IMG/VR virus record: IMGVR_UViG_3300027770_000027 | Coordinates: 62,001 to 126,000 of that record | Reading direction: 5' to 3' (one strand) | Length of the DNA: 64,000 nucleotides | Shown here: positions 1 through 64,000 of the stretch, piece by piece | How the letters are laid out: the number at the start of each line of letters is the position of its first letter | How positions within the stretch are numbered: the stretch's first letter is position 1 | Program-made: the position numbers and the translations under genes | Notes under the pieces: generated by a model | Databases searched by the model: none | Told to the model about the DNA's origin: nothing | The model's input: the letters and a program-made list of their open reading frames with translations, nothing else

Positions 1-60
1 TGTTCATCTTGTTTTTCATCATGTAATAATATTAACGGACGTTGGGGGGAACTGCAAGGA

Positions 61-333
61 CTACTTCCGAGCTCTGGCCTTCTTGAACTGAGCCCTCACC
101 TTTGCAAAGGTCTCGTCCTGCTCGGGCTCCGGGTAGAACCAGTTCCAGGTGTTGCGGACTCCCTTGACCAGGAGCTCGAGGAGGCACAGAGGGATGAGGA
201 TCGGGGAGAGCACCACGGTGAGCAGAGCGGTGACAACGATCGTGGTGATACAGGCGCTCGCTAGTGCGTTGATCGTGGACTGGTGGCGGAGGCGGAAAGC
301 GAAGGCTTCGGTGGGTGTCATGGTGTCTTTCAT
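61..333 (-). CDS. hypothetical membrane protein
   Basis: 90-aa ORF with a hydrophobic stretch, directly behind a TTCCCC promoter. Confidence 0.8.
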   Translation of the reverse strand: MKDTMTPTEAFAFRLRHQSTINALASACITTIVVTALLTVVLSPILIPLCLLELLVKGVRNTWNWFYPEPEQDETFAKVRAQFKKARARK

Positions 334-375
334 CTTGTATATATCTTAGGTGAGGAGAGGGGGAACCGCACGGAC

Positions 376-468
376 TTAGTTGAGGTCGAAGAGGTAGATA
401 AAGGTCGCGCCGAGGCCTACGAGAAGGACGAAGTGAACTGTCACGGCTACTACTTGGAACGTTGTCAT
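376..468 (-). CDS. 30-aa single-TM microprotein (MTTFQVVAVTVHFVLLVGLGATFIYLFDLN)
   Basis: Not in the ORF track. Starts 7 nt after the -10 box of a TTCCCC promoter and its stop abuts the next promoter. Confidence 0.75.
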   Translation of the reverse strand: MTTFQVVAVTVHFVLLVGLGATFIYLFDLN

Positions 469-500
469 TGTTAAGATATTAAAGGATGTACTGGGGAACC

Positions 501-695
501 TCAAGCGAAGACTTCGTGGGCGATCCCGGACTCTGGCTGCTCGTAGGACTCGATGAAGAACCTCTTAGAGTCCTTCCGTTGCCAGATCCACTCCTCCGCG
601 GACTTCCGATCGAAGAAGACTCCGATGAACTCATTGCCGCCGTTGGAGAAGGCTCCGGCTTCCTTGAACACGATATGGACTTGGGTCTTGGTCAT
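501..695 (-). CDS. small hypothetical protein, paralog of 734-898 and of the C-terminus of 16880-17218
   Basis: V(H/Y)IV...FIGVF...A pattern; own TTCCCC promoter. Confidence 0.8.
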   Translation of the reverse strand: MTKTQVHIVFKEAGAFSNGGNEFIGVFFDRKSAEEWIWQRKDSKRFFIESYEQPESGIAHEVFA

Positions 696-733
696 AGTTC
701 TATTATGGGTTAGGAACTGGGGAAGCTCAACGC

Positions 734-898
734 TTATCGTCCGAGAGCAGGCAGGGGCTTCTGAACAGTCACCCAGTGGAGGATCTCGGTCGGGACTCGG
801 AACACCTTAGCTGCCTGCTCTGCGTCCTCGCGCTTGGCGTAAGCTCCGAGGAAAGCCTGATTGTCTTCGCGAACGAGAATGTAAACGGTGTCTTTCAT
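734..898 (-). CDS. small hypothetical protein (start revised to MKDTVY)
   Basis: TTCCCC-N11-TAAGAT module places the start at 898. Confidence 0.75.
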   Translation of the reverse strand: MKDTVYILVREDNQAFLGAYAKREDAEQAAKVFRVPTEILHWVTVQKPLPALGR

Positions 899-930
899 TG
901 TTAATATCTTAGTGGATCTAACGGGGAAGC

Positions 931-1128
931 TCAAGCCTCAAGAGCGAGGACGTTGAACGGGACCTGGACTACCTGATTGCTGGGAAGTTCCACGCAGACA
1001 TCCAGCTCGGTGTTCTTCTCCAGGCGAGCGGCCACGGACATGGCCTGCCAGAGAGTCTCGTGGGATGTGTGGATCCGGTAGGGCTTGTTGGGGTAGAGAG
1101 GGGAGCGAGTGAGGACGTTGTAGGTCAT
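931..1128 (-). CDS. hypothetical protein
   Basis: 65-aa ORF in a tightly packed run. Confidence 0.7.
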   Translation of the reverse strand: MTYNVLTRSPLYPNKPYRIHTSHETLWQAMSVAARLEKNTELDVCVELPSNQVVQVPFNVLALEA

Positions 1129-1140
1129 GGTGATTGGGAA

Positions 1141-1242
1141 TTAGAGGTTATGCTTAGCTGCTACGTAGGTCACGAAGACTGCGGCGACTCCGGTGAGAGC
1201 GACTCCGGTGAACATCAGGATGGGAAGGACTGTTTCAATCAT
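1141..1242 (-). CDS. 33-aa single-TM microprotein (MIETVLPILMFTGVALTGVAAVFVTYVAAKHNL)
   Basis: Not in the track; leaderless ATG 6 nt after TAAGAT. Confidence 0.75.
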   Translation of the reverse strand: MIETVLPILMFTGVALTGVAAVFVTYVAAKHNL

Positions 1243-1281
1243 GTAATAATCTTAGCACATGACTGGGGGAACCTCCCGCCC

Positions 1282-1530
1282 TCAATAGTGCCGTGTCTTT
1301 GACTCTGTCTTGACTCGCTCATACTCTGCTCGCGTCCTCTCGTCTTCCAAAGAGAGGAGTAGCCGGTGGAGTTGGCCTGCAGCAACCTGATAGGCCTTCT
1401 CGGCGGTGTAGGCTTCCCGGCGAAGGGCATTGACGGCATCCAGCTTATCTGTCTTGTGAGCAGAGAGACTGTCCAGGAGGTCGAGTTGTTGGCGGACGCC
1501 GGGGTTATTGAGGATGTCTTGGTTATTCAT
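1282..1530 (-). CDS. hypothetical coiled-coil protein
   Basis: 82-aa helical ORF. Confidence 0.7.
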   Translation of the reverse strand: MNNQDILNNPGVRQQLDLLDSLSAHKTDKLDAVNALRREAYTAEKAYQVAAGQLHRLLLSLEDERTRAEYERVKTESKTRHY

Positions 1531-1554
1531 AGATTTATTGGTTGTGGGGAAAGA

Positions 1555-1731
1555 TTAGTGGCGGTTCCGGGGATTGATTCCCTTCCCGGCGTTCTCCTGC
1601 CGGTGGATGATGACCCCGGCGATCACGAAGAGGACAATCACAGGCCAGAAGTTCACGGCGAGCTTGAGGAAGACCTGGCCAATGAGGGAAAGCTTGTCTG
1701 TGAGGGTCATGTCGAAGTGTTCTTGAATCAT
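1555..1731 (-). CDS. 58-aa membrane protein (MIQEHFDMTLTDKL...)
   Basis: Not in the track; TTCCCA-N11-CATAAT-N6-ATG; one TM segment. Confidence 0.75.
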   Translation of the reverse strand: MIQEHFDMTLTDKLSLIGQVFLKLAVNFWPVIVLFVIAGVIIHRQENAGKGINPRNRH

Positions 1732-1788
1732 GTTTCTATTATGGCTGGGAATGCTGGGAAGGGAACGGCTGACTTTAACATTGAGGTC

Positions 1789-1971
1789 CTACTTGCACAG
1801 GCAGTAGACTCCGAAGAGGGCCAGCCCTCCCACGATGAGGCCGTGGTTCCCCAGGAACGCGAGACATAGGGTTCCCAGGGCGGTTCCGGCCATCGCCATT
1901 CCTAGGAAGGCGGACGGGCATAGGAACCAGAGGGCTGCGAGAACGGCGAGGAACATCATTACTTTCATCAT
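1789..1971 (-). CDS. 60-aa hydrophobic membrane protein
   Basis: Almost entirely hydrophobic; MMK leaderless start. Confidence 0.8.
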   Translation of the reverse strand: MMKVMMFLAVLAALWFLCPSAFLGMAMAGTALGTLCLAFLGNHGLIVGGLALFGVYCLCK

Positions 1972-2032
1972 GTATATATCTTACAGGACTTGAGGGGGAA
2001 GGGAACGCCGGAACGGGAAGGAAGGGAAGCGG

Positions 2033-2057
2033 GGGAGCCCCCACACAGGAGCTCCCC
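2033..2057 (-). terminator. GC-rich hairpin after 2072-2719 (weak U-tract)
   Basis: GGGAGCTCC...GGGGCTCCC stem on the minus strand. Confidence 0.4.
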
Positions 2058-2071
2058 TATGATGAAAGTGA

Positions 2072-2719
2072 TTAGGCTTTGCGCCGGGGGCCTTTGGTTC
2101 CCTTCCGGGTATCCTCAGGCTTGCGCTTCATGTCCTTGGAGTTGCAGAGACAGAACTCAGACAGAGGACATTGGGAACAACCAGCGTCTAGGAAGATATC
2201 GGGGCGCTGGCAGACCCCACGCGTGAGTTCTTCCACGGCTTCTCTAGACTTGAAATCAATCTTAACACCCTTGGCATCAGGATTAAACTTTGGGAGCTCA
2301 GCACGGACCTTGTCTTTACGGTCCTCCATATCTTCTCGAGTAAGGTAGTCCTCCTTAACATTACTACCCACCGTGATATTATCCTCTTTGGCTTTACGGA
2401 CCTTCGGAACTTTAACTTGTTTCGCAGGAGTACTAGCCTTACGACAATCTCCACATACGAACTTAGTAAGAAGTAATTCAATGGTGTTATACTCCGGCTT
2501 AGCCAACTGGCGTTTCAGGTTATCCCCGAACATGGAGGTCTGCTTATTCTTACAGCAAGAGCAATTGATCTTCTGTACCGGGAGGCGATCATTCTCCTTA
2601 TAGAAGGCAACCCACTCCTTAAGGTTCTTGAACTGATCGCCTCCCGAGGCCTGCTTGATGGCCACCTTAGCGGCTTTGGCTGCTGCACCGAACTTCTTAC
2701 GATATACTTTCTTCATCAT
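2072..2719 (-). CDS. Lys-rich protein with several Cys clusters (putative Zn-binding nucleic-acid-binding early protein)
   Basis: CSCC, CGDC and CQRP...CSQC...CLC motifs; basic termini. Confidence 0.8.
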   Translation of the reverse strand: MMKKVYRKKFGAAAKAAKVAIKQASGGDQFKNLKEWVAFYKENDRLPVQKINCSCCKNKQTSMFGDNLKRQLAKPEYNTIELLLTKFVCGDCRKASTPAKQVKVPKVRKAKEDNITVGSNVKEDYLTREDMEDRKDKVRAELPKFNPDAKGVKIDFKSREAVEELTRGVCQRPDIFLDAGCSQCPLSEFCLCNSKDMKRKPEDTRKGTKGPRRKA

Positions 2720-2757
2720 GTAATAATCTTAGCTGAAGTTGTGGGGAAGGGACCGAC

Positions 2758-2991
2758 TTACTTGCCGCAGTAGGCTTCGTCGTACACCGCGTTCATCTCC
2801 TGAGCCGCTTCGAGGCCTTCGCTATATCCTTTGTCTCGGCCAGCTTCAAAGGTCTTCTTCACCAGGGTGACCAGGGAACCGATGTACACGTCCCGGAAGT
2901 CCAGGCGATCCATATTACGGACCGCAATCGTTTCGATCTCGGTGTCGATGTGCTTCTGCAGGAGGGAAAGGATTTCGTCGTTCTTCATCAT
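2758..2991 (-). CDS. DUF6900-like small protein
   Basis: IETIAVRNMDRLDFRDV...FEAG matches the recalled family pattern TLETRNSDxLDFHDV. Confidence 0.65.
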   Translation of the reverse strand: MMKNDEILSLLQKHIDTEIETIAVRNMDRLDFRDVYIGSLVTLVKKTFEAGRDKGYSEGLEAAQEMNAVYDEAYCGK

Positions 2992-3029
2992 GTAATAATC
3001 TTAGCTGAAGTTGTGGGGAAGCTCCCGGC

Positions 3030-3212
3030 TTATCGGCCGAGGTTGTTTAGCTTGCGAATGGCGGCGTGAACTGCCCTAAGCTGGTTTACCAGGGGGTCTC
3101 CCAGACCGACGAGGCCTCCGTCTAGGACGATCTCGTCGATCTGCTTGTTGATGTCCCTGGACCGGTCCTTAAGTGCCGCCAGGGTCTTTGCTCTCTTCAT
3201 CTTGCTCATCAT
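3030..3212 (-). CDS. hypothetical protein (start revised to MMSKMK)
   Basis: TTCCCC-N11-TATGAT-N6-ATGATG. Confidence 0.75.
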   Translation of the reverse strand: MMSKMKRAKTLAALKDRSRDINKQIDEIVLDGGLVGLGDPLVNQLRAVHAAIRKLNNLGR

Positions 3213-3265
3213 GTAATAATCATAGAGCAGAATATGGGGAAGCGCAAGCGCGAATTTGCGTCTCC

Positions 3266-3478
3266 TCAATCAAGGGGGTATAGTTTCTCCTCCTGATCTT
3301 GGTGGGTCATATAAGCCACCGCGTCTGGGGAGAGTTGCGCATGGAGGAGGTCCTGCTCTAATTGCCACCCCATGTGAGGGCATATTCGGCGGGGCATGCC
3401 CTCCTGAGGTGGCGGACGTTCCTGGGCGACCTTCCGACCCATCGGGCCCCATTGCGCTGCGGGTGTATCATCTGACAT
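3266..3478 (-). CDS. hypothetical protein (start MSDDTP)
   Basis: TTCCCG...TATAAT-N6-ATG promoter at 3479-3510. Confidence 0.55.
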   Translation of the reverse strand: MSDDTPAAQWGPMGRKVAQERPPPQEGMPRRICPHMGWQLEQDLLHAQLSPDAVAYMTHQDQEEKLYPLD

Positions 3479-3588
3479 GCTATCATTATAGCGCAGGGTC
3501 ACCGGGAAGGCAATCGGAGCTTCGGGTTCCCCATGATTTTATAATTTGGTAGTTGCAAAAATTTTTTTTGTGATTAGACTTCCCCTAA

Positions 3589-3634
3589 CCGAAATACTGG
3601 CCGAAATCGAGACCGACAATCATCAGGCCGAAAT
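3589..3634. repeat. short direct repeats CCGAAAT (3589, 3601, 3628; variant CCGACAA at 3613)
   Basis: Read directly, in non-coding DNA at the GC boundary. Confidence 0.6.
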
Positions 3635-3673
3635 ACAAACCTGATCTCCTCTTACCATTACTGTTCTATAGAT

Positions 3674-3751
3674 CTACCAGATACCTAACAACAAACTAAT
3701 AACGGCCAAGCCTATTAGAAGTACTTGCAAGGTATCTGATAGATGATTCAT
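3674..3751 (-). CDS. 25-aa TM microprotein (MNHLSDTLQVLLIGLAVISLLLGIW)
   Basis: ATGA overlap with the upstream micro-ORF; hydrophobic. Confidence 0.6.
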   Translation of the reverse strand: MNHLSDTLQVLLIGLAVISLLLGIW

Positions 3752-3825
3752 TCTTGTTTATGAGAACAATGATAACCTAAAACCCAGACGGCTATAAAAC
3801 CTAAGAGTCCTAAGAACTCCATCAT
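3748..3825 (-). CDS. 25-aa TM microprotein (MMEFLGLLGFIAVWVLGYHCSHKQE)
   Basis: ATGA overlaps on both sides. Confidence 0.6.
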   Translation of the reverse strand: MMEFLGLLGFIAVWVLGYHCSHKQE

Positions 3826-3905
3826 ACAATAAACAGGAAGATGAATAGATATGCCAAGATGGATATACTAAGGGCAATCTTAATAAAGTAGTGGTTATCT
3901 TTCAT
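3822..3905 (-). CDS. 27-aa TM microprotein (MKDNHYFIKIALSISILAYLFIFLFIV)
   Basis: Downstream of TTGAGT...TGnTATAAT at 3941-3968. Confidence 0.6.
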   Translation of the reverse strand: MKDNHYFIKIALSISILAYLFIFLFIV

Positions 3906-3976
3906 GGTCTAATATTTTAAGCTGTATTAACTTATACGGTATTATAACATACCTCTCTATTAACTCAAGATCTTTC

Positions 3977-4600
3977 TTAGGCTTTAATGGCTCTTCCTTC
4001 TTTGTCTACTAGATATCCATAGAAGTCCACCTCAGGATACTCATCTCCTAATTGTTTGAATGCTTCTATATTCTTTTCCGCGTCGTCATATAATCTAGCC
4101 ACATCAAACTCTTTACTATCTAGATACCTTCTAATGATAACCGCTTTCTTCTCTGCTATATTCAGATTAGGAATCTGTAGATTACCAGCGCGTTCCACAT
4201 ATACCATATCAATGTTGATCCCATGCTTTCTAAAGGTATCTAGGAATACTTCTTTGTTATCGAAATCCGAACGGGCTGTAATAATGATTACTCTACTCTT
4301 AGGATTCCTATGGACATTACCTAGAATACCAATCATCTTATTCACCATAGAAGGAATGGGAACACTCTCCTGATTAAACTTCTTAGCATCCTTGAACTCC
4401 TGGAAGTCTGGTTTTTCTCCCGGTTGCCACTCATAGGTATTGAACTCACTATTGCTAATAGGCTTGGTCTTTCCTTCCGAGTCTGTCACTCCCACCTTAG
4501 CCGTAGTATGGAACAAAGTATCATCTATATCAAACACCGTAAGAGACCCTAGATTATGTCTATGGGTCGTCTCCGTATAATAGTCTTGAAAGCTTTGCAT
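3977..4600 (-). CDS. HAD-superfamily phosphatase (polynucleotide 3'-phosphatase-like); start revised to MQSFQDYYTE
   Basis: FDIDDT (motif I), ITAR (II), K, YDD (IV). Confidence 0.85.
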   Translation of the reverse strand: MQSFQDYYTETTHRHNLGSLTVFDIDDTLFHTTAKVGVTDSEGKTKPISNSEFNTYEWQPGEKPDFQEFKDAKKFNQESVPIPSMVNKMIGILGNVHRNPKSRVIIITARSDFDNKEVFLDTFRKHGINIDMVYVERAGNLQIPNLNIAEKKAVIIRRYLDSKEFDVARLYDDAEKNIEAFKQLGDEYPEVDFYGYLVDKEGRAIKA

Positions 4601-4601
4601 A

Positions 4602-4814
4602 CTATTCACCGGAGATGGTCTCCTTAATATGTTTCTGTACCGCATCAAACAATTCAGTAACCAACCCGCTGATGTTTTCTTCTATCCTATAAGCCTTAAG
4701 GATGGATCTAAAAGTATCTTTCAAGGTAGCATCTTCCTTAGCATCTGGATTAGCTTCTTCCTTTAAGAGTTGTTCATAGATAGATTCTAATTGTAATTGT
4801 TCGCGGTCTTCCAT
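4602..4814 (-). CDS. small late protein with N-terminal targeting-like peptide (MEDREQLQLESIYEQLLKE)
   Basis: ATAAATA box immediately upstream. Confidence 0.75.
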   Translation of the reverse strand: MEDREQLQLESIYEQLLKEEANPDAKEDATLKDTFRSILKAYRIEENISGLVTELFDAVQKHIKETISGE

Positions 4815-4926
4815 AATCTTTATTTATCAATTCATTTATTTTAAAGTACGAGATAACTTCGTTAATAGCGCGGTATTAAAGGGTATTTTATTAGTTTCTT
4901 CTAGAAAAACCTAAAATAGAATTCCC

Positions 4927-4994
4927 TTTTTCTCACTTTTTGAGCCCTTTTTTGCGATTTTTGTCCCCTTTTTCTCAATTTTTGAAAGGTTTTT
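4927..4994. other. phased T5-6 tracts (intrinsically curved DNA)
   Basis: Tracts start at 4927, 4937, 4948, 4958, 4969, 4979 and 4990, a 10.5-bp period. Confidence 0.9.
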
Positions 4995-5011
4995 GCTATT
5001 AAAGTTAGTGT

Positions 5012-5197
5012 TTAATCCTGTTTATGCAGCAAAAAATGGTAGATATTCTTTATTTGATTTTCGAGATCTTTGACCTTTTCCTCTAGATCTTTAATCCTAT
5101 TCCTAGAGTCTTCAATCAATGCATCCCTAGAATCTTTTATTTCATGCCCATACATTTTAGCGGTAAGAGTGGGTCCTGGATAATCGTAGTCATTCAT
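5012..5197 (-). CDS. hypothetical coiled-coil protein
   Basis: ORF track; packed operon. Confidence 0.7.
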   Translation of the reverse strand: MNDYDYPGPTLTAKMYGHEIKDSRDALIEDSRNRIKDLEEKVKDLENQIKNIYHFLLHKQD

Positions 5198-5198
5198 A

Positions 5199-5561
5199 TT
5201 AATAAGAAGGTTTTCTAAAGGTTTCCTTGCCGTTTAGATAATACACTAGCTCTTCGTCTTTTTCCAGATACTTTATGGTAAAACGATAAGGTTTATTAGG
5301 CTTAAATGTAATCCCATCTACCTGATGCCTCGGCATACTATTAGTACAGACCTCGCCATCGTACTGATGCAATAGCTTCTCATCATCTTCAATGTCTGAA
5401 AGATATAGATCATTTCCGCAAGAGAACTCCATATCAAAGGCTTGTTCAATATGTTCTACTGAACCACAGGCCTTATACAATTCATTGTAGTCAGACTCTT
5501 GATCTTCAGTCAAAGGAAACATTAAATATACATCAAATACTGTGTTACTCATATCTTTCAT
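5199..5561 (-). CDS. hypothetical acidic protein
   Basis: ORF track; packed operon. Confidence 0.75.
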   Translation of the reverse strand: MKDMSNTVFDVYLMFPLTEDQESDYNELYKACGSVEHIEQAFDMEFSCGNDLYLSDIEDDEKLLHQYDGEVCTNSMPRHQVDGITFKPNKPYRFTIKYLEKDEELVYYLNGKETFRKPSY

Positions 5562-5572
5562 ATTTACTCATA

Positions 5573-5758
5573 TTAGACAAGTTTCACTGCCAGTTGAGTG
5601 TCGTAAGGGCCTTCCTTCTTACCATTATAGACAATGTACTCGTTCTGGTAGGCTTCTTGGATTTCATAAGTGCCTTCTTCATTTGTGGCAACAACAATAA
5701 GGTCTCCGTGCTTAGCTTTAAGTGCTTCCAGCTTTTCAATTAGTTCTGAGATCTTCAT
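5573..5758 (-). CDS. hypothetical protein (MKISELIEKLE..HGDL.V type)
   Basis: N-terminus typical of small phage proteins. Confidence 0.75.
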   Translation of the reverse strand: MKISELIEKLEALKAKHGDLIVVATNEEGTYEIQEAYQNEYIVYNGKKEGPYDTQLAVKLV

Positions 5759-5788
5759 ATTAGTATACTTCCTTTGATGTGTTTCGTA

Positions 5789-6016
5789 CTAGTCAACAAG
5801 ATCCACTTGAATGCTAATCCCGTTGAATGTGGCTCCGATTCCTTTGTATTGGAATCGATCATCTGCAATACACTTCAAGGCTTCTTCCACTGCTCCAGCC
5901 GTACGAAGATCAACCGTATCATGTAGTTTACTATACGTACAATTCACCATCATACGACCATCTACACCCCAGGTCCGAACGATCCGCAGCTTCTGTTTCG
6001 ATTTGATCTTCATCAT
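5789..6016 (-). CDS. hypothetical protein (start revised to MMKIK)
   Basis: TTCCCC promoter with leaderless ATGATG. Confidence 0.75.
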   Translation of the reverse strand: MMKIKSKQKLRIVRTWGVDGRMMVNCTYSKLHDTVDLRTAGAVEEALKCIADDRFQYKGIGATFNGISIQVDLVD

Positions 6017-6035
6017 GTATATATTATGTAGGAGG

Positions 6036-6257
6036 TTAGGGGGAAGGTCCACCTGGTTGTCGGCTTTCTAAGACCTCATGGGTTGCAACCTGGCGAATCA
6101 ATTCAATATGCCTATCTGGGTAATCATAACAAGTAAACTTGTAAGAGTTACGAGCAGGCTGCTCATCTTTGAATTCACCCCAACACCAGAACTCTCCATT
6201 GTTATCTCTATAGCCCACTAGATAGGTATATTGATTATCACCGGTTCTCATATCCAT
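6036..6257 (-). CDS. small paralogous-family protein
   Basis: YxxLVGYRD..W...F.DE..A...I.LIR pattern. Confidence 0.7.
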   Translation of the reverse strand: MDMRTGDNQYTYLVGYRDNNGEFWCWGEFKDEQPARNSYKFTCYDYPDRHIELIRQVATHEVLESRQPGGPSP

Positions 6258-6679
6258 TCAGACTTAATAGTTACTTCTCTTTTGACGATTCGATATGTAT
6301 CACAATAAGGTCTACCAGAGTATTCGGCAATGTAATCATAGGCCTCTTTCAAGGTGTCTAGATTATACCTACGAACATTCCATTCATCTTTCTTTTCCCA
6401 GTCTTGAACTTCAATGTCATAAGAGATTCTAGTAGTGGTTTCCGCTGGCTTAGTATTGTTCTTACGAAAACAAAAAGACCTTTTATGTTCAATCACCTGA
6501 GCATCTAGGATCAAAGGGTCTTTGAAAAGTTCTTTAATGGCTATAGAAACATCATCTACATTATGATACTCTGAGGTCCTGTCGTAATCATCAGTTTGAG
6601 TATAGACCTCTACAGCATCTCGCTTTTTATTAGTCTTAGTGACCTCAATGGTATATACAGTTTTATTTAGGTATGCCAT
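6248..6679 (-). CDS. small paralogous-family protein, apparently two tandem domains
   Basis: YTIEV... and YDIEV...W...EA...YRIVKREV. Confidence 0.75.
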   Translation of the reverse strand: MAYLNKTVYTIEVTKTNKKRDAVEVYTQTDDYDRTSEYHNVDDVSIAIKELFKDPLILDAQVIEHKRSFCFRKNNTKPAETTTRISYDIEVQDWEKKDEWNVRRYNLDTLKEAYDYIAEYSGRPYCDTYRIVKREVTIKSEWI

Positions 6680-6685
6680 ATTAAT

Positions 6686-6886
6686 TTAATCCTTTGCTCT
6701 CGCACCATATATGGTATCATATCCACTATCATATCCAATCTGATAACCAGCTTCGAATCCTTCATTCAAAGCTTCCTTAGCAATCTGCCTGAATAGCTCT
6801 CGATGGTGCTCATAAGACATAGCTTTGTGTTTAGTCTCTAGTACTTTGTTAATGATCTTGTCAATGGCTTCGTATTCTTCTTCCAT
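6686..6886 (-). CDS. hypothetical protein
   Basis: GFEAGYQIGYDSGY repeats. Confidence 0.7.
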   Translation of the reverse strand: MEEEYEAIDKIINKVLETKHKAMSYEHHRELFRQIAKEALNEGFEAGYQIGYDSGYDTIYGARAKD

Positions 6887-6887
6887 A

Positions 6888-7106
6888 TTAGTAAGGGTAA
6901 CTTGATTCTACTCCATCTTGACGCCAAAAGCTAGCTAATTCATCAAAGAAGTCTTGTTCTTTGTAACTGGTATCCCAATAGAATTCAGCACCATAAGGAC
7001 TTTTGCCTTTAATGATCCACTTTTCTAATGAAGTGTAGTATTGTACCTCAAAAGTATAAGCTGCGGCAACATGCAATAAGGTTTGGGAAGGAGGATTGGA
7101 GGTCAT
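6888..7106 (-). CDS. hypothetical protein
   Basis: ORF track. Confidence 0.65.
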   Translation of the reverse strand: MTSNPPSQTLLHVAAAYTFEVQYYTSLEKWIIKGKSPYGAEFYWDTSYKEQDFFDELASFWRQDGVESSYPY

Positions 7107-7150
7107 AATAGAATAAACAGAGAGGAAAGACCTGTATTAACACACTTGTA

Positions 7151-7477
7151 TTAGTGGTTCAATTCCAAGCTATCAACAACGTCTTGGATGGTTTCATAAT
7201 CTTCTTCGGAGATCTCATTCTTAAAATGGGTCTTAGCGATCTCTACCCAATTAACCGCATTGAGATAATCTCCAACAGCTTGATACGCCAAAGACCCCTG
7301 TTTAAGGTCTGCGAACTCCAACTCTTCCACTAGCTGCTCAAAGGCATCTGCCATATGCTCTACATCATCGAACTCCTGGTCTTCTGCCATTGACGCGAAG
7401 ATCTCCTCATACATGAGGTTGATGTTCCAGGTCTGCTTGTTCGTCCAGCCGTTGTATGTCGTATCGTTTCTCATCAT
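7151..7477 (-). CDS. conserved phage hypothetical protein (YNGWTN..TW motif)
   Basis: Motif common in phage and mobile-element proteins; TTCCCC promoter. Confidence 0.8.
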   Translation of the reverse strand: MMRNDTTYNGWTNKQTWNINLMYEEIFASMAEDQEFDDVEHMADAFEQLVEELEFADLKQGSLAYQAVGDYLNAVNWVEIAKTHFKNEISEEDYETIQDVVDSLELNH

Positions 7478-7515
7478 GTAAATATCTTATAGGAAGAAAG
7501 GGGGAACCACACGCC

Positions 7516-7926
7516 TTACAGACTGCCGACATGCAGGACCTTGTCATCCTGGGAAAATTCAAAGCCGTGGCTGTAGTAACCGTTATGTACATTCCATAGA
7601 TGAAGGAATTGTTCCTGATCTCCCTTAATCATACGAAAGACTGCCCGGTTGTCATCATCGTAGTAATCATCAATGCTAGTCGAAAGCTTTTCAAAGAACG
7701 CAGGATCAAAGGTCCAACCTTCGAGTAGTTGATTAACATCTTTACCATCCTGGATGGTGTCATTAAACAAATGATCGTGAAGGTCGGTAGTAACCTTGTC
7801 ACTAACATACCAACCAAAGCTCTCACAGCAGCTAGCTGAGAAATCATATCCGACAAGAACATTGTTCTCGTCTACGAAGTTAATCTTAGAACCCCAGCTA
7901 TCAGGATCTGCATGGAAATAACGCAT
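7516..7926 (-). CDS. conserved phage hypothetical protein (CCE...HNGYYSH motif)
   Basis: Motif recognition. Confidence 0.8.
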   Translation of the reverse strand: MRYFHADPDSWGSKINFVDENNVLVGYDFSASCCESFGWYVSDKVTTDLHDHLFNDTIQDGKDVNQLLEGWTFDPAFFEKLSTSIDDYYDDDNRAVFRMIKGDQEQFLHLWNVHNGYYSHGFEFSQDDKVLHVGSL

Positions 7927-7974
7927 AGTTGTATTGTATAGAGGTCGTGTGGTTGTATTGTTTAGAGGTAAGAC

Positions 7975-8340
7975 TTACCGCTCCATGGAAGACATGAAAC
8001 GATCTTCGAAATCATTCATGTAGAGGAACTCTGGGTCATTCACCGGAGCATCAAAGGTTGGTTCAAACTTCCCGGCACTTTCAGGAAACTTAGCTTCTCC
8101 TGCCACTTTCCCGTTAATCAAGATACGGACACAACGAAGCTCGTTCGGGTGGCAGACATATTGCCGGGAGTTATTAACAACCCAATCCATCTCCCGCTTG
8201 AGGTCTTGCAGAGCACTGGCTCGGGTCATTCCCACGACCGAATAGATCGTATTCCAATGAATTACTCCAGTATCAGTGAAGACCTGGATCTGAAGGCGAC
8301 CGACGACTGTTTCTTCTGCGAATGATTGTGTTTCCATCAT
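7975..8340 (-). CDS. hypothetical protein
   Basis: Leaderless MM start behind a TTCCCC promoter. Confidence 0.8.
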   Translation of the reverse strand: MMETQSFAEETVVGRLQIQVFTDTGVIHWNTIYSVVGMTRASALQDLKREMDWVVNNSRQYVCHPNELRCVRILINGKVAGEAKFPESAGKFEPTFDAPVNDPEFLYMNDFEDRFMSSMER

Positions 8341-8382
8341 GTATATATCTTAGACGAGGTTGTGGGGAACCGCAAGGACTAC

Positions 8383-8601
8383 TTAAAGGACCACCTGCTC
8401 TGGCTCACTGGCCTGACACACTAGCTCGAGCACCTCCTCCATGTAGGAGACTCCTGCGGCGAAGTTCGCGCGGCCACGGTTGTCGGAGACGTACTGGAGG
8501 ATCACCTGGACTGCTTCAGCCACTGAGACGTGGTTGGCCTTGAGGATCTCTGCGGCGGCGGACTTGGCTGCTTCGGACTGGATGTATTCGTTCTTCATCA
8601 T
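8383..8601 (-). CDS. hypothetical protein
   Basis: MMKN start, own promoter, GC-rich codons. Confidence 0.8.
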   Translation of the reverse strand: MMKNEYIQSEAAKSAAAEILKANHVSVAEAVQVILQYVSDNRGRANFAAGVSYMEEVLELVCQASEPEQVVL

Positions 8602-8643
8602 GTTTATATCTTAGAGGAGGTAATGGGGAAACTCAACGCTTAC

Positions 8644-8904
8644 TTAGATGCCCTGGGCAAGTACGGCGTCCTCTGGGCTCTGCCAGTAGGTCTTCGAGAA
8701 GGTCACTATCCAGGTGTCTCTGTTCACTCGAAGGGCTTTGAACACCAGAGCATTGTCCTCATTGTCCAGCACCGTGATGGCATCCACTGAAGAGGGATGG
8801 AAGACGCGGACCTTGTTGACGATGTACTGGACGCGCTTGGCTTCCTTGGCGAGGACGTTGACTTGCTTCGTGCTGAGGACTCGTGTGTATGTGTTCTTCA
8901 TCAT
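8644..8904 (-). CDS. hypothetical protein
   Basis: MMKN start, own promoter. Confidence 0.8.
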   Translation of the reverse strand: MMKNTYTRVLSTKQVNVLAKEAKRVQYIVNKVRVFHPSSVDAITVLDNEDNALVFKALRVNRDTWIVTFSKTYWQSPEDAVLAQGI

Positions 8905-8913
8905 GTATATATC

Positions 8914-9135
8914 TTAGACGAGGTTGTGGGGAAACGCAAGGGCTTCTGCCTTCTCAAGTGCTTCTTCTCCATCCATTCCCAGCTTCTCGATCTGCTCGAT
9001 CGTGGCGTTGGCTGCTTCACAAGCGGACCTGCGGAGCTTTGCGGCTTCATCCCCCCAAACACCGTCCAGGTCGAAAGCCTGTTGGAGTTGCAAGGTGAGC
9101 TGCTCAAGGAGAATGTCGATCGTGTTTTTCATCAT
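8914..9135 (-). CDS. hypothetical protein
   Basis: MMKN start; C-terminus runs through the next promoter. Confidence 0.8.
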   Translation of the reverse strand: MMKNTIDILLEQLTLQLQQAFDLDGVWGDEAAKLRRSACEAANATIEQIEKLGMDGEEALEKAEALAFPHNLV

Positions 9136-9144
9136 GTAATAATC

Positions 9145-9345
9145 TTAGTCGATCTTAGGGGGAACCGCACGAGCATTGTGCTGCTGGGTCTCATAGCTCC
9201 ACATGACTTGTTCCCAATACTTGATTTCTAATTCCAGGTGTCTAGGAATTAAACATAAGTCTATCTTTCTTCTAGGAAGTTGATCATCTAATTCATTCAA
9301 TCGAGCAATGGCTTGTTCGTAATGTTCTCGAGATATAGGAATCAT
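9145..9345 (-). CDS. hypothetical protein
   Basis: ATGA overlap with the upstream gene. Confidence 0.7.
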   Translation of the reverse strand: MIPISREHYEQAIARLNELDDQLPRRKIDLCLIPRHLELEIKYWEQVMWSYETQQHNARAVPPKID

Positions 9346-9716
9346 TTGCTTTGTAACAATGCTACTCTTTCAGGAACTTCTAGTAACCAGGTTAATCTAA
9401 ACTCACCACCAAATCGATCGGAGATGTAATTTAAGCTACCTTCAATTGAATCAATGGATTCGTAACCATAGGTCTCATCTCCTGTTCGACGATCTGGTTC
9501 GTATGGTGTTATGCTTTTGTATTTTTTGCAGGTTCTTATGTTTCTTTGTTCAAGATAAGACCGATACTTGATAATAACATTCTGATGTTTAATGATTCGT
9601 TCACAGATCTTTTCTAGGTTCCAGTGATAATAAAAGTCTTCAAAGACCTGGTTAGCAATAACTGATCGCCAGGTTTTGGCTTTCTTCTCTAGTCGCTTAA
9701 AGGTCTTGTTCTTCAT
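9342..9716 (-). CDS. hypothetical protein
   Basis: ORF track. Confidence 0.7.
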   Translation of the reverse strand: MKNKTFKRLEKKAKTWRSVIANQVFEDFYYHWNLEKICERIIKHQNVIIKYRSYLEQRNIRTCKKYKSITPYEPDRRTGDETYGYESIDSIEGSLNYISDRFGGEFRLTWLLEVPERVALLQSK

Positions 9717-9717
9717 A

Positions 9718-9981
9718 TTACTTCTCTACAATAGTAACGATGCCTTCTAATACACCGTAAGTAGACTTCTCAGTATACTTGTAAGTGTCTGGTTGTTCTC
9801 CTTCTTTACGTACTCGTGTTAGAATCCAAAGGTCTGTTTGTTTCCAGGAGCAATTGATAAGCTTCTGATCCTTTTCAAGTTCTACGGTCATATTACCACC
9901 AACTGCTCGAGTAAAATAGTTACAGGAAGAAAGAGAAAGAATGGAAACAAGGCCGATTACTTTAAGAATGTTATTGATCAT
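9718..9981 (-). CDS. putative lipoprotein
   Basis: Signal peptide with LSSC lipobox; GG.MTV.L...WK..LW.LTR pattern. Confidence 0.75.
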   Translation of the reverse strand: MINNILKVIGLVSILSLSSCNYFTRAVGGNMTVELEKDQKLINCSWKQTDLWILTRVRKEGEQPDTYKYTEKSTYGVLEGIVTIVEK

Positions 9982-10023
9982 ACGTTAATAATACATGCTG
10001 TGATGGGGAAGAGCAACGTGGTA

Positions 10024-10272
10024 TTAACGAGAAACTCGACTGGTCAATGCTGTCTCATACTTGAGAGCATTACGAACTTCTTCAGGAGTTCCCCCGGTTG
10101 TTGCCAGGGTAACCAAATGGCGTAGAGCTGAGGTAAGAACCCCAGTTGCATAGGGGTAATTGATTGCACCATCTCCTTTACGGCGAGCAGCGTCTTCTAC
10201 TTCATTCAGGTAGTTGCGAAGCAGTTCGTTGATCTCTGAGACGCTGACGGTGTTCTTCTTTCTTTTCATCAT
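10024..10272 (-). CDS. hypothetical protein
   Basis: MMK start, TTCCCC promoter. Confidence 0.8.
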   Translation of the reverse strand: MMKRKKNTVSVSEINELLRNYLNEVEDAARRKGDGAINYPYATGVLTSALRHLVTLATTGGTPEEVRNALKYETALTSRVSR

Positions 10273-10303
10273 GTAATAATCTTACATGATGATGGGGGGA
10301 ACG

Positions 10304-10849
10304 TCACTGTTGAACGCCGTAGAGACTCGCGAGCAAGGACTCGGCTTTATTCAAAGCACCTGGAATACTTGTCTTGTCTACTTTCAATTCTTTAGATGGC
10401 ATAATACCAAATGAATCATAAGCTCTGATGAGTATATGACTTGAGTTATGTATTAAAGTAACTGTGTTGGTAATGTCAGTTAATTGAGCAGTACGACCCT
10501 TGTTTGGATGTTCTGGATCTAATACCTTATGAGTGCTAAGAAAGATACGAGTCCAATCATAACCTTGTTTGCTTAAATCTTTAATCACTTGCGGGGCTTC
10601 CATCAATAGATCTTGAAGGTTTCCATTCTTTAGGTCTTTACTAATAGACTTCTCTCTAGACCAATCTTCTTCACCAAAAACCAAACCATGTATAGAACCA
10701 AAGAACTCTGCTCTAGTAGATAGGTATTGAAACATCTTTGCCAGGACTTCAGGGTCTCTATTAACCTTTGCCTTATTAACGCTCAAAGCATTGGACTCTA
10801 GGACCTTTGCGTAGGCCTGTTCTAATAAAATGGAGTCTTTGGTTCTCAT
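10304..10849 (-). CDS. putative internal virion protein with MRTKDSILLEQAY leader
   Basis: Shared N-terminal peptide; late operon. Confidence 0.8.
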   Translation of the reverse strand: MRTKDSILLEQAYAKVLESNALSVNKAKVNRDPEVLAKMFQYLSTRAEFFGSIHGLVFGEEDWSREKSISKDLKNGNLQDLLMEAPQVIKDLSKQGYDWTRIFLSTHKVLDPEHPNKGRTAQLTDITNTVTLIHNSSHILIRAYDSFGIMPSKELKVDKTSIPGALNKAESLLASLYGVQQ

Positions 10850-10853
10850 ATGA

Positions 10854-11408
10854 TTAACGTTTCATTCCACCGATTCTAAAGCTTTGTCCAGCTTTTGCAT
10901 GAACTTCTGCAGGGGAGTCTTCCAGGAAACGAACACTAACTGTGGTGCCTTGATTTACATTATAGTCCTGACCTTTAATGGTTAAAATTAAATTACCGTT
11001 CTTTGTGTAATCTTGATCTCCGGAAGATCTCTTAACATCCTGAATAACGCCTTGAGCAAATACTCCATCCTCTAATTCAAACTTTGTATGAGCAACACTA
11101 CCACCAGATCCAGGCACTGTAGCACTACCATCATCACGACCATAACCAGAGGTTTGTTTATGACCAGTGACTCTAGACAAAGACACTTCTTTACCAACCA
11201 GGGTCTTTAGTTTAGCAAAGGCATTATCCTTTTCAAAAGATGGGAGCATATTGAATCTAGGAATAAGATTATTAGCTTCGTCTTCAGATATAGGAGCTTG
11301 TTGATCCTTGAAATGCATTGCATCAATCTCTTTAGCTCTCCTGGAACTAATCCCTTCTTGGACAGTTTCATAGGCTTGCTCAAGTAAAATAGTGTCTTTA
11401 GTTCTCAT
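10854..11408 (-). CDS. putative internal virion protein with MRTKDTILLEQAY leader (start revised)
   Basis: ATAAATA 9 nt upstream of the ATG at 11408. Confidence 0.8.
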   Translation of the reverse strand: MRTKDTILLEQAYETVQEGISSRRAKEIDAMHFKDQQAPISEDEANNLIPRFNMLPSFEKDNAFAKLKTLVGKEVSLSRVTGHKQTSGYGRDDGSATVPGSGGSVAHTKFELEDGVFAQGVIQDVKRSSGDQDYTKNGNLILTIKGQDYNVNQGTTVSVRFLEDSPAEVHAKAGQSFRIGGMKR

Positions 11409-11419
11409 TGTTATATTAT

Positions 11420-11770
11420 TTATTCTCCTTGTTCGTCTTCTTCTGTAGGATGAGACATATAATCCCACTTATCCCAGCTACTCATTTCAGGTTCTTCTTC
11501 TTCATCTTGATCATTGCTTTGATCCTTAGCTTTAATGAGAGCGGCTAGTTGAACTGCTAACTTGGCAATCTCTGGGTCCATTACTCTTTGATGCCCGTAT
11601 TGACCCCAATGAGCTAGTTCATCCAATACAGCTTCCATACTATGAGGAAGAGTCCCACTTGGTTTATTTGGATTTGCTAGGATATCTTTAGCCTCTTTCT
11701 CTGGATTGAATTCCATGACAAGCTTATAAGCTTCATGTATATTGGTTAATTCTTTACTCGGGAGTCTCAT
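11420..11770 (-). CDS. putative internal virion protein (MRLPSKELTNIHEAYKLVME)
   Basis: ATAAATA upstream; variant leader; acidic tail. Confidence 0.75.
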   Translation of the reverse strand: MRLPSKELTNIHEAYKLVMEFNPEKEAKDILANPNKPSGTLPHSMEAVLDELAHWGQYGHQRVMDPEIAKLAVQLAALIKAKDQSNDQDEEEEPEMSSWDKWDYMSHPTEEDEQGE

Positions 11771-11832
11771 TTGTTTTTATTATTTATCCTCAAAGAGCAT
11801 CATAAACACAAACCAAAATAAGATTAAAGCAA

Positions 11833-12063
11833 TCATTTGTTGGCGTTGCATTTGTAATGTTCGTACAAAGCTTCTTCGATTTCTCTACGTTCTTTTCTAT
11901 TAAATTGACTAGTGACATCATCACATTCCCAGTTTTGAATCCTTACTGAATGTGGACAACCTTGTTGATCTAGATATTCAAATACGAATAGTCTGTAGTC
12001 ATCATATACAATTTCTGTGACTCGTTCAATGATAGCTCGAAGGGTTGATTTAACAATTTTCAT
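11833..12063 (-). CDS. hypothetical protein
   Basis: ORF track. Confidence 0.65.
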   Translation of the reverse strand: MKIVKSTLRAIIERVTEIVYDDYRLFVFEYLDQQGCPHSVRIQNWECDDVTSQFNRKERREIEEALYEHYKCNANK

Positions 12064-12182
12064 TTAAGCAAATAAGCAATAAGAATGGTGGCTGTGACTG
12101 CTCCTGTGAATGATGCTACAACTACTCCTAGAAACATAAGAGTATAGCGAAGGTATGGTTTGTCTGTATTAAACGTTTTCAT
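12060..12182 (-). CDS. 40-aa single-TM protein
   Basis: Not in the track; ATGA overlap with 11833-12063. Confidence 0.6.
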   Translation of the reverse strand: MKTFNTDKPYLRYTLMFLGVVVASFTGAVTATILIAYLLK

Positions 12183-12228
12183 TATTCCGGATAGTGGACT
12201 TCAACTACTTTATGTACTTTGGTTTGTT

Positions 12229-12579
12229 CTACCAATTGATGTCTTTATTTTCAACAATGCCGACAGGAGAACCATCTGTACGAAAGATGACAATCCGGAA
12301 ATCTTCCTTAGCTTTGCTCCAAGCTTCTAATTGGTCAAACTCTTTATTACCAAACATCATCAACGTATGGCCCCGACGCAATTCAGCTCGAAAAGTACTC
12401 AAAGCTACTGAAGGAATATTAGATGACAAAGCTATAAGAGTCTTACCCAGATCAATAAGATCTTCTGCAAATTCAGAGACATCATTATCTCCTTGAGTGT
12501 CATTCAAGAAATCCATCATGGCTTCCTGATACCGTGTGATCATGTCTTCTGCGTTAGCAATCAATGTGTTCTTCATCAT
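12229..12579 (-). CDS. hypothetical protein
   Basis: MMKN start, TTCCCC promoter. Confidence 0.8.
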   Translation of the reverse strand: MMKNTLIANAEDMITRYQEAMMDFLNDTQGDNDVSEFAEDLIDLGKTLIALSSNIPSVALSTFRAELRRGHTLMMFGNKEFDQLEAWSKAKEDFRIVIFRTDGSPVGIVENKDINW

Positions 12580-12617
12580 GTAAATATATTAGTTAAAGTT
12601 ATGGGGAACCTCAAGGC

Positions 12618-12938
12618 TTACTTGCAGAGAGCCTTGCGAATCGGATCTACTCCGGTCAGGCGAACCAACTGCCTCGCATACACCGGGACCTTCCTCATTA
12701 CGAGGGCTAGCTGCTTGGGAGTCAATCTCCCGTATTGCTGGAAGGCTTTGGCCATGCGAGTGAGGATGAAAGCATCACAGCAACGGAACCCCACTCCATT
12801 GTGCATCTCTGTGCGGTCCTTATCTTGCTCCTCATCAGTCTGCTCCTTGGCGATGCGGACCAAGGCTCGAACAGCCCATGCTTCATCGGTGGCGAGCTTG
12901 TTTTGGAGAGCGGCGATAACGTCTTCTTGTTTCATCAT
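12618..12938 (-). CDS. conserved phage hypothetical protein (NGVGF...DA..LT...LTPKQ)
   Basis: Motif recognition; own promoter. Confidence 0.8.
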   Translation of the reverse strand: MMKQEDVIAALQNKLATDEAWAVRALVRIAKEQTDEEQDKDRTEMHNGVGFRCCDAFILTRMAKAFQQYGRLTPKQLALVMRKVPVYARQLVRLTGVDPIRKALCK

Positions 12939-12976
12939 GTAAATATATTAGCAGAGGATGGAGGGAACCTCCCGCT

Positions 12977-13441
12977 CTATTCCAGTGTCACGAGACCTGG
13001 AGCGATGCGATACACGATACAACCGAGGACTTCGGTTCCCTGCTTCCAATGAGCTTCACAGCGGTAAACTCCTTCTTCTACAAGCTTATTACAAAACACG
13101 GTAATCTCTAAATCACGACCGGTCTTAACCTTAAAAGCATAAGCTCCTTCACCAGGAGATTCTACTCGAACGATACGAGTACGAACCTTAAAGCCTGCAT
13201 GCTTCTGAGGAATGGGGTTGCCGTTGATCATCGTGGGCAGAGAAAACTTCCCGGGAGTATCATAGGTGACCACTCCACTCTGCTCGCCGCCTACAACAAC
13301 CTCCGGAATGTTATTGCGGTTGGAAGGCGTAAACAAAGTCCCTCGATCAGCATGTGCAAGAGCGTAGCTGAGGACATAGATCACGTTGCGGTTGTGCTGC
13401 TTCTGATTGTTCTGCGTAGGCTTGAAGGTGTTTCTCATCAT
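12977..13441 (-). CDS. hypothetical protein
   Basis: MM start, own promoter. Confidence 0.8.
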   Translation of the reverse strand: MMRNTFKPTQNNQKQHNRNVIYVLSYALAHADRGTLFTPSNRNNIPEVVVGGEQSGVVTYDTPGKFSLPTMINGNPIPQKHAGFKVRTRIVRVESPGEGAYAFKVKTGRDLEITVFCNKLVEEGVYRCEAHWKQGTEVLGCIVYRIAPGLVTLE

Positions 13442-13453
13442 GTAAATATCTTA

Positions 13454-13882
13454 TCAGACCAAGTGGGGAACCTCACGCGCGATCTCAGCTTTCAGTTCAG
13501 CTTCGAACTTTTCGCTGTTAATTAGCCGAGAGAGCTCGTCCGCCTCTTCTGGGGTTACGAACATGTCGACCCAGAAATTTCTCCCGTAAGTGTTAAGTTC
13601 GTGTTTGACGATATATCCCTGAGAACAACCACAGGAACACCCAGCCTTGGAGGAGAACTTAATACTACAAGCATCCGGGAACAACTCCTTCAAAGCCTTC
13701 GAGTTTGCTTTACTAGCCAAGGCTTTGACCTTACCCCAGGTCTTACATTTGAAGGGGAGGTTGTAGATCTGGTTCTTATCAAACCAAGCATCCACTACCT
13801 TATCTAGGAAGGATTCAACATAGACAATGCTGTTCCCGATTTTGTTGCGCTGACTGGATTGGGTGATCGTTGCTTTCATCAT
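13454..13882 (-). CDS. hypothetical protein (FS.KAGCSCGCS.G motif)
   Basis: Cys motif seen in phage proteins; own promoter. Confidence 0.8.
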   Translation of the reverse strand: MMKATITQSSQRNKIGNSIVYVESFLDKVVDAWFDKNQIYNLPFKCKTWGKVKALASKANSKALKELFPDACSIKFSSKAGCSCGCSQGYIVKHELNTYGRNFWVDMFVTPEEADELSRLINSEKFEAELKAEIAREVPHLV

Positions 13883-13911
13883 GTAATAATCTTACATGAT
13901 GATGGGGGGAA

Positions 13912-14673
13912 CTACACGGCAGATTTGCTCAATTCAAACTCAACCTGGTAACTACTCCTGAAGACATCTAAATCCCATTGAGGTCCTAATTTGTTCTTTA
14001 GTTGTTGAGCTAATCTTTTGTATAAAGTAACTTTGCCGTGATCAGAAGACTTAGCTGAGAATCCAATGATGGTATACTTCTTAGAGTTCTTAGACAAATA
14101 TTCATTCACTATCTTCAACACAGTGGCCATAACTCTAAATGCTTTACCAGTGCCAGTCATGTCTGCGGTGCCTTGAATATTCTTATCCTCATCTGTATAA
14201 TGGAACATAATAGTTAACCTTTGAGGATATTCCGGATCTTCTAATGTCAGTACGGTGTATAAAACTTTTGGGTTATTAGGATCAGGGAAGAATATAAAAC
14301 CCCCATCCCTTTCAGACCATTGGTATGGATAGGGATTATCCATAGATTCTTCTACTACACTTTCAGGTACACAGTTAGGTACTTGTTTACCATTCTTGGT
14401 CTTAGTGCCTATTGGTTTATAACCATCCCAACAGGTGTTTTTCATTCTCTTTTTTTCTTCCAGATACTCTGAGAATGTAGGAATGGTTGCTTCTGTATGA
14501 GAATGATACTTGGCTAACCGTTTCTTTAACATCTTAACCCAACCAATGTTATTAGTACGTTTAGCCTCTTTCATATCCTTATGAGCTGCTGCAGCTTTGT
14601 GAGACCAGAACTGTTTTTTATCTGTGTTGGATTCTTTCTTGCCCGGCTTAGCTTTCTTGGATATATCACTCAT
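13912..14673 (-). CDS. modular late protein with CWDGY...KVPNCVP motif (start revised to MSDISK)
   Basis: ATAAATA upstream of 14673; internal IPTFSEYLEE and VVEES. Confidence 0.8.
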   Translation of the reverse strand: MSDISKKAKPGKKESNTDKKQFWSHKAAAAHKDMKEAKRTNNIGWVKMLKKRLAKYHSHTEATIPTFSEYLEEKKRMKNTCWDGYKPIGTKTKNGKQVPNCVPESVVEESMDNPYPYQWSERDGGFIFFPDPNNPKVLYTVLTLEDPEYPQRLTIMFHYTDEDKNIQGTADMTGTGKAFRVMATVLKIVNEYLSKNSKKYTIIGFSAKSSDHGKVTLYKRLAQQLKNKLGPQWDLDVFRSSYQVEFELSKSAV

Positions 14674-14677
14674 ATAT

Positions 14678-15136
14678 CTATTTATTGTTTGATCCCCTCT
14701 TTCCAAAGGCAGGTAATAAATCAAAGGCTATACCATCTTCAATCAATTGAAGAACCGGATCTGATACTTCATACTCTTTAATAGTAATCTTTACTTGTCC
14801 AGTGAACCAATCTTTAAGATGAAGGGCATATGTCTTTTGAGGGCCTAAGCCGGCGTGTTGTAATAACCTGTCCTTAAGATTCTTTCTAGAAGATCCTACA
14901 TACATTACATCTGAAGCACAGTTAAGCTTGGGCATAGCTACATACTCTTTATATTTAAGAGCCAAAAAATCTGCCCGGGTCTTAATCTTATCCCCATTGA
15001 CTTCTTCGATGATATAAACTCCTCTAGTAATGGTTAATGATTTAATATCCTCTAGGTCTGTAATAACCACCTCTTTCTTAGGAACAGCTTTAAGGGCTAA
15101 CTCTGTATCCTTAATAAGGTTTTCGAGATACTTCAT
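14678..15136 (-). CDS. GIY-YIG-like nuclease
   Basis: GVYII...MYVGSS...L.DRL.QH...IE. Confidence 0.6.
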   Translation of the reverse strand: MKYLENLIKDTELALKAVPKKEVVITDLEDIKSLTITRGVYIIEEVNGDKIKTRADFLALKYKEYVAMPKLNCASDVMYVGSSRKNLKDRLLQHAGLGPQKTYALHLKDWFTGQVKITIKEYEVSDPVLQLIEDGIAFDLLPAFGKRGSNNK

Positions 15137-15303
15137 TTTACTATTACTCTTGGTTCTCCGGTGTCTGAGGGAGTATTAGCAATAACTTGTTTATAGAAAG
15201 CACTTACAGCTTTACAACAACTTGGAGGTATACTCAAAGCAGTTCCTACAAAGAGCCATACCAAACCTATCTTTACCAAACTATCTTTTATTTCTTCTCT
15301 CAT

Positions 15304-15753
15304 TTAAGTTGTTTTATTAATAAAATATTCTTCTACGGCTTCTTTACCATATCGTTCAATTGCGTGGGTATCACACAAAGTTTTAATCCATCCAAGAGAA
15401 ATGCGCCTACCAGGGCACCCACATTTCTCACAAGTAACACTACTTAGCAACTCAGCATATCTAACAAGGTGACTAGTAACACTGTTTCCCCCATCACAAT
15501 ATAAACGAAGAGTTCCGAACTTTTCTTTAATTTGAACAAATACCGGGAGTTCCTTTTTAATTGCTTCTAATTGAGTAGAATCTTCTTGTCTTTTAAAATG
15601 TTCATAATCCATACAAATGGTTTTGCATAGACCGTGAATAATATTAAACCAACCAATGCCACATTCAAATCCATAATGTAAAGATCTTTTAGTAGAATCC
15701 TTATGGTTGAATAAGAGGGGATAATCTGCTTCTAATAGTTTATAGTTTTTCAT
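15304..15753 (-). CDS. conserved phage protein (QIKEKFGTLR...CEKCG)
   Basis: Motif recognition. Confidence 0.85.
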   Translation of the reverse strand: MKNYKLLEADYPLLFNHKDSTKRSLHYGFECGIGWFNIIHGLCKTICMDYEHFKRQEDSTQLEAIKKELPVFVQIKEKFGTLRLYCDGGNSVTSHLVRYAELLSSVTCEKCGCPGRRISLGWIKTLCDTHAIERYGKEAVEEYFINKTT

Positions 15754-18700
15754 TTTGTTCTCTCAAATCATCTAATTTATTAAACATCTCACAAGACTTT
15801 AAAGTGTGATACGAAGCCAATAAACGGATAACTCCCATCAACACGGTATCCTCTTCACTACAGAAATCGTCTACATAGGCTCCAATTACCCCAAGCATTC
15901 GACTATGAGACTTGAGCTCTTCAAATTGTTCTTCTGTCAATTCTTTCATATTAACCTATTTGTTTTTTACTTCTTTCTTATTATAGTATAAATTGATAGG
16001 AACATCACCGTACACCTATCACTTTTTGCATCTCTTCAAGAGCTTTTTTGACATCATCACAACCTCTATTATAATGCCAATCGTTCTTAGCTCCTAACCA
16101 ACAATCAAAATCTGAGTAATTCCAAGTTTCAAATCTGACGTATTTAAATGCTTCAAATTCTGTAACCTTTACCCATTCTTCGGTGAATGATATTCCTGCT
16201 TTTGGTCCTTTGTAATCTTTTGGATAATCTGTTCTCATTTATTCCTTTTGCTATTTTCTTTCAGCCAATTATATTGAGCCAATGCTTCTTCTGTAGTAAC
16301 AATTCGTCTGATGATTTCATTTTCTTTTACTACAAGATGCCCACCATCAACCTTAAATTTATACTCAACACAATCAACATCAAAATAATGAGGAGTAAGA
16401 ACAGTTTCCACAAAAGTTCCAACATCTTCATATGTTTTACCAGCAAACTCATATCGAAGCAAGTATCTTTTATCTTCTTTAGGAATCATAACAAATTCAC
16501 TCCATGTGATGCAGCATCATATCCGAATAATATTCTACAGATTCTTTTTAGTTTAGCAATCTCTTCTCTCTGCTCATCAATGATCCTTTGTTTATCCTGC
16601 TCTCTAATGTCCATCATTTTAATCCTATCTGCTGCGTGCATTGCTAATGATGCAGCAGTATTAGGTGCAACACAAACTCCATCAGCTTCTGTAGCATTAG
16701 GAAAGTTCGTTGGATCATCTTTGTACCAAGGATATCCCAATGCTTTGCCTAAGATTTGTTCAATTTGATGAAATTCTTCCAGCATCTTATCTCTCACACG
16801 TTTGAGCCTGAGAATATCATCTATCCCTCCGTCGATGATAGCTGCATAATCTTTTAGTAGTTGATCTCTGTCTGTCATATTAGTAAATCTCTTTGCTTCT
16901 TCCGTTATCAGTTTCTTCGAAGACTTCTATCTCGTATGAATTTGATCTTGATTTTCTAGAAATATATTTTTTTGCTGCGTCTTCTGTAAAGAATACATCA
17001 ATAAATGGACGAGAATCATATCCGTTAAAGAATACGAGGTAAACTCTTTGCTTCTTTATCACTCGTTCTTCAACCATATGTGGGGCAAAAAGTTCTTCTT
17101 GATCTACACGCTCTCTATTATTACCCAATCTCTCGTCTAGTCTATCTCGTTCCATCTTTCTCCGTTCAGCCAAAGCATCAATACCTTCTGTTAGTTCATT
17201 CATAAGATTGCGGTTCATTATCTTTATTGACCAGAATAAGACTTTAACAATCCTTCTAATGCTTGTTCTAAAATAAGCTTTTCGTTTTTGAGGATTTCTA
17301 AATACTTTTTATTTTTTCTATCAACATAATCATTATCGTGAATGTAAATCTCGTCATTTACATGCTCAAGACCGATACGAATTGCTTGTTGCGCTGCATA
17401 AATGTCGTCTTTTAGCATTACCCATGTTTCTGGGGCGTAGCCTTGACTATAATTAGGTGTTTCTTCGTTCATAAGGTTACGTTTCATATTTTTCAATAGC
17501 ATCTGCGTAGCTAACTAAATTATCATCACATTCTTCCCAAGATTTAGCTGTTCTCTCTTTTTCTGCCTCAACTAGACGCTGAACTACTTCCTTTACCTTT
17601 TCTGGAAGAGTTTCGATTTCATGTTTTGGGTATAGTACAGACAATTCTTTCATTATGTCAATTAAGATGCCATAAAGGTTTGTATTCTTTTTTGCAAGAT
17701 CTGTAGTACTTTCTACAAGGTTAATGAGTTGTTCGTTATTCATAGTTCTCTGTATTTCATCAACTCTGCCAAAAATTTATCTGCCATCAGTACCCATTGT
17801 TCGTTTTGTTTTTTAAGTGTTTCTAATTCTTCTTCTAAATTTTCTGCTTTGATCTGAGCTTTGTCTAGTTCTTTGGAAAGTAGATGTATTTGATTCACAA
17901 AATCATCATACTCAACTCTAAACTTATCTTCCATAATCGTAGCAACAATATTCACCATCTCTGGAACTTCAAGATATTTTCGGTATCCAGCTTCATCATT
18001 AACTTCTTTGATTTTTTGAAGAGTTAGTTCTTCAAGGTGTTCTCTGTTGAATTTCATACATCAATTATTTTTCAAAAATTATTAAAATCATCTTCTGTTG
18101 GATGAGTTCTCCAAGTGTTATAGGAATAGTATTTCACTTTACGTAATATTTTTTGGGGTCTAATTCATAAATGAACCAAGATTCAACCTTAACAATTCTC
18201 TTCATTACTCTGAGTTTGATAGGACATCCCCATCTACCTTCTTTAGCAATCGCTATGGCTTTATGAATAGCTGTTTGCTCATCTTTGTATCTGTATTCAT
18301 TACCAAAAGGATCTTGTAGTTCTTTCCATAGATAAGACATTTTTCCTGTTACATGGTCTACGTAACCAGCTTCAAATTCTATGCAGTAAAATTGTGTATC
18401 TTCATTCATATTAAGCAACGCTTAATTCTTCTCCAATATACCAAAGAATAGCTGTAAATTTGTTATTATCAAATTTACCTTCTTCATCGTATACATCTAA
18501 AATTTCATGATCTAGACAAATATCTTCAATTCTAGATTCAAGATCTCGTGCAATCTTTTCGAGCAATACTTTTTGCTCTGAAGTTAAAGTGTAGTTTGAC
18601 ATTCCCATATTAATTTTTTAGTTGAGCTGCAATTTGATCAATTACTTTTTGACCAGAAAGTTCATCCCGTTCAGACTTAGAAAACAATACATTGTGTTTT

Positions 18701-19066
18701 GTAGCATTATGTAAAAGTGTTCGAATAAATTCTAATTGTTCTGGAGTCAGATCTTCTAGAGTCAAATCTGCTGTATACTCAATAAGTACGAGGCTTGTTT
18801 GTTTTAATTTGTATTGTACTTTCATATTATAAATTGTTAGCTACATTCTTGACATGCTCTATAACATTAGACTTCATGCAAGTTAGTTTACTAATAACTT
18901 CAACAAAATTAATTTCAATATCATCAATACTATTTAAAATGTCTTCTTTTGTTACTGTACCATCTGCAATCATTCGATTAAAATCATTCTGCACCCAACC
19001 TTTCAAGTCGTCAACTTTGAGTGCTAGATTTTTGATGTCGTTAAATAGTTCTTTTTGAGTTTTCAT
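15740..19066 (-). other. run of 12 small AT-rich hypothetical CDSs (15740-15949, 16005-16238, 16235-16489, 16486-16878, 16880-17218, 17224-17487, 17477-17743, 17740-18057, 18134-18409, 18411-18608, 18610-18825, 18827-19066)
   Basis: Abutting or overlapping start and stop codons; no recognisable function. Confidence 0.75.
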
Positions 19067-19107
19067 TTATACGCTAGATTGGATAAAATTAAGTTATACG
19101 GTAGATC

Positions 19108-19138
19108 GAATATTACTCTGTTTCCTGTGGAATGTCAA
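19108..19138 (-). promoter_or_regulatory. sigma70-type promoter TTGACA-TTCC..N17-TAATAT
   Basis: Near-identical copy at about 20589-20617 (TTGACA-N17-TAGTAT-N6-ATG). Confidence 0.75.
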
Positions 19139-19505
19139 GCTTCGTTTCAAAAATGTTTCCTACTACGTTAAAAAACTGATCATATTCAATTAGATCTTGA
19201 AATGTTTCAAATGCTTTATCTATTACAACTCCAAAAGAACCAAACTCTTTAAAATATTGAACTTCACCAACAAATTGCATACCATCATCTCGATAAGCAA
19301 ACTCTAACAAGTCACCTTCATAGATCTCTTTGCCATTCTTATCAACAAGCCCTGTGAATTGCTGAAAGACTGCATCCTTATAACCACCTCGTTCCCAATT
19401 ACCCAAGTAAACATGCAGTTCTCCTTCTTTAGGATATTCTAACATATCAAACTCACCATGACCTCCCCAATGCTTAACATAAACTCTATATTTTGGTGTT
19501 CTCAT
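19113..19505 (-). CDS. YopX family protein
   Basis: QFTGLVDKNGKEIYEGD...VVGNIFE. Confidence 0.9.
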   Translation of the reverse strand: MRTPKYRVYVKHWGGHGEFDMLEYPKEGELHVYLGNWERGGYKDAVFQQFTGLVDKNGKEIYEGDLLEFAYRDDGMQFVGEVQYFKEFGSFGVVIDKAFETFQDLIEYDQFFNVVGNIFETKLDIPQETE

Positions 19506-19536
19506 TTTTTATTCAGCGTATACTTGGATGCTCATG

Positions 19537-22391
19537 TTAACATAGAATAGTTTCGTATTCTACATACGTTTTTTTAGTTACTTCTAATAGTTTGTATATA
19601 TTGTCTGTATACTTTTCAGACATACGATGGTAAGCTATTTTAGCTTCATCGCAAAATTCATACTCTGCTAATTTCTCCCAACGGTCTGGTGCTGTTTTTA
19701 GAGCCCATCTCAATTCAAAAGTAATTTCTGGTTCCATATTAGTCCTCTCTATCATATTTCGCCATTTCCAACATGTAAACGGAATTTTCTAGTTCTTTGA
19801 TTCTTTCCGCATTATCTCTAGTCGTATCTTCTAGTTCTTTAAGTCTGTTGAAGATTTCTATATATTTTGATACCCTTAGTCTTATTGTTTCTTCCATACT
19901 AATCTTTGATCCATTCTACAGGCACATCGACCCATTTAACTTCCTGTTTGGTAATGACATAATTCCCAAAAGTGCTAATTGTTACTTGTTGTTGGAGAAT
20001 TAACTCCTGACTACCTTTCTCTTTTTGTCTCCACCGAATCTGTCCTGTATAGGAAGTTTGAGTGTATACATTATCTTCTACCTTATTGTTAGAACTATTC
20101 ATATCTGTTGGGGTTTGCAAATAAGCTTTGACGCCGCTCTTGTAGTTTATCCATAAACTTCTTAAAGGTTTCTTCTACAAAGTAATCTGTAGCCTCTTTA
20201 GGGTTATCCTTACCATGATGCATTACTATTTTCAACAATTCCATATTATGTCCAAAGAGAGCATATGTATCAAACAAAGTACCTCCCTTAATCTTCAACA
20301 ACTGTTTAGAGTCTTGTTCTAATACATAATAGACATCAAAGTCATATCCTGTAGGTTCTGTTCTAATGGTGTAGCTCATATTATTATTCGGTTTACTCGC
20401 GATCTCCAATGTATTCAGCATTCAATTTAATTTCATTTCTTGCTAGAGTATCAAGCAAACCTAATGCTAGATCTTTGATTGCTTTTTCACCATTACCACC
20501 AGCTTGTTCTATTGCTTCTTTCAAAGCAAGATAATTATTATGGTATAGCAGATCTCTTTTTGATTCAAAAACGTAACTCATGATACAATACTATTCTGTT
20601 TCCTCTGGAATGTCAACAAAATTGTTGATGCTGCAAACTTCTTCTCCATTTTCGTCAGTTTGTTGTTCATTTTTTTAATTTGTGATCAAAAGCTTTTAAT
20701 ATAAGACTGATATCGGTATCATACAACTTCATCAAATCTGAACACTTATCGCAAGCTTCTAAATTTACTCTATCTCTGATATCTTTTAAAGAAGTGTATT
20801 CATACTTTTCAATAGATTGCTGCTCTTCGGTTGTTAATTCTTTAACGTAATCAAAGAAACTCAAAGAGAATTTATGTTCTGGAAATTCTTTTAATACTAC
20901 TCCACACCAACTAGATGCTAATTCTAATTTGGAGATTGTGTATTCTTTGCCAACCTCTAGAAGCTCATTAGCATCTTTGACAATGTTAACAAACCAGAAC
21001 ATTGTTGTTCCTTTGAAGGTTACTTTACTATTAATTTTGGGCCACTGTTTCATAAAATTATAAAGACCAAGTATCTTCGCCTTGTTCGTTTTGTCCAACT
21101 ATCTCTACTTCAATTCCTAAGTGCTTGAGCACAGCCATCCATCCATTATCTTCACAAGGGCTACGATGTACAAGCTCTCCGTCCACATACCATTCTGTAC
21201 CCCATTCACTACAGCATCCATCACCACATTCATAAGAGTAATCTTTTTGTACAATTTTACGTTTCATGTCCTGTGAACAAATGCTCCTCTCCAAAGATAT
21301 CTTCCACATTGTTCAAAGGTCATATACAAAACCATATCTCGAGTTTTGCATTGTACATTAAGAAGAAATATTTTCATCTCATGCAAACTATCGAAAGTTT
21401 GAGTTTCTGCTTCTACAGCTTTGTTTTTAAACAACCCAACCGGGCCAATCATAAACCCCTTTGCTGCGTTAATGATTTCATCATCAAAAAGGATTGTTGT
21501 CTCTACGGGATAAGGCCAAAAACTTTTATCCTTGTCAGCATCAAAGACTTCTTTATGTTCATCATAAACTTTCTGAATTTGAATTTTATGGTTGTCCATA
21601 GCCTTAAACCACTCTTCCTTAGTGATGTCATTGGCACAGATAGGATTAGTAGCATTACCCTCTTCTACTTCCTTTTCAATCTTAGTCATCTCAATGCTTA
21701 CTAGGTTTGAAATATCAGATTCATCCCCCTCTAATTCTTCTGGAGCATACGCAGGTCGAGGAGTTCCAGAAAGACTCTTATAATATCCAGTAAGTCCTAA
21801 AGCTTGTCTGGCTAACATTTGTAGATAGTTACAAGAACTTATAAATTCTTTTTCATGTTCTACATTTTGAGGCTGTGTATAAACCTTTTCCAAGGCTTCT
21901 GCTAATTGTTTGTTTTGGTTATCTATCTTATTGATAACATCCAAGATTTGTTCTTTTTTATTCCTTTGTGTTGTATTCATAAACTATAATTTCACTGATT
22001 TCTTTTTTAAGAGTTTCTCTTTGTTTACCGGTGTTTTCTAAACTAATTTCTATTTGCAATGCTTTGTTTTTATCTTCTAATTTGCCCACTTTATAGATAT
22101 GTTCAAGATGTTTTAAATATTTGTATACCTGATCTAGATAATGAAGTTCATCTGTCTTTGCGATGATGAGAGACGTTTTGATACGTTTTTTTGTTTCTGC
22201 ATCCATGGTTAAGGAAGCTCGTCTCCGTGAATGTCTACGGCTTCTTCCGGATTAACTAGATCTTTAATCTCGGCTTGCAGGCGTTTAATCTCATCATTAA
22301 ACGCACTGACTACTTGCTTCTTACGTTTTTTAGTCTCTTCCAATTCTGTGCAGAGTTGGAACACTTTAGCTGCATTATTAGTTTCACTCAT
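19537..22391 (-). other. run of small hypothetical CDSs (19537-19755, 19899-20120, 20095-20379, 20393-20581, 20667-21098, 21058-21267, 21264-21980, 21958-22206, 22209-22391)
   Basis: ORF track, packed on one strand; 21058-21267 has a CGDGCC motif. Confidence 0.7.
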
Positions 22392-22527
22392 GTTTAAATT
22401 ATAAATTAAAATAAGAAAAATACTAGTAATATTTGCTCATAAGTAGAATTATGCGCTCTTTCTTTATTGTTATTTTAATACTGTTAATGATTGGTTTGTG
22501 TATTCATTGGGAACACCATTTGTAACT

Positions 22528-22767
22528 TTATTTTTTATGGGTCTTTAGACCAACGTAAGTTCCAAAGAAAGATCCTATACATGCTGGTATTAAAGTCCAA
22601 TGATTGGTGGTATAATTAATAACAGCTACACTTGCCATGACACTAATTAAAAAAGACCAAGTAGAAGCTTTCCATGGTTTGTTGTCTTCTACGGCTTTTA
22701 TGTAATGAGCATAAAAGACATTGGTAAAAAATACAGATAAAAATGTTAAAAGACCTTCTAATATCAT
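22528..22767 (-). CDS. small multi-TM membrane protein
   Basis: Three hydrophobic segments, G.F.GTYVG. Confidence 0.75.
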   Translation of the reverse strand: MILEGLLTFLSVFFTNVFYAHYIKAVEDNKPWKASTWSFLISVMASVAVINYTTNHWTLIPACIGSFFGTYVGLKTHKK

Positions 22768-24851
22768 TGTTTGATCTGATAATAATCAGCAAAGGAAACT
22801 GATTCACTCGTAGGAGCATCATCCAAAACTGCTCGAGTAAGAACGGTTTGTTTAGTTACCTTACCTGTCTGCTTGTTGGCATACTCTTTATGGTTCTTAA
22901 CCAAGGCTCGAGTGATGATAAGTTTTTGACCCTTCTCTACTTCCATAGAGCCATTGGCAAAGTATACATATACATTGCCTTTATCATCTAACATATTGAC
23001 CATGGTAGTAGAACCACCAGTGTCATAATAACCGTAACCCTGTCTTTCAAAGCCCCTGGAACCTGTAACGGTTACTTGAATAGGGCCGTTGTAAGGAAAG
23101 CCGTCCAATCCTTCTACACCCATCTTTTTAAGCTTACGCTTATCATTATAAGACAATTCTCCGATAGGCCCTCCAACAGAACCTACATACTCACTTACCT
23201 GCTCTCCTCTTTCTTTAGAGAGCTTATCCTGATCCTGAGCATCAATGGCTTTGTTATAAGCCGGAAGAATGGAAATCAAATAACCAAGATACTTCTCTGG
23301 AATAGCTCCACTAGATGCTGCACCATTAAGAATGGTTTGAAGATTCTTAAAGTACTCCGTCATATTGGAAGGTCTTTCCAACTGTTTAGCAATATACTCT
23401 TTACCCCATTCAATGACCTTATCAGCCTCATCATTGTACTTCTCTTTATTATTTCTGTAATCATCCAGAGCATTCAACTCTGCCATAGCACCACCACCAG
23501 CTTTAGCTGGACCACCTGCCTTAGCAATGATATCTTCCAATTCACCTGTAATGCCTTTAACAATCTTAGCACTGGTGGGTTCACTGTAATTACCATTTTC
23601 ATTATCTGCATTGGCCTTGGATCTGCTAACGTAACCCAGCTTACGAACATAGGCTAAGGCTACTCCCAAGGTTTCTTTAATGCGGAAGCTATCGTATTTA
23701 GATCTCCCACCTCCACCACCACCTTCACTATCATAATCTCCTTCACCACCCTTCTCTTCCCATTCCCTAAGGCCTTCTGCAATCTTGGAAAGATAATCTG
23801 CAAAGTCCAACATCTTCTTAACACCTTGTTCTCCGCCGGGCAGATAGTCTTTCAGACATTGGCGACCGATGCGCTTGAGTTTGCTCTGCTCGTCTTGCAC
23901 CACAAAGGTAGATGTCCTCTTGCGAGTAGTGTTACAGTGATCACAGAAGCTTGGCTGAGAATTGCCGTAGAGTCTGTGGAGGTCTTCTTCGTGTCCGCTA
24001 TTAGGAACACTGACGATCAGGTTACCGATGTCTGTATGATCTACACGACCGATAAACTTCCATCCACCTGGCAATTGAAGCTGCGGCACTCTGATACGGA
24101 ACTTAACCTTTTTAAGCATCACTCCTCGGCGAGAGTTAACCTTACTTGGGTCATATCTCTTCTCTACCATCTCCTCACCAGTTCTCTCAACGGTGATCAA
24201 AGGAATGCCCTTCTTAGTGGCTCTTTTATTAAGAGCATCTACCTGCTCTACAACCTTATCATACAACTCTTCAACCATAGAAAATTCTTGGTCGAGGATG
24301 TCTGTTACTTCTTTGGTTTCTCCGCCACCAGCTGCAGGAACTTCTTCTGCTTTCTTTTCTGGTTGTGGTTCTGGTTGTACCTGGGTCACAACCTCTGCAG
24401 AGGACTGTGCAGCTTGCGTAGCAATTTGAACAGCTTTAGCGGGAGTTTCTTCTGCGGCCTTAGCAGCTACTGCAACGGTCTGTGCTACGGCTTGTTTAGA
24501 AGAATTTGGCTGAGATTTCAAGGTGTCTAGTAATTGTTTGACTGCTCTCTTAGAAATGACTTCTGAGGTAGTAGGACTCATAGAACCCGCTCGGAAAGCT
24601 TTAATCAATTCAGCTGCCAAGTCTTTGTCTTCAATCTCTGCTAGATTAGGATCCTTGGAAATCTCTAGGACCGCATTCTTAATCAAGGTCTGCAACTGTT
24701 CTGAGCTATACTTCTTTCCGTATTTGTTCTGGAAAACACTACTAGTGTCATTGAACTCTGGATGAGCATAGGAAGGCCAGTTAGAAAGATCAGACACTTT
24801 AACTTGAGCCATTTCGTCTAGAAGATTTTGTACAAAAGAATTGAACTGCAT
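22764..24851 (-). CDS. large late protein with Zn-ribbon (CDHC...GRQC) and C-terminal OB-like domain; start revised to MQFNSF
   Basis: ATAAATAAATA upstream of 24851; Ala/Gln/Pro linker. Confidence 0.8.
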   Translation of the reverse strand: MQFNSFVQNLLDEMAQVKVSDLSNWPSYAHPEFNDTSSVFQNKYGKKYSSEQLQTLIKNAVLEISKDPNLAEIEDKDLAAELIKAFRAGSMSPTTSEVISKRAVKQLLDTLKSQPNSSKQAVAQTVAVAAKAAEETPAKAVQIATQAAQSSAEVVTQVQPEPQPEKKAEEVPAAGGGETKEVTDILDQEFSMVEELYDKVVEQVDALNKRATKKGIPLITVERTGEEMVEKRYDPSKVNSRRGVMLKKVKFRIRVPQLQLPGGWKFIGRVDHTDIGNLIVSVPNSGHEEDLHRLYGNSQPSFCDHCNTTRKRTSTFVVQDEQSKLKRIGRQCLKDYLPGGEQGVKKMLDFADYLSKIAEGLREWEEKGGEGDYDSEGGGGGGRSKYDSFRIKETLGVALAYVRKLGYVSRSKANADNENGNYSEPTSAKIVKGITGELEDIIAKAGGPAKAGGGAMAELNALDDYRNNKEKYNDEADKVIEWGKEYIAKQLERPSNMTEYFKNLQTILNGAASSGAIPEKYLGYLISILPAYNKAIDAQDQDKLSKERGEQVSEYVGSVGGPIGELSYNDKRKLKKMGVEGLDGFPYNGPIQVTVTGSRGFERQGYGYYDTGGSTTMVNMLDDKGNVYVYFANGSMEVEKGQKLIITRALVKNHKEYANKQTGKVTKQTVLTRAVLDDAPTSESVSFADYYQIKQ

Positions 24852-24862
24852 ACTATATTTAT

Positions 24863-25078
24863 TTATCGAGTTAACTCTTTTTCGTCTTCGCAAAAGATAG
24901 ACTCCCATTCTTCAGCAGTGATACCAGACTTAATAAACTCTCTCTCACTTGGACTTAAGTTAGGAAATGCTACTTGGAGAAGAGCTCCATCCTCATATGC
25001 TTCTAACTGCTCTCGAGTGACATCAAGGTTTAGGATTCTTGGAATATGGCTGAGTTGGGATACACGTGCGATTAACAT
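24863..25078 (-). CDS. conserved phage hypothetical protein (Q.AFPNLS..EREFI.SGI...EW)
   Basis: Motif; TTCCCC promoter. Confidence 0.8.
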   Translation of the reverse strand: MLIARVSQLSHIPRILNLDVTREQLEAYEDGALLQVAFPNLSPSEREFIKSGITAEEWESIFCEDEKELTR

Positions 25079-25116
25079 AATTCAATACTAAGTCTAAGTA
25101 TGGGGAATCTCAACCT

Positions 25117-25764
25117 TTAAGATTTCGTGTTACGAGCGCTCTTCTTAGCGGCCGGTGCTAGGACCATGTCTTCTCGGAGATCGCCTGTTTTAAGCGCGGT
25201 TTTGCGCGATTTCTTTAGTAGAACTGGAGGCTCCAAGAGAGCGGCACGCTGCACAAACTCTCTCACCTCTTCATCTTGGATTGCCTTCCCTTCATGCACT
25301 ATAGAGACCACTTCGCGATAGATCTTCACGGCATGTCGCTCAAAGAATCGATCTGCTTCTTCCTTACCCAAAGCATCATACCAACACTGAGCCTGGGGAA
25401 ATTGAGGAGCGGCGTGAAAGATGCATCCATTATGGAAATTACCAATCCAACACAGAAGAAAGATACCACCCTTAATATCTTTGTCCTTACACATAAATTC
25501 AAAGAACACAGCTCTTTCCTCTGGAGCCTTGCCTACATAGCGATTAAGCTTTGTAATATATTCTCCATCTAGGAATACAATAGACCTGCCCTTAGATGTA
25601 ACGTATTTCTTTAGAACTGAAACGTTATCATCATTCATATAAGCCTTACGAATAGTGGGCCAAGCTACTTTATTCTTGCGCATAGCAAAGAACGGAGAAG
25701 AGGCATTACCCTGACGGTTCATTGAAACCTTCTTATTCTTACGAGGATCTTTAGTGCTTATCAT
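25117..25764 (-). CDS. hypothetical basic protein
   Basis: Own TTGCGG-TTCCCC promoter. Confidence 0.8.
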   Translation of the reverse strand: MISTKDPRKNKKVSMNRQGNASSPFFAMRKNKVAWPTIRKAYMNDDNVSVLKKYVTSKGRSIVFLDGEYITKLNRYVGKAPEERAVFFEFMCKDKDIKGGIFLLCWIGNFHNGCIFHAAPQFPQAQCWYDALGKEEADRFFERHAVKIYREVVSIVHEGKAIQDEEVREFVQRAALLEPPVLLKKSRKTALKTGDLREDMVLAPAAKKSARNTKS

Positions 25765-25802
25765 ATTTATATCTTAAAGGAAGACTGGGGGAACCGCAAG
25801 AC

Positions 25803-26255
25803 TTACCAAGATGCTTGATAGGTAATCCACCATTTCTTAGCGTCTGGACTCTTTAGAATCTTATCTAGCTTCTCTACGGTCCTCTGAAGATCCCGTTCAT
25901 AGTACTCATCATACTCATAAGAGCCAAAAAAGAAACCTTTCTGAGAAGGTAAAAGAGTAGGAGCCAAACTAATATCTTCTAGAACCTTAGCACACACATC
26001 ACGAAGCTTTGTTAGGTGATCCAAAGACACATAAGACTTCTGGCATTCGTCTTTACCTTCCTGAATATTTGTTACAAACCAATTGTGGATAGCATTAGCT
26101 TTACGCCAATAAGCAATCTCAAAACTAACATTCTTAGGCCTAAATTCTCCTAGACCTAAAGGAGCATTCTCTTTAATAGCCTCCTGCAAAGGCTTATCTT
26201 TTTCATCATAATCCGTTACGTATAGTTCGGCCTCTAGGTACATGTCTAATCCCAT
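25803..26255 (-). CDS. conserved phage protein (MGLDMYL...YWRKANAIHNWF)
   Basis: Motif recognition. Confidence 0.85.
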   Translation of the reverse strand: MGLDMYLEAELYVTDYDEKDKPLQEAIKENAPLGLGEFRPKNVSFEIAYWRKANAIHNWFVTNIQEGKDECQKSYVSLDHLTKLRDVCAKVLEDISLAPTLLPSQKGFFFGSYEYDEYYERDLQRTVEKLDKILKSPDAKKWWITYQASW

Positions 26256-26269
26256 ATATTTTCTTTCTA

Positions 26270-26548
26270 TTATTCTACTGTAAAGGTTTTAATTACTTCT
26301 GTTTTAACTGTTACTTGTCGTTCAACTACTTGATATTCCAAACAAAAAGGTTCATGTATACCAGCATCTTTAGATTCTTTTATTCTCACCAAGATGTCTC
26401 GAACATCTTTACAAGCCTCCACATAGGACTTATAGATTCCGCGAGCAGTGGGTCCAAAACATTTCCATGTTTCTGGATCCTTCTTATCACGATACTGAAG
26501 CTCGTAGTAGCTCTCAAATTCTGGTCTACCTGGTTTCGTCTCAATCAT
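26270..26548 (-). CDS. small paralogous-family protein (start revised to MIETK)
   Basis: TTCCCC promoter; YELQYRD...W...EA...YQVVERQV. Confidence 0.75.
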   Translation of the reverse strand: MIETKPGRPEFESYYELQYRDKKDPETWKCFGPTARGIYKSYVEACKDVRDILVRIKESKDAGIHEPFCLEYQVVERQVTVKTEVIKTFTVE

Positions 26549-26659
26549 GTAATAATCATAGATGATGATATGGGGAAGCTCCCGTCTTTTGTTGAAAGTG
26601 GGGTTAAATGAAGGTCTACAAATAGTATATGCAGACTTTTTAACCAAATAATATATGGA

Positions 26660-26905
26660 CTAAGATGTTAGTACATATTCTGTTTGTTCCTGCATGACAA
26701 CTCTATACAAACTTAAAGGTTCTGTTTTGAGTTTTTCTCTCCAAGCATTTAATGCCTCCTGGCCATCTGTATACATTCTTACAGATGACCATTCGAGGTC
26801 TTTATTAAAGAACTCTAGAAAAAATAATTTTGAATCACTGATACAAGTAGAAAGATATCTACCAGATTCTATTAATTCATTATAAGTGGCAGAGCTGTTT
26901 ATCAT
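26660..26905 (-). CDS. small paralogous-family protein
   Basis: FLEF...W...Y....EA...YRVV. Confidence 0.7.
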   Translation of the reverse strand: MINSSATYNELIESGRYLSTCISDSKLFFLEFFNKDLEWSSVRMYTDGQEALNAWREKLKTEPLSLYRVVMQEQTEYVLTS

Positions 26906-26933
26906 ATCACTACTTATCTAGATTTGACCGTTA

Positions 26934-27224
26934 TTACAGTTTCTGTAGAGGACTAATTTGCTGTGTACTAAGACTATTAATATCTTTAGTGGTTAATGTT
27001 GGAAAAGAATTATTACCATAACAAAAATTAGGAATATTCAAATTTTCAAGACTTCGGAGAGCAACTTTGGTTTCATTTAAAACCTTGAAAGAAGCTACTT
27101 CTGCTTCTAATGTGGAAGTTCTGTTCTTATAGAAAGAAAGGGCTTCTGTCAAAGCTTTATTAAGTTCTGTGAGAACAGTAACTTCTGTGCGAGGAAACAA
27201 ATGGGATGGGTATGGATTGTACAT
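26934..27224 (-). CDS. hypothetical protein
   Basis: ORF track. Confidence 0.6.
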   Translation of the reverse strand: MYNPYPSHLFPRTEVTVLTELNKALTEALSFYKNRTSTLEAEVASFKVLNETKVALRSLENLNIPNFCYGNNSFPTLTTKDINSLSTQQISPLQKL

Positions 27225-27238
27225 ATTTATATTATATT

Positions 27239-27562
27239 TTATTTGGTTTTTAATTCAACTACATTGTCTACTTTAGAATTCTCTTTAACTAAATTTTGTA
27301 TTTGGCGTTTTCTCCATCCTGAACCTTCTTTAGTGCTATTACTATCAAGAAATTGATAGAAACCAACACCTTGAGGACAATCTTCTGCATGAAAGATTGG
27401 TCCTGCTGCATCATCTAATTGAACCCAGAGCTTATCATAATCAATGTGATAAACTGTTCGTAGAATAGTTTGTCCAGATCCTGGATAATTCAAATCTGGC
27501 CAATTGACTTTGGAGTTTTTGCTGGTGACCTGATGGCTAATTACTAATATAACGTCTTTCAT
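27239..27562 (-). CDS. hypothetical protein
   Basis: ORF track. Confidence 0.7.
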   Translation of the reverse strand: MKDVILVISHQVTSKNSKVNWPDLNYPGSGQTILRTVYHIDYDKLWVQLDDAAGPIFHAEDCPQGVGFYQFLDSNSTKEGSGWRKRQIQNLVKENSKVDNVVELKTK

Positions 27563-27566
27563 AAAA

Positions 27567-27863
27567 TTATTCTTCTACAGCTGCTAGATTACCTTCTTCA
27601 TCTCTTTCAGGTCCATAAGCGGTTTCAATTGGTTTACTACATTCAACACAATCAAAGACCCCTTCCCAAAGAACATCTACACGGACATTCCAAGGACCTA
27701 CATTCATTCGGGTGTCATTAACAATGACCTTGAAATCTCTTCGCACACATTCAGAACAAAGAACTCCGTCATGTACCAGGAAAGCTTTTGGATAAGCACC
27801 GGGCCATGTGTAAGGCTGACGGAGAGCTTCTTTGATATTTTCGACTCTTTTATTTTTCATCAT
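27567..27863 (-). CDS. Zn-binding hypothetical protein (YTWPGAYP, CxxC x2)
   Basis: Motifs; own promoter. Confidence 0.8.
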   Translation of the reverse strand: MMKNKRVENIKEALRQPYTWPGAYPKAFLVHDGVLCSECVRRDFKVIVNDTRMNVGPWNVRVDVLWEGVFDCVECSKPIETAYGPERDEEGNLAAVEE

Positions 27864-27899
27864 GTCTAATATTACCCTGTGATGTGGGGAAGCTCCCGG

Positions 27900-28253
27900 T
27901 TAATGTGAATCTGGAAACCGATGCTCGCAAAAGGAGCAGCGTAGTGTAGTACTACCTTCCTCTACTGGAGACAAAGCTCCGGCTTGACAATCTGGACAAT
28001 GTCTTGTTTCTTGAATACTAGAATCATATTCCGTTGCTGAATGAGACATTTGAGTATAAGAACGTCCATCACCTACCACCGGACATATTGCTATATTATA
28101 TTCTCGACGAGGAGTTGGGGAGACATTAGTCAATACTACCTGAGCTGGTTTTTCAATAAAAGAAACTTCTGGTTCCGAAGGTTTATTACCAAAGTCTGTA
28201 AACCCTAAGCCCGCTACCAAACTAGTCACTACTACAAATATTTCTCTTTTCAT
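27900..28253 (-). CDS. exported or anchored protein with C-terminal Zn ribbon
   Basis: N-terminal hydrophobic segment; CPDC...CSFC. Confidence 0.7.
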   Translation of the reverse strand: MKREIFVVVTSLVAGLGFTDFGNKPSEPEVSFIEKPAQVVLTNVSPTPRREYNIAICPVVGDGRSYTQMSHSATEYDSSIQETRHCPDCQAGALSPVEEGSTTLRCSFCEHRFPDSH

Positions 28254-28283
28254 ATGATTATTCTATCTTGTTATTTCTTTATA

Positions 28284-29195
28284 TTAAGCTGCGAACCAAA
28301 CAGTATCTGCTGCGCGACCTTGTTTAACAAGGAATCCAGCATTAACTAAATCTTTCATTACTTTCTGAACTTTCGATACGTCTCCACACACCTTAGCTGC
28401 ATTAGCTGCATTAATGGATCCGTTCTTCTGGACATATTCAAGGACATCATCAGAAGCTTTCTTAGCTTTCGAAACCTTAGGCTTCTTTTCATCACTATCT
28501 ACTTCAACGGATTCAAATACGAAACCGGTTTCAGACATTGGAAAAGAGGTAAATCCAGCCATTCCAAAACGATTCTTCGTAACTTCAATCTCACGGATAG
28601 CATAATCTTCTTCTGATTTACGAATCATAATATTCGCATCAACCGAATGAGGAAGAAGGGTAGAACCTTTATACTTTCCTTGCTTGGTAATATGCAGAAC
28701 AACTCCAACAACCACTTCTAATTCTTTCGCTTTCGTGGTAATAAAATTTGTAAGATATTCTTCAAGAGCTTTACCAGAAAGATCTTCATCACGCGAACGC
28801 ATAGAAGGAAGAGAATCAAGAATAACCATTCCGAAACCATTCTCTTTAACCGATTCAAAGATATCTTCGATACAGGTCATATTAGCAATCGAAACCATCT
28901 TTAGCTGTAAACGCTTAGCTGCAAACGCAAGCTGGTAGATAGATTCTTCTCCAGAGATATAAGCGGTACGCTTACCAGCTCTTTCAAGCAATTCGAGAAC
29001 CTGCAGAAGCAAGGTTGTCTTACCAGCTCCAGGCTCTCCCGCGAGGGTAAAGGTAGATCCAGGAACAAACCCATCCCCACCCAAGGCGACATCAAGATCC
29101 GCGACACCGGTCTTAAAACGACGATTGAAGACATCAGGAATCACAACTTCACTGACGCGTTGGAACTTCGTAGCTGCTTTAATTACTTTCATCAT
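28284..29195 (-). CDS. radA: RadA/Sms-like RecA-fold ATPase lacking the Zn finger and Lon domain
   Basis: GEPGAGKTT, YISGEES, ILDS, KNRFG signature. Confidence 0.85.
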   Translation of the reverse strand: MMKVIKAATKFQRVSEVVIPDVFNRRFKTGVADLDVALGGDGFVPGSTFTLAGEPGAGKTTLLLQVLELLERAGKRTAYISGEESIYQLAFAAKRLQLKMVSIANMTCIEDIFESVKENGFGMVILDSLPSMRSRDEDLSGKALEEYLTNFITTKAKELEVVVGVVLHITKQGKYKGSTLLPHSVDANIMIRKSEEDYAIREIEVTKNRFGMAGFTSFPMSETGFVFESVEVDSDEKKPKVSKAKKASDDVLEYVQKNGSINAANAAKVCGDVSKVQKVMKDLVNAGFLVKQGRAADTVWFAA

Positions 29196-29233
29196 GTATA
29201 TATCTTAAGGGTTTATGTGGGGAACTGCAAGGT

Positions 29234-29320
29234 CTATCGAAGGTTCAACTCGAGGATCTCATTCAGTACAGCGGTGGCCTTGTTGCGGAGAACTGCGAGT
29301 GTCTTCTTTGCTTCCTTCAT
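29234..29320 (-). CDS. 28-aa microprotein
   Basis: Own TTCCCC promoter; not in the track. Confidence 0.6.
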   Translation of the reverse strand: MKEAKKTLAVLRNKATAVLNEILELNLR

Positions 29321-29360
29321 CGTGTAATAATCTTAATAAAAGATGTGGGGAAGAGCCCGC

Positions 29361-29564
29361 TTATGATGTGAGGAAGCGCTCCTCGAACGCCGCCATCTCC
29401 TCATAGACAGACTGCTCTGCGACGATCTCCGAAGCCCAATCATCTGCACATTGCTGAGCATTGTCTCGAGAGAAGAATCCTCCCTCCACGAGACGATCGT
29501 TAATGAACACACCCCAATTCTTAGAACCTTGTTCTGTTTGTTTCTTGACGGTGATGTTAGTCAT
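29361..29564 (-). CDS. hypothetical protein
   Basis: ORF track. Confidence 0.75.
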   Translation of the reverse strand: MTNITVKKQTEQGSKNWGVFINDRLVEGGFFSRDNAQQCADDWASEIVAEQSVYEEMAAFEERFLTS

Positions 29565-29574
29565 ATTTAAAATC

Positions 29575-29706
29575 TTAAAGGTTCTCTACTTTAAATTTAC
29601 TCTTGCGTTGATATGTCTTGCGGTTCATGTAAACCACCTTGATCTGTCGATTACCAAACTGGGCTGTCTTTGCATATACCTTGTCTCCAACTTTGAGTGT
29701 TTTCAT
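29575..29706 (-). CDS. 43-aa basic microprotein
   Basis: Promoter nearly identical to that at 2991-3025; not in the track. Confidence 0.65.
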   Translation of the reverse strand: MKTLKVGDKVYAKTAQFGNRQIKVVYMNRKTYQRKSKFKVENL

Positions 29707-29746
29707 CTTGTAATAATCTTAGCTGAGGTTGTGGGGAAGCTCCCGA

Positions 29747-29995
29747 CTATAAAGAGAATCTCTTTTGAAACGCCTGCATCAACAAATCATACATTGTCTC
29801 TCGGAATATTGAGAACTGCCAGGGCTCCTTGAGATACTGTGTTTCTGTAATCCATAGTTTAAGATTATGAGAGTCTCTAATAAACTGGACATAACTTTCA
29901 CCCTGGAAATTAAAACTCTCTGCAGTATTAAACAATGTTGTCAGACGATCCAGGACATCATTAAGCTCTTCACTGATAACATCATATCTATCCAT
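29747..29995 (-). CDS. hypothetical protein
   Basis: Own TTCCCC promoter. Confidence 0.75.
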   Translation of the reverse strand: MDRYDVISEELNDVLDRLTTLFNTAESFNFQGESYVQFIRDSHNLKLWITETQYLKEPWQFSIFRETMYDLLMQAFQKRFSL

Positions 29996-30052
29996 ACTTT
30001 AATACTACATGATGATGTGGGGAAGGTCACTGTTGTATTAACGAGAGTTGTA

Positions 30053-30238
30053 TTAAAGAATACAAGATCCGTGACGGCTTATAATATATGTTTTAATTCG
30101 ACACTGATGTAGATCTTCTAACCATTTGATAATATCTTTATCTGGTAATTGTCCAATAATCAAGGGAGGTATTACTTGAAAAGGAAGACTTCTTTTATCA
30201 GACTCCCATTCTATATTTTTAAGATGTGTCCAGTTCAT
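30053..30238 (-). CDS. hypothetical protein
   Basis: ATGA overlap with the phosphoesterase. Confidence 0.65.
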   Translation of the reverse strand: MNWTHLKNIEWESDKRSLPFQVIPPLIIGQLPDKDIIKWLEDLHQCRIKTYIISRHGSCIL

Positions 30239-30978
30239 TGACTATTGTCTATTGATTCAAATGAATCTTTATCAAGATTAAATAAGAGAACTTCTGCTAG
30301 ATGACAATCAACATTAATATTTGTAGAATTAGTTTCCGGATGTGTAGAAGTAATTATTTTTCTAGAAGGAGTATGTCCTACAATCTGAGTGACATTATCA
30401 AAGAATTCTGAATTGTGCCAATCATTCCAAAGTAATCCACCCTTCTTATGTCTTCCACCTCTTATACGATCTGCTGCATACAAACAAGCAATGTCCCAGT
30501 CTCCTGTAGGAGCCTTTAAGGTTCTCTTGGCGTTTTCTATATTATAATTAATAGTATCTACAGTAACTCCCTTAAGAGGATGTTCAAACCAAAGTTTTGT
30601 AATACCCGCATGAGAGAACCAATACTCTTTATCTTTACCTTTAATGGAATGAAAGTATAAGAGTTTTTCCCAATCATCTGGTGTGAGAATTTTATTAATA
30701 ATTTCATGTTTCCAGTAAGCAAAACCGGAACAATACAACTTACCAATAGGTACCATATAATGAATGTCATGGTTACCCATTAAATGAAGACGCTTGGGAT
30801 TGGATAAAGATTCTTTAAGCCAATGTGCCATTGCTTCTACTTCAATAGCATTATCATCAAAGTCATCAAAGTAATCTCCTATAAAAATAGTTTGATCCAC
30901 TTCTGGTTCTCTTTTGAGAGCTTGCTCTACCAGAGCTACTTTTTGATGGACATCTCCAATAATTAAAAATTGATTCAT
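30235..30978 (-). CDS. calcineurin-like metallophosphoesterase
   Basis: GDVH, GDYFD, GNHD, HAG, GHT. Confidence 0.9.
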   Translation of the reverse strand: MNQFLIIGDVHQKVALVEQALKREPEVDQTIFIGDYFDDFDDNAIEVEAMAHWLKESLSNPKRLHLMGNHDIHYMVPIGKLYCSGFAYWKHEIINKILTPDDWEKLLYFHSIKGKDKEYWFSHAGITKLWFEHPLKGVTVDTINYNIENAKRTLKAPTGDWDIACLYAADRIRGGRHKKGGLLWNDWHNSEFFDNVTQIVGHTPSRKIITSTHPETNSTNINVDCHLAEVLLFNLDKDSFESIDNSQ

Positions 30979-31395
30979 ATATTAGGAACAAAGAGCTTTA
31001 CACCAAGAAGACCAATCATGGACAGATTTTGTTTCAATTTTTGTTTCCTCTGCAAGTTGTTTTTGGGTCTCTTCTATTTCTAGATAGGTTTCTTCAAGGG
31101 CGAGGATGTCGTCAAAGGTCTCAATGTTGCTCATCATGTTCTAATAATAACTGCTCTTTAGGGGAAGAGCAACTAGATTTACATCTAGAACATTCCGAGC
31201 CCATTAATATGTCATACGCCTTGTCCAAGGCTAACTTATATTGTTCAAAGGTTTCCTCCAGCATAATTTTTTTCTCTCTAATTTCAAGCAAAGCTCTATA
31301 TAATAATATTGCTTGAACCGATACCATTAACAACCAAAAGAACGCTAGAAGAGCATCAAGAGTAAACATAACAATACTATATACCAAAGCAATAA

Positions 31396-31426
31396 AAAAG
31401 GTCTAGACTTTAGATCTAGACCTTTT
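31396..31426. terminator. intrinsic terminator, possibly bidirectional
   Basis: AAAAGGTCTAGA-N7-TCTAGACCTTTT. Confidence 0.8.
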
Positions 31427-31449
31427 CAAATTCTGGGAGAGAATTTTAT

Positions 31450-31614
31450 TTAGAAACCCTTAGCGGCTGCTGTGTTCTTTTTAGACTTTTTACAAGCCGG
31501 ACATGTACATTTTTCATTTTTACATTTCTTACCCACTGTGCAAGGGCAAGGTGTTTTGGCTTCGTGAACAATTTGATAAGCTTGTTCTAATAGAATAGTG
31601 TCTTTGGTTCTCAT
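31450..31614 (-). CDS. MRTKDTILLEQAY-leader peptide with Cys/Lys-rich metallothionein-like body (start revised)
   Basis: CPC..C...CTC..C in the C-terminal 35 aa. Confidence 0.75.
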   Translation of the reverse strand: MRTKDTILLEQAYQIVHEAKTPCPCTVGKKCKNEKCTCPACKKSKKNTAAAKGF

Positions 31615-31618
31615 AAAA

Positions 31619-31798
31619 TTACATTTGTTCTCTGCGCCACCAATTTTCAAAATCAATTTGATCTTGGGATTTTACATCAGTGGGTTTTACATCAGCAAGT
31701 TTTGCTGCGGGAGGTTTAATAGGAGCAACAACTTCAGGAGTTTTGGTGTCGACAACTGGAGGAAGCTCTACTGGAGTTAAATTGTTATCAGCTGGCAT
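31619..31798 (-). CDS. 59-aa Pro-rich protein (MPADNNLTPVELPP...)
   Basis: Not in the track; TAAGTA box upstream. Confidence 0.65.
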   Translation of the reverse strand: MPADNNLTPVELPPVVDTKTPEVVAPIKPPAAKLADVKPTDVKSQDQIDFENWWRREQM

Positions 31799-31822
31799 AT
31801 GATATACTTACCCTAAAAGGGG

Positions 31823-31903
31823 TACGGACGGAGAGACTCGAACTCTCATGCCTTTCGGCGCCAGTTCCTAAGACTGGAGTGTCTGCCATTCCACCACGTC
31901 CGC
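31823..31903 (-). tRNA. trnL: tRNA-Leu(TAG)
   Basis: Cloverleaf, CCAGT-CTTAGGA-ACTGG, long V-arm, no encoded CCA. Confidence 0.95.
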
Positions 31904-31925
31904 TTTTATGTATTTATCCAGAAAA

Positions 31926-32016
31926 TGGTACACCGGGTGGGAATTGAACCCACACCTAGGAGTTATCTACTCAGTACGTGTATAAGACGTCTTGCTCTAC
32001 CGTGAGCTACCGGTGC
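31926..32016 (-). tRNA. tRNA with TAT anticodon (Ile?) and long variable arm
   Basis: ACGT-CTTATAC-ACGT; V-arm GAGT..ACTC; canonical T-arm; ACCA end. Confidence 0.8.
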
Positions 32017-32036
32017 CTGTTGGGTTAAGTATTGTT

Positions 32037-32411
32037 ATGATTAGATTGGTTAAAGCTATCGGAGAAAAATTAAAAGGCAAGCCATTGGCAATGAGATCTC
32101 CTCATTGGGCAACTACTAGACGTCATCACTTAAAAGATCATTCTACATGTGCAGCTTGTGGTGGTACAGAAAAATTACAAGTACACCACAAACAGCCTTA
32201 TCATCTACATCCAGATTTAGAATTGGAACCTACTAATTTGATTACCTTGTGTGAATTTGGAGATATTGATTGTCATTATAATATAGGTCATCATAGAGAC
32301 TGGAAATCTTTTAATCCAAATGTAGTACAAGATGCTGCCGCCAACCTAACAATTATTAACGAAAAGAAAGTGCGCCCGGTTGGGATTGAACCAACGACCA
32401 AGGAATTATGA
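32037..32411 (+). CDS. HNH endonuclease (start revised to MIRLVK)
   Basis: CAACG..L.VHH...NLITLC....CH; TAAGTA box upstream. Confidence 0.9.
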   Translation: MIRLVKAIGEKLKGKPLAMRSPHWATTRRHHLKDHSTCAACGGTEKLQVHHKQPYHLHPDLELEPTNLITLCEFGDIDCHYNIGHHRDWKSFNPNVVQDAAANLTIINEKKVRPVGIEPTTKEL

Positions 32412-32443
32412 GTTCCCTGCTCTGACCACTGAGCTACAGGCGC
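32371..32443 (-). tRNA. tRNA-CAT, probably Ile2 (lysidine type)
   Basis: GGGAA-CTCATAA-TTCCT; body resembles bacterial tRNA-Ile2. Confidence 0.85.
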
Positions 32444-32484
32444 TTATGATAAAATTATAATATATCGTAAGAGGGAAATCAACC

Positions 32485-32668
32485 AGGATGATGTGTTTTT
32501 CTCGCGAGTGTCTGTCACATCGTTCAACGGCCGACCAGCTTGAGCCAATCCATTACCGTCTAAGACCAGTGTTTAAGAAACACCCCTTTCACTAGGGTGT
32601 ACAGCTAGAGGTACTAACTTCAAACTGGACTAACTCTCTCTAGGTTGTCCGGCTAAGCCGGCTCGGAT
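32485..32668 (-). ncRNA. candidate structured RNA of about 185 nt
   Basis: ORF-free and GC-rich; several hairpins with G-U pairs on the minus strand; ATAAATA upstream. Confidence 0.55.
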
Positions 32669-32669
32669 T

Positions 32670-32900
32670 CTATTTATCTAGTTGTTCTACAATATCTTCT
32701 TCTGAAAAAAGACCAGTAGGAGTAAACCCCAAATCTGCTTCAAGTTCTTCAAATCTATAAAGAAATCCTTTAGAGAGATCTTGCTCATCACTATCTTCTT
32801 CAATCTCTCCGGTATACAGACCTTCTCCTCGATATGAGGCGTCTGGCCACTTAGGATCTACATAGTCAATATAATAACGTTTACCGGTTACTGGAATCAT
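32670..32900 (-). CDS. hypothetical acidic protein
   Basis: ORF track. Confidence 0.75.
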   Translation of the reverse strand: MIPVTGKRYYIDYVDPKWPDASYRGEGLYTGEIEEDSDEQDLSKGFLYRFEELEADLGFTPTGLFSEEDIVEQLDK

Positions 32901-32935
32901 ATTTATATATTATAAGAACATTTAAAATATATCAA

Positions 32936-33202
32936 CTATGCTTTGGGTTTTCTTTTAAGAAACTCTGAAACAACTTTGTCTGCTGCTTTGAATTCTGTTG
33001 TATGATTAGCAACTGGCTCGATGTAACGATCCCAAAAGACTTCTGTATCAGGTTCACTACCGAACCTATTCTTGTAATCTACAACAAGAAAGCAACCTTC
33101 CTTTATGTTCACTCTAAACGCCTTCGTTTCTGGACCATCATATACACATTCAGTGCGGACATCCAACAATTGCTTACCTGAAGTTTGAGTTTGCTTTGTC
33201 AT
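32936..33202 (-). CDS. hypothetical protein
   Basis: ORF track. Confidence 0.7.
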   Translation of the reverse strand: MTKQTQTSGKQLLDVRTECVYDGPETKAFRVNIKEGCFLVVDYKNRFGSEPDTEVFWDRYIEPVANHTTEFKAADKVVSEFLKRKPKA

Positions 33203-33226
33203 GTTTAATACTTATAGAAAATAAAT

Positions 33227-33313
33227 CCAACGGCGCTCATGTCTCTGTCTCCCAACCACGGGACACACCAGAGAAATTATACATGGGTCGATGGTATAAT
33301 GAGATTCCGTTGG
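33227..33313 (-). ncRNA. candidate three-way-junction RNA
   Basis: CCAACGG/CCGTTGG and CTCAT/ATGAG closing stem with two inner hairpins. Confidence 0.55.
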
Positions 33314-33432
33314 CCACCAGAAGAGCTCACCGGGTCTTATATGTTACTGGTTAGATAACTTTTGTCCCTTTAAGTGATTTTTTTAAGTGAATCAACACCG
33401 GATCTTGTTTTAAGTGAAAGCCAACACTAAGC

Positions 33433-33532
33433 TTTTCCAGGTTGGATTCGAACCAACGGCGAGCGCTTTGTCCCGGCATTTTGGCCCTTAACCATGAGGG
33501 AGCACTAGATCTACCAACTGAGTTACTGGAAA
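33433..33532 (-). ncRNA. tRNA-like RNA with expanded, anticodon-less arm
   Basis: Perfect acceptor stem and T-arm GTTGG-TTCGAAT-CCAAC; extra hairpin replaces the anticodon loop. Confidence 0.75.
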
Positions 33533-33536
33533 ATTA

Positions 33537-33634
33537 TGGAGACTAGGTTGGTCATTTCATCCAACATCCTGTACTGGTTCCTCAGAGTTTTATACTTAAA
33601 CTACTAGTCATTTGAAATTAAAGTGTCTAGTCTC
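33537..33634 (-). ncRNA. candidate structured RNA ending in CCA
   Basis: GAGACTAG/CTAGTCTC closing stem; motif shared with 34991-35029. Confidence 0.5.
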
Positions 33635-33641
33635 TCCCAGT

Positions 33642-33708
33642 GTCACACAACTACTTTACCAGATTAATCCGGTTACTCACTCCACATTGTGTAGAGGGCA
33701 TGTGTCGC
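33642..33708 (-). ncRNA. candidate small three-way-junction RNA
   Basis: CTCTACA/TGTGGAG and ACCGGA/TCTGGT hairpins within an ACACA/TGTGT stem. Confidence 0.45.
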
Positions 33709-33715
33709 AAAAAAA

Positions 33716-33803
33716 TGGTCGCCTAGGCCGGACTCGAACCGGCACGAGGAGTGCTCCTCGACAGATTTTAAGTCTGTTGTGTCTGCCATTTCACCACTAG
33801 GCG
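33716..33803 (-). tRNA. trnL: tRNA-Leu(TAA)
   Basis: Cloverleaf, long V-arm, CCA. Confidence 0.95.
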
Positions 33804-33806
33804 TGT

Positions 33807-33818
33807 CTATCAAAGATC
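33807..33818 (-). promoter_or_regulatory. boxA-like element GATCTTTGATAG
   Basis: Just downstream of a TTCCC promoter; identical copy at 35052-35063. Confidence 0.6.
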
Positions 33819-33871
33819 ATTTATTATGTTAATATCTTAACATCACTTACTGGGAAGGTCACCTGGGAAAT

Positions 33872-33945
33872 TGGTAGTCCGCCCAGGGCTCGAACCTGGA
33901 ATAAGAGATTCAAAATCTCCTGTGTTACCATTACACCAACGGACT
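33872..33945 (-). tRNA. trnQ: tRNA-Gln(TTG)
   Basis: Cloverleaf, CCA. Confidence 0.95.
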
Positions 33946-33948
33946 ATA

Positions 33949-34024
33949 TGGTCGTGATGGAGAGACTCGAACTCTCGATACCTTGGTCCCAAACCAAGTG
34001 CCATAGCCGCTAGGCGACATCACG
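33949..34024 (-). tRNA. trnP: tRNA-Pro(TGG)
   Basis: Cloverleaf, CCA. Confidence 0.95.
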
Positions 34025-34035
34025 TTATCTAAAAA

Positions 34036-34109
34036 TGGTTGACCATGAAGGTAACGCTCCTTCGTCCTTCGATTATCAGTCGAGAGCTCTACTTTTAAGC
34101 TAATGGTCA
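34036..34109 (-). tRNA. trnI: tRNA-Ile(GAT) with non-canonical D- and T-loops
   Basis: T-loop AGCGTTA, D-loop AAAAGTA; CCA. Confidence 0.85.
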
Positions 34110-34112
34110 ATA

Positions 34113-34187
34113 TGGAGCCAACAGTCGGGATTGAACCGACGACCGGTGGTTTACAAAACCACTGCTCTACCACTGAGCTATGCTGGC
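34113..34187 (-). tRNA. trnT: tRNA-Thr(TGT)
   Basis: Cloverleaf, CCA. Confidence 0.95.
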
Positions 34188-34191
34188 AATG

Positions 34192-34264
34192 TGGAGCCTA
34201 AGGGATTCGAACCCTTCACCTATAGCTTGCAAAGCTACCGCTCTACCGAATGAGCTAAGACCCC
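34192..34264 (-). tRNA. trnA: tRNA-Ala(TGC)
   Basis: G3-U70 pair; no encoded CCA. Confidence 0.95.
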
Positions 34265-34270
34265 TTAAAA

Positions 34271-34344
34271 TGGTGGACCATGAGGGTAACGCTCCCTCTT
34301 GATTCGGTTAAAAGCCGAGTGCTTTACTTTTAAGCTAATGGTCC
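34271..34344 (-). tRNA. trnK: tRNA-Lys(TTT) with non-canonical D- and T-loops
   Basis: Same scaffold as tRNA-Ile(GAT); CCA. Confidence 0.85.
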
Positions 34345-34348
34345 GAAA

Positions 34349-34424
34349 TGGTTGCACAGGTCGGATTCGAACCGACGATCTTTTGGTTATGAGCCAAATG
34401 AGTTGACCTCTTCTCTACCGTGCG
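34349..34424 (-). tRNA. initiator-type tRNA-Met(CAT)
   Basis: C1-A72 mismatch; anticodon stem has only two G-C pairs. Confidence 0.85.
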
Positions 34425-34431
34425 ATTAAAA

Positions 34432-34506
34432 TGGCTCCTGGAGTAGGACTCGAACCTACAACGTCCTCGTTAACAGCGAGGTGCTCTACCATTGAGCTAT
34501 CCAGGA
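34432..34506 (-). tRNA. trnN: tRNA-Asn(GTT)
   Basis: Cloverleaf, GCCA end. Confidence 0.95.
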
Positions 34507-34510
34507 ATGT

Positions 34511-34580
34511 AAGACCCGAGAGGAATTGAACCTCTAAACAGAAAGACTCATCTATCTGCCGACTTCCTTTCGGCGGGTCT
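34511..34580 (-). ncRNA. tRNA-like RNA with a 4-nt loop instead of an anticodon loop
   Basis: AGACCCG/CGGGTCT acceptor; AGAGG-TTCAATT-CCTCT T-arm; CAGATAGA-TGAG-TCTTTCTG arm. Confidence 0.75.
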
Positions 34581-34591
34581 ATTAAAATTAT

Positions 34592-34855
34592 TTATAGTTC
34601 ATAGACAGCATTGCTGTCAGATTCTTCACAAAACTCAACAAATCGTTTAAAATCTTCAACTGCATCAAGAGTACTTTCAAATTGATCCCAATAGCTGACA
34701 CCGTCCTGGTGTTCCGCTTCTGTAATATACTCTGCCAATAGATCTTCTAGAGGTTCTTTCCAAGAGACAACAGTCATGGCTGCATCAATAAAAGAAGTCT
34801 TCAAAGGATGTTCAAGGGTGTTCATGTCGTGGTGATTAGGATTGGTGTTTTTCAT
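34592..34855 (-). CDS. hypothetical acidic protein within the tRNA cluster
   Basis: Own TTCCC promoter. Confidence 0.75.
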   Translation of the reverse strand: MKNTNPNHHDMNTLEHPLKTSFIDAAMTVVSWKEPLEDLLAEYITEAEHQDGVSYWDQFESTLDAVEDFKRFVEFCEESDSNAVYEL

Positions 34856-34898
34856 TGTTTATATATTAGAGGTTTATTATGGGAAGGTCACTAAAAAA

Positions 34899-34984
34899 TG
34901 GTGGGAGATGTGGGTAACGATCCCACCGAGCATGAATGCGCCAGATTTACAGTCTGGACCGTCTCCTTAACGGTATACTCTCCC
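34899..34984 (-). tRNA. trnY: tRNA-Tyr(GTA), atypical T-loop ATCGTTA
   Basis: CCAGA-CTGTAAA-TCTGG, V-arm, CCA. Confidence 0.9.
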
Positions 34985-35127
34985 AAAAACTCCTAGGGGT
35001 TGGTCTCATTATTAAGAGGTGCCCTAGGACATGATGAAAACTGCTATGTAACTATCAAAGATCTAACTTAATTATGGTTTAAGTATACCAGCAGTCATGG
35101 GGAACTGCTCCTGGAAATTTATTTATC

Positions 35128-37030
35128 CTACACGTTGCTGATTTCCAAATTAATTTCTTCATCACTTAGTCGGCAATAAAGAGTTTCACCTGTGTCTGGA
35201 CAAATTTGAATCTTTACAAAACCTTCAGCTACCATGTATTTCAGATTTCGCATAATTGCTTCGCGAAGATATTCTTTATATTCTTTGTCGGTCATCATCA
35301 TTTCATCGTCTTTCATTGTTAGAATCTTAAAGGATCTTACCGGGAAAGGCACCTTGTTATTCAAGGCGGTGAGAACTGAAACGATGAGGAAATTTTTTAT
35401 CTATGCAAATAAATTCAATAGGCCCAAATCCTCTTTGTACTGCTAGGTACTCTTTATTGATCAGGGTAATTACTTTGTAATGAGTAACTTCTTCTTCTTC
35501 CTTGGGGGAATTCTTATCGGAAGCAAGTGCCGGAATAAAAACTGCGGCGGCTAATAGTAAACTTAAAGTCAATTTCATAGGTTGTTTTTATTATAGTCTT
35601 TTATTTGTTCTTTGCAAGCTTCTTTTCTCGCCGTTGATCTAAAAAGGCGATTATTTCTACACCAAGAACAACGACCATGATTGCGGCAAGTCCAGTCAAA
35701 AGTCTTACTGGTACGTCCATAATAGGGTTTGCGGTTTTCTTTACCATGTAAAATAGATTTATCTAAGCTCATGTAAAAATTACCGGATGATGTGCTTCTT
35801 TTTTAGCTAAAAAACAAGGTACACAAGATACTCTATTTTCTACACGATAACGGGCAAATCTTTTATCTAGACGCAATCCACAATGAACACAGGATTCATC
35901 AACAATTACCGGTTCATCATTAAACATTAGAACTTGTTTGTTCTTTTGGTTTTTGCTCATTTTTTTTCGACCAGTCTATTTCAGACCAATTTTCTACTAT
36001 TTTTTTAAGATTTTCTTTACGGCGTTTACTTCCTTTTCCGTTTGACATAATCTATTCAACCAAAACAGCGGCATTGAGTCGATCAACCTCTGAAAGAATA
36101 GCACCGTCAACGTCTTCTACAACTTCACCGATTACTCGCTGAGTACTTTCTGGGTGATAAGAATAGAATCCTTGATCATTGCGAACAATTTCACCTAGTA
36201 CAGAGCCATTACGGTTATCATAGACGTCAAAACGACTTCCTGTCTTAGTTTGGATATGGATTAGTTTATTCATGTGTATTTATTTTATATGTAGTTTAGT
36301 AAGAGTCACCGGAGTCTGAAGAATTAATACAATCTAATGCAAGCCACACATCAGAACTTATTTTAGGAGTTGTTGTTACAAGAGTTGCAGTAGCCCCGGA
36401 TGCAAATGATAGAGTGTATAGATGTTTGTTGTTACGTGTGAAGGTTCCTAGCAAAACATTTGTAGTAGTTCTGTAAAAATTGTAGGTGAGATATGTATCA
36501 TATTGTACATATATGGTAGAAAGGGAAGGGAATCTCATCTTATATTTAGGAAATAATGAATATAGTACAGAGAATAAGAATACTAAAGCCTAAACTTAAA
36601 CATCCCAGGATTACTACTTTTTGTTTATATGAAAACATTTCTGTATTTCTATAAGGTAAAGGGGAATAAATAGGCCGGCCGTTGTCATAACTAATTAAAT
36701 ATTTCATAGGTGATTACCATTTTTAAGTTCTTCCAAATAACCACACAGGTGTAATACTTTATAGAAAGCTTTTTTATTATTTTGCTTCTTATTAAAACGG
36801 GCAGTATCTGGACAAATATGTTCAGCCATGGCTGTATGAGGGCCTCCTGCAAAAATACCCGCCGGAATAGTAACCTTGCACAAAGTAGAACCTCCTAGAT
36901 GAGACAATCTTTTAGATTGGTCCATGCGTTTTTGTCCAAATGGAGGTTCTACGTAACGACGCCAATGGCGAAAGGTGATCTTCCACCCGTGTTTCTTCAA
37001 GCTATTGTAGTCTAGTGGTTGCTTGCTCAT
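35128..37030 (-). other. small hypothetical CDSs (35128-35316, 35357-35578 with signal peptide, 35575-35772, 35769-35960, 36052-36273, 36296-36538, 36704-37030)
   Basis: ORF track with overlaps; 35575-35772 has a CRNHG.C.WC motif. Confidence 0.7.
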
Positions 37031-37039
37031 GATTTTATA

Positions 37040-37678
37040 TTAGGTAGAAATGATGGGAACTTCAATGCTCTTGTGGTGTATATCATTAGCATTTTTTGTT
37101 CTCATAATTTTCTCTACCTCTTTTGAAAGTGATATGGGTTTACGAAATACATCCCAACCACAATCTAAGATTTTGCTTTCCTTGTTTTGAGGAAGGGAAT
37201 ACTGAAGATCTCCATGACTATGTCCACAAAGATGAAAGGCCCCTTTACCCCGACCATCCCAAACTTGAATAGGAAAGTGGAAACAAACAAAGAATTTACC
37301 ATTAGAGGTAAATGTAAAATAATGGCCCAGAAACTTAACTTTACAAGTTAACCCCATGGCAGTATAATCTGCAGCTGCCCTATTCCAAGGATTATTATGA
37401 TTACCGTGCAGCATCCAAATCTCTCCAATTCTCAATTGTCTTAGAATATCTTTATAACGATCCCAAGAAGTGTTTAGGCAAAAATCGCCCAAGTGCAAAA
37501 GAATACCATCCGGGCCTACGGTTTTATTAATAGTTTGAATGATGTCTTCATCCATTTCTTGAGGAGATTTATATCCCCTCTTTGCATAAAGAAATTCTTT
37601 ATTATGACCAAAATGTGTGTCTGAGGTGACAAACATCCTATCATATTCTTCTGTCGGAGATTTATACATTACTTCCAT
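37040..37678 (-). CDS. metallophosphoesterase (type often found beside RNA ligases)
   Basis: SDTHFGH, HLGDF, GNH, HFP, GHSH. Confidence 0.9.
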   Translation of the reverse strand: MEVMYKSPTEEYDRMFVTSDTHFGHNKEFLYAKRGYKSPQEMDEDIIQTINKTVGPDGILLHLGDFCLNTSWDRYKDILRQLRIGEIWMLHGNHNNPWNRAAADYTAMGLTCKVKFLGHYFTFTSNGKFFVCFHFPIQVWDGRGKGAFHLCGHSHGDLQYSLPQNKESKILDCGWDVFRKPISLSKEVEKIMRTKNANDIHHKSIEVPIIST

Positions 37679-37711
37679 AACTTTTACAATTTTTGACCTA
37701 AATAATATTAT

Positions 37712-37981
37712 ATGAAATTTAATGAACTAGTCAATTTTTTATTAGAAAAATACAGTAAACCATGTACTAAAGTAACCGGGCAACAATCTTCTACTCGAGA
37801 TGATAAAAAATATATGAGATGTGCTAAAGTAGATGGTAAACTTAAAAGAGTTCATTATGGAGACCCTAATATGAGAATTAAGAAGTCTAACCCTAAAAAC
37901 CGCAAAAGTTATAGGGCTAGACATCATTGTAGCTCAGCCAAACCAGGAACTCCCGAATATTTTAGCTGCAAGAACTGGTAA
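37712..37981 (+). CDS. small basic late protein (DUF5754/DUF6321-like) with MKFNELVNFLLE leader
   Basis: V.YGD..M....RKSYRARH.C...SC..W; TAAATA upstream. Confidence 0.8.
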   Translation: MKFNELVNFLLEKYSKPCTKVTGQQSSTRDDKKYMRCAKVDGKLKRVHYGDPNMRIKKSNPKNRKSYRARHHCSSAKPGTPEYFSCKNW

Positions 37982-39074
37982 AGGCTTTCCAATACTTGTG
38001 GGGAGAGATTTCTTTGCCATCTAGTATAGCAAATGCTATGCCACTACAATCGGAAAGATATTGCAAGATCTTTTGAGCCTTTCCCTTTCGATCTAAAGTA
38101 ACAAAATCTGGTTTGGTGAAATATATTTTAATTCTGTTAATTTCAATATTAATTTTATTCATCTTCAAATATAACTCATCCATTAAAGATTCCAGAGTTA
38201 CAACTAACTCCCAATCAAAATTAGCAGCTAACAATGCTTCAAAGTTCTCTCTTTGAGGTTGTCCATACTCTACAAATAAATCAAATAAATGATCTACGGT
38301 CTTTACACCTGTAAAGATTCGATGTAGCTGAAGATAACGAAGAGTCTTAATCTTCTTCAAGATTTGGCCACCACCATATCCAGGAGCATCATCATAAATA
38401 ACCACTCCTTCAATGTCAGCCAGTGGCTCAATGCGCTTTTTAATATCTTCAATACTACCCCCTAAACTAATACCGTAAGACTTGGGTCGTTCAACACCCA
38501 TTTCTTTTGCATAGGTGTCAAGGTTGTGTTGGTTAACATATGAATAATCTGGGTGATAAACCATTCCAATCAACCACAAGGTGGGTTCGGTAGATTCATT
38601 CAATACAATTCTATTAGTTGGTGTAGTCCACTCAAACAGTAAAGTATATAAACCACAATCCAACCATTCCAACCATTCATTATCAAAAACTTTGGGATAC
38701 TTCTTCTTGAGAAATTCAATTTCATGACCATTTTCAAGCTGAGAGGCATCAACTGTGCCTCGGGTGCGAATAATAAGTTCACCCCTGTATCTGCTAACAA
38801 TTAAACAAGACCCATCAATTTTCTGAATTGCTCTAACACCATCTTCTGGATTTAGAGGTTCAAATTCTGGCTTCTCACCATAGTTCATGAACTTCCGGAA
38901 ACCTAGAGACACTGGCATCATATCAGACTTGCGCCATATAGAAGAACGGAAGAACTTATTTTCTTCGGTCCATTCTACACCCATGTTCTTGGGGGTAACC
39001 AGAACACATTCATCCCCTGCAATGACACAATCCTTGAGGTGAAATTGGTCTGAATTGGGAAGTTCTATTTTCAT
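37962..39074 (-). CDS. RNA ligase, T4 Rnl1-like
   Basis: KF.NYGE, KIDGS (motif I), LFEW, EGVVI, KIK. Confidence 0.85.
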   Translation of the reverse strand: MKIELPNSDQFHLKDCVIAGDECVLVTPKNMGVEWTEENKFFRSSIWRKSDMMPVSLGFRKFMNYGEKPEFEPLNPEDGVRAIQKIDGSCLIVSRYRGELIIRTRGTVDASQLENGHEIEFLKKKYPKVFDNEWLEWLDCGLYTLLFEWTTPTNRIVLNESTEPTLWLIGMVYHPDYSYVNQHNLDTYAKEMGVERPKSYGISLGGSIEDIKKRIEPLADIEGVVIYDDAPGYGGGQILKKIKTLRYLQLHRIFTGVKTVDHLFDLFVEYGQPQRENFEALLAANFDWELVVTLESLMDELYLKMNKINIEINRIKIYFTKPDFVTLDRKGKAQKILQYLSDCSGIAFAILDGKEISPHKYWKAFTSSCS

Positions 39075-39775
39075 ATACTATGAGGATATAGCAAATGATT
39101 GACAAAGTCCAGCAGCAAATCGTGAAGAAGGGGATTTTTCCACCCTTCATGAACCTGAGACTGGGAATAGAACCACCAGCGCATAGCTTCTGGATGAGGA
39201 CCAATTACTCCAATAGAACCCTTCCATAGGTGTTGGATCAGAGCCGCTGCATCGCCGTTCTCATAGAAGGCGTGTATGGTAGCATAACACGCTTTCTCTC
39301 TGCCCTCTGAGACAACAAAAGAAGCTCCGTCATGAAAATAGGTTAAAAGAGGTCCTTCATTCCTCCAAGTCAAAGGAACAATGGCGGCTCCACTTCTCCG
39401 AGTAGATGCCCCTGGTCTTTTAATATGTTGCACTGCTTCTATATCTCCAAGGAGATCAAAGTAGTGTTTACTAGCAAAGTAAGCTCCTTGACAAATACCT
39501 AAATAACAACCACCCTCTGCAATATAATCATAAACCATTTGTTTGTAGTTTATAAGATTTTCATCAAATTGATCTGCATCTCCTAAGCCTCCCGGAAAGA
39601 CTATGCAAGCTGCTTTAGAAATATTTTCTTTATTAAATTCTAGATAAGGATAGGAACTAGGACCTATCATCATAATGTCATACAAACCTGAACCACTCAA
39701 AACCTCACAAGTGGCATCAGCACAATCAATGCTGCACATTGGATGGTCTGTATAAACCAATATCAACGGTTTCAT
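39071..39775 (-). CDS. stand-alone BPL-N / class I glutamine-amidotransferase-like protein
   Basis: FPGG, YLGICQGAY, GPHPE. Confidence 0.8.
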   Translation of the reverse strand: MKPLILVYTDHPMCSIDCADATCEVLSGSGLYDIMMIGPSSYPYLEFNKENISKAACIVFPGGLGDADQFDENLINYKQMVYDYIAEGGCYLGICQGAYFASKHYFDLLGDIEAVQHIKRPGASTRRSGAAIVPLTWRNEGPLLTYFHDGASFVVSEGREKACYATIHAFYENGDAAALIQHLWKGSIGVIGPHPEAMRWWFYSQSQVHEGWKNPLLHDLLLDFVNHLLYPHSI

Positions 39776-39806
39776 ACTACCATATTAGTATAGAAAGAAG
39801 AGAAAA

Positions 39807-40178
39807 TCACTTCTGTTTGTGATTTTTGTTTGTAGGGGTAATTCTAGACCTTGATTTTTGTTTGGGGTTTGATCTTTTTAAAGCAGCCGCTTTTTTAATT
39901 TCTTGAAATTGTTCCCATTGCCACCAGGATAACCAAAAAAACGTCAAAGACATACCCACATTCAATAAAATCTCTGTGATATTGGGAGTTGATATTGTTA
40001 ATACATTTGTAATGGCTCCACATGTAGTGACAGTTAAACCAAATTTAGCTAGATAGGCTTTAATTTTATTATCCCATATTTTATTATCCGGATCACCAAA
40101 AATATGAATAAGAAGTGCTAGAGAGGAAAATGCTATAGTACAATTGGAGATAATATTGATAATTGAGTATATAGACAT
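39807..40178 (-). CDS. three-TM membrane protein (holin-like)
   Basis: TM segments with a basic tail. Confidence 0.6.
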   Translation of the reverse strand: MSIYSIINIISNCTIAFSSLALLIHIFGDPDNKIWDNKIKAYLAKFGLTVTTCGAITNVLTISTPNITEILLNVGMSLTFFWLSWWQWEQFQEIKKAAALKRSNPKQKSRSRITPTNKNHKQK

Positions 40179-40183
40179 ATAAT

Positions 40184-40534
40184 TTATTTATGTCGACGGA
40201 CTCTTCTTGTCGGTTTTGTTACTGGTTTTGTTTCAGGTTCAAGAATATGGTCCGGTAATATTTTGCTGCTGAAATATTCTATACCTTTGAGCCCCAAAAA
40301 TCCTAATAAAAAAGCTATTCCATAATGATAATGGCTCTCATCTAACTTAGTTAAATTAATAACAATTGGTGTTATATAGTTAGCACTAGCTGCGCCTCCA
40401 ACTAAACAAGAAATGGTTCTAGTCAGATTCATGGCGGAACCTTTAGAGGTTAAAAGAATTGCTCCGAACAGACCACTGATCAACAATCCAATGTCTATAC
40501 CATATTCCTTCAAATTAACTTGTGGAGCCTCCAT
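40184..40534 (-). CDS. putative holin
   Basis: Three TM segments, AFLLGFLG, basic C-terminus; TAAGTA upstream. Confidence 0.6.
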   Translation of the reverse strand: MEAPQVNLKEYGIDIGLLISGLFGAILLTSKGSAMNLTRTISCLVGGAASANYITPIVINLTKLDESHYHYGIAFLLGFLGLKGIEYFSSKILPDHILEPETKPVTKPTRRVRRHK

Positions 40535-40568
40535 GAAGATACTTACACCACAAGCTGGGTCTTTGTCT

Positions 40569-41042
40569 TTAAAGACCTCTGTGTATACAATAGTAGATAT
40601 TAGACCAATCCGGAGGCATGGATAGATCCCACCGTTGAATCATCTTATCTATAACGTGTTGAGGCACATTGTGGATATTTTTACGAAAACCTTCAACAAC
40701 TGGAATTTCACTCATTTCATGAATTTCAATTTTAGCCCCTAATTCTCTGGCCATTTTAACATAGGGCTCCATTTCTTTGATGGTGCTGAAAGTGTTAGAC
40801 ACATACACCTTACCACCATTTGTTAAGGCTTCTCGAGTTCTAAATAGACACATTTCATGTGCTTCTTTTAAACGAGAGGCATCAAAGCGATATTCAAATT
40901 GACGAGACAAACTATTATGAACTTCAAAATACATATCTGCCTCAAAATGATAGCTGTATTCTACATTATCTGTCTGTCGCTGGTTGTTTACGAAAGTAGT
41001 CTTTCCGGAACCGGGAATACCACGAACAAGAATTAATTTCAT
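40569..41042 (-). CDS. AAA_33 P-loop kinase (polynucleotide-kinase-like)
   Basis: RGIPGSGKTT, EADMYF, VSNTF, HNVP. Confidence 0.85.
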   Translation of the reverse strand: MKLILVRGIPGSGKTTFVNNQRQTDNVEYSYHFEADMYFEVHNSLSRQFEYRFDASRLKEAHEMCLFRTREALTNGGKVYVSNTFSTIKEMEPYVKMARELGAKIEIHEMSEIPVVEGFRKNIHNVPQHVIDKMIQRWDLSMPPDWSNIYYCIHRGL

Positions 41043-41197
41043 AATATTATTTTATATCAGTCCTCAAAGAAAGACCCGACAATTCTGAAATTGTGTGTAA
41101 AAGATTTCCCAGACCACAATCACAAGAGTCTGTGGTTACACTATCACTAGTACATTCCTTATCATGTTCTACATAAGACAATAATACTAGAAGTAAA

Positions 41198-42466
41198 CTA
41201 TTGATTGAATCCGAAACCAACTTTTCGTTTGGGTTTGTGCCCTTCTTCATTGTTTGAGTATTGTTTTTCATGATTAAAAATATCAGCTAATGTCATATCA
41301 TCTTCTACAAGGATATCATGCCCTAAATTATTCATAAGAATTTGAGATTTTTCTTTACTAAGTTTGTGAAATCTATATTCAGACTTTAATCTTCCCTTTC
41401 GCAACAAGGCGGGATCAATCAAATTACGATCACAATTATAGGTTGCTATAATGGCTGATTTTGTCAAATCCGCATATAAACCATCTGTAAGATTTAATAC
41501 ACTAGACACTAAGGTTGAATTAGAAAATCCATCACCTTCCTCTCTTTTCATCAAAGCCTTTTCAGCATCTTCCAAAACTAATACACATCCCTTATGGTCT
41601 CTGGTAAGAATATCTGTAAATTCTGGTGAAGACAAAGAATGGATCATCTGAGGAGGTATAAAAATAAATTCTCTATCCACAACAGACAACAAATGTCGAA
41701 TAGCAGATGACTTACCTGTACCAGGTTCTCCGTGCATTAAGTAAAGCCCTGCCTGTTCATCTGATAATTGATCTTGGAGATTATTTAAATATCCCTCAAA
41801 ATCATCGTTATAATAACCACTGTCATAAACATTAGAATTGTCTAATTCCATTTTTCCAACATATGGTCCATATTTGTTTTGTTTAATGATACCAATGCTG
41901 GCTTTCTCTGGTTTGTCTGCCAATTTGTATTTTAAAATTTCTTCTATAATTGGAGGGGTGTCAATATTAGACCAAGTCCAAATACTACCAAGTACTGGAG
42001 TATCGCTAAATGATCCCGCACCTCCTGGAATATAATGACCAACTGCATGATGACAAACATGCACTACATGTTTCTTATATAAGAAATAATAATTGATCTG
42101 TGTGTCTTCTGTGTCAGTACTTCCCCATTCTGTACATTTACGAACCATTAAAGTTCCATTTACAAATAGGTCCTGAATAAATCGCTCATCATAATATCCG
42201 GGATATCCTACTTCACTTGGAATAGTTTTTGCATACTTACTCCATATATCAAATCCAAGATCTATATAACCATCCGTACGATGGTCCAATTCTGTATCTG
42301 TCAATATAAGTTTATCTGTATAAATTAAAGCCTTAGAAACGGCTTCAATACCTCGGACAGTTCTACCAACTTTTTCAAACTTTCTCTTTTTTGAGACAGT
42401 TTTTCTACCAGTTGAAAATTCAATGGTATCAGATCGATCAAAAAGTCTGTCTAAAATATCACTCAT
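41198..42466 (-). CDS. AAA+ ATPase
   Basis: GEPGTGKS, LEDAE, LN.TDG, DPALLRKGR. Confidence 0.9.
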   Translation of the reverse strand: MSDILDRLFDRSDTIEFSTGRKTVSKKRKFEKVGRTVRGIEAVSKALIYTDKLILTDTELDHRTDGYIDLGFDIWSKYAKTIPSEVGYPGYYDERFIQDLFVNGTLMVRKCTEWGSTDTEDTQINYYFLYKKHVVHVCHHAVGHYIPGGAGSFSDTPVLGSIWTWSNIDTPPIIEEILKYKLADKPEKASIGIIKQNKYGPYVGKMELDNSNVYDSGYYNDDFEGYLNNLQDQLSDEQAGLYLMHGEPGTGKSSAIRHLLSVVDREFIFIPPQMIHSLSSPEFTDILTRDHKGCVLVLEDAEKALMKREEGDGFSNSTLVSSVLNLTDGLYADLTKSAIIATYNCDRNLIDPALLRKGRLKSEYRFHKLSKEKSQILMNNLGHDILVEDDMTLADIFNHEKQYSNNEEGHKPKRKVGFGFNQ

Positions 42467-42509
42467 ATTGGAAAAATTATTATAATTCTTTTTTAATTAT
42501 TAATCAACG

Positions 42510-43547
42510 TTAGTCTTTGTAATTTTGATTAATAATTTTTACACTTAACATCTTATTGAGAGTTTCGCTGTATCTCAAATCTCCATTTAAATTATAACCT
42601 CGAATAACAATACCTTCTGCGGGTTTACCATTTTTAACATAAGTCATTTCATTGGCCAGAGTTTGTAATTTTTCTAACGTCAAATTTGGGATTTCGCTTG
42701 CTGTAAAAGATTCTACAAATGGTACAGAAAGACACATATGTGAAAAATCTGATTTCATTACATCTTGAGCTTCTTTATATACTCCAGTTGACAAGTCTTT
42801 TACATTAAAATGAAAGAAAGAAAGCTGCTGAAGGCCAGCTGGATTTCCTTGAATACCTGGTCCACAAATTTCTCCCTGCACTGCGGTGCCTAGTGGTAGA
42901 TAACTTTCAATTTGATATTTCTTAGCCATTTGCCAGTAAACACTGTCTGGTGTCTCCCTTAGCTCTAAGTTACGAGAACATACTTTAAAGTTTCCTTCGT
43001 GATCTTTGATGTAAGTAACAGAAGTCCCATCCATCTTGAGGGTAACACGGACAAACGCAGATGCTTTTAATTCTTCCAATACTTTAATATTAGACAAAAG
43101 GTTGTCTTCATCTGTTCTGCTTATGAATTGAGTAGGAAAATTACCAGCTACTTCCCCTCGTAAATTAGCTGGGATGGGTTTTTCGTATTTGGTAATACCT
43201 AACATCCCTGCAATAGAGGTGTCTTCTTCTGGATCATCTGAATGGTCCCAGATTTCTTGAGCACTAATTAGAGATCTAGGAAAAATAAGTCCTTGAGAAA
43301 CCGTACCTCGAAGCTTAACGGTTTTTACTCGAATAGGTTTGGTAGGATCATTCTTATCCCACAGAAATTCATTCCATACTCTCGGCTGGAGTACGGTATC
43401 AATAGGTACAAAAATTACTCCATCTCCTACCTTATATTCTCCCTTTTTGATAACGCTCTGCCACCCCTGCACTCGAGCAATCTCAATACGGTCTGCTCCT
43501 TCGATAGGAAGGATTTCTGTGATGGTTTCATATGACGCAAGTTCCAT
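42510..43547 (-). CDS. RNA ligase, DRB0094 family with N-terminal OB domain
   Basis: PIEGADRIE, SQGL, KMDGTS, QGE..GPGIQGN, EGIVI, K.IN. Confidence 0.9.
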   Translation of the reverse strand: MELASYETITEILPIEGADRIEIARVQGWQSVIKKGEYKVGDGVIFVPIDTVLQPRVWNEFLWDKNDPTKPIRVKTVKLRGTVSQGLIFPRSLISAQEIWDHSDDPEEDTSIAGMLGITKYEKPIPANLRGEVAGNFPTQFISRTDEDNLLSNIKVLEELKASAFVRVTLKMDGTSVTYIKDHEGNFKVCSRNLELRETPDSVYWQMAKKYQIESYLPLGTAVQGEICGPGIQGNPAGLQQLSFFHFNVKDLSTGVYKEAQDVMKSDFSHMCLSVPFVESFTASEIPNLTLEKLQTLANEMTYVKNGKPAEGIVIRGYNLNGDLRYSETLNKMLSVKIINQNYKD

Positions 43548-43585
43548 GTTACAAGATTAATATGGATACCGGGGAAGGGCAACAA

Positions 43586-43617
43586 AAAACCCTCTTGGAT
43601 TTTGCCAAGAGGGTTTT
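43586..43617. terminator. intrinsic terminator
   Basis: AAAACCCTCTTGG-N6-CCAAGAGGGTTTT. Confidence 0.85.
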
Positions 43618-43642
43618 GTTTTTTGTGCTTCTATAGGAATTG

Positions 43643-44035
43643 TTACATTGGAGGAAACTCTTCGCCGTCAGTTTCTCCTTCACCGGTTTCACTATCTACG
43701 GGAAATTCTTCACCACCAGCTTCTCCTTCTCCTTGATCTTGAGGTAATCTTTCTTGTAAACTACCAACAGCTGCCTGCACTGCTGATACAGCTGCAATCA
43801 ATCCTTGAAATTCTTCACTCATATCACCTTGTTCAAAGGTACCTATTAGAGGTTGGATGGTTTCTAGATGTGCTGCAGTTGCGTTTAAATCTTCTGTGAT
43901 GGCTTTGATTAGAGTTTTTTCAACTGCTAACGCCTTGGCGTCTTCTCCTGCTACTTGGCTTTCTGGACCAGCGGCGCGGGACTCTAGGACCATTCTATAG
44001 GATTTTTCTAATTGGATTGAATCTTTGTCTCTCAT
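43643..44035 (-). CDS. putative internal virion protein (MRDKDSIQLEKSYRMVLES leader)
   Basis: ATAAATA upstream; acidic tail. Confidence 0.8.
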   Translation of the reverse strand: MRDKDSIQLEKSYRMVLESRAAGPESQVAGEDAKALAVEKTLIKAITEDLNATAAHLETIQPLIGTFEQGDMSEEFQGLIAAVSAVQAAVGSLQERLPQDQGEGEAGGEEFPVDSETGEGETDGEEFPPM

Positions 44036-44233
44036 ATATTGTTTATATTTATTCTAACAGATACCCGAAGCATAAGCCATATAAAAAAACACAATTGTGT
44101 AAGTTGAAAGCCTATAAAGGAATAAAACAACCAATTCGGAATATCTGAATTGGATTTGTTGCCCATGTTAATATTTAGGCAACATCGTAAGAATTTTCGT
44201 GAGGTTCCCTAAAAAAATTTTTAGTATGTATAT

Positions 44234-44581
44234 ATGAAAATAACAAAAGAATGGATTCGCAAATGGGGTCTAATAAGTGTTATAGCGGCTGGCAATTATT
44301 TTGCAGGGTCCTTGACCTACCACTTGGCTTACAAACGAGGATATGAGGAAGGATATCAACAAGCTCAACAAGAGTGGCGTCTGGCTTTAATAGACGCAGA
44401 TTTTGCAGAGTATGACAGGAGAACTGGTAATTGGAAATTTCGAAGTATGGAAGAAGTTCTGATGGTGGGTACCATCATGGGTCAAATGCCGATATCCGGC
44501 ATATTTCCAGAACCGCCGGTGGATAAAGAAGATGTCAAATTTGCTCTGAGAAAAGCTTCTTTAAAATCTAAAATTAGATAG
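44234..44581 (+). CDS. membrane-anchored hypothetical protein
   Basis: Plus-strand TTCCCT-N11-TAGTAT-N6-ATG promoter. Confidence 0.8.
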   Translation: MKITKEWIRKWGLISVIAAGNYFAGSLTYHLAYKRGYEEGYQQAQQEWRLALIDADFAEYDRRTGNWKFRSMEEVLMVGTIMGQMPISGIFPEPPVDKEDVKFALRKASLKSKIR

Positions 44582-44897
44582 TTTCTTTTAATTTATTGAG
44601 AATTTGTTCGTGATATTCTTCTGGAAAATTCTTAAGTAAGTCCTCTATAATATTAGCTGTCACTCTAGCAGTTAAGGTATCTATTGCTTTGTCTGACTCT
44701 TCCTTAAGAGGAGGACATCCTAAACTGGCGTTTGAACCCTTCATTACAGCATTTAACAATTGGTTTTTTTGAAATTCTTGATTAATTTCCTCTGGAGGGG
44801 ATGTACATTTAGAAGATGTTTTAACTGTTGAGGAGTTATTTAAATTGTCTGACAGGGCTATAGTGTGGCGAAATTCTTCGGGAATATAATCTTCCAT
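44574..44897 (-). CDS. hypothetical protein (start MEDYIP)
   Basis: ORF track, start revised. Confidence 0.6.
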   Translation of the reverse strand: MEDYIPEEFRHTIALSDNLNNSSTVKTSSKCTSPPEEINQEFQKNQLLNAVMKGSNASLGCPPLKEESDKAIDTLTARVTANIIEDLLKNFPEEYHEQILNKLKETI

Positions 44898-44952
44898 AAA
44901 ATAATTTAGCAAAAAAGTCTTGTAATCAAGGTAAATTAAATTATAATAAATT

Positions 44953-45144
44953 ATGATTCTTGTATTATATGTAATTGCAGCAAATCTTTTGGCTATAACT
45001 TGCATAGCAGCTGCTACATATTTACAAGCCACTGGGCGTGAAGGATTTTGGGCTATGATTATTTTAGCCTGGTTGTCGGCAAGACTACCATATGGTCAAA
45101 CTACTTTTAACAATCAACCCAACAAAGATGAAAAATCAAATTGA
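44953..45144 (+). CDS. small membrane protein
   Basis: Two TM segments. Confidence 0.65.
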   Translation: MILVLYVIAANLLAITCIAAATYLQATGREGFWAMIILAWLSARLPYGQTTFNNQPNKDEKSN

Positions 45145-45361
45145 AATGAACAGTGGTGGTAATTTTTGTACCATATTACAAACTGCATTAATAATATTAA
45201 AATTAACTGGATCTATTACCTGGTCTTGGTGGTGGGTTCTAAGTCCAATGTGGGCTCCTATAGTTTTTATATTATTGTTATGTGGTTTGTTTTTAGCGGC
45301 ATTAATTGTAGCTGCGTGTTGTATTTTATTAACTAGTTCAGATAAAGATGAAGAATATTAA
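45128..45361 (+). CDS. membrane protein (LKLTG.I.WSWWWVLSP.W family)
   Basis: Motif common in phages. Confidence 0.8.
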   Translation: MKNQIEMNSGGNFCTILQTALIILKLTGSITWSWWWVLSPMWAPIVFILLLCGLFLAALIVAACCILLTSSDKDEEY

Positions 45362-45792
45362 GCTCCTGGTTTATCATATTTTGTAGATAATACAAACACA
45401 AATCCTTTTCGTTCCATATCAAACTCTAAGACATATGTCTTAGAGTTTTTTCTTTCTAAAATAGCTCCAGCAAAATTACCTCCTTTGGCCAATACAAACC
45501 CAAAAGTAGTATCATCAACGTTATTAATTTTTCCGTATACTTTATAATGAGTATCTGCTTCTTCAATTTCTGTAATCATTCCATTATAACAAAATCCGTC
45601 TGTTCTATAAATTTTTATTAATTTGCCAATAGGAACTTTAATAACTTGTCCGGGAACTACTATTCCATTTTTATCGGTAAGATAGGTTTCTTCTTCTAAT
45701 TGAAGTTTAAATCCCGGAATGGTTTGTTTGTCTGTAGATAAACCAGCAAACAATAATTGAGGAATTAATAGCATTGATAATATATATTTCAT
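45358..45792 (-). CDS. exported protein
   Basis: Signal peptide ending LFA. Confidence 0.7.
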   Translation of the reverse strand: MKYILSMLLIPQLLFAGLSTDKQTIPGFKLQLEEETYLTDKNGIVVPGQVIKVPIGKLIKIYRTDGFCYNGMITEIEEADTHYKVYGKINNVDDTTFGFVLAKGGNFAGAILERKNSKTYVLEFDMERKGFVFVLSTKYDKPGA

Positions 45793-46007
45793 TTTTTCTT
45801 TCTCCTTTTTTTGGGATCTTCTAGTTGGGGTTTACAAACATATTCGTGTCCAAAATATGTTATACGAAAGGGTTCTTCGAAATTTTCAAAACCTTCAGCT
45901 ATTAAATAATTCTTAAGTCTGCTCACATGTTCTTGATATTCATCTGAAGTATAAAAATCATGATCAAATACTCCATTTGCATCTATAGGATCTACACGGA
46001 AATTCAT
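45789..46007 (-). CDS. hypothetical protein
   Basis: ATGA overlap. Confidence 0.7.
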   Translation of the reverse strand: MNFRVDPIDANGVFDHDFYTSDEYQEHVSRLKNYLIAEGFENFEEPFRITYFGHEYVCKPQLEDPKKRRKKK

Positions 46008-46026
46008 GTAAAATAATTAGTCTCTT

Positions 46027-46061
46027 AAAAAGAAAAAGCCCCATCTTTTGAAGAAGGGGCT
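46027..46061 (-). terminator. intrinsic terminator downstream of the Hsp20 gene
   Basis: AGCCCC...GGGGCT followed by a T-run. Confidence 0.7.
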
Positions 46062-46120
46062 AAATCTTGGATTCGGCTACGTGAATCCGAAAAGGGATCT
46101 CTGGGACTCTTGTGTGTTGT

Positions 46121-46624
46121 TTAGTCTATCTGAATGGTTATATCTGTTGACTTTGGTAAAGAGACTGGAATAGTTACTTTAAGAAGTCCGTTGATAAATT
46201 TACTATGGATATTTTGTGCTTCTACTTTATCTGAGAGGGAGAATTCTAGTGTAGCTTTGCGAGCACTAATTCCACTTCGTAGATAAGATATAAAATGATC
46301 TTTGGGTGGAATTTCTTCCTGAGGATCTATATTAATGGTCAATCTATCTTCTTTGACCTTAATTTTAATATCTTGTTTATCTAAACCAGCAAGTGCTATG
46401 TGTACCTCATACTCATATACTTCATTAGTGTCGCAGGTTTTGCGAGATATGATGTCATATGGATAATGAACATTTGGAACATCAAAGGCTTTGGTCAGAC
46501 TCTTGTCAAAGTCTGCAAAGAATGTATTAAACCAATTATCGTTAAACAATGCAGGTAATTGATTGAAACCATGCAAAGTGTCCGTTAGGACCCTATTTGG
46601 GGTGTGTATTATTTTAGTTGTCAT
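46121..46624 (-). CDS. hsp20: small heat-shock protein (Hsp20/alpha-crystallin)
   Basis: YPYDI...IALAG..K.DI...GIS.R...NGLL.V. Confidence 0.92.
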   Translation of the reverse strand: MTTKIIHTPNRVLTDTLHGFNQLPALFNDNWFNTFFADFDKSLTKAFDVPNVHYPYDIISRKTCDTNEVYEYEVHIALAGLDKQDIKIKVKEDRLTINIDPQEEIPPKDHFISYLRSGISARKATLEFSLSDKVEAQNIHSKFINGLLKVTIPVSLPKSTDITIQID

Positions 46625-46697
46625 ATTACTCCTTATTTCTAAGCAAGTTATGTTTTGATTCTAGTCCACAAGAGCCCCAGAATCAAAAATATTTACC

Positions 46698-46892
46698 CTA
46701 AGAAGCGATCAAATCAACAATTTCTGCTACACAATCGAGCATGGCTTGCTTGGCCTCTTTGACACACATAGATTCCCTCCAATACTTTTCACACATATCA
46801 TTGGGAATGTCTAGAGGTGTGAGTCCGTAGAGTTTCTTGCACTCTTTTAATACCATTTTTTCAAAATCCTCAAATTGAATATGGACACTCAT
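46698..46892 (-). CDS. hypothetical protein
   Basis: ORF track. Confidence 0.7.
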   Translation of the reverse strand: MSVHIQFEDFEKMVLKECKKLYGLTPLDIPNDMCEKYWRESMCVKEAKQAMLDCVAEIVDLIAS

Positions 46893-46900
46893 AATTAGTT

Positions 46901-47755
46901 TTAATTGTTACCGATGAGAAGAGTTTTGCGAGGCCTGTCTTTCTTAGGAAAGAGAGCCCTTAAAGAAGAATCTAAATCTGTTCCTCCGTATGATAGGGCT
47001 TTATCAGCACCTGTCCAAAGTTCCTGATTGAACCTAGTATCGTCCTGGAATTGGGTAATTCCCTTGCCTAGAGAATTTCCACCACCACGAGACACATTTT
47101 CCTGAATGACGTTAAAGGTCTTCCATAAGTCATCTCCGGCGTCGAAATCACGGCGAGGTTTGAGAACTTCTTCAAAATCAAATTTCTTAGGCTGCATCAT
47201 GCGATAACGAAACCGAATGTAGTAGGCGTAACGAGCCAAAATTGTCTTTTCTTGTGGTGTCAAGATTCTATTCCTCATAGCATCAATTTTTGAAGTCATG
47301 GTAGAATAATCGGCAAAACTAGATTCCAACAAAGGAAGTAGGTCATCAAAATTACCTCCTTCTTTCTGACGATGTACCATCGGGCGAAGGTTGGAACAAA
47401 CTCCAGAAGGAGCAATGAGACCATTTTTGCAAACTAAACGAAAGAATCCCAAAGCCATAGAAAATTTCTTAGACAGGTTGTGACTATTTGAAATCAGTAC
47501 TTGAGGATATCCTTCAAGGGAAGAGATATCTTTATGCAACTGTGAAGTGTGGACTAGAGTCACTCGGTGTTGACCTGTGAGTCCTCCACGGTCCTGAGCT
47601 GCCTTATTAATTGCCCATCCATTTTCCAAGGCCTTGTCAATAATTTGACGAGTGGAGATGAAGGAGTAGCGAGCCGAAGCCTTTGCAGCTGGTGCGGTGG
47701 CGTTAATTGCAGGGCAACGGCTGATGGCTTGTTCGAGTGTCAGTGTTTCAATCAT
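46901..47755 (-). CDS. DUF932/DUF945 family protein
   Basis: Y.FIST, NSH, G.FRLVC.NGL, DLW.TFNVIQEN. Confidence 0.88.
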   Translation of the reverse strand: MIETLTLEQAISRCPAINATAPAAKASARYSFISTRQIIDKALENGWAINKAAQDRGGLTGQHRVTLVHTSQLHKDISSLEGYPQVLISNSHNLSKKFSMALGFFRLVCKNGLIAPSGVCSNLRPMVHRQKEGGNFDDLLPLLESSFADYSTMTSKIDAMRNRILTPQEKTILARYAYYIRFRYRMMQPKKFDFEEVLKPRRDFDAGDDLWKTFNVIQENVSRGGGNSLGKGITQFQDDTRFNQELWTGADKALSYGGTDLDSSLRALFPKKDRPRKTLLIGNN

Positions 47756-47976
47756 GTATCTATAGTAACCCCAGATGCGGGGAACCTCAACGGTAAAAAA
47801 ATGTGACAGATACTTTACGGTCGGATCTATTATTGACTCGATGGTCTAGATAAACAAACCCCTTACCCTCAATTTCATTACGATGTTGTTGAATTTGTCT
47901 ATTGACAGAAGTTTCTCTTTCTGCAAATCCCAAACCCGGAGCTATCGTAAGTGCTGTTGTGTATTCTAACATATAG

Positions 47977-48744
47977 TTATTTATTACCGAATCCAAAAGG
48001 GCAAGATGCTTTAGTCTTGGTTTCAACCTCTTTAAATTCTTTTGTACTTCTAAAGAATCTAGAGTATCTGTCAAAAAATACAGTATGAGCTTTATCCCAT
48101 GTTTTTTTCAAGATTCCTTCCTCATCCCACCCACAGGTAGCCGTAAAAGATTCTCTCTTAAAGGGAATAACCTGAATAATTGGAGTATCTTTTGGTATAA
48201 GACCACTAAATCCTTTACGCAGAAAGAATGGAAAATTTACAGGTGTGGGGTGTTTATCTGTATCTACCATCGCTGATAAACATCTAAATGGCAATTCCTC
48301 ATGATGTTGAGGATGGACAAACAAGCAAGACCATCCCGGTGGAGTTTTAACTATCCATTGATTAACCCATTTAAATACAGAAGGATAACATCCTAATGAT
48401 ACTGGATATGTTTGATGTTGATCTGGTTTCTGTAAAGTTACAATATCTCCTAGCTCCCACGACCACTTAAATGATAGGTTATTAGGACCATTATTATCTA
48501 CCCACACATCACTACACAGGGGAATATGATATCCGGCAGACATCATATCAACAACCGGCATACACTTTTTAATAGTACTAGTGGGATCACTAAACGAATC
48601 AACATCCTTTTCCCCGTTAACGTAGCGAGAAGTTTTTTTAAACCATTCCGGAAAAGCCTTAGATGCAAGATAAGGTTTTTCTACAATTTCTAAAATTTCT
48701 TTCGAGGTAGATATAAATTCAATATTGACTTTACGAGAAAACAT
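47977..48744 (-). CDS. DUF6065-like protein
   Basis: TIKKCMP..D....GY.IPL, KTPPGWS.LF.HP, TPIIQVIPFKRE. Confidence 0.75.
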   Translation of the reverse strand: MFSRKVNIEFISTSKEILEIVEKPYLASKAFPEWFKKTSRYVNGEKDVDSFSDPTSTIKKCMPVVDMMSAGYHIPLCSDVWVDNNGPNNLSFKWSWELGDIVTLQKPDQHQTYPVSLGCYPSVFKWVNQWIVKTPPGWSCLFVHPQHHEELPFRCLSAMVDTDKHPTPVNFPFFLRKGFSGLIPKDTPIIQVIPFKRESFTATCGWDEEGILKKTWDKAHTVFFDRYSRFFRSTKEFKEVETKTKASCPFGFGNK

Positions 48745-48811
48745 ACAGTTTATAATACTAGGATTTGTAAAAAAGTCTAGTAAAAATTGAATAATACCAT
48801 AAGTTTATTAT

Positions 48812-49087
48812 ATGGCGGATGAAGTAGTAATTATTACTGATTATGTAAAAGATGGCCAACCCATTAATGGTCGGTTTCCTATTACTGTAAAGGGATATCT
48901 CAACTGTCCATTAAAAGGACAATTAGAAACTGATCAAATTTTACTAAAGCAAAGACTTCACATTTTATCAGAAGAACCGGATGAAATTAATGAAATAGGG
49001 GATCATTATATGGTGTCAATTAAGGATAAAGACACCCAATATGTATCAGTTGATGGATCCGATGATGTGTATTTGTATCTTTCGTAA
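48812..49087 (+). CDS. hypothetical structural-region protein
   Basis: ORF track. Confidence 0.7.
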   Translation: MADEVVIITDYVKDGQPINGRFPITVKGYLNCPLKGQLETDQILLKQRLHILSEEPDEINEIGDHYMVSIKDKDTQYVSVDGSDDVYLYLS

Positions 49088-49099
49088 TAAATAATAAAT

Positions 49100-50800
49100 A
49101 TGGCCACTAAGAGTTTTTTAAATTTTACCACAAAAGGAGACATAGGAGTTCCTATAAAATCTTTAGATTATATAGTAGGATACCGACCTGCTTCATCGGG
49201 TGATGTAAACACTCCATATGAAATACAGTTTACTATTAAAAATTTAGTAACTTCTTTAGATGCTTACTTAGAAAATAAATCTATTAACGGCAATAAAATA
49301 TATTTTACTCCGTTTGGATTAGATATTCTTAGACTTGATGTTGTTGAAAAATTAAATGATGTGAGGGCAACTACAGACTACCTTTCTCCAGCAGCTGCTG
49401 GTATTGCTTGCAGAGGTAAACGATTGTTTGTAGCAAGAGAACTACAGGACCAAAAAATAACAACAGATGTAACTATTATAGTACCATCTACCGGTGCCAG
49501 TAATTTGGCTGAAGCTTTGTATAATATTGCTGGATGGCACATTGAAGCTGGCAACTCTGTAACTATAAGATTAACTCAAGACCAAGACATATCTAGTGCC
49601 TATAATTTAAACCATCCTCAAGGTTCTCAAATAAGAATAATAGGGGATAAAAATGGTGCGGGGGGAATGGTTAACATATCAACCAGTAATGCAGGAATAA
49701 CCTATAACGCATTTGAATGCACAAACGGTAACAAATGGGGTTTAATTGATAATGTTAATATTACTGGGTTTTCTGGTCAATACAGTGATGGCTGGTCTGT
49801 TAATAGATATGCCGCGATATATGCGTCTTACGGTTCTTATATAAATTTGGGATCAAATGTTCAAATTAGCTACTGGTATTATGGACTTAATGCTAGTTAT
49901 GGTTCAGTTATCAATGCTCCCAATGTGATTGTATCTTATTGTGGAGAAGCTGGTATATATGCCACTTGTGGTTCTCAAATTACTTCTACAAGAGCTTCTG
50001 TTAGTAGCTGTAGAATTTATGGATCAGATGTTGGTTACGGATATAAAGCAGAATACAATTCTCAAATAAATTGCAATTTATCTAAAGCAGAAAGTAATAA
50101 AGTTGCTGGGTATGCAGCATTTTCAAATTCACAAATTAAAGCAAATGGAGGGTATGCACGAGCTAATGGATATCTTACAGGAGATCCTTCCACCAACTCT
50201 GCGGGATTTATGGCTCGAGAAGGGGGTGAAATAGAATGTTATAATTATGTTAGTGGAAATACCACCACCAATACCAATTCAGACGGAAACAATGGTTTTG
50301 GATATGATATGTCTAGTGGGGGATATATTGCGGGGTCTCTTAATGCTTCTGGAAATCGAACCAGGGCTACAAATTTTAAAGTAACTGCTTCTTGGGCGGG
50401 TTCCTATCCAAATGATTACGCAAATGTTTCTGCAAGTGCTGGAAAATTAGTGGTTAGTACTAGTGACTCTAGTCCTGTTATCTTTAATACAAGCAATACT
50501 AGAACACAGGCAATTATTCAAGACAATGGGTATAATACTACTACCTATATTACAATGGCAGGTGGTGATTCTAGCACACATGTACCAACCATTTCTTCTG
50601 GTGGAGCTGGCACCAATATAAATTTAAACCTCAGATCTAAAGGATTTTCTTCTTTTGTTACATTAGGATCTGCTGTTCAATTTGGAGCATATTCAACAAC
50701 TAATTTAGCATTGTCAACTTTTCCCACTGGATATATTACTATAAGAGATAGTGTTAACAACTATGAATATAGATTACTTGCAGTGAGGGGTACAGTGTAA
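49100..50800 (+). CDS. tail fibre or spike with parallel beta-helix repeats
   Basis: G(I/Y)xA..xS.I repeats; TAAATA upstream. Confidence 0.75.
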   Translation: MATKSFLNFTTKGDIGVPIKSLDYIVGYRPASSGDVNTPYEIQFTIKNLVTSLDAYLENKSINGNKIYFTPFGLDILRLDVVEKLNDVRATTDYLSPAAAGIACRGKRLFVARELQDQKITTDVTIIVPSTGASNLAEALYNIAGWHIEAGNSVTIRLTQDQDISSAYNLNHPQGSQIRIIGDKNGAGGMVNISTSNAGITYNAFECTNGNKWGLIDNVNITGFSGQYSDGWSVNRYAAIYASYGSYINLGSNVQISYWYYGLNASYGSVINAPNVIVSYCGEAGIYATCGSQITSTRASVSSCRIYGSDVGYGYKAEYNSQINCNLSKAESNKVAGYAAFSNSQIKANGGYARANGYLTGDPSTNSAGFMAREGGEIECYNYVSGNTTTNTNSDGNNGFGYDMSSGGYIAGSLNASGNRTRATNFKVTASWAGSYPNDYANVSASAGKLVVSTSDSSPVIFNTSNTRTQAIIQDNGYNTTTYITMAGGDSSTHVPTISSGGAGTNINLNLRSKGFSSFVTLGSAVQFGAYSTTNLALSTFPTGYITIRDSVNNYEYRLLAVRGTV

Positions 50801-50811
50801 TATTTCTTTTT

Positions 50812-53800
50812 ATGTCTGTATCTTATAATACAAACTCACCATATTCTTATCTTGAATGGACAATGCGACAGAATTCTCTTGTTAAGGGATTTTCTGAAAC
50901 TGAATATTTAATATATTTAAAAAATTGGTATAAAGAAAAAAATATTACCTTACCAAAAACCTCTTTAGTAAAGGCAGAATATATACAAATGTTAAAGGAT
51001 CTTAATTACTTGTTTGGTCAAGTAGAATCTGATCCATTTATAAGTGATATAGATTATGATAATGATGAAGATCTTATATTAGCAATTCCCTTTTTTGCAA
51101 AAAAACTTAAAGACATCTCTAGAGTTCTTAACAATAAAAGAGATTCTATTAAAAAGGCAAAATCTAAATACAATTTAATAGGGTCTAATAAAGGTCTTCA
51201 AACTTTATTATATGAATATGTATTAAAAACTTTCACAAAAAAGGACGGCTATATTACACAAGTTCCGGCTCTTACTATTCAAAGTATTTTTCCAGAATTA
51301 TCTTCTATTAAAGATACTTTCTATTTAGAAATTGAAGAATTACATGACCCATCAAATTATCACGATTCTGATAATACCGTCAAAGTTTCTGAATATTTAG
51401 ACCCTTCTCAATTAACCGATTTATTTCCATTAATTGATCCAGAAAATCCAATATCAGAACAAGAAATTCTCAACATATTGTCTAGTAGATTTTTTCCAAA
51501 AGCTGCTAATTCTCCGTTATCTCAAGTTTTTAAAGATTATATTACGTTATCCACCCAATTTCCAGCACTGTCTGATGAAGCTGGTATGAAATTTAGTAAT
51601 CAAATAGCTATAAATCAAAAATATCTAGGAGAAACTGTATATGGATTGTCTGCCGTAAAAATAGAAGATATTCGTCAACCAGATTATTTGTTAGATTTAC
51701 ACTTTACTACTGGTAGTAATTGGTTTTTATGGCCTAGTGGTTATCAGGCGTTAAATGACAATGTATATAATAATGCATATTCTCCTATTTTGTTAATAGA
51801 TTCTAATCTAGAATATTCCGGTGCAACTGCCGGTACACATTACACAACATCTGATATTATTTTTACAGACAAAAACGGAATAGTAGAAGGAGCGTGGCTG
51901 CAAGGAGATTATACCATACCAGTGAAGGGTAATACTCTCATAACATTAAAATCTGGAGAAACTATGGAATTCTTATTTCCATTTGTAGGTTTTGACGTTT
52001 CTTCTCAAGGACTTGCTTTCGGCACTCATACATTAACAGAAAGAGATGTAAAGTTTTTTAGAAATTTAAGCACTCCACAGCAGGAAGAATTACTAAAAGC
52101 CTATTATACATATTTTACACCCAAATCTGCATCCGATCCCATATATTTAAATCAATCTACTTTGGTTCTCGATGGGGCGTATGCTGGTAAATTTCATGAT
52201 GAAGCTGATTCTATAACCAGAAGAACCCATGAACATTTATTATTTGATGTAAGACCAGATTCAAAATGGGGTGACACGGAACAAGCCTTTCTATTCAAAT
52301 TTGATCGCACAGATCTTCCCATCTCTCCAGGAGACACCAACATTTTATGGCCCGTCACAACCTTCGGAGCTGGAGATAATATACCAGTTTCTTTAAATAC
52401 AAAAACTAGTTTACCGGTACGTTTATCAAATCTCAAATCTTGTTATAGTTTTGATGGAGCAATTGCTGGTTTAAATTTTGCTACAGCAGATGTTATATAC
52501 AAAACATCCATAAGAGGACAGAAAAGTTCTGCCATAGAAGCTGCTTGGTTGGGTGCGGAATTATTGGATAATTTGAATCAAGGAGATTTAAACGTCTATG
52601 GAGATACTGTTGCTATACAATGTCCCCATTACGTAGAAGGTCCTATACAAGATTCTTTAAGTTTCTTGTGTGGTCCAGGAGAACGTGTATCATTTATATG
52701 GTGCGGTCCGGATACATTTGCTGACAATGTTTTTAAATACGTAGAACACACGGATGGTTGCGAATACGGCAAGACTTATCCTCATGATTATTATAACGAT
52801 CAAGATTATATCAATCCAACTCCTTTAAATGATCAAAGTTATTGGACAAAGTGTACGTGTAAAGCCGTAAAATATTCTCCCATTGGACACGCTGGAAATA
52901 TTGTGTCGGATTACAACGGGATTACAGATTATTTGTATGCAGATCCTTATGGCCTGGGTAATAAATTTACATTTAATAATTGGACAGATACTAGAAATTT
53001 TACAGTTAAAAATAGTCCACAATTTAGTTTTTTCCAATTAGATACAGTTAGAATAGGAGACCAAGAAGTAGGATATGGTCATGGGAGATGGAAGTCTTCA
53101 AATAGTACCCTGACTTCATTAGGAGATCGTATGGTATTGAAAACTGGAAAAAGATATACCTATTACAGAACCAATTTACGTAGAAATGAAACAAGCGGCA
53201 CCTATGATGGTACCACTCTCCAAGTTCCATCGCCTGGATTGGTTGTTAAACATATTTACAACACCTTAGACGGCGCTATGTGTGATGACGGTACCAATTA
53301 TGATATTATTATTTTAATGGATATAAGCCGGTCAATGACTTATGACTTTGATCAAATTAGAAACTCTGTTGCAACTATATGCGAGAAGGCTATTAAAGGT
53401 AAAACCAAGAAAACTCAAATAGGAGTGGTTACCTTTGGCACCAAGGCCTCTTACATTAATTATTTAACAACTGGAGCGTATGAACTAGCAATAGAAGTGC
53501 AGTCTATCCAACAACCAGTCACCTATGATAGTTATCAAACAGATATATATGCTGGATTAGTGATTGCCGATTCTATTCTCTCTTCTTCTATATACACCGG
53601 TTCCAAGTCTTTATTAGATCTAAGAACTTTGTGTTCTAATTTAAACGTAACAATACAAAATGAATCTAAGATTGTTAAAGATATTAATACACCTCGTATT
53701 AATGCTTTAAAGAAAATAGTGGTAATAAGTGATGGAGTCCATAACCTAGATATAGACAAAACCATACCATATGCCCAAACTTTAAAAAACAAAGGTATAG

Positions 53801-56016
53801 AAATTTCTACAATTGATATAGGACCTCTCAGTAAGACTAATGGAGTAATGGCAGAACTGGCTAGTACTCCGTCTCATTATTTTGACCTACAACAATTTTT
53901 AACGTCTGGGGATGGTGATTATGATACTTTTGTGTCTTATGTTTCTCGTAGGCTTAATGGATGTTTACCATACCAACCAGTATGGAGGAAGGCTATTAAA
54001 AACAATTTAGGACAATGGGAGGGTATAAATGAAATTTCTGACATGGCAGTGGGTCCTAGTGATCTTTTAATATACAGCCATCAAAAGGGAATTGTTTATA
54101 ACGATACCTTTGCAAATACTACATTCACCCAAACGGGTATATCTTTTACAATCAATGTAAAATTAGATGGCTGGGATTATGAAACTAATACTTTTTCAGA
54201 TCAGTTCATAGGTCCAGAATACGGGGCTAAACCTTTTTGGGGTAATGTTCCAGTTGCTCCTGTGAGTGTTGGAGGTGTTATAAAATTTGTAGATGATTAT
54301 GTTCCAGTTCATCAACCAGATATTTCTAAGATGGTGTTGAAGCATGTAGATTTTATACAGTATAATAGATTAGGAAAAGAGGATATGGTATGGAACCAGC
54401 CATTATCCTTTATGGTCTCTCTTAGCGGTCACGGATGGAGCAAGATAAATTTACATAAAACATATTCAAATTTAGCAGATTTTCTAAAATCTGGTAAGAT
54501 GGATATAATGATAGACGGTTCTACAGAACCGAGTGACATGTTGTTGGAGGGGTATTCTCAATATAAACCAGCTCGTTATCATTACATATCTCAGTCAGAT
54601 TTTCATTACACAGAAAATTTATATCTAAGAAACAAATGTTATAATTCATTTATGGTGTTAATGACTTCTACATTGTTGGCACCAGTGGAACCATATGCTA
54701 ATTTAAATAATAGGTTTGCTCCTACAGTTGCAACTGTTTCATTTCCTTCAATGGCTGTGACAGAAAAACAGACAGGTGGTTATTTATTACCAGAAAATCT
54801 AGGAGTCTCTACATATAGAGGAAGGGGTTATCACTATGAATTAGATACAAATTCTCTTTCTGCTATAGATTCTTTAAATCAGGAAAGGATATTTATAGAT
54901 CCTCAGAAGTACGGTATCAGATCCCGTGGTTTAACACATAAAGACAACCTGTCTCCTCATGTTCTGGCATCTATTGACAGCAAATGGGTCATGGAACCCT
55001 TTGGCACAGGAGATAAGGCCGGTGTTATGATTAATTCAAGAATTAATCAAAAATTTACACCATATCAAAGTTCTTATGAAACTCTAAATTGTAACTATGA
55101 TGGAGTATCAAGACAAGATGATGATTTTACTTTTTGGAAATTTGAAGGCAATAATATTAAATGGAATAATCCAAAAGATATAACAAATTTTAGAAAAGAA
55201 TATGCAGATGGTATTTATCAGGAAAGAATTGCTGGATTATTGACCAATAAGGGATCTATGGTTCAATGGAAAAAAGATATATTGGGTAATGATTATGCAT
55301 TATTTAAGCATATACCAGCAACTCCAGATGACATAGTTAGGACATTAAGATTGCCTCCAGAAATAACATATCAAAGTTCTGATAAAAGGATATATGTGAA
55401 TTCTTTCAATACCTTAAATGTAAGTGTATCTGGTACTGCTCCGTTTTCTTATCAATGGTATAAAGACAATAAATTAATTCGCTCGAAGGCCAGGGATGTG
55501 TATACCATTTACAGAGCAACTTTTGCAGATACTGGTACTTATAGATGTGTGGTTTCTAATGTAGTTGGAAAGGTTGCTAGCAAAGAAATATATGTAACAA
55601 TTACACCACCGCCAGAATTTAAATGGTTACTGCAACCAGTTTCTTATACAAAAGATCTAGAGGGATATGCAGTATTAAAAGCCGTTGCTGGCGGTACCGA
55701 AACTGGAGATATCACATATGAGTGGAAAAAATATGATACCTCAGAACATGCAGATCCTTTAGGCCAACCAACTAGCTTGTCTGGTACTAACAGTATTTAT
55801 TATGAAAAATATAATTTAGATCCAGAAGATCTTGGAGACTTTGTTTGTGTTGCTAGTTGTCAACTAGGTTCTTTGACTAGTAATAAAGTATCCCTACTGA
55901 CTGACGGGTATGTGTTATCACAAACATACCATGAATTCCTTAGAGGAGATGAAACTCCTACACTTGCAAATCCGGATCCAAAAATATGGATCAAATATAA
56001 TCCAGAAATTGTTTAA
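50812..56016 (+). CDS. large virion protein with a VWA domain and two C-terminal Ig-like domains
   Basis: DISRSM (MIDAS), ISDG; YQWYKD...D.GTYRCVVSN. Confidence 0.85.
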   Translation: MSVSYNTNSPYSYLEWTMRQNSLVKGFSETEYLIYLKNWYKEKNITLPKTSLVKAEYIQMLKDLNYLFGQVESDPFISDIDYDNDEDLILAIPFFAKKLKDISRVLNNKRDSIKKAKSKYNLIGSNKGLQTLLYEYVLKTFTKKDGYITQVPALTIQSIFPELSSIKDTFYLEIEELHDPSNYHDSDNTVKVSEYLDPSQLTDLFPLIDPENPISEQEILNILSSRFFPKAANSPLSQVFKDYITLSTQFPALSDEAGMKFSNQIAINQKYLGETVYGLSAVKIEDIRQPDYLLDLHFTTGSNWFLWPSGYQALNDNVYNNAYSPILLIDSNLEYSGATAGTHYTTSDIIFTDKNGIVEGAWLQGDYTIPVKGNTLITLKSGETMEFLFPFVGFDVSSQGLAFGTHTLTERDVKFFRNLSTPQQEELLKAYYTYFTPKSASDPIYLNQSTLVLDGAYAGKFHDEADSITRRTHEHLLFDVRPDSKWGDTEQAFLFKFDRTDLPISPGDTNILWPVTTFGAGDNIPVSLNTKTSLPVRLSNLKSCYSFDGAIAGLNFATADVIYKTSIRGQKSSAIEAAWLGAELLDNLNQGDLNVYGDTVAIQCPHYVEGPIQDSLSFLCGPGERVSFIWCGPDTFADNVFKYVEHTDGCEYGKTYPHDYYNDQDYINPTPLNDQSYWTKCTCKAVKYSPIGHAGNIVSDYNGITDYLYADPYGLGNKFTFNNWTDTRNFTVKNSPQFSFFQLDTVRIGDQEVGYGHGRWKSSNSTLTSLGDRMVLKTGKRYTYYRTNLRRNETSGTYDGTTLQVPSPGLVVKHIYNTLDGAMCDDGTNYDIIILMDISRSMTYDFDQIRNSVATICEKAIKGKTKKTQIGVVTFGTKASYINYLTTGAYELAIEVQSIQQPVTYDSYQTDIYAGLVIADSILSSSIYTGSKSLLDLRTLCSNLNVTIQNESKIVKDINTPRINALKKIVVISDGVHNLDIDKTIPYAQTLKNKGIEISTIDIGPLSKTNGVMAELASTPSHYFDLQQFLTSGDGDYDTFVSYVSRRLNGCLPYQPVWRKAIKNNLGQWEGINEISDMAVGPSDLLIYSHQKGIVYNDTFANTTFTQTGISFTINVKLDGWDYETNTFSDQFIGPEYGAKPFWGNVPVAPVSVGGVIKFVDDYVPVHQPDISKMVLKHVDFIQYNRLGKEDMVWNQPLSFMVSLSGHGWSKINLHKTYSNLADFLKSGKMDIMIDGSTEPSDMLLEGYSQYKPARYHYISQSDFHYTENLYLRNKCYNSFMVLMTSTLLAPVEPYANLNNRFAPTVATVSFPSMAVTEKQTGGYLLPENLGVSTYRGRGYHYELDTNSLSAIDSLNQERIFIDPQKYGIRSRGLTHKDNLSPHVLASIDSKWVMEPFGTGDKAGVMINSRINQKFTPYQSSYETLNCNYDGVSRQDDDFTFWKFEGNNIKWNNPKDITNFRKEYADGIYQERIAGLLTNKGSMVQWKKDILGNDYALFKHIPATPDDIVRTLRLPPEITYQSSDKRIYVNSFNTLNVSVSGTAPFSYQWYKDNKLIRSKARDVYTIYRATFADTGTYRCVVSNVVGKVASKEIYVTITPPPEFKWLLQPVSYTKDLEGYAVLKAVAGGTETGDITYEWKKYDTSEHADPLGQPTSLSGTNSIYYEKYNLDPEDLGDFVCVASCQLGSLTSNKVSLLTDGYVLSQTYHEFLRGDETPTLANPDPKIWIKYNPEIV

Positions 56017-56501
56017 TATTGATCTACCGTCTTAGGAACTTGAATCATTGATAGCAAGTAATTTGTTTTGTTTATACGAGATAAAATATCTTCTTTAGTG
56101 TTATTAAGTCCTGAAATCACAGATTTAATATAAACATCCAATTCTCTTGAATTTATTATTGCTACTATTTTTATGGCAGTTTCATTATATAAATCTAGAA
56201 GAGCTGCAGTGTCTGAAGGATACTGTTCTGTATCTTCTAAGTTAAAAATCTCTGGATGAAATCCGGGAAATAAAATTTTCTGAGATTTAGAAGTACCTAT
56301 AATTTCTTCTTGAAGTTTGTCGAATAAATCATCCAGGTCTGAATACAAACTACCCAAAATTTCATGTACATTAAAATCTGTAGAATACCAATGTATCATG
56401 TGTATAATTGATAAAGATTTAGATAAAATAATACCAAAATATTTGGTAGATTCTAGAGACATTTCCTCATTTGACTGGGTGCGGATAATTTCAATTTCCA
56501 T
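56013..56501 (-). CDS. Dps/ferritin-like protein (DUF5856-like)
   Basis: HW....F..H..LG.LY..L..L.D.L.E. Confidence 0.75.
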   Translation of the reverse strand: MEIEIIRTQSNEEMSLESTKYFGIILSKSLSIIHMIHWYSTDFNVHEILGSLYSDLDDLFDKLQEEIIGTSKSQKILFPGFHPEIFNLEDTEQYPSDTAALLDLYNETAIKIVAIINSRELDVYIKSVISGLNNTKEDILSRINKTNYLLSMIQVPKTVDQY

Positions 56502-56502
56502 A

Positions 56503-56991
56503 TTAAGGTTTTGATTTATAGATTAATGTTTTGATTAAAAGATTTTCAACTTTATTTTCACTGTCACTAATAATAAAATATTTATCCATATCATGGTTTG
56601 CTGGATATGTGGGAGGATCTATGGCGTTTGGATTTCTTTTATTTTCAACCCTCACAGATAATAAGCTTCCTTTCTCAGTATCTGCAGCAACGACATAACC
56701 ACCAGCTTCTAGTTCTTCGACCAAAGAATCCATCATTTCTTTATTGGTCTTGAAAAACAAACGCCAAAAACGAAACGGAAATAATATATTCAAGGCCTTT
56801 GATCTCTTGTCACAAGCGCCACAAGGTTTGTCTTTACCGGTAATTAATTTAGTTAGCCATCCGAGTGCCTTGGAATGAAGAATGCAAGCAATGATATCAC
56901 CCAAGCCAGCAGCGTATTTAAATTTTAAATTAGGATCTTTGAGGTTCTCCATAAGATTTTCTATATTTAATTCTTTTATCTCTTTTTTCAA
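56503..56991 (-). CDS. hypothetical protein (GLGD.I...CG.C..R...LN motif)
   Basis: Motif seen in phage tail regions. Confidence 0.75.
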   Translation of the reverse strand: MKKEIKELNIENLMENLKDPNLKFKYAAGLGDIIACILHSKALGWLTKLITGKDKPCGACDKRSKALNILFPFRFWRLFFKTNKEMMDSLVEELEAGGYVVAADTEKGSLLSVRVENKRNPNAIDPPTYPANHDMDKYFIISDSENKVENLLIKTLIYKSKP

Positions 56992-57346
56992 TGGCTGGTA
57001 AAATATATTCCGCCATATCCATAAAATGGGGGTCTTGTATTGTGGTGGGTTGGTGTTTAGATATTTGATATATCTGTTTTATAAGATAGGTTAATTGAAT
57101 TCCTAAAGGATATCGACGAGCCATTTCTTCAAATACTAATTTTTCTTCTGTATCTTCGCCTTCTGTCACTTTGTGAATATCCAGTACATTTTCCACCATT
57201 CTTCCGGAATCATAGTCTCCAACCCATTTCCAACGTAACAGGTCTCTTTGGTTTTCTGGAATTTCTCTAGTAAAGATTGTAGGATTTGGTTGTATGTCTG
57301 GGCTATAACCTATGAACTCTTTTGAGCTATTAAAAATAACAAACAT
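56930..57346 (-). CDS. putative tail-fibre chaperone
   Basis: Directly downstream of the fibre gene. Confidence 0.5.
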   Translation of the reverse strand: MFVIFNSSKEFIGYSPDIQPNPTIFTREIPENQRDLLRWKWVGDYDSGRMVENVLDIHKVTEGEDTEEKLVFEEMARRYPLGIQLTYLIKQIYQISKHQPTTIQDPHFMDMAEYILPAIEKRDKRIKYRKSYGEPQRS

Positions 57347-57354
57347 GTTTTATT

Positions 57355-58782
57355 TTACAACAAATCACCTTTGGTTTCACCGGGAACTGCCCAATAAACA
57401 TTGGGATTTCCTAACAAATAATATCCGGCAGCTCCTCCAAGAGCAGAATTGCTGTCTAAGGCTCTTTCTCCAATATTTCCACCATCTGTACCTTTAGCCA
57501 AATCAGAAGCAAGAGAAGTACTAGCATCTGCATTTTGAATACGAGCATTAACATCACATAGTCCGGGTCCACCACTTCCACCAGAAGTATCTGCTCCAGG
57601 TGTAGAATCAGTTATTATGAGATTTTTGCTTTTAAATATAGCATTAACACCCCGACGACCGCCCTTTCCTCCAAATACCCCTGCTCCACCGCCGCCACCT
57701 CCACCGGTACTATTAGATCCTGTAACACCCCCGGTGCCTCCCGCGCCTCCGCCTCCGCCTCCATATATTCTTCCGTGATTTTCTATAATAGTAGGCACAA
57801 AAGCCGCTATAGCGGTGCCTCCACGAGACCCGTTATTACCCTTAACACTACCAGTATCAGGAGCATTTCCTCCATTTCCTCCAGTGCCACCAGCCCCGAT
57901 GATTAAACCATAATTGAAAATAATAACAGAATCTCCCGTTCTTAAATTTGCCAACGTCATTGCTGGAGAGTCTACAGACTTACTACCCACAATTGCAGAA
58001 GATGATATGTGTATTACCACGTCTGTTTTGCCGGCAACGTAATCTTTTCTGAGCACAACATCAGCTACATTATAATTGTTTACATTACTATTGATGTTAA
58101 TAGTAATTTGAGTACGATTTGTTTGAGAAGGGACTGTAGGTTCTATAATATTGATTAAAGTCCAAACTCCATCAGCATTAGCAAATTTTAAAATTCTTCC
58201 GTATTCAAAATGAACATCTTTGCGTCCAAAATATCCAGTTACGTATCGTTGCCAAAAAGAGAATTCCTTGTTAGTGTATGTTTGGGTTGCTAACCCGTCC
58301 ATGTTTAGGGAATCCCCTTCTCTATATGGAGTCACCGTTTGAGTATACAAAAACATACAAACATTAACCTTAGTACCAGTGGGAAAATTTTTGGTTGGGA
58401 AATTTTTATTTAAATAAAGAGTACTCAGAAATGTCAAATGTTCCACTGGATTAAACACGGTGGGTTGGATAAAATCTTGATTTACTTTTGTGCTTATATT
58501 TAATTCATATAAAACAGAAAATTCATGATGACCCCAGTGAGTAGACAGCAAACTAACAGTGGTACTAGCTGTATTATACCTCCCAACATTTCCGTATAAA
58601 AATACAGTGTCCATTTGTTCTGAGAAAGCACTTAATGCTAGCAGAGAGGTGTCTGTGTTAAAAAATTGAGAAGATATATTACATACTTTAGTTTCTAAAC
58701 TTAAAGCATTAAAATTGTGTTTACCAACATCATTGCCTACACAATCTTCTTCAAAGAGTTCAAATGTATATTGTCTTGTCAT
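57355..58782 (-). CDS. tail-fibre/adhesin protein with Gly-rich C-terminus
   Basis: GGGGGGAGG repeats as in gp38-type adhesins. Confidence 0.75.
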   Translation of the reverse strand: MTRQYTFELFEEDCVGNDVGKHNFNALSLETKVCNISSQFFNTDTSLLALSAFSEQMDTVFLYGNVGRYNTASTTVSLLSTHWGHHEFSVLYELNISTKVNQDFIQPTVFNPVEHLTFLSTLYLNKNFPTKNFPTGTKVNVCMFLYTQTVTPYREGDSLNMDGLATQTYTNKEFSFWQRYVTGYFGRKDVHFEYGRILKFANADGVWTLINIIEPTVPSQTNRTQITININSNVNNYNVADVVLRKDYVAGKTDVVIHISSSAIVGSKSVDSPAMTLANLRTGDSVIIFNYGLIIGAGGTGGNGGNAPDTGSVKGNNGSRGGTAIAAFVPTIIENHGRIYGGGGGGAGGTGGVTGSNSTGGGGGGGAGVFGGKGGRRGVNAIFKSKNLIITDSTPGADTSGGSGGPGLCDVNARIQNADASTSLASDLAKGTDGGNIGERALDSNSALGGAAGYYLLGNPNVYWAVPGETKGDLL

Positions 58783-58787
58783 AAAGA

Positions 58788-59690
58788 TTACCGAATTACA
58801 GAATCAAAGGTCCATCTACAATTTTTTACTTTAAATCTTAAGCCGTTAATTGTGGGGTGTTCTCTGGTGTCGTTATATTTTATGTATAATGTAGCTTGTA
58901 TGGACGAAAACGCTTTATTTCCATCTGTACCATATTCTGTTATTATTTCTGGTGGAGGATTGGTTACAATTGTGTTGTAATTGGCATCTACAGTTATTAT
59001 CGATGGTTTGGCTATAGATCGTGTATAATACCCGTCATCCATTATATAAGGAGTAAACGGATATGTGTTGTAATAACACTCTGTACTAGCAGTTTGAGGA
59101 CAAGTTGTATATTGACCATCACAGGACATGTCACCATTACTACAAAAAGCTACTCCAAACAGATCTGTGCGGCAATTAGCATACGCTGTTACGTCTGCAG
59201 TTGTACAGGTGGTCCGATCTATTAAAACTTCAGTTCTATCTATAGCAGTTGATAATTGTGGATCTGAGTAAAAATTGTATATAACAGCCACTTGATTTTC
59301 AACATAAATAGGATCTCTTAAAAAGTCTGAAGTTACTGGAAAATAGTTATTAAGCCAAGTGTCTACCACATCTCTAATGTCGGCAACACCAGTACCCAAT
59401 GGAAAAATTCCGGGATAATACAAAGATAATGGGGTCAACCATTTAGCACTATTTAATTCCACAGTACTTGACATACTGATCCACTTGGCACTGTTTTGTT
59501 GAGCCAATGTATAAGATGTCCTCCATTCTTCTTGACGTTCTGTAAAAAGATCTAATAGAGGAGCCCACATTCTAACGGCACTGGATTGTACAGATGTTGT
59601 CCATTTATCTAAATCTAAATAAGATTGATTTATCGTTGCCAGAGTATCCCCTATGGCTAATGATGTGTCTATGAGATTGATATTACGCAT
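58788..59690 (-). CDS. structural protein, paralog of its neighbours
   Basis: LID....IGD.L..IN N-terminus; Cys-rich insert. Confidence 0.75.
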   Translation of the reverse strand: MRNINLIDTSLAIGDTLATINQSYLDLDKWTTSVQSSAVRMWAPLLDLFTERQEEWRTSYTLAQQNSAKWISMSSTVELNSAKWLTPLSLYYPGIFPLGTGVADIRDVVDTWLNNYFPVTSDFLRDPIYVENQVAVIYNFYSDPQLSTAIDRTEVLIDRTTCTTADVTAYANCRTDLFGVAFCSNGDMSCDGQYTTCPQTASTECYYNTYPFTPYIMDDGYYTRSIAKPSIITVDANYNTIVTNPPPEIITEYGTDGNKAFSSIQATLYIKYNDTREHPTINGLRFKVKNCRWTFDSVIR

Positions 59691-59691
59691 T

Positions 59692-60519
59692 TTAGTTAAG
59701 TAGTTGCCAATTGTAATTTACATTTTTAAAACGTATTCTGCGAACATAAGCCACTGAGGTATCATATGATTTTAAATTGTATGATACCTTTAAAGTTCTT
59801 GCTCCATAACTAGGACACCCCGCATAGGATACGTGTCCCGCGTTTGAGTGAGTACAATAATCATAAGCATTGTCACAACCTCTCGAACCAGCTCGACCAC
59901 CGTGGTGATTACATCCTCGATATAACTTAATGCCTTTGTCTAAAAAACAATCTTGACACGTAATGGATGCTCCTCCATTAGATACTAAACAAGGTTCATA
60001 CAATTCTCTATAAAAATTCCAGGAGAAGGGGCGAGCTTCGAAGAAATTTACAAACAAAGAAATTACCTGGTCTAAACAATAGTTAGACGCTGGAAAATTA
60101 AGTTTTAACCAAGGAAGCCAATATGACGTAGAATATGAAAGATTTATAGTATAATCATTACTACTACCCTTAGCTGTCACAAAATCTGGTAAGCTCATTA
60201 TTGTGGGATAGTATAAAGAAAATTCTAAGCTCCAGTTGGCACTTAAGGTGTTAACAGTTGTGTAAGAATTGTTCCAATTACCGCTATATTCTTGTAGATG
60301 AGAAGCGGATGCTAACCATCTACTACTGGTTGCTTGAAATTTGGCATATATGTTATTCCAAGATGAACTACGTTTTTCTATATCAACTAATCGAGAACTT
60401 AACGCTACAAAATTATAATTGATAATATCTGCAGAATTTTTCAAACATAGATTTTCATCTATTAAATATACAGTCGAACATTCTAAATCTATTTTTTCTG
60501 GTATGGGAACGGTAGACAT
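59692..60519 (-). CDS. structural protein, paralog of its neighbours
   Basis: LIDE..C..NS...IN.NF; Cys-rich insert. Confidence 0.75.
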   Translation of the reverse strand: MSTVPIPEKIDLECSTVYLIDENLCLKNSADIINYNFVALSSRLVDIEKRSSSWNNIYAKFQATSSRWLASASHLQEYSGNWNNSYTTVNTLSANWSLEFSLYYPTIMSLPDFVTAKGSSNDYTINLSYSTSYWLPWLKLNFPASNYCLDQVISLFVNFFEARPFSWNFYRELYEPCLVSNGGASITCQDCFLDKGIKLYRGCNHHGGRAGSRGCDNAYDYCTHSNAGHVSYAGCPSYGARTLKVSYNLKSYDTSVAYVRRIRFKNVNYNWQLLN

Positions 60520-60520
60520 A

Positions 60521-63500
60521 TTATAACCAATTAATTTTATATAAAGATGTATATACTGGACTTATTTTTTCAATATTTTTTCTAATAGCATCTTCTATTA
60601 AACTTCTTACTTCTGGTGAGACTTCTAGGTTGTGAATATTAATGTTGTAATACTTGCTCTTACTTCCGGGAAGTTGCATTTGAAACCAGTGTTTAATTTC
60701 TTCTACATAGTTGCGACCACCAGATTTCATATTCCATATTAAATCCGATCTTTCATCTGAATATTTAGAGGAGAAATATAATTGTTCAACGTCGCCAGAT
60801 TGCAGAGCTTTGTTGTAAATTTTTAAATCTGAAACCTGCCCTATAAATTTATAAGCATTTTGAATTCCTATAAGATCATTTAAAGTACTATTTTTTATAG
60901 AATCTGCTCCTAACAAAAATGAAGAGCGGTATGTGTAACATAAAAATTTATTTTCCGGAATATTGACCCGATCTACTTCAACAGAATCTATATAAAATTT
61001 TGCAACATTTGAGGTAGCATCAAAAGTAAGCACAAAATGATGCCACCCACTATGCAAGGCTGCAGCATCATATGTCAATGAAAGATATTCTGGAGAATTT
61101 CCGGTAGGTTCTGCAACCTTCATTCTCCAACTTAAATTTTTGCTTTCTGCACCAAATTTGCGCAACAATTGATATCCAGTAAAGTCTCCATTTGCAGCAA
61201 ATTTAAAATTGTTAGGATTTTTTAAATTTTGTAAATTTGTTAAATCTATTCGAGATATAATATCTCCATTTAAATCCATTAATATTAATTCATTGTCTCT
61301 GGTATCTATAAGAACCAATAGATCTTTAAATTCTTGTTTTTTACAAGTCTTTATAGGAGTTTTGAGAAAATTAATATATCGATATCTTTCTGTAATTTTT
61401 TCGCAAGGATCTTCTTCCGTGCCGGCTCTTTTACCAATTCTAAATGTTGTAAAGGCTCCCTTTGGATCTAATTTAGAAATTTTATCCTGATCATGTAAAA
61501 TCCAAATATTATTTGAAGCGTCACAAGTAATTTGTTGGGTGGGTCCTACTGTTGCAAAAATAGAAGGAACCCCGTGACCAGAAGATTTACTGAATGGAGT
61601 TTTATATAAATTATTGCCCAGAGATTGCCAAATGTTTCCATTGTTATCAATAACAGAAGCATTTCCTAAAATTTCTCTTATGATAATTTTTTGACCGTGA
61701 AACTGAGCTTGTGTTTTGGGTACTCTGAACAATTCAATTCTCTTGATGTCCTGGCTAGAAAGCAAGTAATCCGCTCCTTGATAGAGTTTGCCTTCAGAAT
61801 TGAGGATAACCACTATTTGTCTATCTGGAATCAGTAGATATAACTTTAAGTCTTCATCAACTTCAATTTGGGTTACTCCATAATATTTGTCTGTTGTTCC
61901 TATTAGTCTTCCTTCAACGTCATATTTGGTACCTATCCCTGCAGTGGTATCAAATATCCAGGAACTAAAATCTGGATATCTAATAATAAACAAATTATTT
62001 GTAGAAGATTTTACTGTCGTTTGATTTATATTTGTTATTTTTAAATTATAATTTAGGTTATAACATTGACCATTAATAGAATCTACTAAAGATAAGATAG
62101 GTGCTGTATTTGCGGTATCATTTACTAACCCATAACCACTATTATAAAAATTACCAAATATTTGATATCCGTGAATATCTGCCCAGTCTTCTGTTTTTAA
62201 CCAAAGAGAAGTGGTAAAGTGAGTAGTTTCTAGTAAAGAAGTTCTAGAGGGAAACACTGCATGAGTAGTACCATCTAAATCCCAAAAAGAAGTGTCTTGA
62301 TCCTTTAGATTTTCTGAATATATTAAACCATTGTTGTGATAATCTGATTGGTCTCTCAGAGGATTAGTGTTCCACGCAGTTATTTCTAGAGTCTTAGAAC
62401 CTGTACTAGCACCTCTCACATTGTTTAAAAATGGTAAATAAGATTTACTAGTTTCTAGTCCAGCATGATAATATCTGTAAAATGCGCCAGGTTCCAAAAA
62501 CATAGTTGATGGTCTGTCTATAATAAAATTCTCCCCAGCATCAAGTCTTGAATTGTATACTTCTGTCTGGGCGGATAATGCTTGGTCTAGGGTATAATAA
62601 GCAGAATTGTAAAATCTGTCCATCCATTGTTTTGTTCCTGTGTTGGAACCGGATAACCAAGCACATAACCAGGTAGTAGAAGTTTTTGAAATACTAGCCG
62701 GCTGTAAAAACCCTGGTAACTTGTTGCTATAATCTGTTTGTTTTAAATATATGCGATCTGATATATAAGGATGATGAGAAGCAATGGCTCCATCTTCTAT
62801 AAAACCAGCATTATTTAAAAGAGTTCTTTCTGCAGTTGGCGGAAAACTAAAAAATGTTTCCCGATCTCTTTCGAATTTTTTTTCTAGAGTATGGGCTTCA
62901 TATCCGAGGTAGAGAGATTCAAGTCCGCCTCTTTGATTAGTACCTGCAAAAATGGCATCATAAGATCTATGAACCCCTTTTAATCCATCCACATAATCCG
63001 TATTAAAACTATAATTGTATTCTGGAGTTTGATAATTTTTTAATCCGTGAATATGTAAATCATATATGGCGGTATTTTCTTTAATAGTGGGAAATTCTAG
63101 AGGAAACATGCCCATATAATTTTGAGCATATAAAGCATTGCTGGTAGTCGCGTCTGGAAGCAATTCTTGTTGATAATCCAATTTATTAATTAAGTATCGA
63201 GTTAAATAACTGTCAGTTACATGGGAAGCATCTGGTAAATCTTTTTTAAATGAAACAAATTTTAAGTAAGAATCTGTTGGAAGGTTAGAACCAGCATTTA
63301 AAGCCAATTGTTGTAAATTAAATTCTGGAGAATCTAAAGATTTTTTTACTATCCAAGTATAGTTTGTATTTGGCTTAAATAAATAAATTCCTTCATCTCC
63401 TAAAATGTAAGCAAATTTTTGAGAATAGCTTTCTGGATAAATCCGAGCTTTAAAGGAAACAGATTTTGATAGGTTATTCCAGGTTAAAACAAATTTATGA

Positions 63501-64000
63501 GGAGCGTCTTTAGTACCAGCCGAAGAAGTTTGGGTTTCTACCATTACCAATTCATCTTCTGCATCTTCAAACACATGAGTATTATCTTTAGAAAATATAA
63601 AATTCAAACTGTCTTGAGATGAAAAATTTGAAGGATAACCGGTCTCGTTATATGCTGCTTTGGATGTTATGAATAATTTATTATTACCAACAACACCCTT
63701 TGCCGTATTTGCCCGGGAAGATATGCTTATTACCTTATCAAAAGGAAACCCGATAGTTGCAACCGGAGTCAAAATTTCTGATAATTCTTGTCTATCTTTT
63801 GGAGGTATAAGAGCTTCAAAAGCTGCTGAAGAATTAATCAGTGTTGTTAGAAACAATCCGGTTTTTTTGTTTATAGCAACATCTTTATAATTTTTAAGAC
63901 AATCATTGAGAATAAACTTAACCCCATACTGAAAAGTAATGGGTGTGTGTTTAAGTTGATACTGGTTGCCCGTTACATTGAAGGTAATTGGTAACCAGGG
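60521..64000 (-). CDS. large virion protein with LamG/ConA-like and beta-propeller-like segments (5' end outside the window)
   Basis: Frame open to 64000; FT.S.W.K, GWHHFVLTFD, F.G.VSDLKIYNKAL. Confidence 0.85.
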   Translation of the reverse strand, partial: PWLPITFNVTGNQYQLKHTPITFQYGVKFILNDCLKNYKDVAINKKTGLFLTTLINSSAAFEALIPPKDRQELSEILTPVATIGFPFDKVISISSRANTAKGVVGNNKLFITSKAAYNETGYPSNFSSQDSLNFIFSKDNTHVFEDAEDELVMVETQTSSAGTKDAPHKFVLTWNNLSKSVSFKARIYPESYSQKFAYILGDEGIYLFKPNTNYTWIVKKSLDSPEFNLQQLALNAGSNLPTDSYLKFVSFKKDLPDASHVTDSYLTRYLINKLDYQQELLPDATTSNALYAQNYMGMFPLEFPTIKENTAIYDLHIHGLKNYQTPEYNYSFNTDYVDGLKGVHRSYDAIFAGTNQRGGLESLYLGYEAHTLEKKFERDRETFFSFPPTAERTLLNNAGFIEDGAIASHHPYISDRIYLKQTDYSNKLPGFLQPASISKTSTTWLCAWLSGSNTGTKQWMDRFYNSAYYTLDQALSAQTEVYNSRLDAGENFIIDRPSTMFLEPGAFYRYYHAGLETSKSYLPFLNNVRGASTGSKTLEITAWNTNPLRDQSDYHNNGLIYSENLKDQDTSFWDLDGTTHAVFPSRTSLLETTHFTTSLWLKTEDWADIHGYQIFGNFYNSGYGLVNDTANTAPILSLVDSINGQCYNLNYNLKITNINQTTVKSSTNNLFIIRYPDFSSWIFDTTAGIGTKYDVEGRLIGTTDKYYGVTQIEVDEDLKLYLLIPDRQIVVILNSEGKLYQGADYLLSSQDIKRIELFRVPKTQAQFHGQKIIIREILGNASVIDNNGNIWQSLGNNLYKTPFSKSSGHGVPSIFATVGPTQQITCDASNNIWILHDQDKISKLDPKGAFTTFRIGKRAGTEEDPCEKITERYRYINFLKTPIKTCKKQEFKDLLVLIDTRDNELILMDLNGDIISRIDLTNLQNLKNPNNFKFAANGDFTGYQLLRKFGAESKNLSWRMKVAEPTGNSPEYLSLTYDAAALHSGWHHFVLTFDATSNVAKFYIDSVEVDRVNIPENKFLCYTYRSSFLLGADSIKNSTLNDLIGIQNAYKFIGQVSDLKIYNKALQSGDVEQLYFSSKYSDERSDLIWNMKSGGRNYVEEIKHWFQMQLPGSKSKYYNINIHNLEVSPEVRSLIEDAIRKNIEKISPVYTSLYKINWL

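What the first reader, a model, noticed from the sequence alone, without database searches (positions are those of the whole stretch)
3977..37981. Second tag class (F..(Y/F)...E), including a possibly virion-packaged phosphatase
Seen: the HAD phosphatase starts MQSFQDYYTE, the 695-aa protein starts MQFNSFVQNLLDE and ends ESVSFADYY, 37712 starts MKFNELVNFLLE, and 13912-14673 has internal IPTFSEYLEE. Known: these resemble the T4 targeting sequence MKTYQEFIAE. Inference: an end-healing HAD enzyme and a large Zn-ribbon/OB protein are co-injected with the genome and act before phage gene expression.
Basis: inference. Interest (0 to 1): 0.6.

Follow-up and report, generated by a model that had tools for sequence, protein, structure and literature searches.

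The report
T4-style capsid-targeting tags on phage proteins
An uncultured 227-kb T4-like lake phage puts short end tags, matching phage T4's known "load me into the capsid" signal, on several unrelated proteins including a phosphatase, so its injected cargo may be readable from sequence, though packaging is not shown.

Summary
All four quoted peptides are in the sequence as described. They are more than chance. The window lies in a complete 227-kb T4-superfamily phage from lake water. It has a gp23-like capsid protein, a scaffold, a portal, an S77 (gp21-type) prohead protease and a gp55 late sigma factor.

The phosphatase leader (M-x-x-F-x-x-[YF]-[LIY]-x-E) is kept across hundreds of metagenomic homologs. 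It matches T4's capsid targeting sequence at the positions shown experimentally to matter: 4 and 7 for targeting, 8 and 10 for cleavage.

The leaders are detachable modules:
- They fold as low-confidence helices on flexible linkers.
- They are swapped between orthologs.
- They are absent from homologs in other phage types.
- They also occur at C-termini.

In this genome every tagged gene sits behind, or is coupled to, the late-promoter-like element used by structural genes (10/10 tagged versus 7/80 untagged genes, p=3e-9). A cyanophage enzyme with the same leader was detected in purified virions.

Best reading: these are T4-type capsid-targeting propeptides on internal, ejected cargo (confidence about 0.6). 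Packaging, cleavage, injection and early action remain untested. The fourth, internal motif is part of a conserved tag plus Cys-Trp cassette, not an N-terminal tag.

The parts
3977..4600 (-). HAD-superfamily phosphatase (207 aa), DIDDT motif at residues 24-28, with an N-terminal leader
   Evidence: Translation. PHROG 415 'polynucleotide kinase' at E 8e-9. 682 homologs. Model has pLDDT 88; best VIA match is the T4 Pnkp phosphatase domain, Z 13.8.
4571..4600 (-). Leader MQSFQDYYTE (class 2a; F4, Y7, Y8, E10)
   Evidence: Conserved as M-x-x-F-x-x-[YF]-[LIY]-x-E in homologs; F4 and E10 at least 90%. Residues 1-10 have mean pLDDT 48, and the folded core starts at residue 18.
4602..4814 (-). 70-aa gene translationally coupled to the HAD gene; starts MEDREQLQLESIYEQLLKEE (class-1-like leader)
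4821..4826 (-). TAAATA late-promoter-like element, 6 nt before the ATG of the 70-aa gene; it drives the pair of 70-aa gene and HAD gene
13912..14673 (-). 253-aa basic protein (pI 9.5): basic N-terminal part, internal tag, CW module, weak DUF6934-like C-terminal part
14455..14484 (-). Internal tag IPTFSEYLEE (residues 64-73)
   Evidence: Second-best non-self PSSM-2a hit in the proteome, tied with g238 at score 14.2.
14368..14433 (-). CW module CWDGYKPIGTKTKNGKQVPNCV (residues 81-102), which follows the tag
   Evidence: The same tag + CW cassette is found in HAD homologs P0017 and P0032, at the C-terminus of P0193, and in cyanophage Syn33_105 as ...MTYQEFQEKCWKGYK....
14679..14684 (-). TAAATA element, 5 nt before the ATG of the 253-aa gene
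22764..24851 (-). 695-aa protein: leader, low-confidence helical region 1-185, folded core 189-680 (Cys cluster, C-terminal OB-like barrel), C-terminal tag
   Evidence: PHROG 2319 at E 2e-47.
24813..24851 (-). Leader MQFNSFVQNLLDE (class 2b), followed by a conserved M-A
   Evidence: Conserved as M-x-F-[ND]-x-[FL]-[VI]-x-x-[LI]-[LF]-x-E-M-A. Helix 3-13 has pLDDT about 53.
22767..22808 (-). C-terminal tag SESVSFADYYQIKQ
   Evidence: NES[VI]SF[AV][DE]YY in close relatives. It is absent from many relatives that end ...KQTYLTRADLR, and from Aeh1p240. Helix 687-694 follows a low-pLDDT linker.
24860..24865 (-). TAAATA element, 8 nt before the ATG of the 695-aa gene
37712..37981 (+). 89-aa very basic protein (pI 10, 25% K+R, 5 Cys); candidate internal DNA-binding protein
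37712..37747 (+). Leader MKFNELVNFLLE (class 2b)
   Evidence: F3 and E12 at least 90% conserved. Leader length varies from 12 to about 35 aa. 2a-type leaders replace it in P0237 and P0252. 80-aa homologs in HTVC106P, CRP-738 and Kolga have no leader.
37699..37704 (+). TAAATA element, 7 nt before the ATG of the 89-aa gene
10304..11770 (-). Three adjacent genes with class-1 leaders (MRTKD[ST]ILLEQAY..., MRLPSKELTNIHEAYKLVME), behind TAAATA elements
31450..31614 (-). 54-aa basic protein with a class-1 leader MRTKDTILLEQAY, coupled to a gene that has a TAAGTA element
43643..44035 (-). 130-aa protein with a class-1 leader MRDKDSIQLEKSY, behind a TAAATA element

Best explanation
The peptides are T4-type capsid targeting sequences. 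Each is a short amphipathic helix at a protein end, tethered by a flexible linker and ending in [LIVY]-x-E. The proposed mechanism is that late in infection the tag docks its protein onto the gp22-like scaffolding core of the prohead. The gp21-type S77 protease then cuts after the Glu, leaving the mature protein free inside the head to leave with the DNA. Candidate cargo in this phage: a Pnkp-like HAD phosphatase; the 695-aa Cys-cluster/OB-like protein, which is tagged at both ends; a small, very basic 89-aa protein analogous to T4 internal proteins; and, elsewhere in the genome, a 900-aa multi-domain nucleotidyltransferase-like protein tagged at both ends, plus several small proteins. Shown here: the tags exist; they are conserved, modular and exchangeable; they match T4's functional positions; the T4-type head machinery is present; and tagged genes share the structural genes' upstream element. 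Inferred: docking to the scaffold, cleavage, presence in virions, and ejection.
For: (1) Match to the experimental determinants. In T4 IPIII, targeting depends on residues 4 and 7 and processing on residues 8 and 10 (PMC9026906). The HAD family has F4, [YF]7, [LIY]8 and E10, with F4 and E10 at least 90% conserved. T4 ipI, ipII and ipIII sequences were verified. (2) Specificity. The DNA pattern hits this genome only at the HAD gene, hits T4 at ipII and ipIII (plus gp61.1), and gives 0 reversed-control hits. (3) Machinery. MCP PHROG 138 at E 3e-86; scaffold PHROG 237; portal PHROG 213; protease PF03420 at E 1e-21, with T4's GELNHP and GVSSR catalytic motifs. The MCP has an L-N-E site at residue 60. 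(4) The tags are add-ons. The HAD leader has pLDDT 48, and the Pnkp-type fold matches start at model residues 10-16. Both tags of the 695-aa protein are helices beyond low-pLDDT linkers. The Aeh1 homolog has neither tag. Homologs of the 89-aa protein in non-T4-like phages lack the leader. (5) The tags are exchangeable. P0173 and P0174 are 72% identical but carry a class-2b and a class-1 leader respectively. HAD homolog P0041 carries a class-1 leader, and P0017 and P0032 insert a CW module behind the leader. (6) Late regulation. TAA[AG]TA peaks sharply 5-8 nt before ATG (47 genes). It lies before TerL, the tail tube and many large structural genes, and before 0 of 8 replication genes. The phage encodes a gp55 homolog (E 7.5e-12). 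All 15 tagged genes have the element or are coupled to a gene that has it, against 63 of 253 others (p=3e-9). Inside the window the split is 10/10 against 7/80. (7) Experimental precedent. Cyanophage S-SM1 protein SSM1_190 (T4-GC190) starts MKKFSAFLNE. It is the only forward-strand hit of the relaxed pattern in that genome. Its family is 33-36% identical to the C-terminal domain of this phage's doubly tagged 900-aa protein. T4-GC190 was detected in purified S-SM1 virions (PMC3037559).
Against: There are no virion proteomics, no cleavage data and no cultured relative for this phage. The HAD family has no match in 50,697 cultured-phage records. Almost every HAD homolog keeps some leader, so for that family 'add-on' rests on the model and on fold comparison. 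AphA alignments begin at model residue 4. One occurrence is internal (253-aa protein). T4 gp61.1, an uncharacterised small protein encoded beside the primase gene, also starts MKTFKEFIKE, so the motif may not be exclusive to packaged proteins. In more distant HAD homologs the upstream signal is TATAAT-like rather than TAAATA, and one large subfamily (MIKKRFKEFVGSG...) lacks the terminal Glu. The T4 gp23 cleavage site is not conserved in alignment. Only 2 of 10 long HAD-bearing contigs show an S77 protease, and all 10 are fragments, 12-77% complete. The tag sets used for the Fisher tests were chosen after looking at the data.
Confidence: 0.6

Rival explanations
1. The tags are short linear motifs that dock these proteins onto some other hub, such as the sliding clamp, single-strand-binding protein, RNA polymerase or a membrane complex, rather than onto the prohead core.
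For: Occurrence at N-termini, C-termini and internally is typical of docking motifs. The DNA polymerase ends in ...TDLFDLFE, a hydrophobic-acidic motif of similar flavour. The cargo looks like nucleic-acid enzymes. T4 gp61.1, encoded beside the primase gene, bears the motif.
Against: Tagged genes use the structural-gene element and not the TATAAT-type signal of replication genes. The match is to the T4 capsid targeting sequence at its four functional positions. The cyanophage enzyme bearing the motif was found in virions. The near-invariant terminal Glu fits a protease site.
Confidence: 0.15
2. Each leader is an intrinsic part of its own protein family, for example an oligomerisation or regulatory helix. 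The resemblance among families and to T4 would then be convergence in an AT-rich genome whose N-termini are rich in K, F, N, E and L.
For: Nearly all HAD homologs keep a leader. AphA, one of the better-scoring fold matches, aligns from model residue 4. Loose motif versions occur internally at background rates: [FY]x[DE][FY] at 0.0012 per site.
Against: The same leader types sit on at least four unrelated folds. They are swapped between 72%-identical orthologs and are missing from homologs in other phage types. They have low pLDDT and flexible linkers. They are enriched at protein ends (p=3e-6), and the reversed-pattern control gives zero hits.
Confidence: 0.12
3. The N-terminal sequences are constrained at the RNA level, as 5' coding sequence needed to translate leaderless late mRNAs, and not as peptides.
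For: The late-type element lies only 5-8 nt from the ATG and there is no Shine-Dalgarno sequence, so the mRNAs may be leaderless.
Against: Structural genes with the same element have unrelated N-termini. The conservation is at the amino-acid level across different codons, as seen when comparing T4, S-SM1 and this phage. The same peptide occurs at C-termini and internally. T4 uses it without leaderless mRNAs.
Confidence: 0.05

Closest known systems
Capsid targeting sequence (CTS) of phage T4 internal proteins IPI, IPII, IPIII (Mullaney & Black 1996, as reviewed in PMC9026906)
   Same: About 10-aa N-terminal peptide. Aromatic residues at positions 4 and 7, an aliphatic residue at 8 and Glu at 10. 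A gp21-type protease and a gp22-type scaffold are encoded. Cargo includes small basic proteins. The rest of the cargo protein is otherwise unconstrained.
   Different: The head proteins here are only about 33-35% identical to T4 and cyanophage counterparts. There are longer 12-13-aa variants (F3, [FL]6, V7, L10, L11, E), a third variant (D-x-x-LLE-x-AY), C-terminal copies preceded by S/N-E, an internal copy fused to a CW module, and enzymes of 200-900 aa as cargo. None of this is tested experimentally.
Cyanomyovirus T4-GC190 'cytidylyltransferase', a virion protein of S-SM1 (Sullivan et al. 2010, PMC3037559)
   Same: It starts MKKFSAFLNE, the same leader type. It is homologous (33-36% identity) to the C-terminal domain of this phage's tagged 900-aa protein. 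It is an enzyme-like protein found in particles.
   Different: It is a separate gene in cyanophages, whereas here the domain is part of a three-part fusion. The paper does not link its leader to targeting. Whether the leader is cleaved is unknown.
Propeptides of head and ejection proteins in phiKZ-like giant phages (201phi2-1, phiKZ, SPN3US), cut after Glu by a gp21-related protease (PMC9026906, PMC5694885)
   Same: Many different internal proteins are processed after Glu by a T4-related prohead protease. Processing at both N- and C-termini is known; T4 Alt is an example.
   Different: Those phages have unrelated capsid contents and a different cleavage motif context. No short transferable targeting consensus has been defined for them.
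Encapsulin cargo-loading peptides and bacterial microcompartment encapsulation peptides (own knowledge)
   Same: Short terminal peptides on flexible linkers that load unrelated enzymes into a protein shell. They occur at either terminus and are interchangeable.
   Different: Those peptides bind the shell protein directly and are not removed. There is no homology, only analogy.

Membership tests
T4-type capsid targeting sequence | Located at the extreme N-terminus, about 10-19 residues | tested here: met
   Met for the HAD protein (10 aa), the 695-aa protein (13 aa) and the 89-aa protein (12 aa). Not met for the 253-aa protein, where it is internal at residues 64-73.
T4-type capsid targeting sequence | Hydrophobic or aromatic residues at positions 4 and 7 (targeting determinants in IPIII) | tested here: met
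   HAD has F4 and Y7; across the family F4 is at least 90% conserved and position 7 is Y or F. The 695-aa and 89-aa leaders are shifted by one position (F3, [FL]6, V7), so the match there is partial.
T4-type capsid targeting sequence | Processing determinants: an aliphatic residue two before a Glu at the end of the peptide ([LI]-x-E) | tested here: met
   LLDE, FLLE and YLEE in three of the proteins. HAD has YYTE, while most of its family has [LI]-x-E. E10 and E12 are at least 90% conserved. One HAD subfamily lacks the Glu.
T4-type capsid targeting sequence | The phage encodes a gp21-type prohead protease and a gp22-type scaffolding core | tested here: met
   PF03420 at E 1e-21 with GELNHP and GVSSR motifs. 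Scaffold PHROG 237. A 75-aa basic core-like protein lies between them.
T4-type capsid targeting sequence | The peptide is dispensable for, and separate from, the cargo fold | tested here: met
   Low pLDDT and flexible linkers. Homologs without tags exist. Orthologs have swapped tags.
T4-type capsid targeting sequence | The tagged protein is present in proheads or virions and the peptide is removed | not testable with these tools
   No proteomics exist for this phage. The only indirect support is that leader-bearing T4-GC190 was found in S-SM1 virions.
T4-type capsid targeting sequence | The peptide is sufficient to load a foreign protein | not testable with these tools
   This needs a fusion experiment.
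HAD superfamily phosphatase, Pnkp-like 3'-phosphatase | DxDxT motif I on strand 1 and a Rossmann-like HAD core | tested here: met
   DIDDT at residues 24-28. D24, D26 and T28 are invariant. The model has pLDDT 88.
HAD superfamily phosphatase, Pnkp-like 3'-phosphatase | Specific kinship with polynucleotide 3'-phosphatases rather than with other HAD phosphatases | tested here: inconclusive
   T4 Pnkp phosphatase domain: Z 13.8, 133 of 142 residues aligned. Clostridial Pnkp1: Z 13.4. AphA scores 12.4 and lipin/Pah 12.3, so these are near ties. PHROG 415 at E 8e-9. No kinase domain. The PDB sequence profile search found nothing.
T4-type late promoter (gp55-dependent, TATAAATA) | A -10-like A/T element before late genes, plus a gp55 homolog | tested here: inconclusive
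   TAA[AG]TA peaks 5-8 nt before ATG at structural genes and not at replication genes. A gp55 homolog is present. Transcript starts were not observable because the RNA run is held only as contigs.

The most novel reading that the evidence does not exclude
This uncultured freshwater lineage of T4-like jumbo phages may use a sequence-readable address system. It would consist of three interchangeable tag variants, usable at either protein end and removed by the S77 protease, which load 15 or more different proteins into the capsid. The cargo would include a nucleic-acid end-repair kit: a Pnkp-like 3'-phosphatase, plus a 900-aa fusion of a polymerase-beta-like nucleotidyltransferase, a ligase-like KxDG domain and a cytidylyltransferase-like domain. 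This kit would be injected with the DNA and act before any phage gene is expressed, for example against host nucleases that cut tRNA or DNA ends.
Probability: 0.3. Interest if true: 0.75.

Novelty: new variant of a known kind. Interest (0 to 1): 0.6.

Why it matters
If the tags work as in T4, the injected protein cargo of uncultured T4-superfamily phages could be predicted from sequence alone. The tags are found in hundreds of metagenomic contigs and in cyanophages. Proteins injected with the DNA are the first phage weapons to meet host defences, and for environmental phages they are almost unknown. The observation also suggests that the T4 targeting signal is ancient, is portable across the superfamily, and can be used at C-termini. 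That widens its use as an engineering handle for loading proteins into phage heads.

Tried and rejected
- Near-identity DNA search of 20 kb against cultured phages found only tRNA matches.
- The HAD protein has no tblastn match in cultured phages.
- The exact T4 late promoter TATAAATA is not enriched before structural genes. The shorter TAA[AG]TA is.
- The search for related loci with the scaffold protein returned only a fragment of the same phage, so no scaffold alignment could be built.
- Reads: the only RNA run is held as contigs that cover the whole 5.9-kb stretch. No transcript start, strand or level can be read from it, and DNA carry-over cannot be excluded.
- Foldseek on the 695-aa model gave no match at E<=0.001, only weak OB/SSB rows.
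- The PDB sequence profile search for the HAD family found nothing.
- The S77 search in 10 long HAD-bearing contigs gave 2 positives. All 10 contigs are fragments, so neither co-occurrence nor its absence is shown.
- In distant HAD homologs the TAAATA element is not conserved upstream, so late-class regulation is claimed for this genome only.
- Literature search for the CW-module sequences found nothing.
- The large representative-protein search was not used, as the operators advised.

Full report
CONTEXT

The window is bases 62001-126000 of a single 227,352-bp virus record. CheckV rates the record 100% complete. It comes from a freshwater lake metagenome. No cultured phage is close at the DNA level.

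The genome belongs to the T4 superfamily:
- Major capsid protein: PHROG 138 at E 3e-86, about 35% identical to cyanomyovirus gp23 and 33% to T4 gp23.
- Scaffold, portal and head-closure proteins.
- Tail sheath, tail tube and large terminase.
- DNA polymerase, clamp loader, UvsX, gp41-like helicase and gp46/47 homologs.
- An S77 prohead protease: PF03420 at E 1e-21, keeping T4 gp21's GELNHP and GVSSR catalytic motifs.
- A gp55 late sigma factor homolog at E 7.5e-12.

I called 268 genes with a simple codon-usage script. Gene numbers (gNNN) refer to that list.

OBSERVATION

The HAD gene starts at the ATG at window 4600. That ATG lies one base after the stop codon of the upstream 70-aa gene, which is the common coupling arrangement in this genome. 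T4 ipII and ipIII start MKTYQEFIAE, and ipI starts MKTFKEF.

Three checks show this is not chance:
- A DNA pattern for M-x-x-[FY]-x-[DEQ]-[FY]-x-x-E hits this genome once, at the HAD gene. It hits T4 three times (ipII, ipIII and gp61.1). The reversed control gives zero hits in all four records.
- Scoring matrices built from homologs' leaders place 4 of the 9 best non-self hits at residues 1-3 of proteins (p=3e-6).
- The stricter motif [ST][FY]x[DE][FY] is about five times denser at protein ends than inside proteins.

THE LEADERS ARE CONSERVED

The HAD protein has 682 metagenomic homologs of the same length and none in cultured phages. Nearly all start M-x-x-F-x-[DEQ]-[YF]-[LIY]-x-E. A variable linker of about 10 residues follows, then the catalytic DIDDT. 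F4 and E10 are as conserved as catalytic residues.

A review of the T4 work states that in IPIII targeting depends mainly on residues 4 and 7, and processing on residues 8 and 10 (PMC9026906). The HAD family consensus matches all four positions.

The 695-aa family keeps M-x-F-[ND]-x-[FL]-[VI]-x-x-[LI]-[LF]-x-E-M-A. The 89-aa family keeps F3 and E12, while the leader between them varies from 12 to about 35 residues.

THE LEADERS ARE MODULES, NOT PARTS OF THE FOLDS

- HAD model (pLDDT 88): residues 1-10 average pLDDT 48, and the core begins at residue 18. The best fold matches, the T4 and clostridial Pnkp phosphatase domains, begin at model residues 10-16.
- 695-aa model: the leader (helix 3-13) and the C-terminal tag (helix 687-694) are separated from the confident core (189-680) by low-confidence stretches.
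- The Aeromonas phage Aeh1 homolog consists of the core only. Many metagenomic relatives end at ...KQTYLTRADLR without the C-terminal tag.
- Homologs of the 89-aa protein in non-T4-like phages (pelagiphages HTVC106P and Kolga, roseophage CRP-738) are 80 aa and have no leader.
- Tags are swapped. P0173 and P0174 are 72% identical over 515 residues. One carries MNFINIIENVLEEM and the other MLFKDQQLLEEAYLSIYESE.
- One HAD homolog carries the D-x-x-LLE-x-AY leader. Two others insert a CWxGYK...VPNCV module between leader and enzyme.
- Members of the 89-aa family carry either leader shape.

C-TERMINAL AND INTERNAL COPIES

Three proteins end in the same kind of peptide, each preceded by S/N-E:
- SESVSFADYYQIKQ (695-aa protein)
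- SESIISFKEFLFKT (g036)
- SEIMTYKDYLYK (g057)

After correcting its start to the ATG behind a late-type element, g036 reads MNFREFFTEAGK.... Like the 695-aa protein, it is therefore tagged at both ends.

The internal IPTFSEYLEE of the 253-aa protein is followed by a CW module. The same cassette occurs in cyanophage Syn33_105, a very basic 454-aa protein encoded in the structural gene cluster (...MTYQEFQEKCWKGYK...). This copy cannot be an N-terminal address. It may be a processing or docking site inside a basic multi-module protein, but that is inference.

REGULATION

The hexamer TAA[AG]TA shows a sharp peak 5-8 nt before start codons: 47 genes, against a background of 0-3 per position. It lies before the large terminase, the tail tube and many large structural genes. 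It lies before none of eight confirmed replication genes (the seven plus the helicase). Several of those carry TATAAT-type signals instead.

Together with the gp55 homolog, I read it as this phage's late promoter. That is an inference, because no transcript ends could be seen.

All 15 tagged genes have the element, or are coupled within 12 nt to a gene that has it, against 63 of 253 other genes (p=3e-9). Within the window's block of 90 small genes the split is 10/10 against 7/80. The tag lists were compiled after looking at the data, so these p-values are indicative only.

In distant HAD homologs the upstream signal is TATAAT-like, so this argument holds for this genome only.

EXPERIMENTAL ANCHOR

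The C-terminal domain of g036 is 33-36% identical to the cyanomyovirus 'cytidylyltransferase' T4-GC190. Sullivan et al. 2010 detected T4-GC190 in purified S-SM1 virions (PMC3037559).

That S-SM1 protein starts MKKFSAFLNE. It is the only forward-strand hit of the relaxed pattern in the S-SM1 genome. The Syn19 and Syn33 orthologs have the same leader.

WHAT THE CARGO IS

- HAD protein: a HAD phosphatase whose closest fold is the polynucleotide 3'-phosphatase domain of T4 Pnkp (Z 13.8). Other HAD phosphatases score within about 1.5 Z.
- 695-aa protein: no clear relative of known function. There is a Cys cluster and a weak OB/SSB-like C-terminal barrel.
- 89-aa protein: very basic (pI 10) with five cysteines, four of them invariant across the family, in the manner of T4 internal proteins.

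VERDICT

The best explanation is a T4-type capsid-targeting and propeptide system extended to enzymes, to C-termini and to several tag variants (confidence about 0.6).

Rival readings are:
- another docking hub (0.15);
- helices intrinsic to each family (0.12);
- RNA-level constraints on leaderless mRNAs (0.05).

Packaging, cleavage, ejection and 'action before phage gene expression' are untested.

This is a new variant of a known kind.

Noticed in passing
whole genome; e.g. window 4815-4826, 14674-14684, 24852-24865, 37699-37711: About 50-65 genes have TAA[AG]TA exactly 5-8 nt before the ATG and no Shine-Dalgarno sequence. This suggests gp55-type late promoters that give leaderless mRNAs.
   Followed up: partly
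window e.g. upstream of 10269, 26548, 27860, 29192, 34855, 43547, 47755 (minus-strand genes): A second upstream signal class: CTTCCCC, then about 17 nt, then TATAAT-like, then about 6 nt, then ATG. It lies before many small genes and, in TATAAT form, before some replication genes. It is probably an early or middle promoter, and also nearly leaderless.
   Followed up: no
window 1-3900 (genome about 60.1-65.9 kb): This stretch has about 51% G+C in a 36% G+C genome. It has no convincing ORFs and no Rfam match. Its nature is unexplained.
   Followed up: partly
L002:3845-6547 (+) = genome 31845-34547: A 900-aa protein tagged at both ends. It has an N-terminal part with a polymerase-beta-like G-S...D-I-D motif (seen by eye), DUF6267 with a ligase-like KWDG motif (seen by eye), and a cytidylyltransferase-like C-terminal domain. 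In cyanophages these are adjacent separate genes (T4-GC71, T4-GC190).
   Followed up: partly
L022:667-831 (-) = T4 gene 61.1: T4 gp61.1, an uncharacterised 54-aa protein, starts MKTFKEFIKE, a near-perfect capsid targeting sequence. It may be an unrecognised T4 head peptide, or it may show that the motif is not exclusive to packaged proteins.
   Followed up: no
window 14368-14433; L016:3041-4405 (Syn33_105); P0017, P0032, P0193: A CWxGYK-x(5-9)-K-x-G-K-x-VPNCV mini-module of about 22 aa recurs on unrelated phage proteins, usually right after a tag. It has no Pfam family, and no paper was found by a sequence-string search.
   Followed up: partly
window 22764-24851 and homologs P0127-P0198: The leader of the 695-aa family is always followed by M-A (..L-x-E-M-A). 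Several database entries start at that Met. It may be a second translation start giving an untagged isoform, or simply gene-caller choice.
   Followed up: no
P0204, P0210, P0215, P0228, P0248, P0283, P0318 (homologs of window 37712-37981): Some members of the 89-aa basic family carry an extra hydrophobic C-terminal stretch of 20-25 residues after the conserved ...SCKNW. It may be a membrane anchor.
   Followed up: no
window 31821-34506 and L003:2840-3073: tRNA clusters. ARAGORN finds 11 tRNAs in the window and Rfam finds 12. Three more lie in the preceding 14 kb. They sit between the small-gene blocks.
   Followed up: no
L003:1131-1727 (+) = genome 49131-49727: A 198-aa protein with a signal-peptide-like N-terminus, a PSCyt2/DUF1549 domain (typical of Planctomycetes) and a C-terminal tag ...SEIMTYKDYLYK. 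It may hint at the host. A secreted-looking protein carrying a tag is also puzzling.
   Followed up: no
L001:7437-7664 (-) = genome 162437-162664: A 75-aa protein lies between the protease and scaffold genes. It starts MNSKQLISKFISQLVE and has a very basic tail (pI 10.5). It looks like a prohead-core protein of the T4 gp67/gp68 kind, with its own leader.
   Followed up: no

Follow-up and report, generated by a model that had tools for sequence, protein, structure and literature searches.

The internal proteins IPI, IPII and IPIII of the T-even phages carry a capsid-targeting sequence (CTS) (Mullaney and Black; reviewed in PMC9026906, PMC3012670 and PMC12373910). In T4, these leader-tagged proteins are injected together with the DNA, and each of the three is an inhibitor of Type IV restriction enzymes (PMC12373910). 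Processing of IPIII is governed by residues 8 and 10 of its 10-residue tag, and the head protease gp21 cuts after L/I-x-E (PMC9026906). In the giant phages phiKZ, 201phi2-1 and SPN3US, a protease related to gp21 cleaves many proteins of the head interior behind Glu, and their propeptides can contain several redundant sites (PMC9026906). By analogy with the T-even leader, the tag that we describe here is probably the capsid-targeting sequence of a deep-branching, uncultured T4-like lineage, analogous to that of T4 and different from it in sequence.

The tag was recognised in a 64,000-nt stretch of viral DNA, which as a whole is called the window here. An earlier note on this DNA had quoted four N-terminal leaders, and a six-frame motif scan with ORF extraction recovered them exactly as quoted on four minus-strand ORFs, with the consensus M-R-[T/D]-K-D-[S/T]-I-x-L-E-[Q/K]-[A/S]-Y-x-x-V-x-E. 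Gene 11408 (10854..11408, minus strand) codes for 184 aa, with the tag at 11355-11408 ending in V-Q-E before G (41.1 bits in the tag profile HMM); its orthologues are present in the related loci L020, L030 and L039. It heads a tandem pair completed by gene 10849 (10304..10849, minus strand; 181 aa), whose tag occupies codons 1-18 at 10796-10849 and ends in V-L-E before S (44.8 bits, E 5e-13), and whose body, an ORFan, is predicted to contain an alpha/beta domain. Gene 31614 (31450..31614, minus strand; 54 aa), with the tag at 31561-31614 ending in V-H-E before A (43.5 bits), adjoins a tRNA block at 31821-34506 and has a cargo rich in Cys and Lys, of a type also found behind the tag in other phages. 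The tag of gene 44035 (43643..44035, minus strand; 130 aa), which reads MRDKDSIQLEKSY..VLE before S (34.5 bits, E 9e-10), is the most divergent of the four; its cargo is acidic and the gene lies immediately upstream of an Rnl2-like RNA ligase gene. When the tag HMM was run against 1794 stop-to-stop segments in six frames, the four copies obtained E-values from 5e-13 to 9e-10 and the next segment had an E-value of 0.05. The sequences behind the tag are indeed unrelated, since the four bodies have no mutual BLASTP similarity at 1e-3, and the four proteins had no match in Pfam or in PHROGs.

The earlier note had also listed two weaker variants, which found no support in the sequence statistics. 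Gene 11770 (11420..11770, minus strand; 116 aa), with the possible degenerate tag MRLPSKELTNIHEAYKLVME, scored at the upper edge of the noise with 3.6 bits (E 0.35 for the 140 N-termini compared), and gene 4814 (4602..4814, minus strand; 70 aa), with MEDREQLQLESIYEQLLKE, scored 1.1 bits, which is noise. Context alone favours them as possible tags: 11770 is the third gene of a tandem array whose other two members are tagged, and a GATAAATA box precedes it by 10 nt; 4814 is flanked by the same pair of genes that encloses arrays of two to five tagged genes in relatives, as is seen from its synteny with L020 and L033.

A search with the tag HMM beyond this genome, as the earlier note had proposed, retrieved 241 protein clusters at E<=1e-3 among 1.84 billion representatives. 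Among the 150 matches listed, the match started at residue 1 in 147 and at residues 2, 7 and 11 in the other three, apparently due to start-codon calls. The family consensus is M-[K/R]-x-K-D-[Q/T/S]-I-L-L-E-[Q/N/E]-A-Y-x-x-[I/V]-[L/Y]. Megablast and tblastn searches of 50,697 phage records with the tagged region and proteins gave no match, nor did the 22-residue tag as a query, for which power was low, as 13 identical residues would give E>10. Orthologues of the 181-aa protein were all that a word-indexed protein search with residues 1-40 returned; given the size of the database, a similarity confined to the tag would presumably miss the E-value limit. A full-text literature search for the motif found no paper.

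Judged by its genes, the phage of the window is a deep-branching, uncultured T4-like phage of 227 kb. Its head genes were read in L129, a contig near-identical to the window's own, which encodes Portal_T4, gp13, gp15, a Peptidase_S77 protease, core or scaffold candidates of 75 and 297 aa, and gp23. The prohead protease is 35% identical to T4 gp21 (E 1e-24), keeps GELNHP and GVSSR, and has L-V-E at residues 9-11 of its N-terminus, to be compared with L-I-E at 7-9 in T4 gp21; a scaffold candidate has A-I-A-E followed by A, as in T4 gp22. The capsid protein is 28% identical to T4 gp23 (E 4e-40), and its identity to that of any cultured phage is at most about 35%. The identical protease was found on seven contigs, one of which, in the 0.2-1 Mb size class, is taken to be the window's own 227-kb contig. 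Walking along contigs rightward from the window, the head module was reached after about 40 kb, and a leftward walk of about 36 kb passed fibre, lysis and nucleotide-metabolism genes and no head genes. When 41 T4 proteins were compared by tblastn with the window and with the loci retrieved by then, only rnlA and nrdA gave a match, and a search for related loci with T4 gp21 returned only close T4 relatives.

Next, we considered where a head protease might cut. Of the listed matches, 148 could be brought into register, and in these L8 is present in 139 and E10 in all, L8-L9-E10 being almost invariant. This triplet fits the T4 prohead-protease motif L/I-x-E at the T4 processing positions. The earlier note had placed cleavage at V-x-E, residues 16-18. 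A second hydrophobic-x-E site, ending at residues 18-20, does occur in about 70% of the cargos versus 1.7% per position in the bodies, and the residue following this second candidate cut is mostly N, A, S or G, but E18 itself is present in only about one third of the family. As a candidate cleavage site, L8-L9-E10 appears equally good or better. Two observations count against the capsid-targeting reading: about 30% of the cargos have no second site, and at residue 16 V is as frequent as I, where T4 gp21 prefers L or I. Furthermore, residues 11-17 are conserved as strongly as residues 1-10, which would be unexpected if a cut after E10 ended the tag, and the cleavage site or sites are therefore uncertain.

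This conservation past the putative E10 cut speaks for another explanation, in which the tag would be a docking helix for some other common partner, such as a phage chaperone, a tail or baseplate site or a shared host target, and would not be removed by the head protease. In an AlphaFold model of the 181-aa protein, the tag is predicted to form a helix of its own (residues 4-22), which a stretch without helix (23-32) separates from a globular domain; an amphipathic helix detached in this way from the cargo would suit a docking function as well. The confidence of the helix is low (pLDDT about 48) and that of the whole model moderate (pLDDT 66); Foldseek found no PDB structure similar to the model at E<=0.001. 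A docking helix leaves unexplained, however, both the invariant L-x-E at residues 8-10, which matches the T4 processing determinants, and the fact that a second hydrophobic-x-E site is enriched more than tenfold at the tag end. Moreover, the CTS is the only documented system of such design in T4-type phages (PMC3012670, PMC12373910). We regard the docking explanation as rather unlikely.

A second alternative is that all tagged proteins belong to one fast-evolving paralogous family, of which the N-terminus would be the sole recognisable remnant and would have no address function. Tagged genes do form tandem arrays, as is typical of duplication, and some bodies are mutually related, several families having two to seven members among the 148 representatives. 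Nevertheless, by BLASTP these representatives fall into 114 unrelated body families, nearly all of them ORFans, with lengths from 46 to 520 aa (median 132 aa) and compositions that span from Cys/Lys-rich to acidic. Pfam matches were obtained for just two of the 150 listed proteins, and Pfam and PHROGs searches with 18 tagged proteins gave nothing useful. Related contigs carry the tag on further unrelated proteins, the 34 tagged ORFs from the retrieved loci representing 24 body families. In addition, orthologues of 10849 hold residues 1-13 near constant (only T3N and S6T), even though overall identity is as low as 44% in the most distant one (P0004); this suggests that the tag is much more strongly constrained than the cargo. 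A single paralogous family seems to us distinctly improbable.

The tagged genes occupy hypervariable accessory loci. L020, L033 and L037 carry arrays of two to five tagged genes where the syntenic sites of the window have either no such array or a different one, and near-identical phages differ in the number and position of their tagged genes.

The earlier note had pointed to synonymous codon differences between the copies, and this largely holds: 11408 and 31614 differ wholly synonymously, and over codons 1-13 pairs within the three closest copies show 4-5 synonymous and 0-1 non-synonymous codon differences. When 44035 is one of the pair, 2-4 changes are synonymous and 4-5 non-synonymous. At the nucleotide level the copies are 63-81% identical inside the 54-nt tag versus 18-37% in the 60 nt on each side. 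Positions left unconstrained by the search pattern are conserved as well, with L8 in 27 of 30 and V or I at residue 16 in 28 of 30. From the pattern of substitutions, the tag is under selection as a protein.

Regarding the upstream signals, the claim that most copies follow an ATAAATA box was true for 11408 and 44035 and for both weak copies, but not for 10849 and 31614, which leaves two of the four strong ones. The late-promoter-like box AATAAATA lies 8 nt before the ATG of 11408 (11417..11424, minus strand) and 10 nt before that of 44035 (44046..44053, minus strand), and the box upstream of 4814 was identified by reading the upstream sequence. Since 10849 starts only 4 nt past the stop of 11408, the two are probably co-transcribed; 31614 is preceded by a 59-aa ORF beside the tRNA block and has no box. 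That two of the four window copies have no late box of their own counts against the capsid-targeting reading. That the ATAAATA box acts as a promoter is inferred from phages of the T4 type. A strict late-type box within 30 nt of the ATG precedes 15 of 33 tagged genes versus 9 of 133 window genes, and when one-base variants are permitted an ATAAATA-type box is found before 25 of the 33. The same type of box lies upstream of a structural gene at 49100, of fibre genes and of the prohead protease and core genes. The TTCCCC motif precedes none of the tagged genes, as the earlier note had stated; 26 other sites on the minus strand have it, each exactly 29 nt ahead of the ATG.

The position of the box, 2-20 nt from the ATG, means that the mRNAs may be leaderless and their first codons could matter for initiation, and tagged cassettes sit at different insertion places in relatives. 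Both points would suit a conserved stretch acting as nucleic acid, be it a site for initiation or for a regulator on late mRNAs that have no leader, or a patch of homology through which cassettes are exchanged. Such a role is most improbable given that codons 5-13 vary freely in the third position (entropy 0.65-1.74 bits) and are fixed in the first two, that Leu and Ser/Thr codons change codon family between copies, and that the conservation is legible only in amino acids, the profile matches across distant contigs being at the protein level. On this codon evidence we rejected conservation at the level of DNA or RNA.

The capsid-loading interpretation of the earlier note is thus retained in its main part. 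It agrees with the N-terminal tag on unrelated cargo, the protein-level selection, the protease-type sites, the T4-like head genes and the box enrichment, while V-x-E proved not to be universal and the weak variants found no support. The phage is known from metagenome contigs alone, and we infer packaging, cleavage and injection. According to the capsid-targeting reading, the tagged genes would be expressed late, together with the head genes, as the common promoter-like box suggests. By analogy with IPIII and gp22 of T4, the tag would then form an amphipathic helix that docks the cargo on the scaffolding core during prohead assembly. The gp21-family protease, whose gene is present, would cut after Glu in hydrophobic-x-Glu, the motif positions pointing to L8-L9-E10 and, in about 70% of the cargos, to the second site ending at 18-20 as candidates, and the mature cargo would be freed inside the head. 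At infection the cargo would exit with the DNA and act on the host, most plausibly on defence systems, like T4 Ip1-3.

In a bolder and more doubtful version, which we put forward only tentatively, the tag would be a second, independently recognisable capsid-loading code of a whole uncultured T4-like branch, marking at least 241 clusters of injected proteins, with release by a mid-helix cut after E10 and a back-up site at the helix end. If this is true, a profile of 17 residues would by itself be enough to list the anti-defence arsenal that never-cultivated phages inject. The T-even leader has so far been a search handle within T-even phages only, and with the tag such searches would become possible in a deep-branching T4-like lineage that is uncultured. 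The tag gives a catalogue of several hundred ORFans as candidates for proteins delivered at the first moment of infection, which would be a rich source of candidate anti-defence proteins, and it could serve as a packaging tag in the engineering of such phages.

Among known systems, the encapsulin cargo-loading peptides resemble the tag in that a short conserved peptide brings unrelated cargo into an HK97-fold shell, which is a functional analogy only. These peptides are usually C-terminal, and neither removal by a protease nor DNA or injection is known to be involved. The giant phages differ in their cleavage motif, S/A-x-E, and the genome described here is of the T4 type (gp23, Portal_T4, gp13, gp15), not of the phiKZ type. 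We know of no report of a sequence tag common to the inner-body and ejection propeptides of phiKZ, 201phi2-1 and SPN3US. The T-even CTS differs from the tag in several respects. There is no detectable homology to the T-even leader MKT(Y/F)(Q/K)EF..., and the N-termini of T4 ipI and ipIII were outside the 25 best scores of the tag HMM, the lowest of which was already negative. The conserved part comprises 16-17 residues here and 10 in T4, a second site at 18-20 is common here, and at least 241 clusters stand against about ten Ips reported for T-evens (PMC12373910). In both, nevertheless, a short N-terminal leader starting at Met1 is carried by proteins that are otherwise unrelated, and the genes lie in variable accessory loci, comparable to the T-even ip loci, with one tagged gene beside a tRNA block, as ipI in T4. 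Both leaders have an M-[K/R]-T start, a hydrophobic residue 7, an x-E end and L/I-x-E at residues 8-10 (T4 IPII and IPIII read MKTYQEFIAE before A), and the phage genome has a gp21-family protease, scaffold and gp23. The tag therefore offers a natural comparison for the essential features of a CTS, namely the N-terminal position, the amphipathic helix and hydrophobic-x-Glu at residues 8-10.

A motif scan of all six frames, together with ORF extraction, located four tagged open reading frames in the window, all on the minus strand: 10849-10304 (181 aa), 11408-10854 (184 aa), 31614-31450 (54 aa) and 44035-43643 (130 aa). The leaders quoted for them in the earlier note agree exactly with the first 18 residues of each, which confirms the observation. 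A profile built from the tags was run, as that note had proposed, against every stop-to-stop segment in the six frames (1794 in all); it detected the four copies at E values of 5e-13 to 9e-10, and no other segment fell below E 0.05. The supposed weaker variants at 11770 and 4814 obtained 3.6 and 1.1 bits, respectively, and could not be distinguished from the noise of 140 N-termini. The four tagged proteins gave no Pfam or PHROG match. The 54-aa cargo is rich in Cys and has a Lys-rich tail, a composition found again behind the tag in five proteins from other contigs (P0049, P0066, P0088, P0116 and P0150); such cargos could bind metal or DNA (compare the basic internal proteins of T4). Its gene directly adjoins a block of 11 tRNA genes (31821-34506, minus strand; two Leu, Ile(tat), two Met, Gln, Pro, Thr, Ala, Lys and Asn), an arrangement like that of ipI and the tRNA block in T4.

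The search in relatives that had also been suggested found the tag on further unrelated proteins of related contigs, which were identified by degenerate-DNA scans of IMG/VR and JGI metagenomes. Several residues of this contig-derived set are fixed by the DNA search pattern, and the positions that the pattern left open are still conserved. A profile search, free of that constraint, was carried out with 32 tags against 1.84 billion representative proteins and yielded 241 clusters at E<=0.001. Among the 150 representatives listed, the match starts at residue 1 in 147 and at residues 2, 7 and 11 in the remaining three, apparently an effect of start-codon calls. The consensus is M-[K/R]-[N/T/S/D]-K-D-[Q/T]-I-L-L-E-[Q/N/E]-A-Y-x-[K/S/Q]-[I/V]-[L/Y], where L9 and E10 are invariant and K4, D5, I7, L8, A12 and Y13 are each present in more than 90%. 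A second, internal copy was seen in P0018 (residue about 325), where two tandem tagged genes seem to have fused by read-through, and in P0085 (residue about 37), where the tag looks duplicated. All ten representatives checked were of metagenome origin and either unnamed or named "hypothetical protein", and no paper turned up when the motif was looked for in full-text literature.

In T4, the first 10 residues of IPIII are enough for packaging, targeting rests mainly on residues 4 and 7 and processing on residues 8 and 10, and the prohead protease gp21 cleaves after L/I-x-E (PMC9026906). As read from NC_000866, IPII and IPIII start with MKTYQEFIAE/A and IPI with MKTFKEFTSTTTPVSTITE/A (slash, position after the Glu). 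The tag begins M-[K/R]-T/N/S, residue 7 is hydrophobic, and L8 and E10 occur in 139 and 148 of 148 representatives, respectively. About 70% of the cargos have another hydrophobic-x-E site, whose Glu is residue 18, 19 or 20, against a background of 1.7% per position in the bodies, and N, A, S and G predominate at the residue after it. In the four copies of the window this site reads V-x-E, and the next residue is S, G, A and S, respectively. AlphaFold models the tag of the 181-aa protein, with low confidence, as a separate helix (4-22), which is followed by a non-helical stretch (23-32) and an alpha/beta domain. On a helical wheel, L8, L9, A12, Y13, V16 and L17 would share one face. Conservation is as high over residues 11-17 as over residues 1-10, which suggests that the whole 17-residue helix is a docking element that may be cut mid-helix and, where possible, at its end too.

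The simplest account, and one that we consider fairly probable, is that the tag is a capsid-targeting sequence. Cargo made late would dock onto the scaffolding core through its N-terminal helix and be enclosed by the gp23 shell; a gp21-type protease would then cut after Glu and free the cargo, which would be kept in the head until its presumed ejection together with the DNA. The anatomy of the tag, the selection on it, the motifs and the machinery were observed; docking, cleavage, ejection and function are inferred. The capsid-loading interpretation of the earlier note is partly supported, and well supported in silico. The helix could instead dock onto another partner, without head packaging, but this rather improbable alternative leaves the two Glu sites unexplained.

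We also considered whether the tagged proteins could be one fast-diverging paralogous family. The diversity of the bodies speaks against it: the four window copies have no mutual BLASTP similarity, as the claim of unrelated bodies had it; the 34 tagged ORFs of the contig-derived set represent 24 body families; and the 148 registrable representatives of the profile search (46 to 520 aa, median 132) fall into 114 families unrelated by BLASTP, with one LysM and one Por_Secre_tail domain as the only Pfam matches in the 150 listed. Moreover, within orthologues the tag is conserved far more tightly than the body, and we regard common descent of the whole proteins as unlikely. A signal at the nucleic-acid level is very improbable, since the codon evidence speaks against it: the three closest copies differ over codons 1-13 by 4-5 synonymous and 0-1 non-synonymous changes, in line with the synonymous variation noted earlier, and nucleotide identity among copies is 63-81% in the 54-nt tag versus 18-37% in the flanks, so that the conservation can be read only as protein.

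The window, of 38% G+C, covers positions 62,001-126,000 of Ga0209086_10000004 (IMG/VR UViG_3300027770_000027), a metagenome contig of freshwater type with a length of 227,352 bp. It encodes rnlA-like and Rnl2-like RNA ligases and gp38-type tail-fibre genes, and database comparison found no close cultured phage. A possible RNA-repair set lies on the minus strand, with the rnlA-like ligase at 37962-39074, an AAA_33 kinase-like gene at 40569-41042 and the Rnl2-like ligase at 42510-43547; an AAA ATPase (41198-42466, minus) lies between the latter two. The gene at 50812-56016 lies on the plus strand, opposite to nearly all others; its 1734-aa product contains VWA and Ig domains, and a 566-aa ORFan with a late-type box precedes it. 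By walking outward from the window via exact-protein look-ups, we found fibre, lysis and nucleotide-metabolism genes to the left and, to the right, some 40 kb occupied by giant genes for fibre and baseplate, then gp25 and a gp44-like clamp loader, and then a head module with gp15, Portal_T4, gp13, a Peptidase_S77 prohead protease, core/scaffold candidates of 75 and 297 aa, and Gp23. The DNA of this module was read from a near-identical contig (Ga0133913_10000099), whose 2183-aa and 1932-aa proteins are identical to those of the window contig; the identical protease also occurs on a contig in the 0.2-1 Mb class, taken to be the window's own. The protease, 233 aa long and encoded at positions 6514-7212 of the head-module locus L129, shares 35% identity with T4 gp21, keeps GELNHP and GVSSR(S/G)LG, and has L-V-E at residues 9-11 of its own N-terminus versus L-I-E at 7-9 in gp21, while the 297-aa scaffold candidate contains A-I-A-E/A, as in T4 gp22. 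The capsid protein shares 28% identity with T4 gp23 and at most about 35% with those of cultured phages, the nearest being T4-like cyanophages. Judged by this gp21-like protease, gp23-like capsid and head gene set, the phage is a deep-branching T4-like one with T4-type head maturation machinery. A TnsA-like endonuclease gene, possibly a mobile element, is inserted between gp13 and the protease (5734-6201 of the head-module locus).

The box [G/T/A]ATAAAT[A/T] was found 2-20 nt ahead of the ATG in 9 of 133 window genes, including those at 11408, 11770 and 44035 and a structural gene at 49100. Such ATAAATA-type boxes correspond to the T4-type late-promoter consensus, established for T4 and here a candidate by sequence; they also precede fibre genes, the prohead protease and the 75-aa core gene. 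Among tagged genes, 15/33 have the strict box and 25/33 a box if one-base variants are allowed. None has TTCCCC-N23-ATG, as the earlier note had stated, versus 26 other minus-strand sites. At these 26 sites a regular cassette, nTGnnnTTCCCC-N6-TC-N3-TAnnAT-N4-ACATGAT, places TTCCCC exactly 29 nt ahead of the ATG (for example at 2719, 2991, 8601, 8904, 9135, 12579, 13441 and 29195), and the genes behind it mostly begin MMK, MMR or MI. With the -10-like TAnnAT some 5-7 nt ahead of the start codon, transcripts of these early-type genes seem to have no leader. One early-type gene with the cassette and an MMKN start (8914-9135, minus) encodes D-I-L-L-E-Q-L directly after the start, and its orthologue in a related contig (L033:9612-9821) K-D-L-L-L-E-Q-L, a resemblance to the tag core that is not significant (HMM, 2.7 bits). 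No Shine-Dalgarno sequence was apparent ahead of the starts inspected by eye. One tagged protein among P0005-P0154 carries the Por_Secre_tail domain, a type IX secretion sorting domain typical of Bacteroidota, and this cargo, together with the apparent absence of Shine-Dalgarno sites, may hint at Bacteroidota as the host phylum.

Tagged genes are gained and lost between near-identical phages. In one related locus (L020), five consecutive tagged genes lie between the same two genes that flank the weak 4814 variant in the window. Likewise, the gene at 13912-14673 (minus), which in the window is undivided, encodes 253 aa and carries a late-type box, is split in L033 (11165-12759) and L037 (10914-13114) into separate genes for its N-terminal part (108 aa) and its C-terminal part (174 aa), and the two halves enclose one or two tagged genes.

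A tag of this kind in a T4-like phage would not surprise a specialist; what is notable is how large the repertoire is and the access that the tag would give to injected proteins of uncultured phages. The internal proteins of T-even phages have the same documented design as that proposed here, and the tag shows every defining feature of their capsid-targeting sequence on which the sequences gave a clear answer except sequence homology, the T4 leaders scoring below noise with the tag profile. Its length, its frequent second site, the size of its repertoire and the phage lineage in which it occurs set it apart from the T-even leader. By sequence the tag lies outside the T-even leader family, but its functional class is very probably the same.

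What the first reader, a model, noticed from the sequence alone, without database searches (positions are those of the whole stretch)
4862..4994. Seven T-tracts phased at 10.5 bp beside an 18-bp palindrome
Seen: T5-6 tracts are spaced 10, 11, 10, 11, 10 and 11 bp apart in a gene-free gap, and the imperfect palindrome TTAATAGCGCGGTATTAA lies at 4862-4879. Known: helically phased A-tracts cause strong intrinsic bending, as at some packaging sites and origins. Inference: a structural cis-site such as a pac/terminase site, replication origin or injection pause signal.
Basis: partly seen in the sequence, partly recalled or inferred. Interest (0 to 1): 0.7.

Follow-up and report, generated by a model that had tools for sequence, protein, structure and literature searches.

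The report
Curved A-tract promoter cassette in phage
A 135-bp intergenic cassette in a 227-kb freshwater T4-like phage carries seven A-tracts spaced exactly one DNA turn apart, the most strongly curved DNA predicted in the genome. It most likely acts as an upstream activating (UP-element-like) region of a weak promoter, which is a known kind of element in an extreme form, not a packaging site or origin.

Summary
T5-6 tracts start at 4927, 4937, 4948, 4958, 4969, 4979 and 4990, in the 197-bp gap between two minus-strand ORFs. It is the only chain of more than three phased tracts in the 227-kb genome, and it has the top 10.5-bp TT periodicity (z=10.5) and the top predicted curvature.

The palindrome is there but ordinary. 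The genome has 57 equally good ones, and relatives change its spacer to 6, 11 or 16 nt.

Relatives are informative:
- A variant 85% identical keeps the tracts while the spacers diverge (p=0.013).
- A second lineage has eight tracts (11,10,11,10,11,11,10) at the syntenic place between non-homologous genes. Tract positions match at 31/36 and spacers at 10/32. The distance to a shared CTAGAAG is the same 37 nt.
- No variant has an indel inside the array.
- A variant about 96% identical lacks the whole gap, and other relatives lack the array.

Structure is therefore conserved, sequence is not, and the cassette is dispensable and sits at mosaic junctions.

On the coding strand the tracts fall at about -40, -50, -60 ... 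-90 of a weak core promoter (GTGAGA-17-TAGGTT; TTGGCT-17-GATAAT in the other lineage).

Best reading: a curved UP-type promoter cassette (about 0.5 confidence, no transcription start data). Origin, pac and injection-stop readings are poorly supported.

The parts
4927..4994 (-). Array of seven phased A5-6 tracts (T-tracts on the + strand), average period 10.5 bp. It is the curved core of the element.
   Evidence: It is unique in the 227-kb genome. Tract positions are conserved and spacers are not in relatives.
4924..4985 (-). Three tandem 21-bp units (CAAAAAnnGnnAAAAAGGGnn on the - strand), two tracts per unit.
   Evidence: TRF. There are no other copies in the genome. The GGG and spacer parts are not kept in variant B or in L266.
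4873..5008 (-). The cassette that is conserved as a block in relatives. Homology with variants starts and stops at these edges.
   Evidence: read laying (pieces 4873-5006/5008, 4867-5012, 4879-5006; 0 gaps). blastn (85% over 146 nt in L247/L248). Alignment A1.
4931..4936 (-). -35-like hexamer GTGAGA of the favoured core promoter P_a (4 of 6 matches to TTGACA).
   Evidence: Read from the sequence. It is in the same register as TTGGCT in L266. 4934 differs from all four variants.
4908..4913 (-). -10-like hexamer TAGGTT of P_a, 17 nt after the -35-like hexamer. T1, A2 and T6 are invariant and only positions 4-5 vary among variants.
   Evidence: TAGGAT, TAGGCT, TAGACT in variants. L266 has GATAAT in the same register.
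4898..4904 (-). CTAGAAG, shared by both cassette lineages at an identical 37-nt distance from the A-tract. The predicted transcription start (about 4901) lies inside it.
   Evidence: Alignment A2. It is not a recurrent intergenic motif in the genome. The start site is inferred, not observed.
4885..4890 (-). TAAAAT, the alternative -10 candidate (P_b). It is in helical phase with the array, and TGATAAAAT stands at this place in variant B.
   Evidence: Inference only.
4862..4879 (.). The arms TTAATA/TATTAA are kept in variants, but the spacer is 6, 11 or 16 nt.
   Evidence: 57 equally good palindromes in the genome. (10-nt insertion after 4866 in one variant). (hairpin -0.6, -9.2 and 0 kcal/mol in the three versions).
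4838..4865 (-). Sigma-70-like match TTAACG-16-TAAAAT. It lies outside the conserved cassette and is absent from variant B.
   Evidence: 9 of 12 matches, and the number of such sites in the region is no more than in shuffles..
4812..4826 (-). TAAATA-N6-ATG: a late-promoter-like motif directly before the start codon of the 70-aa ORF.
   Evidence: 45 TAAATA-N5-6-ATG occurrences in the genome, not tested against chance. Assigning it to T4-type late promoters rests on my own knowledge.
4602..4814 (-). 70-aa ORF downstream of the cassette, with no family match.
   Evidence: Homologues are 84% and 66% identical.
3977..4648 (-). HAD-type phosphatase-like ORF (DxDxT motif). It resembles the phosphatase part of polynucleotide kinase and is the second gene of the putative unit.
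   Evidence: phrog_415, E=7.8e-9. (Pfam below cut-off).
5012..5197 (-). 61-aa ORF whose stop codon abuts the cassette. No terminator lies between it and the array.
   Evidence: In variant B it is shortened by a 79-bp deletion.

Best explanation
The element is a strain-variable regulatory cassette (window 4873-5008, read on the minus strand). Its body is intrinsically curved DNA: seven A-tracts on one face of the helix. The array abuts and overlaps a weak core promoter, GTGAGA (-35) / 17 nt / TAGGTT (-10), with a predicted start near 4901 inside a conserved CTAGAAG.

Relative to that start the tracts lie at about -40/-36, -52/-47, -61/-57, -72/-68, -82/-78 and -93/-89. These are the positions of UP-element subsites and of upstream curved activating DNA.

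The inferred mechanism: the narrow minor grooves of the proximal tracts are contacted by the C-terminal domains of the RNA polymerase alpha subunits. The in-phase bend wraps upstream DNA back onto the polymerase. Together these compensate for the poor hexamers and give an extra promoter for the 70-aa ORF and the phosphatase-like gene.

What is shown:
- The array and its uniqueness in the genome.
- Conservation of tracts and register but not of spacer sequence.
- Presence or absence among close relatives.
- Location at mosaic junctions.

What is inferred: that it is a promoter, which hexamers are used, and the alpha-subunit/wrapping mechanism.
For: 1. Uniqueness and curvature.

2. Orientation. 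All neighbouring genes are on the minus strand, so the tracts are A-tracts directly upstream of the next gene.

3. Structure is conserved, sequence is not.
- Variant B (L247/L248): 34/36 tract positions are identical against 23/32 spacer positions, Fisher p=0.013.
- The L266 lineage has 8 tracts spaced 11,10,11,10,11,11,10. Tract positions match at 31/36 and spacers at 10/32, p=4e-6.
- Curvature is the locus maximum in L248 and L266, and within 0.2 degrees per turn of the maximum in L247.

4. The phase is protected. Four variants show no indel in 4873-5006, while the flanks carry insertions of 2 and 10 nt and deletions of 79, 105 and 199 nt.

5. The register to the core is conserved. It is exactly 37 nt from the A-tract to CTAGAAG in both lineages.

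6. In the L266 lineage the same register holds TTGGCT-17-GATAAT, a 9/12 sigma-70 match, directly after the last tract.

7. In close variants the only variable positions between 4873 and 4926 are 4909 and 4910. These are positions 4-5 of the -10-like hexamer. T1, A2 and T6 never change.

8. Conservation with variant B ends shortly after the predicted start, and the leader is diverged.

9. Helically phased A-tracts upstream of bacterial and phage promoters, with phase-dependent activity, are established (reviewed in PMC9825172).
Against: - No transcription start data. The only RNA run is held as contigs, and its contig simply runs through the gap. That fits read-through or DNA carry-over equally well.
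- The core hexamers in this phage are poor (7/12) and fell below the scan threshold. Calling them a promoter is post hoc, and a second candidate (TAAAAT 4890-4885) cannot be excluded.
- The phage's about 22 ordinary promoters (CTTCCCC...TAAGAT/TATAAT...ATG) are a different class and carry no such array. This one would therefore be a one-off.
- The host, and so its promoter grammar, is unknown.
- The alignment with L266 is anchored on the tracts themselves, so its p-value is partly circular.
Confidence: 0.5

Rival explanations
1. A recombination or architectural cassette. The curved segment serves as a junction for modular gene shuffling, in the way PeSL elements do in T4-type phages. Alternatively it pins a plectoneme apex or binds a nucleoid-associated or wrapping protein. 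A promoter role would be secondary or absent.
For: - The cassette sits at mosaic breakpoints. In the L266 lineage it is 97-100% identical, while identity drops to 58-82% exactly at the ATG of the downstream gene, and the upstream and downstream genes are swapped.
- Flanking genes differ between the two cassette lineages.
- It is present or absent among close relatives.
- PeSL precedent: PMC2839356, PMC4122927.
Against: - It is single-copy in the genome, so it cannot recombine with a partner in cis as PeSLs do.
- Recombination needs sequence identity, yet the sequence-specific parts are the least conserved.
- No binding protein is known.
- This idea does not explain the fixed register to the downstream core.
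Confidence: 0.17
2. A replication origin. Three 21-bp iteron-like repeats and a bend sit next to an AT-rich stretch (4815-4860) that could unwind. A promoter-primed R-loop, as at T4 oriF/oriG, is also possible.
For: - Three direct 21-bp repeats.
- A unique site in the genome.
- A gap GC of 0.29.
- Intrinsic bends and iterons are typical of origins such as lambda ori, and T4-type origins are dispensable and not conserved among relatives (both from my own knowledge).
Against: - The unit sequence is not conserved where the tracts are, so a sequence-specific initiator is unlikely.
- No initiator-like gene is nearby.
- Cumulative GC skew has no extremum at the site. The local change 1 kb away is the edge of a high-GC island.
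- It is absent from a relative about 96% identical and from the 188-kb relative.
- Several other gaps in the genome have a lower GC.
Confidence: 0.1
3. A functionless by-product: a tandem duplication of a 21-bp A-rich unit that happens to be in helical phase and is carried along neutrally.
For: - It is a 3x tandem repeat.
- The element is dispensable.
- No function has been demonstrated.
Against: - Substitutions avoid the tracts.
- There are no indels in the array despite indel-rich flanks.
- A second lineage has 8 tracts and unrelated spacers at the same place.
- The 10/11 alternation is kept in both lineages. None of this is expected under neutrality.
Confidence: 0.12
4. A packaging (pac) site, terminase recognition site or genome end.
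For: Some pac regions, such as SPP1 pacL, are intrinsically bent (from my own knowledge). The site is unique in the genome.
Against: - It is a T4-type phage. Such phages package by headful without a unique pac site (from my own knowledge).
- The large terminase gene is 59 kb away.
- The element is missing in close relatives.
- No read-end pile-up was reported, though only contigs were available.
Confidence: 0.02

Closest known systems
UP elements and upstream curved-DNA activating regions of bacterial and phage promoters (rrnB P1 UP element; T4 early promoters with A-rich -42/-52 regions; Bacillus phage SP82 Alu156/Bal129 promoters; cyanobacterial psbA upstream curved DNA)
   Same: - A-tracts lie on the non-template strand, phased at one helical turn, starting directly upstream of a -35-like hexamer.
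- Their phase relative to the core is conserved.
- The core hexamers are weak.
- Literature context: PMC9825172. The other examples named are from my own knowledge.
   Different: - Seven to eight near-perfect tracts reach to about -95, longer and more regular than the usual 2-4.
- It is a single instance in a 227-kb genome whose other promoters lack it.
- Promoter activity is not shown here.
PeSL (promoter-early stem-loop) mobile regulatory cassettes of T4-type phages (Arbiol et al. 2010, PMC2839356; Comeau et al. 2014, PMC4122927)
   Same: - It is a small intergenic regulatory cassette in a hyperplastic region of small ORFan genes of a T4-type phage.
[quoted passage not shown]
- It lies at insertion, deletion and replacement junctions between relatives.
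   Different: - PeSLs are many-copy repeats with a consensus sigma-70 promoter and a GC-rich terminator hairpin. This cassette is single-copy, has no terminator and has a poor core.
- The true PeSL analogue in this phage is the hairpin plus CTTCCCC...TAAGAT/TATAAT motif, about 22 copies.
Iteron-type origins with intrinsic bends (for example lambda ori)
   Same: Direct repeats of about two helical turns, A-tract-based bending, and an adjacent AT-rich DNA stretch.
   Different: The repeat sequence is not conserved, there is no initiator gene, and there is no skew signal. The element is dispensable.
Kinetoplast minicircle bent region (the classic phased A-tract bend)
   Same: The same physical principle: A5-6 tracts every 10-11 bp. 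Many unrelated metagenome contigs found with the motif search look like this.
   Different: The organism and context are unrelated. There is no homology, and it serves as a structural analogue only.

Membership tests
Upstream curved-DNA / UP-type promoter element | A/T-tracts phased at about one helical turn, giving an intrinsic bend | tested here: met
   Spacings are 10,11,10,11,10,11. The site is the genome maximum for periodicity (z=10.5) and for modelled curvature. Physical bending was not measured.
Upstream curved-DNA / UP-type promoter element | Lies directly upstream of the -35 of a promoter that points at the downstream gene | tested here: inconclusive
   GTGAGA-17-TAGGTT (7/12) is in this phage, and TTGGCT-17-GATAAT (9/12) is in the L266 lineage at the same register. 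It is below the scan threshold here. An alternative -10, TAAAAT, lies at 4890-4885.
Upstream curved-DNA / UP-type promoter element | Helical phase between the tracts and the core promoter matters and is kept | tested here: met
   The distance from tract to CTAGAAG is 37 nt in both lineages. Four variants show no indels in 4873-5006.
Upstream curved-DNA / UP-type promoter element | A transcript starts downstream, and activity falls when the tracts are removed or dephased | not testable with these tools
   The RNA run is available as contigs only. The host is unknown.
PeSL cassette (T4-type phages) | A repeated motif present many times in the hyperplastic regions of the same genome | tested here: not met
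   It is single-copy.
PeSL cassette (T4-type phages) | A consensus sigma-70 promoter joined to a stable GC-rich stem-loop terminator | tested here: not met
   There is no terminator-like hairpin in the gap. The RNA fold gives z=-0.69. The hexamers are poor.
PeSL cassette (T4-type phages) | Marks insertion, deletion and replacement junctions between related phages | tested here: met
Iteron-type replication origin | Three or more direct repeats of about 17-22 bp | tested here: met
   3 x 21 bp.
Iteron-type replication origin | The repeat sequence is conserved as a specific binding site for an initiator encoded nearby | tested here: not met
   Spacers match at 23/32 (variant B) and 10/32 (L266). 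The neighbouring ORFs have no family match.
Iteron-type replication origin | A strand-composition switch or a replication-dependent depth peak at the site | tested here: inconclusive
   There is no skew extremum at the site. In T4-type phages skew follows transcription. Depth from contigs is uninformative.
pac / terminase recognition site | Located in or beside the terminase genes, in a phage with site-specific packaging initiation | tested here: not met
   TerL is at genome position 7.3-7.9 kb and the array at 66.9 kb. It is a T4-type phage.
pac / terminase recognition site | Read ends pile up at the site | not testable with these tools
   Only assembled contigs of the runs were available, and no pile-up was listed.

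The most novel reading that the evidence does not exclude
The array is not merely a promoter accessory. It would be a self-contained, structure-defined mobile cassette: a piece of permanently bent DNA that selection keeps in shape but not in sequence. It would move between gene contexts in the hyperplastic regions of freshwater T4-like phages. There it would act as an architectural site, for example a plectoneme apex, a wrapping site for a polymerase, topoisomerase or nucleoid protein, or an R-loop origin. Its recognition would be by shape alone.
Probability: 0.15. Interest if true: 0.6.

Novelty: new member of a known kind. Interest (0 to 1): 0.35.

Why it matters
If the reading is right, this is an unusually clean natural example of selection acting on DNA shape rather than sequence. 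Seven or eight A-tracts are held in exact helical register across lineages whose spacers have diverged to near randomness.

It would add a second class of regulatory cassette, distinct from PeSL-type terminator-promoter repeats, to the toolkit that shuffles small genes in T4-type phages. It would also provide a compact, portable, strongly curved promoter-upstream module for testing how far upstream wrapping contributes to initiation.

It does not identify a packaging site or an origin for this uncultured phage. It should not be used as one when orienting the genome.

Tried and rejected
- Megablast of the region against GenBank phages: no match.
- Rfam on window 1-12000: nothing.
- RNA folding of the gap: no structure beyond shuffles, so an RNA-level element was dropped.
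- IMG/VR relatives of the phosphatase-like gene (13 loci, 40-49% identical): no synteny and no array.
- Relatives of the two flanking small ORFs in IMG/VR: none.
- Exact-pattern scans of IMG/VR for the 21-bp unit, for the array-to-CTAGAAG register and for a two-lineage consensus: no hits.
- The same unit pattern in metagenomes gave 109 stretches. One was the source contig itself (L116, 100% identical). The rest were unrelated, many with multiple CAAAAAGGGTC-type arrays.
- A generic scan of IMG/VR for five A5 tracts returned mostly poly-A-like stretches, contig ends and giant-virus contigs, with no consistent context.
- Palindrome as an operator: rejected. It has no second copy, 57 equally good palindromes exist in the genome, the spacer length varies and there is no stable hairpin.
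- CTAGAAG as a recurrent promoter box: rejected.
- The 8-bp direct repeat TATTAAAG at both cassette edges (4874-4881, 4997-5004): about 1.3 such repeats are expected by chance in a gap of this size, so it is not used.
- Host inference: no psbA and PhoH present, so the host stays unknown.
- Pfam and PHROG searches on genes flanking both cassette lineages: uninformative.

Full report
**Context**

The window is bases 62,001-126,000 of a 227,352-bp virus record from a freshwater metagenome. CheckV rates it complete, and it has no terminal repeats.
- It is a T4-type myovirus. It has a gp23-family major capsid gene, a Terminase_6N large terminase at genome position 7.3-7.9 kb, RNA ligases 1 and 2, tail-fibre genes and 11 tRNA genes.
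- Its capsid protein is at most 35% identical to any GenBank phage. The best matches are cyanomyoviruses.
- It has no psbA, and PhoH is present. The host is unknown.
- The finding lies in a run of small minus-strand ORFan genes. This is the kind of hyperplastic region described for T4-type phages.

**The observation**

- The seven T-tracts start at 4927, 4937, 4948, 4958, 4969, 4979 and 4990.
- TRF reads them as three 21-bp units.
- The gap 4815-5011 has no ORF above 26 aa.
- It is the only chain of more than three phased tracts in the genome, and 50 shuffles never exceeded five.
- A parameter-free measure, the 10.5-bp Fourier amplitude of TT in 84-bp windows, puts it first in the genome at z=10.5, with the runner-up at 6.7.
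- A wedge-model curvature profile also puts it first.
- The 18-bp palindrome exists. It is one of 57 equally good ones in the genome, has no second copy and does not fold.

**Orientation**

Every neighbouring gene is on the minus strand. Read that way, the gap follows the stop of a 61-aa ORF with no terminator between them. It precedes a 70-aa ORF and a HAD-type, polynucleotide-kinase-phosphatase-like gene. The tracts are then A-tracts on the coding strand.

**Relatives**

IMG/VR holds no syntenic relative. Public runs and assemblies do.

Laying contigs of other freshwater runs on the region gave the following:
- One variant about 96% identical has the whole gap (4816-5014) replaced by 24 unrelated letters.
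- Four variants keep 4873-5006 without a single indel.
- Their flanks carry insertions of 2 and 10 nt and deletions of 79 and 105 nt.

Protein look-ups then gave real sequences:
- L250, from another sample, is identical.
- L247/L248 (variant B) is 85% identical over the cassette. It keeps 34 of 36 tract positions but only 23 of 32 spacer positions (p=0.013). Its homology ends shortly after TTTAATAC, at about 4873, and the leader and downstream gene are diverged.
- A second lineage (L266/L267, L274-L282) shares only the next gene upstream, a 116-aa homologue that is 75% identical. It has eight A-tracts spaced 11,10,11,10,11,11,10 in the equivalent gap. The adjacent small genes are not homologous.
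- Aligned to our array, that second array matches at 31/36 tract positions and 10/32 spacer positions. This test is partly circular, because the tracts anchor the alignment.
- The distance from the aligned tract to a shared CTAGAAG is exactly 37 nt in both lineages.
- Modelled curvature is the locus maximum in L248 and L266, and within 0.2 degrees per turn of the maximum in L247.
- Within the second lineage the cassette is 97-100% identical. Identity falls to 58-82% exactly at the ATG of the downstream gene, and neighbouring genes are swapped.
- Other relatives of the 120-aa gene (L253-L265, L268-L273) lack any such array, as does a 188-kb relative.

The element is therefore conserved in shape and register, not in sequence. 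It is dispensable and patchy, and it sits at mosaic junctions.

**Mechanism**

In the second lineage the scan finds TTGGCT-17-GATAAT directly after the last tract. The same register in this phage reads GTGAGA (4936-4931), 17 nt, TAGGTT (4913-4908).
- This is a poor core at 7/12.
- T1, A2 and T6 of the -10-like hexamer are invariant in all variants.
- The only variable positions between 4873 and 4926 among close variants are its positions 4 and 5: TAGGAT, TAGGCT, TAGACT.
- With a start near 4901, inside CTAGAAG, the tracts fall at -40/-36, -52/-47, -61/-57, -72/-68, -82/-78 and -93/-89. These are UP-element and upstream-curvature positions.
- Helically phased A-tracts upstream of bacterial and phage promoters, with phase-dependent effects, are well documented (PMC9825172 and the references it cites).

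I therefore read the cassette as an intrinsically curved UP-type activating region fused to a weak core promoter. It would add a transcription start for the 70-aa and phosphatase-like genes. A second -10 candidate, TAAAAT at 4890-4885, is in phase with the array and cannot be excluded.

All of this is inference. The only RNA run is stored as contigs, and its contig runs straight through the gap.

**What it is not**

- The phage's ordinary promoters form a different, repeated class of about 22 copies: CTTCCCC, then 11-13 nt, then TAAGAT or TATAAT, then 6-8 nt, then ATG. Several follow a terminator hairpin. These are the analogue of PeSL cassettes (PMC2839356, PMC4122927). The curved cassette is single-copy and lacks a terminator, so it is not a PeSL, although it shares the junction behaviour.
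- Against an origin: the unit sequence is not conserved, there is no initiator gene and no skew extremum, and the element is dispensable. I keep it at about 0.1 because T4-type origins are redundant and variable.
- Against a pac site: this is a T4-type headful phage, the terminase gene is 59 kb away, and close relatives lack the element.
- An injection-stop signal has no basis in this phage type.
- Neutral repeat drift is contradicted by the substitution and indel pattern.

**Verdict**

The element is a new, extreme member of a known kind: curved upstream promoter DNA. It also shows a clear signature of selection on shape.

The promoter reading gets about 0.5 confidence. Interest is moderate. 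The element is unusual in degree, but the principle is textbook and the function is untested.

Noticed in passing
window 1-3600 (genome 60,400-65,600; L015:6400-11600): A 5.2-kb island of 52-57% GC lies in a phage of about 36% GC. It is packed with small minus-strand ORFs without family matches, yet it carries the phage's own CTTCCCC...TAAGAT...ATG promoter motif. In variant B (L247) the GC-rich stretch begins about 200 nt after the gene downstream of the curved cassette.
   Followed up: partly
about 22 sites, e.g. window 929, 2001, 2749, 3021, 3242, 3509, 6046, 10011, 26578, 27892, 29353, 29739, 30025, 31167, 33857, 34886, 43577 (minus strand): A repeated promoter-like motif: (TTG)nnCTTCCCC, 11-13 nt, TAAGAT/TATAAT, 6-8 nt, ATG (often ATGATG). 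Several copies follow a terminator hairpin. The start codon sits so close to the -10 that the mRNAs would be leaderless or nearly so, and no Shine-Dalgarno sequence is visible. It is the PeSL analogue of this phage.
   Followed up: partly
genome-wide; e.g. window 4812-4826: TAAATA stands 5-6 nt before the ATG at 45 places in the genome. It resembles the T4 late-promoter core at a fixed distance from start codons, again implying very short leaders. The count was not tested against chance.
   Followed up: no
window 2709-2760, 2981-3032 and 29702-29748: Copies of a roughly 50-bp repeat, 92-94% identical (blastn). They coincide with three of the CTTCCCC promoter motifs.
   Followed up: no
window 5064-5104, inside the 61-aa ORF: A 21-bp tandem repeat (1.9 copies). 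Variant B has a 79-bp deletion (5009-5087) ending in this repeat, which shortens the ORF. The deletion probably arose by slippage between the copies.
   Followed up: partly
window 31821-34506: A cluster of 11 tRNA genes on the minus strand: Leu x2, Ile-tat, Met x2, Gln, Pro, Thr, Ala, Lys, Asn.
   Followed up: no
window 37962-39074, 42510-43547, 3977-4648: RNA ligase 1-like, RNA ligase 2-like and a polynucleotide-kinase-phosphatase-like gene together suggest a T4-style tRNA repair set. In the second cassette lineage a Zeta_toxin/AAA_33 kinase-like gene lies downstream of the cassette (L274:5031-5219).
   Followed up: no
L024, L057/L058, L083, L091, L097, L088 (metagenome contigs): Short metagenome contigs carry several separate arrays of phased CAAAAAGGGTC-type tracts, up to 19 tracts in L088. 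They are unrelated to this phage and are reminiscent of kinetoplast-minicircle bent regions. Their origin was not determined.
   Followed up: no
L067:3756-3800 (contig Ga0208643_1000206, 39.9 kb, 38% GC): An unrelated contig has a five-tract array in a minus-strand intergenic gap directly before a start codon. It ends in the same 16-mer (CAAAAAGTGAGAAAAA) as unit 3 here. No protein similarity to this phage was found, so whether this is chance or a shared cassette is unresolved.
   Followed up: partly
window 3727-3820: The metatranscriptome contig ends at 3727, about 80 nt beyond a predicted terminator (3820-3804, minus strand) downstream of the phosphatase-like gene. No RNA contig covers 3375-3726. 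This is consistent with the end of a transcription unit there.
   Followed up: no
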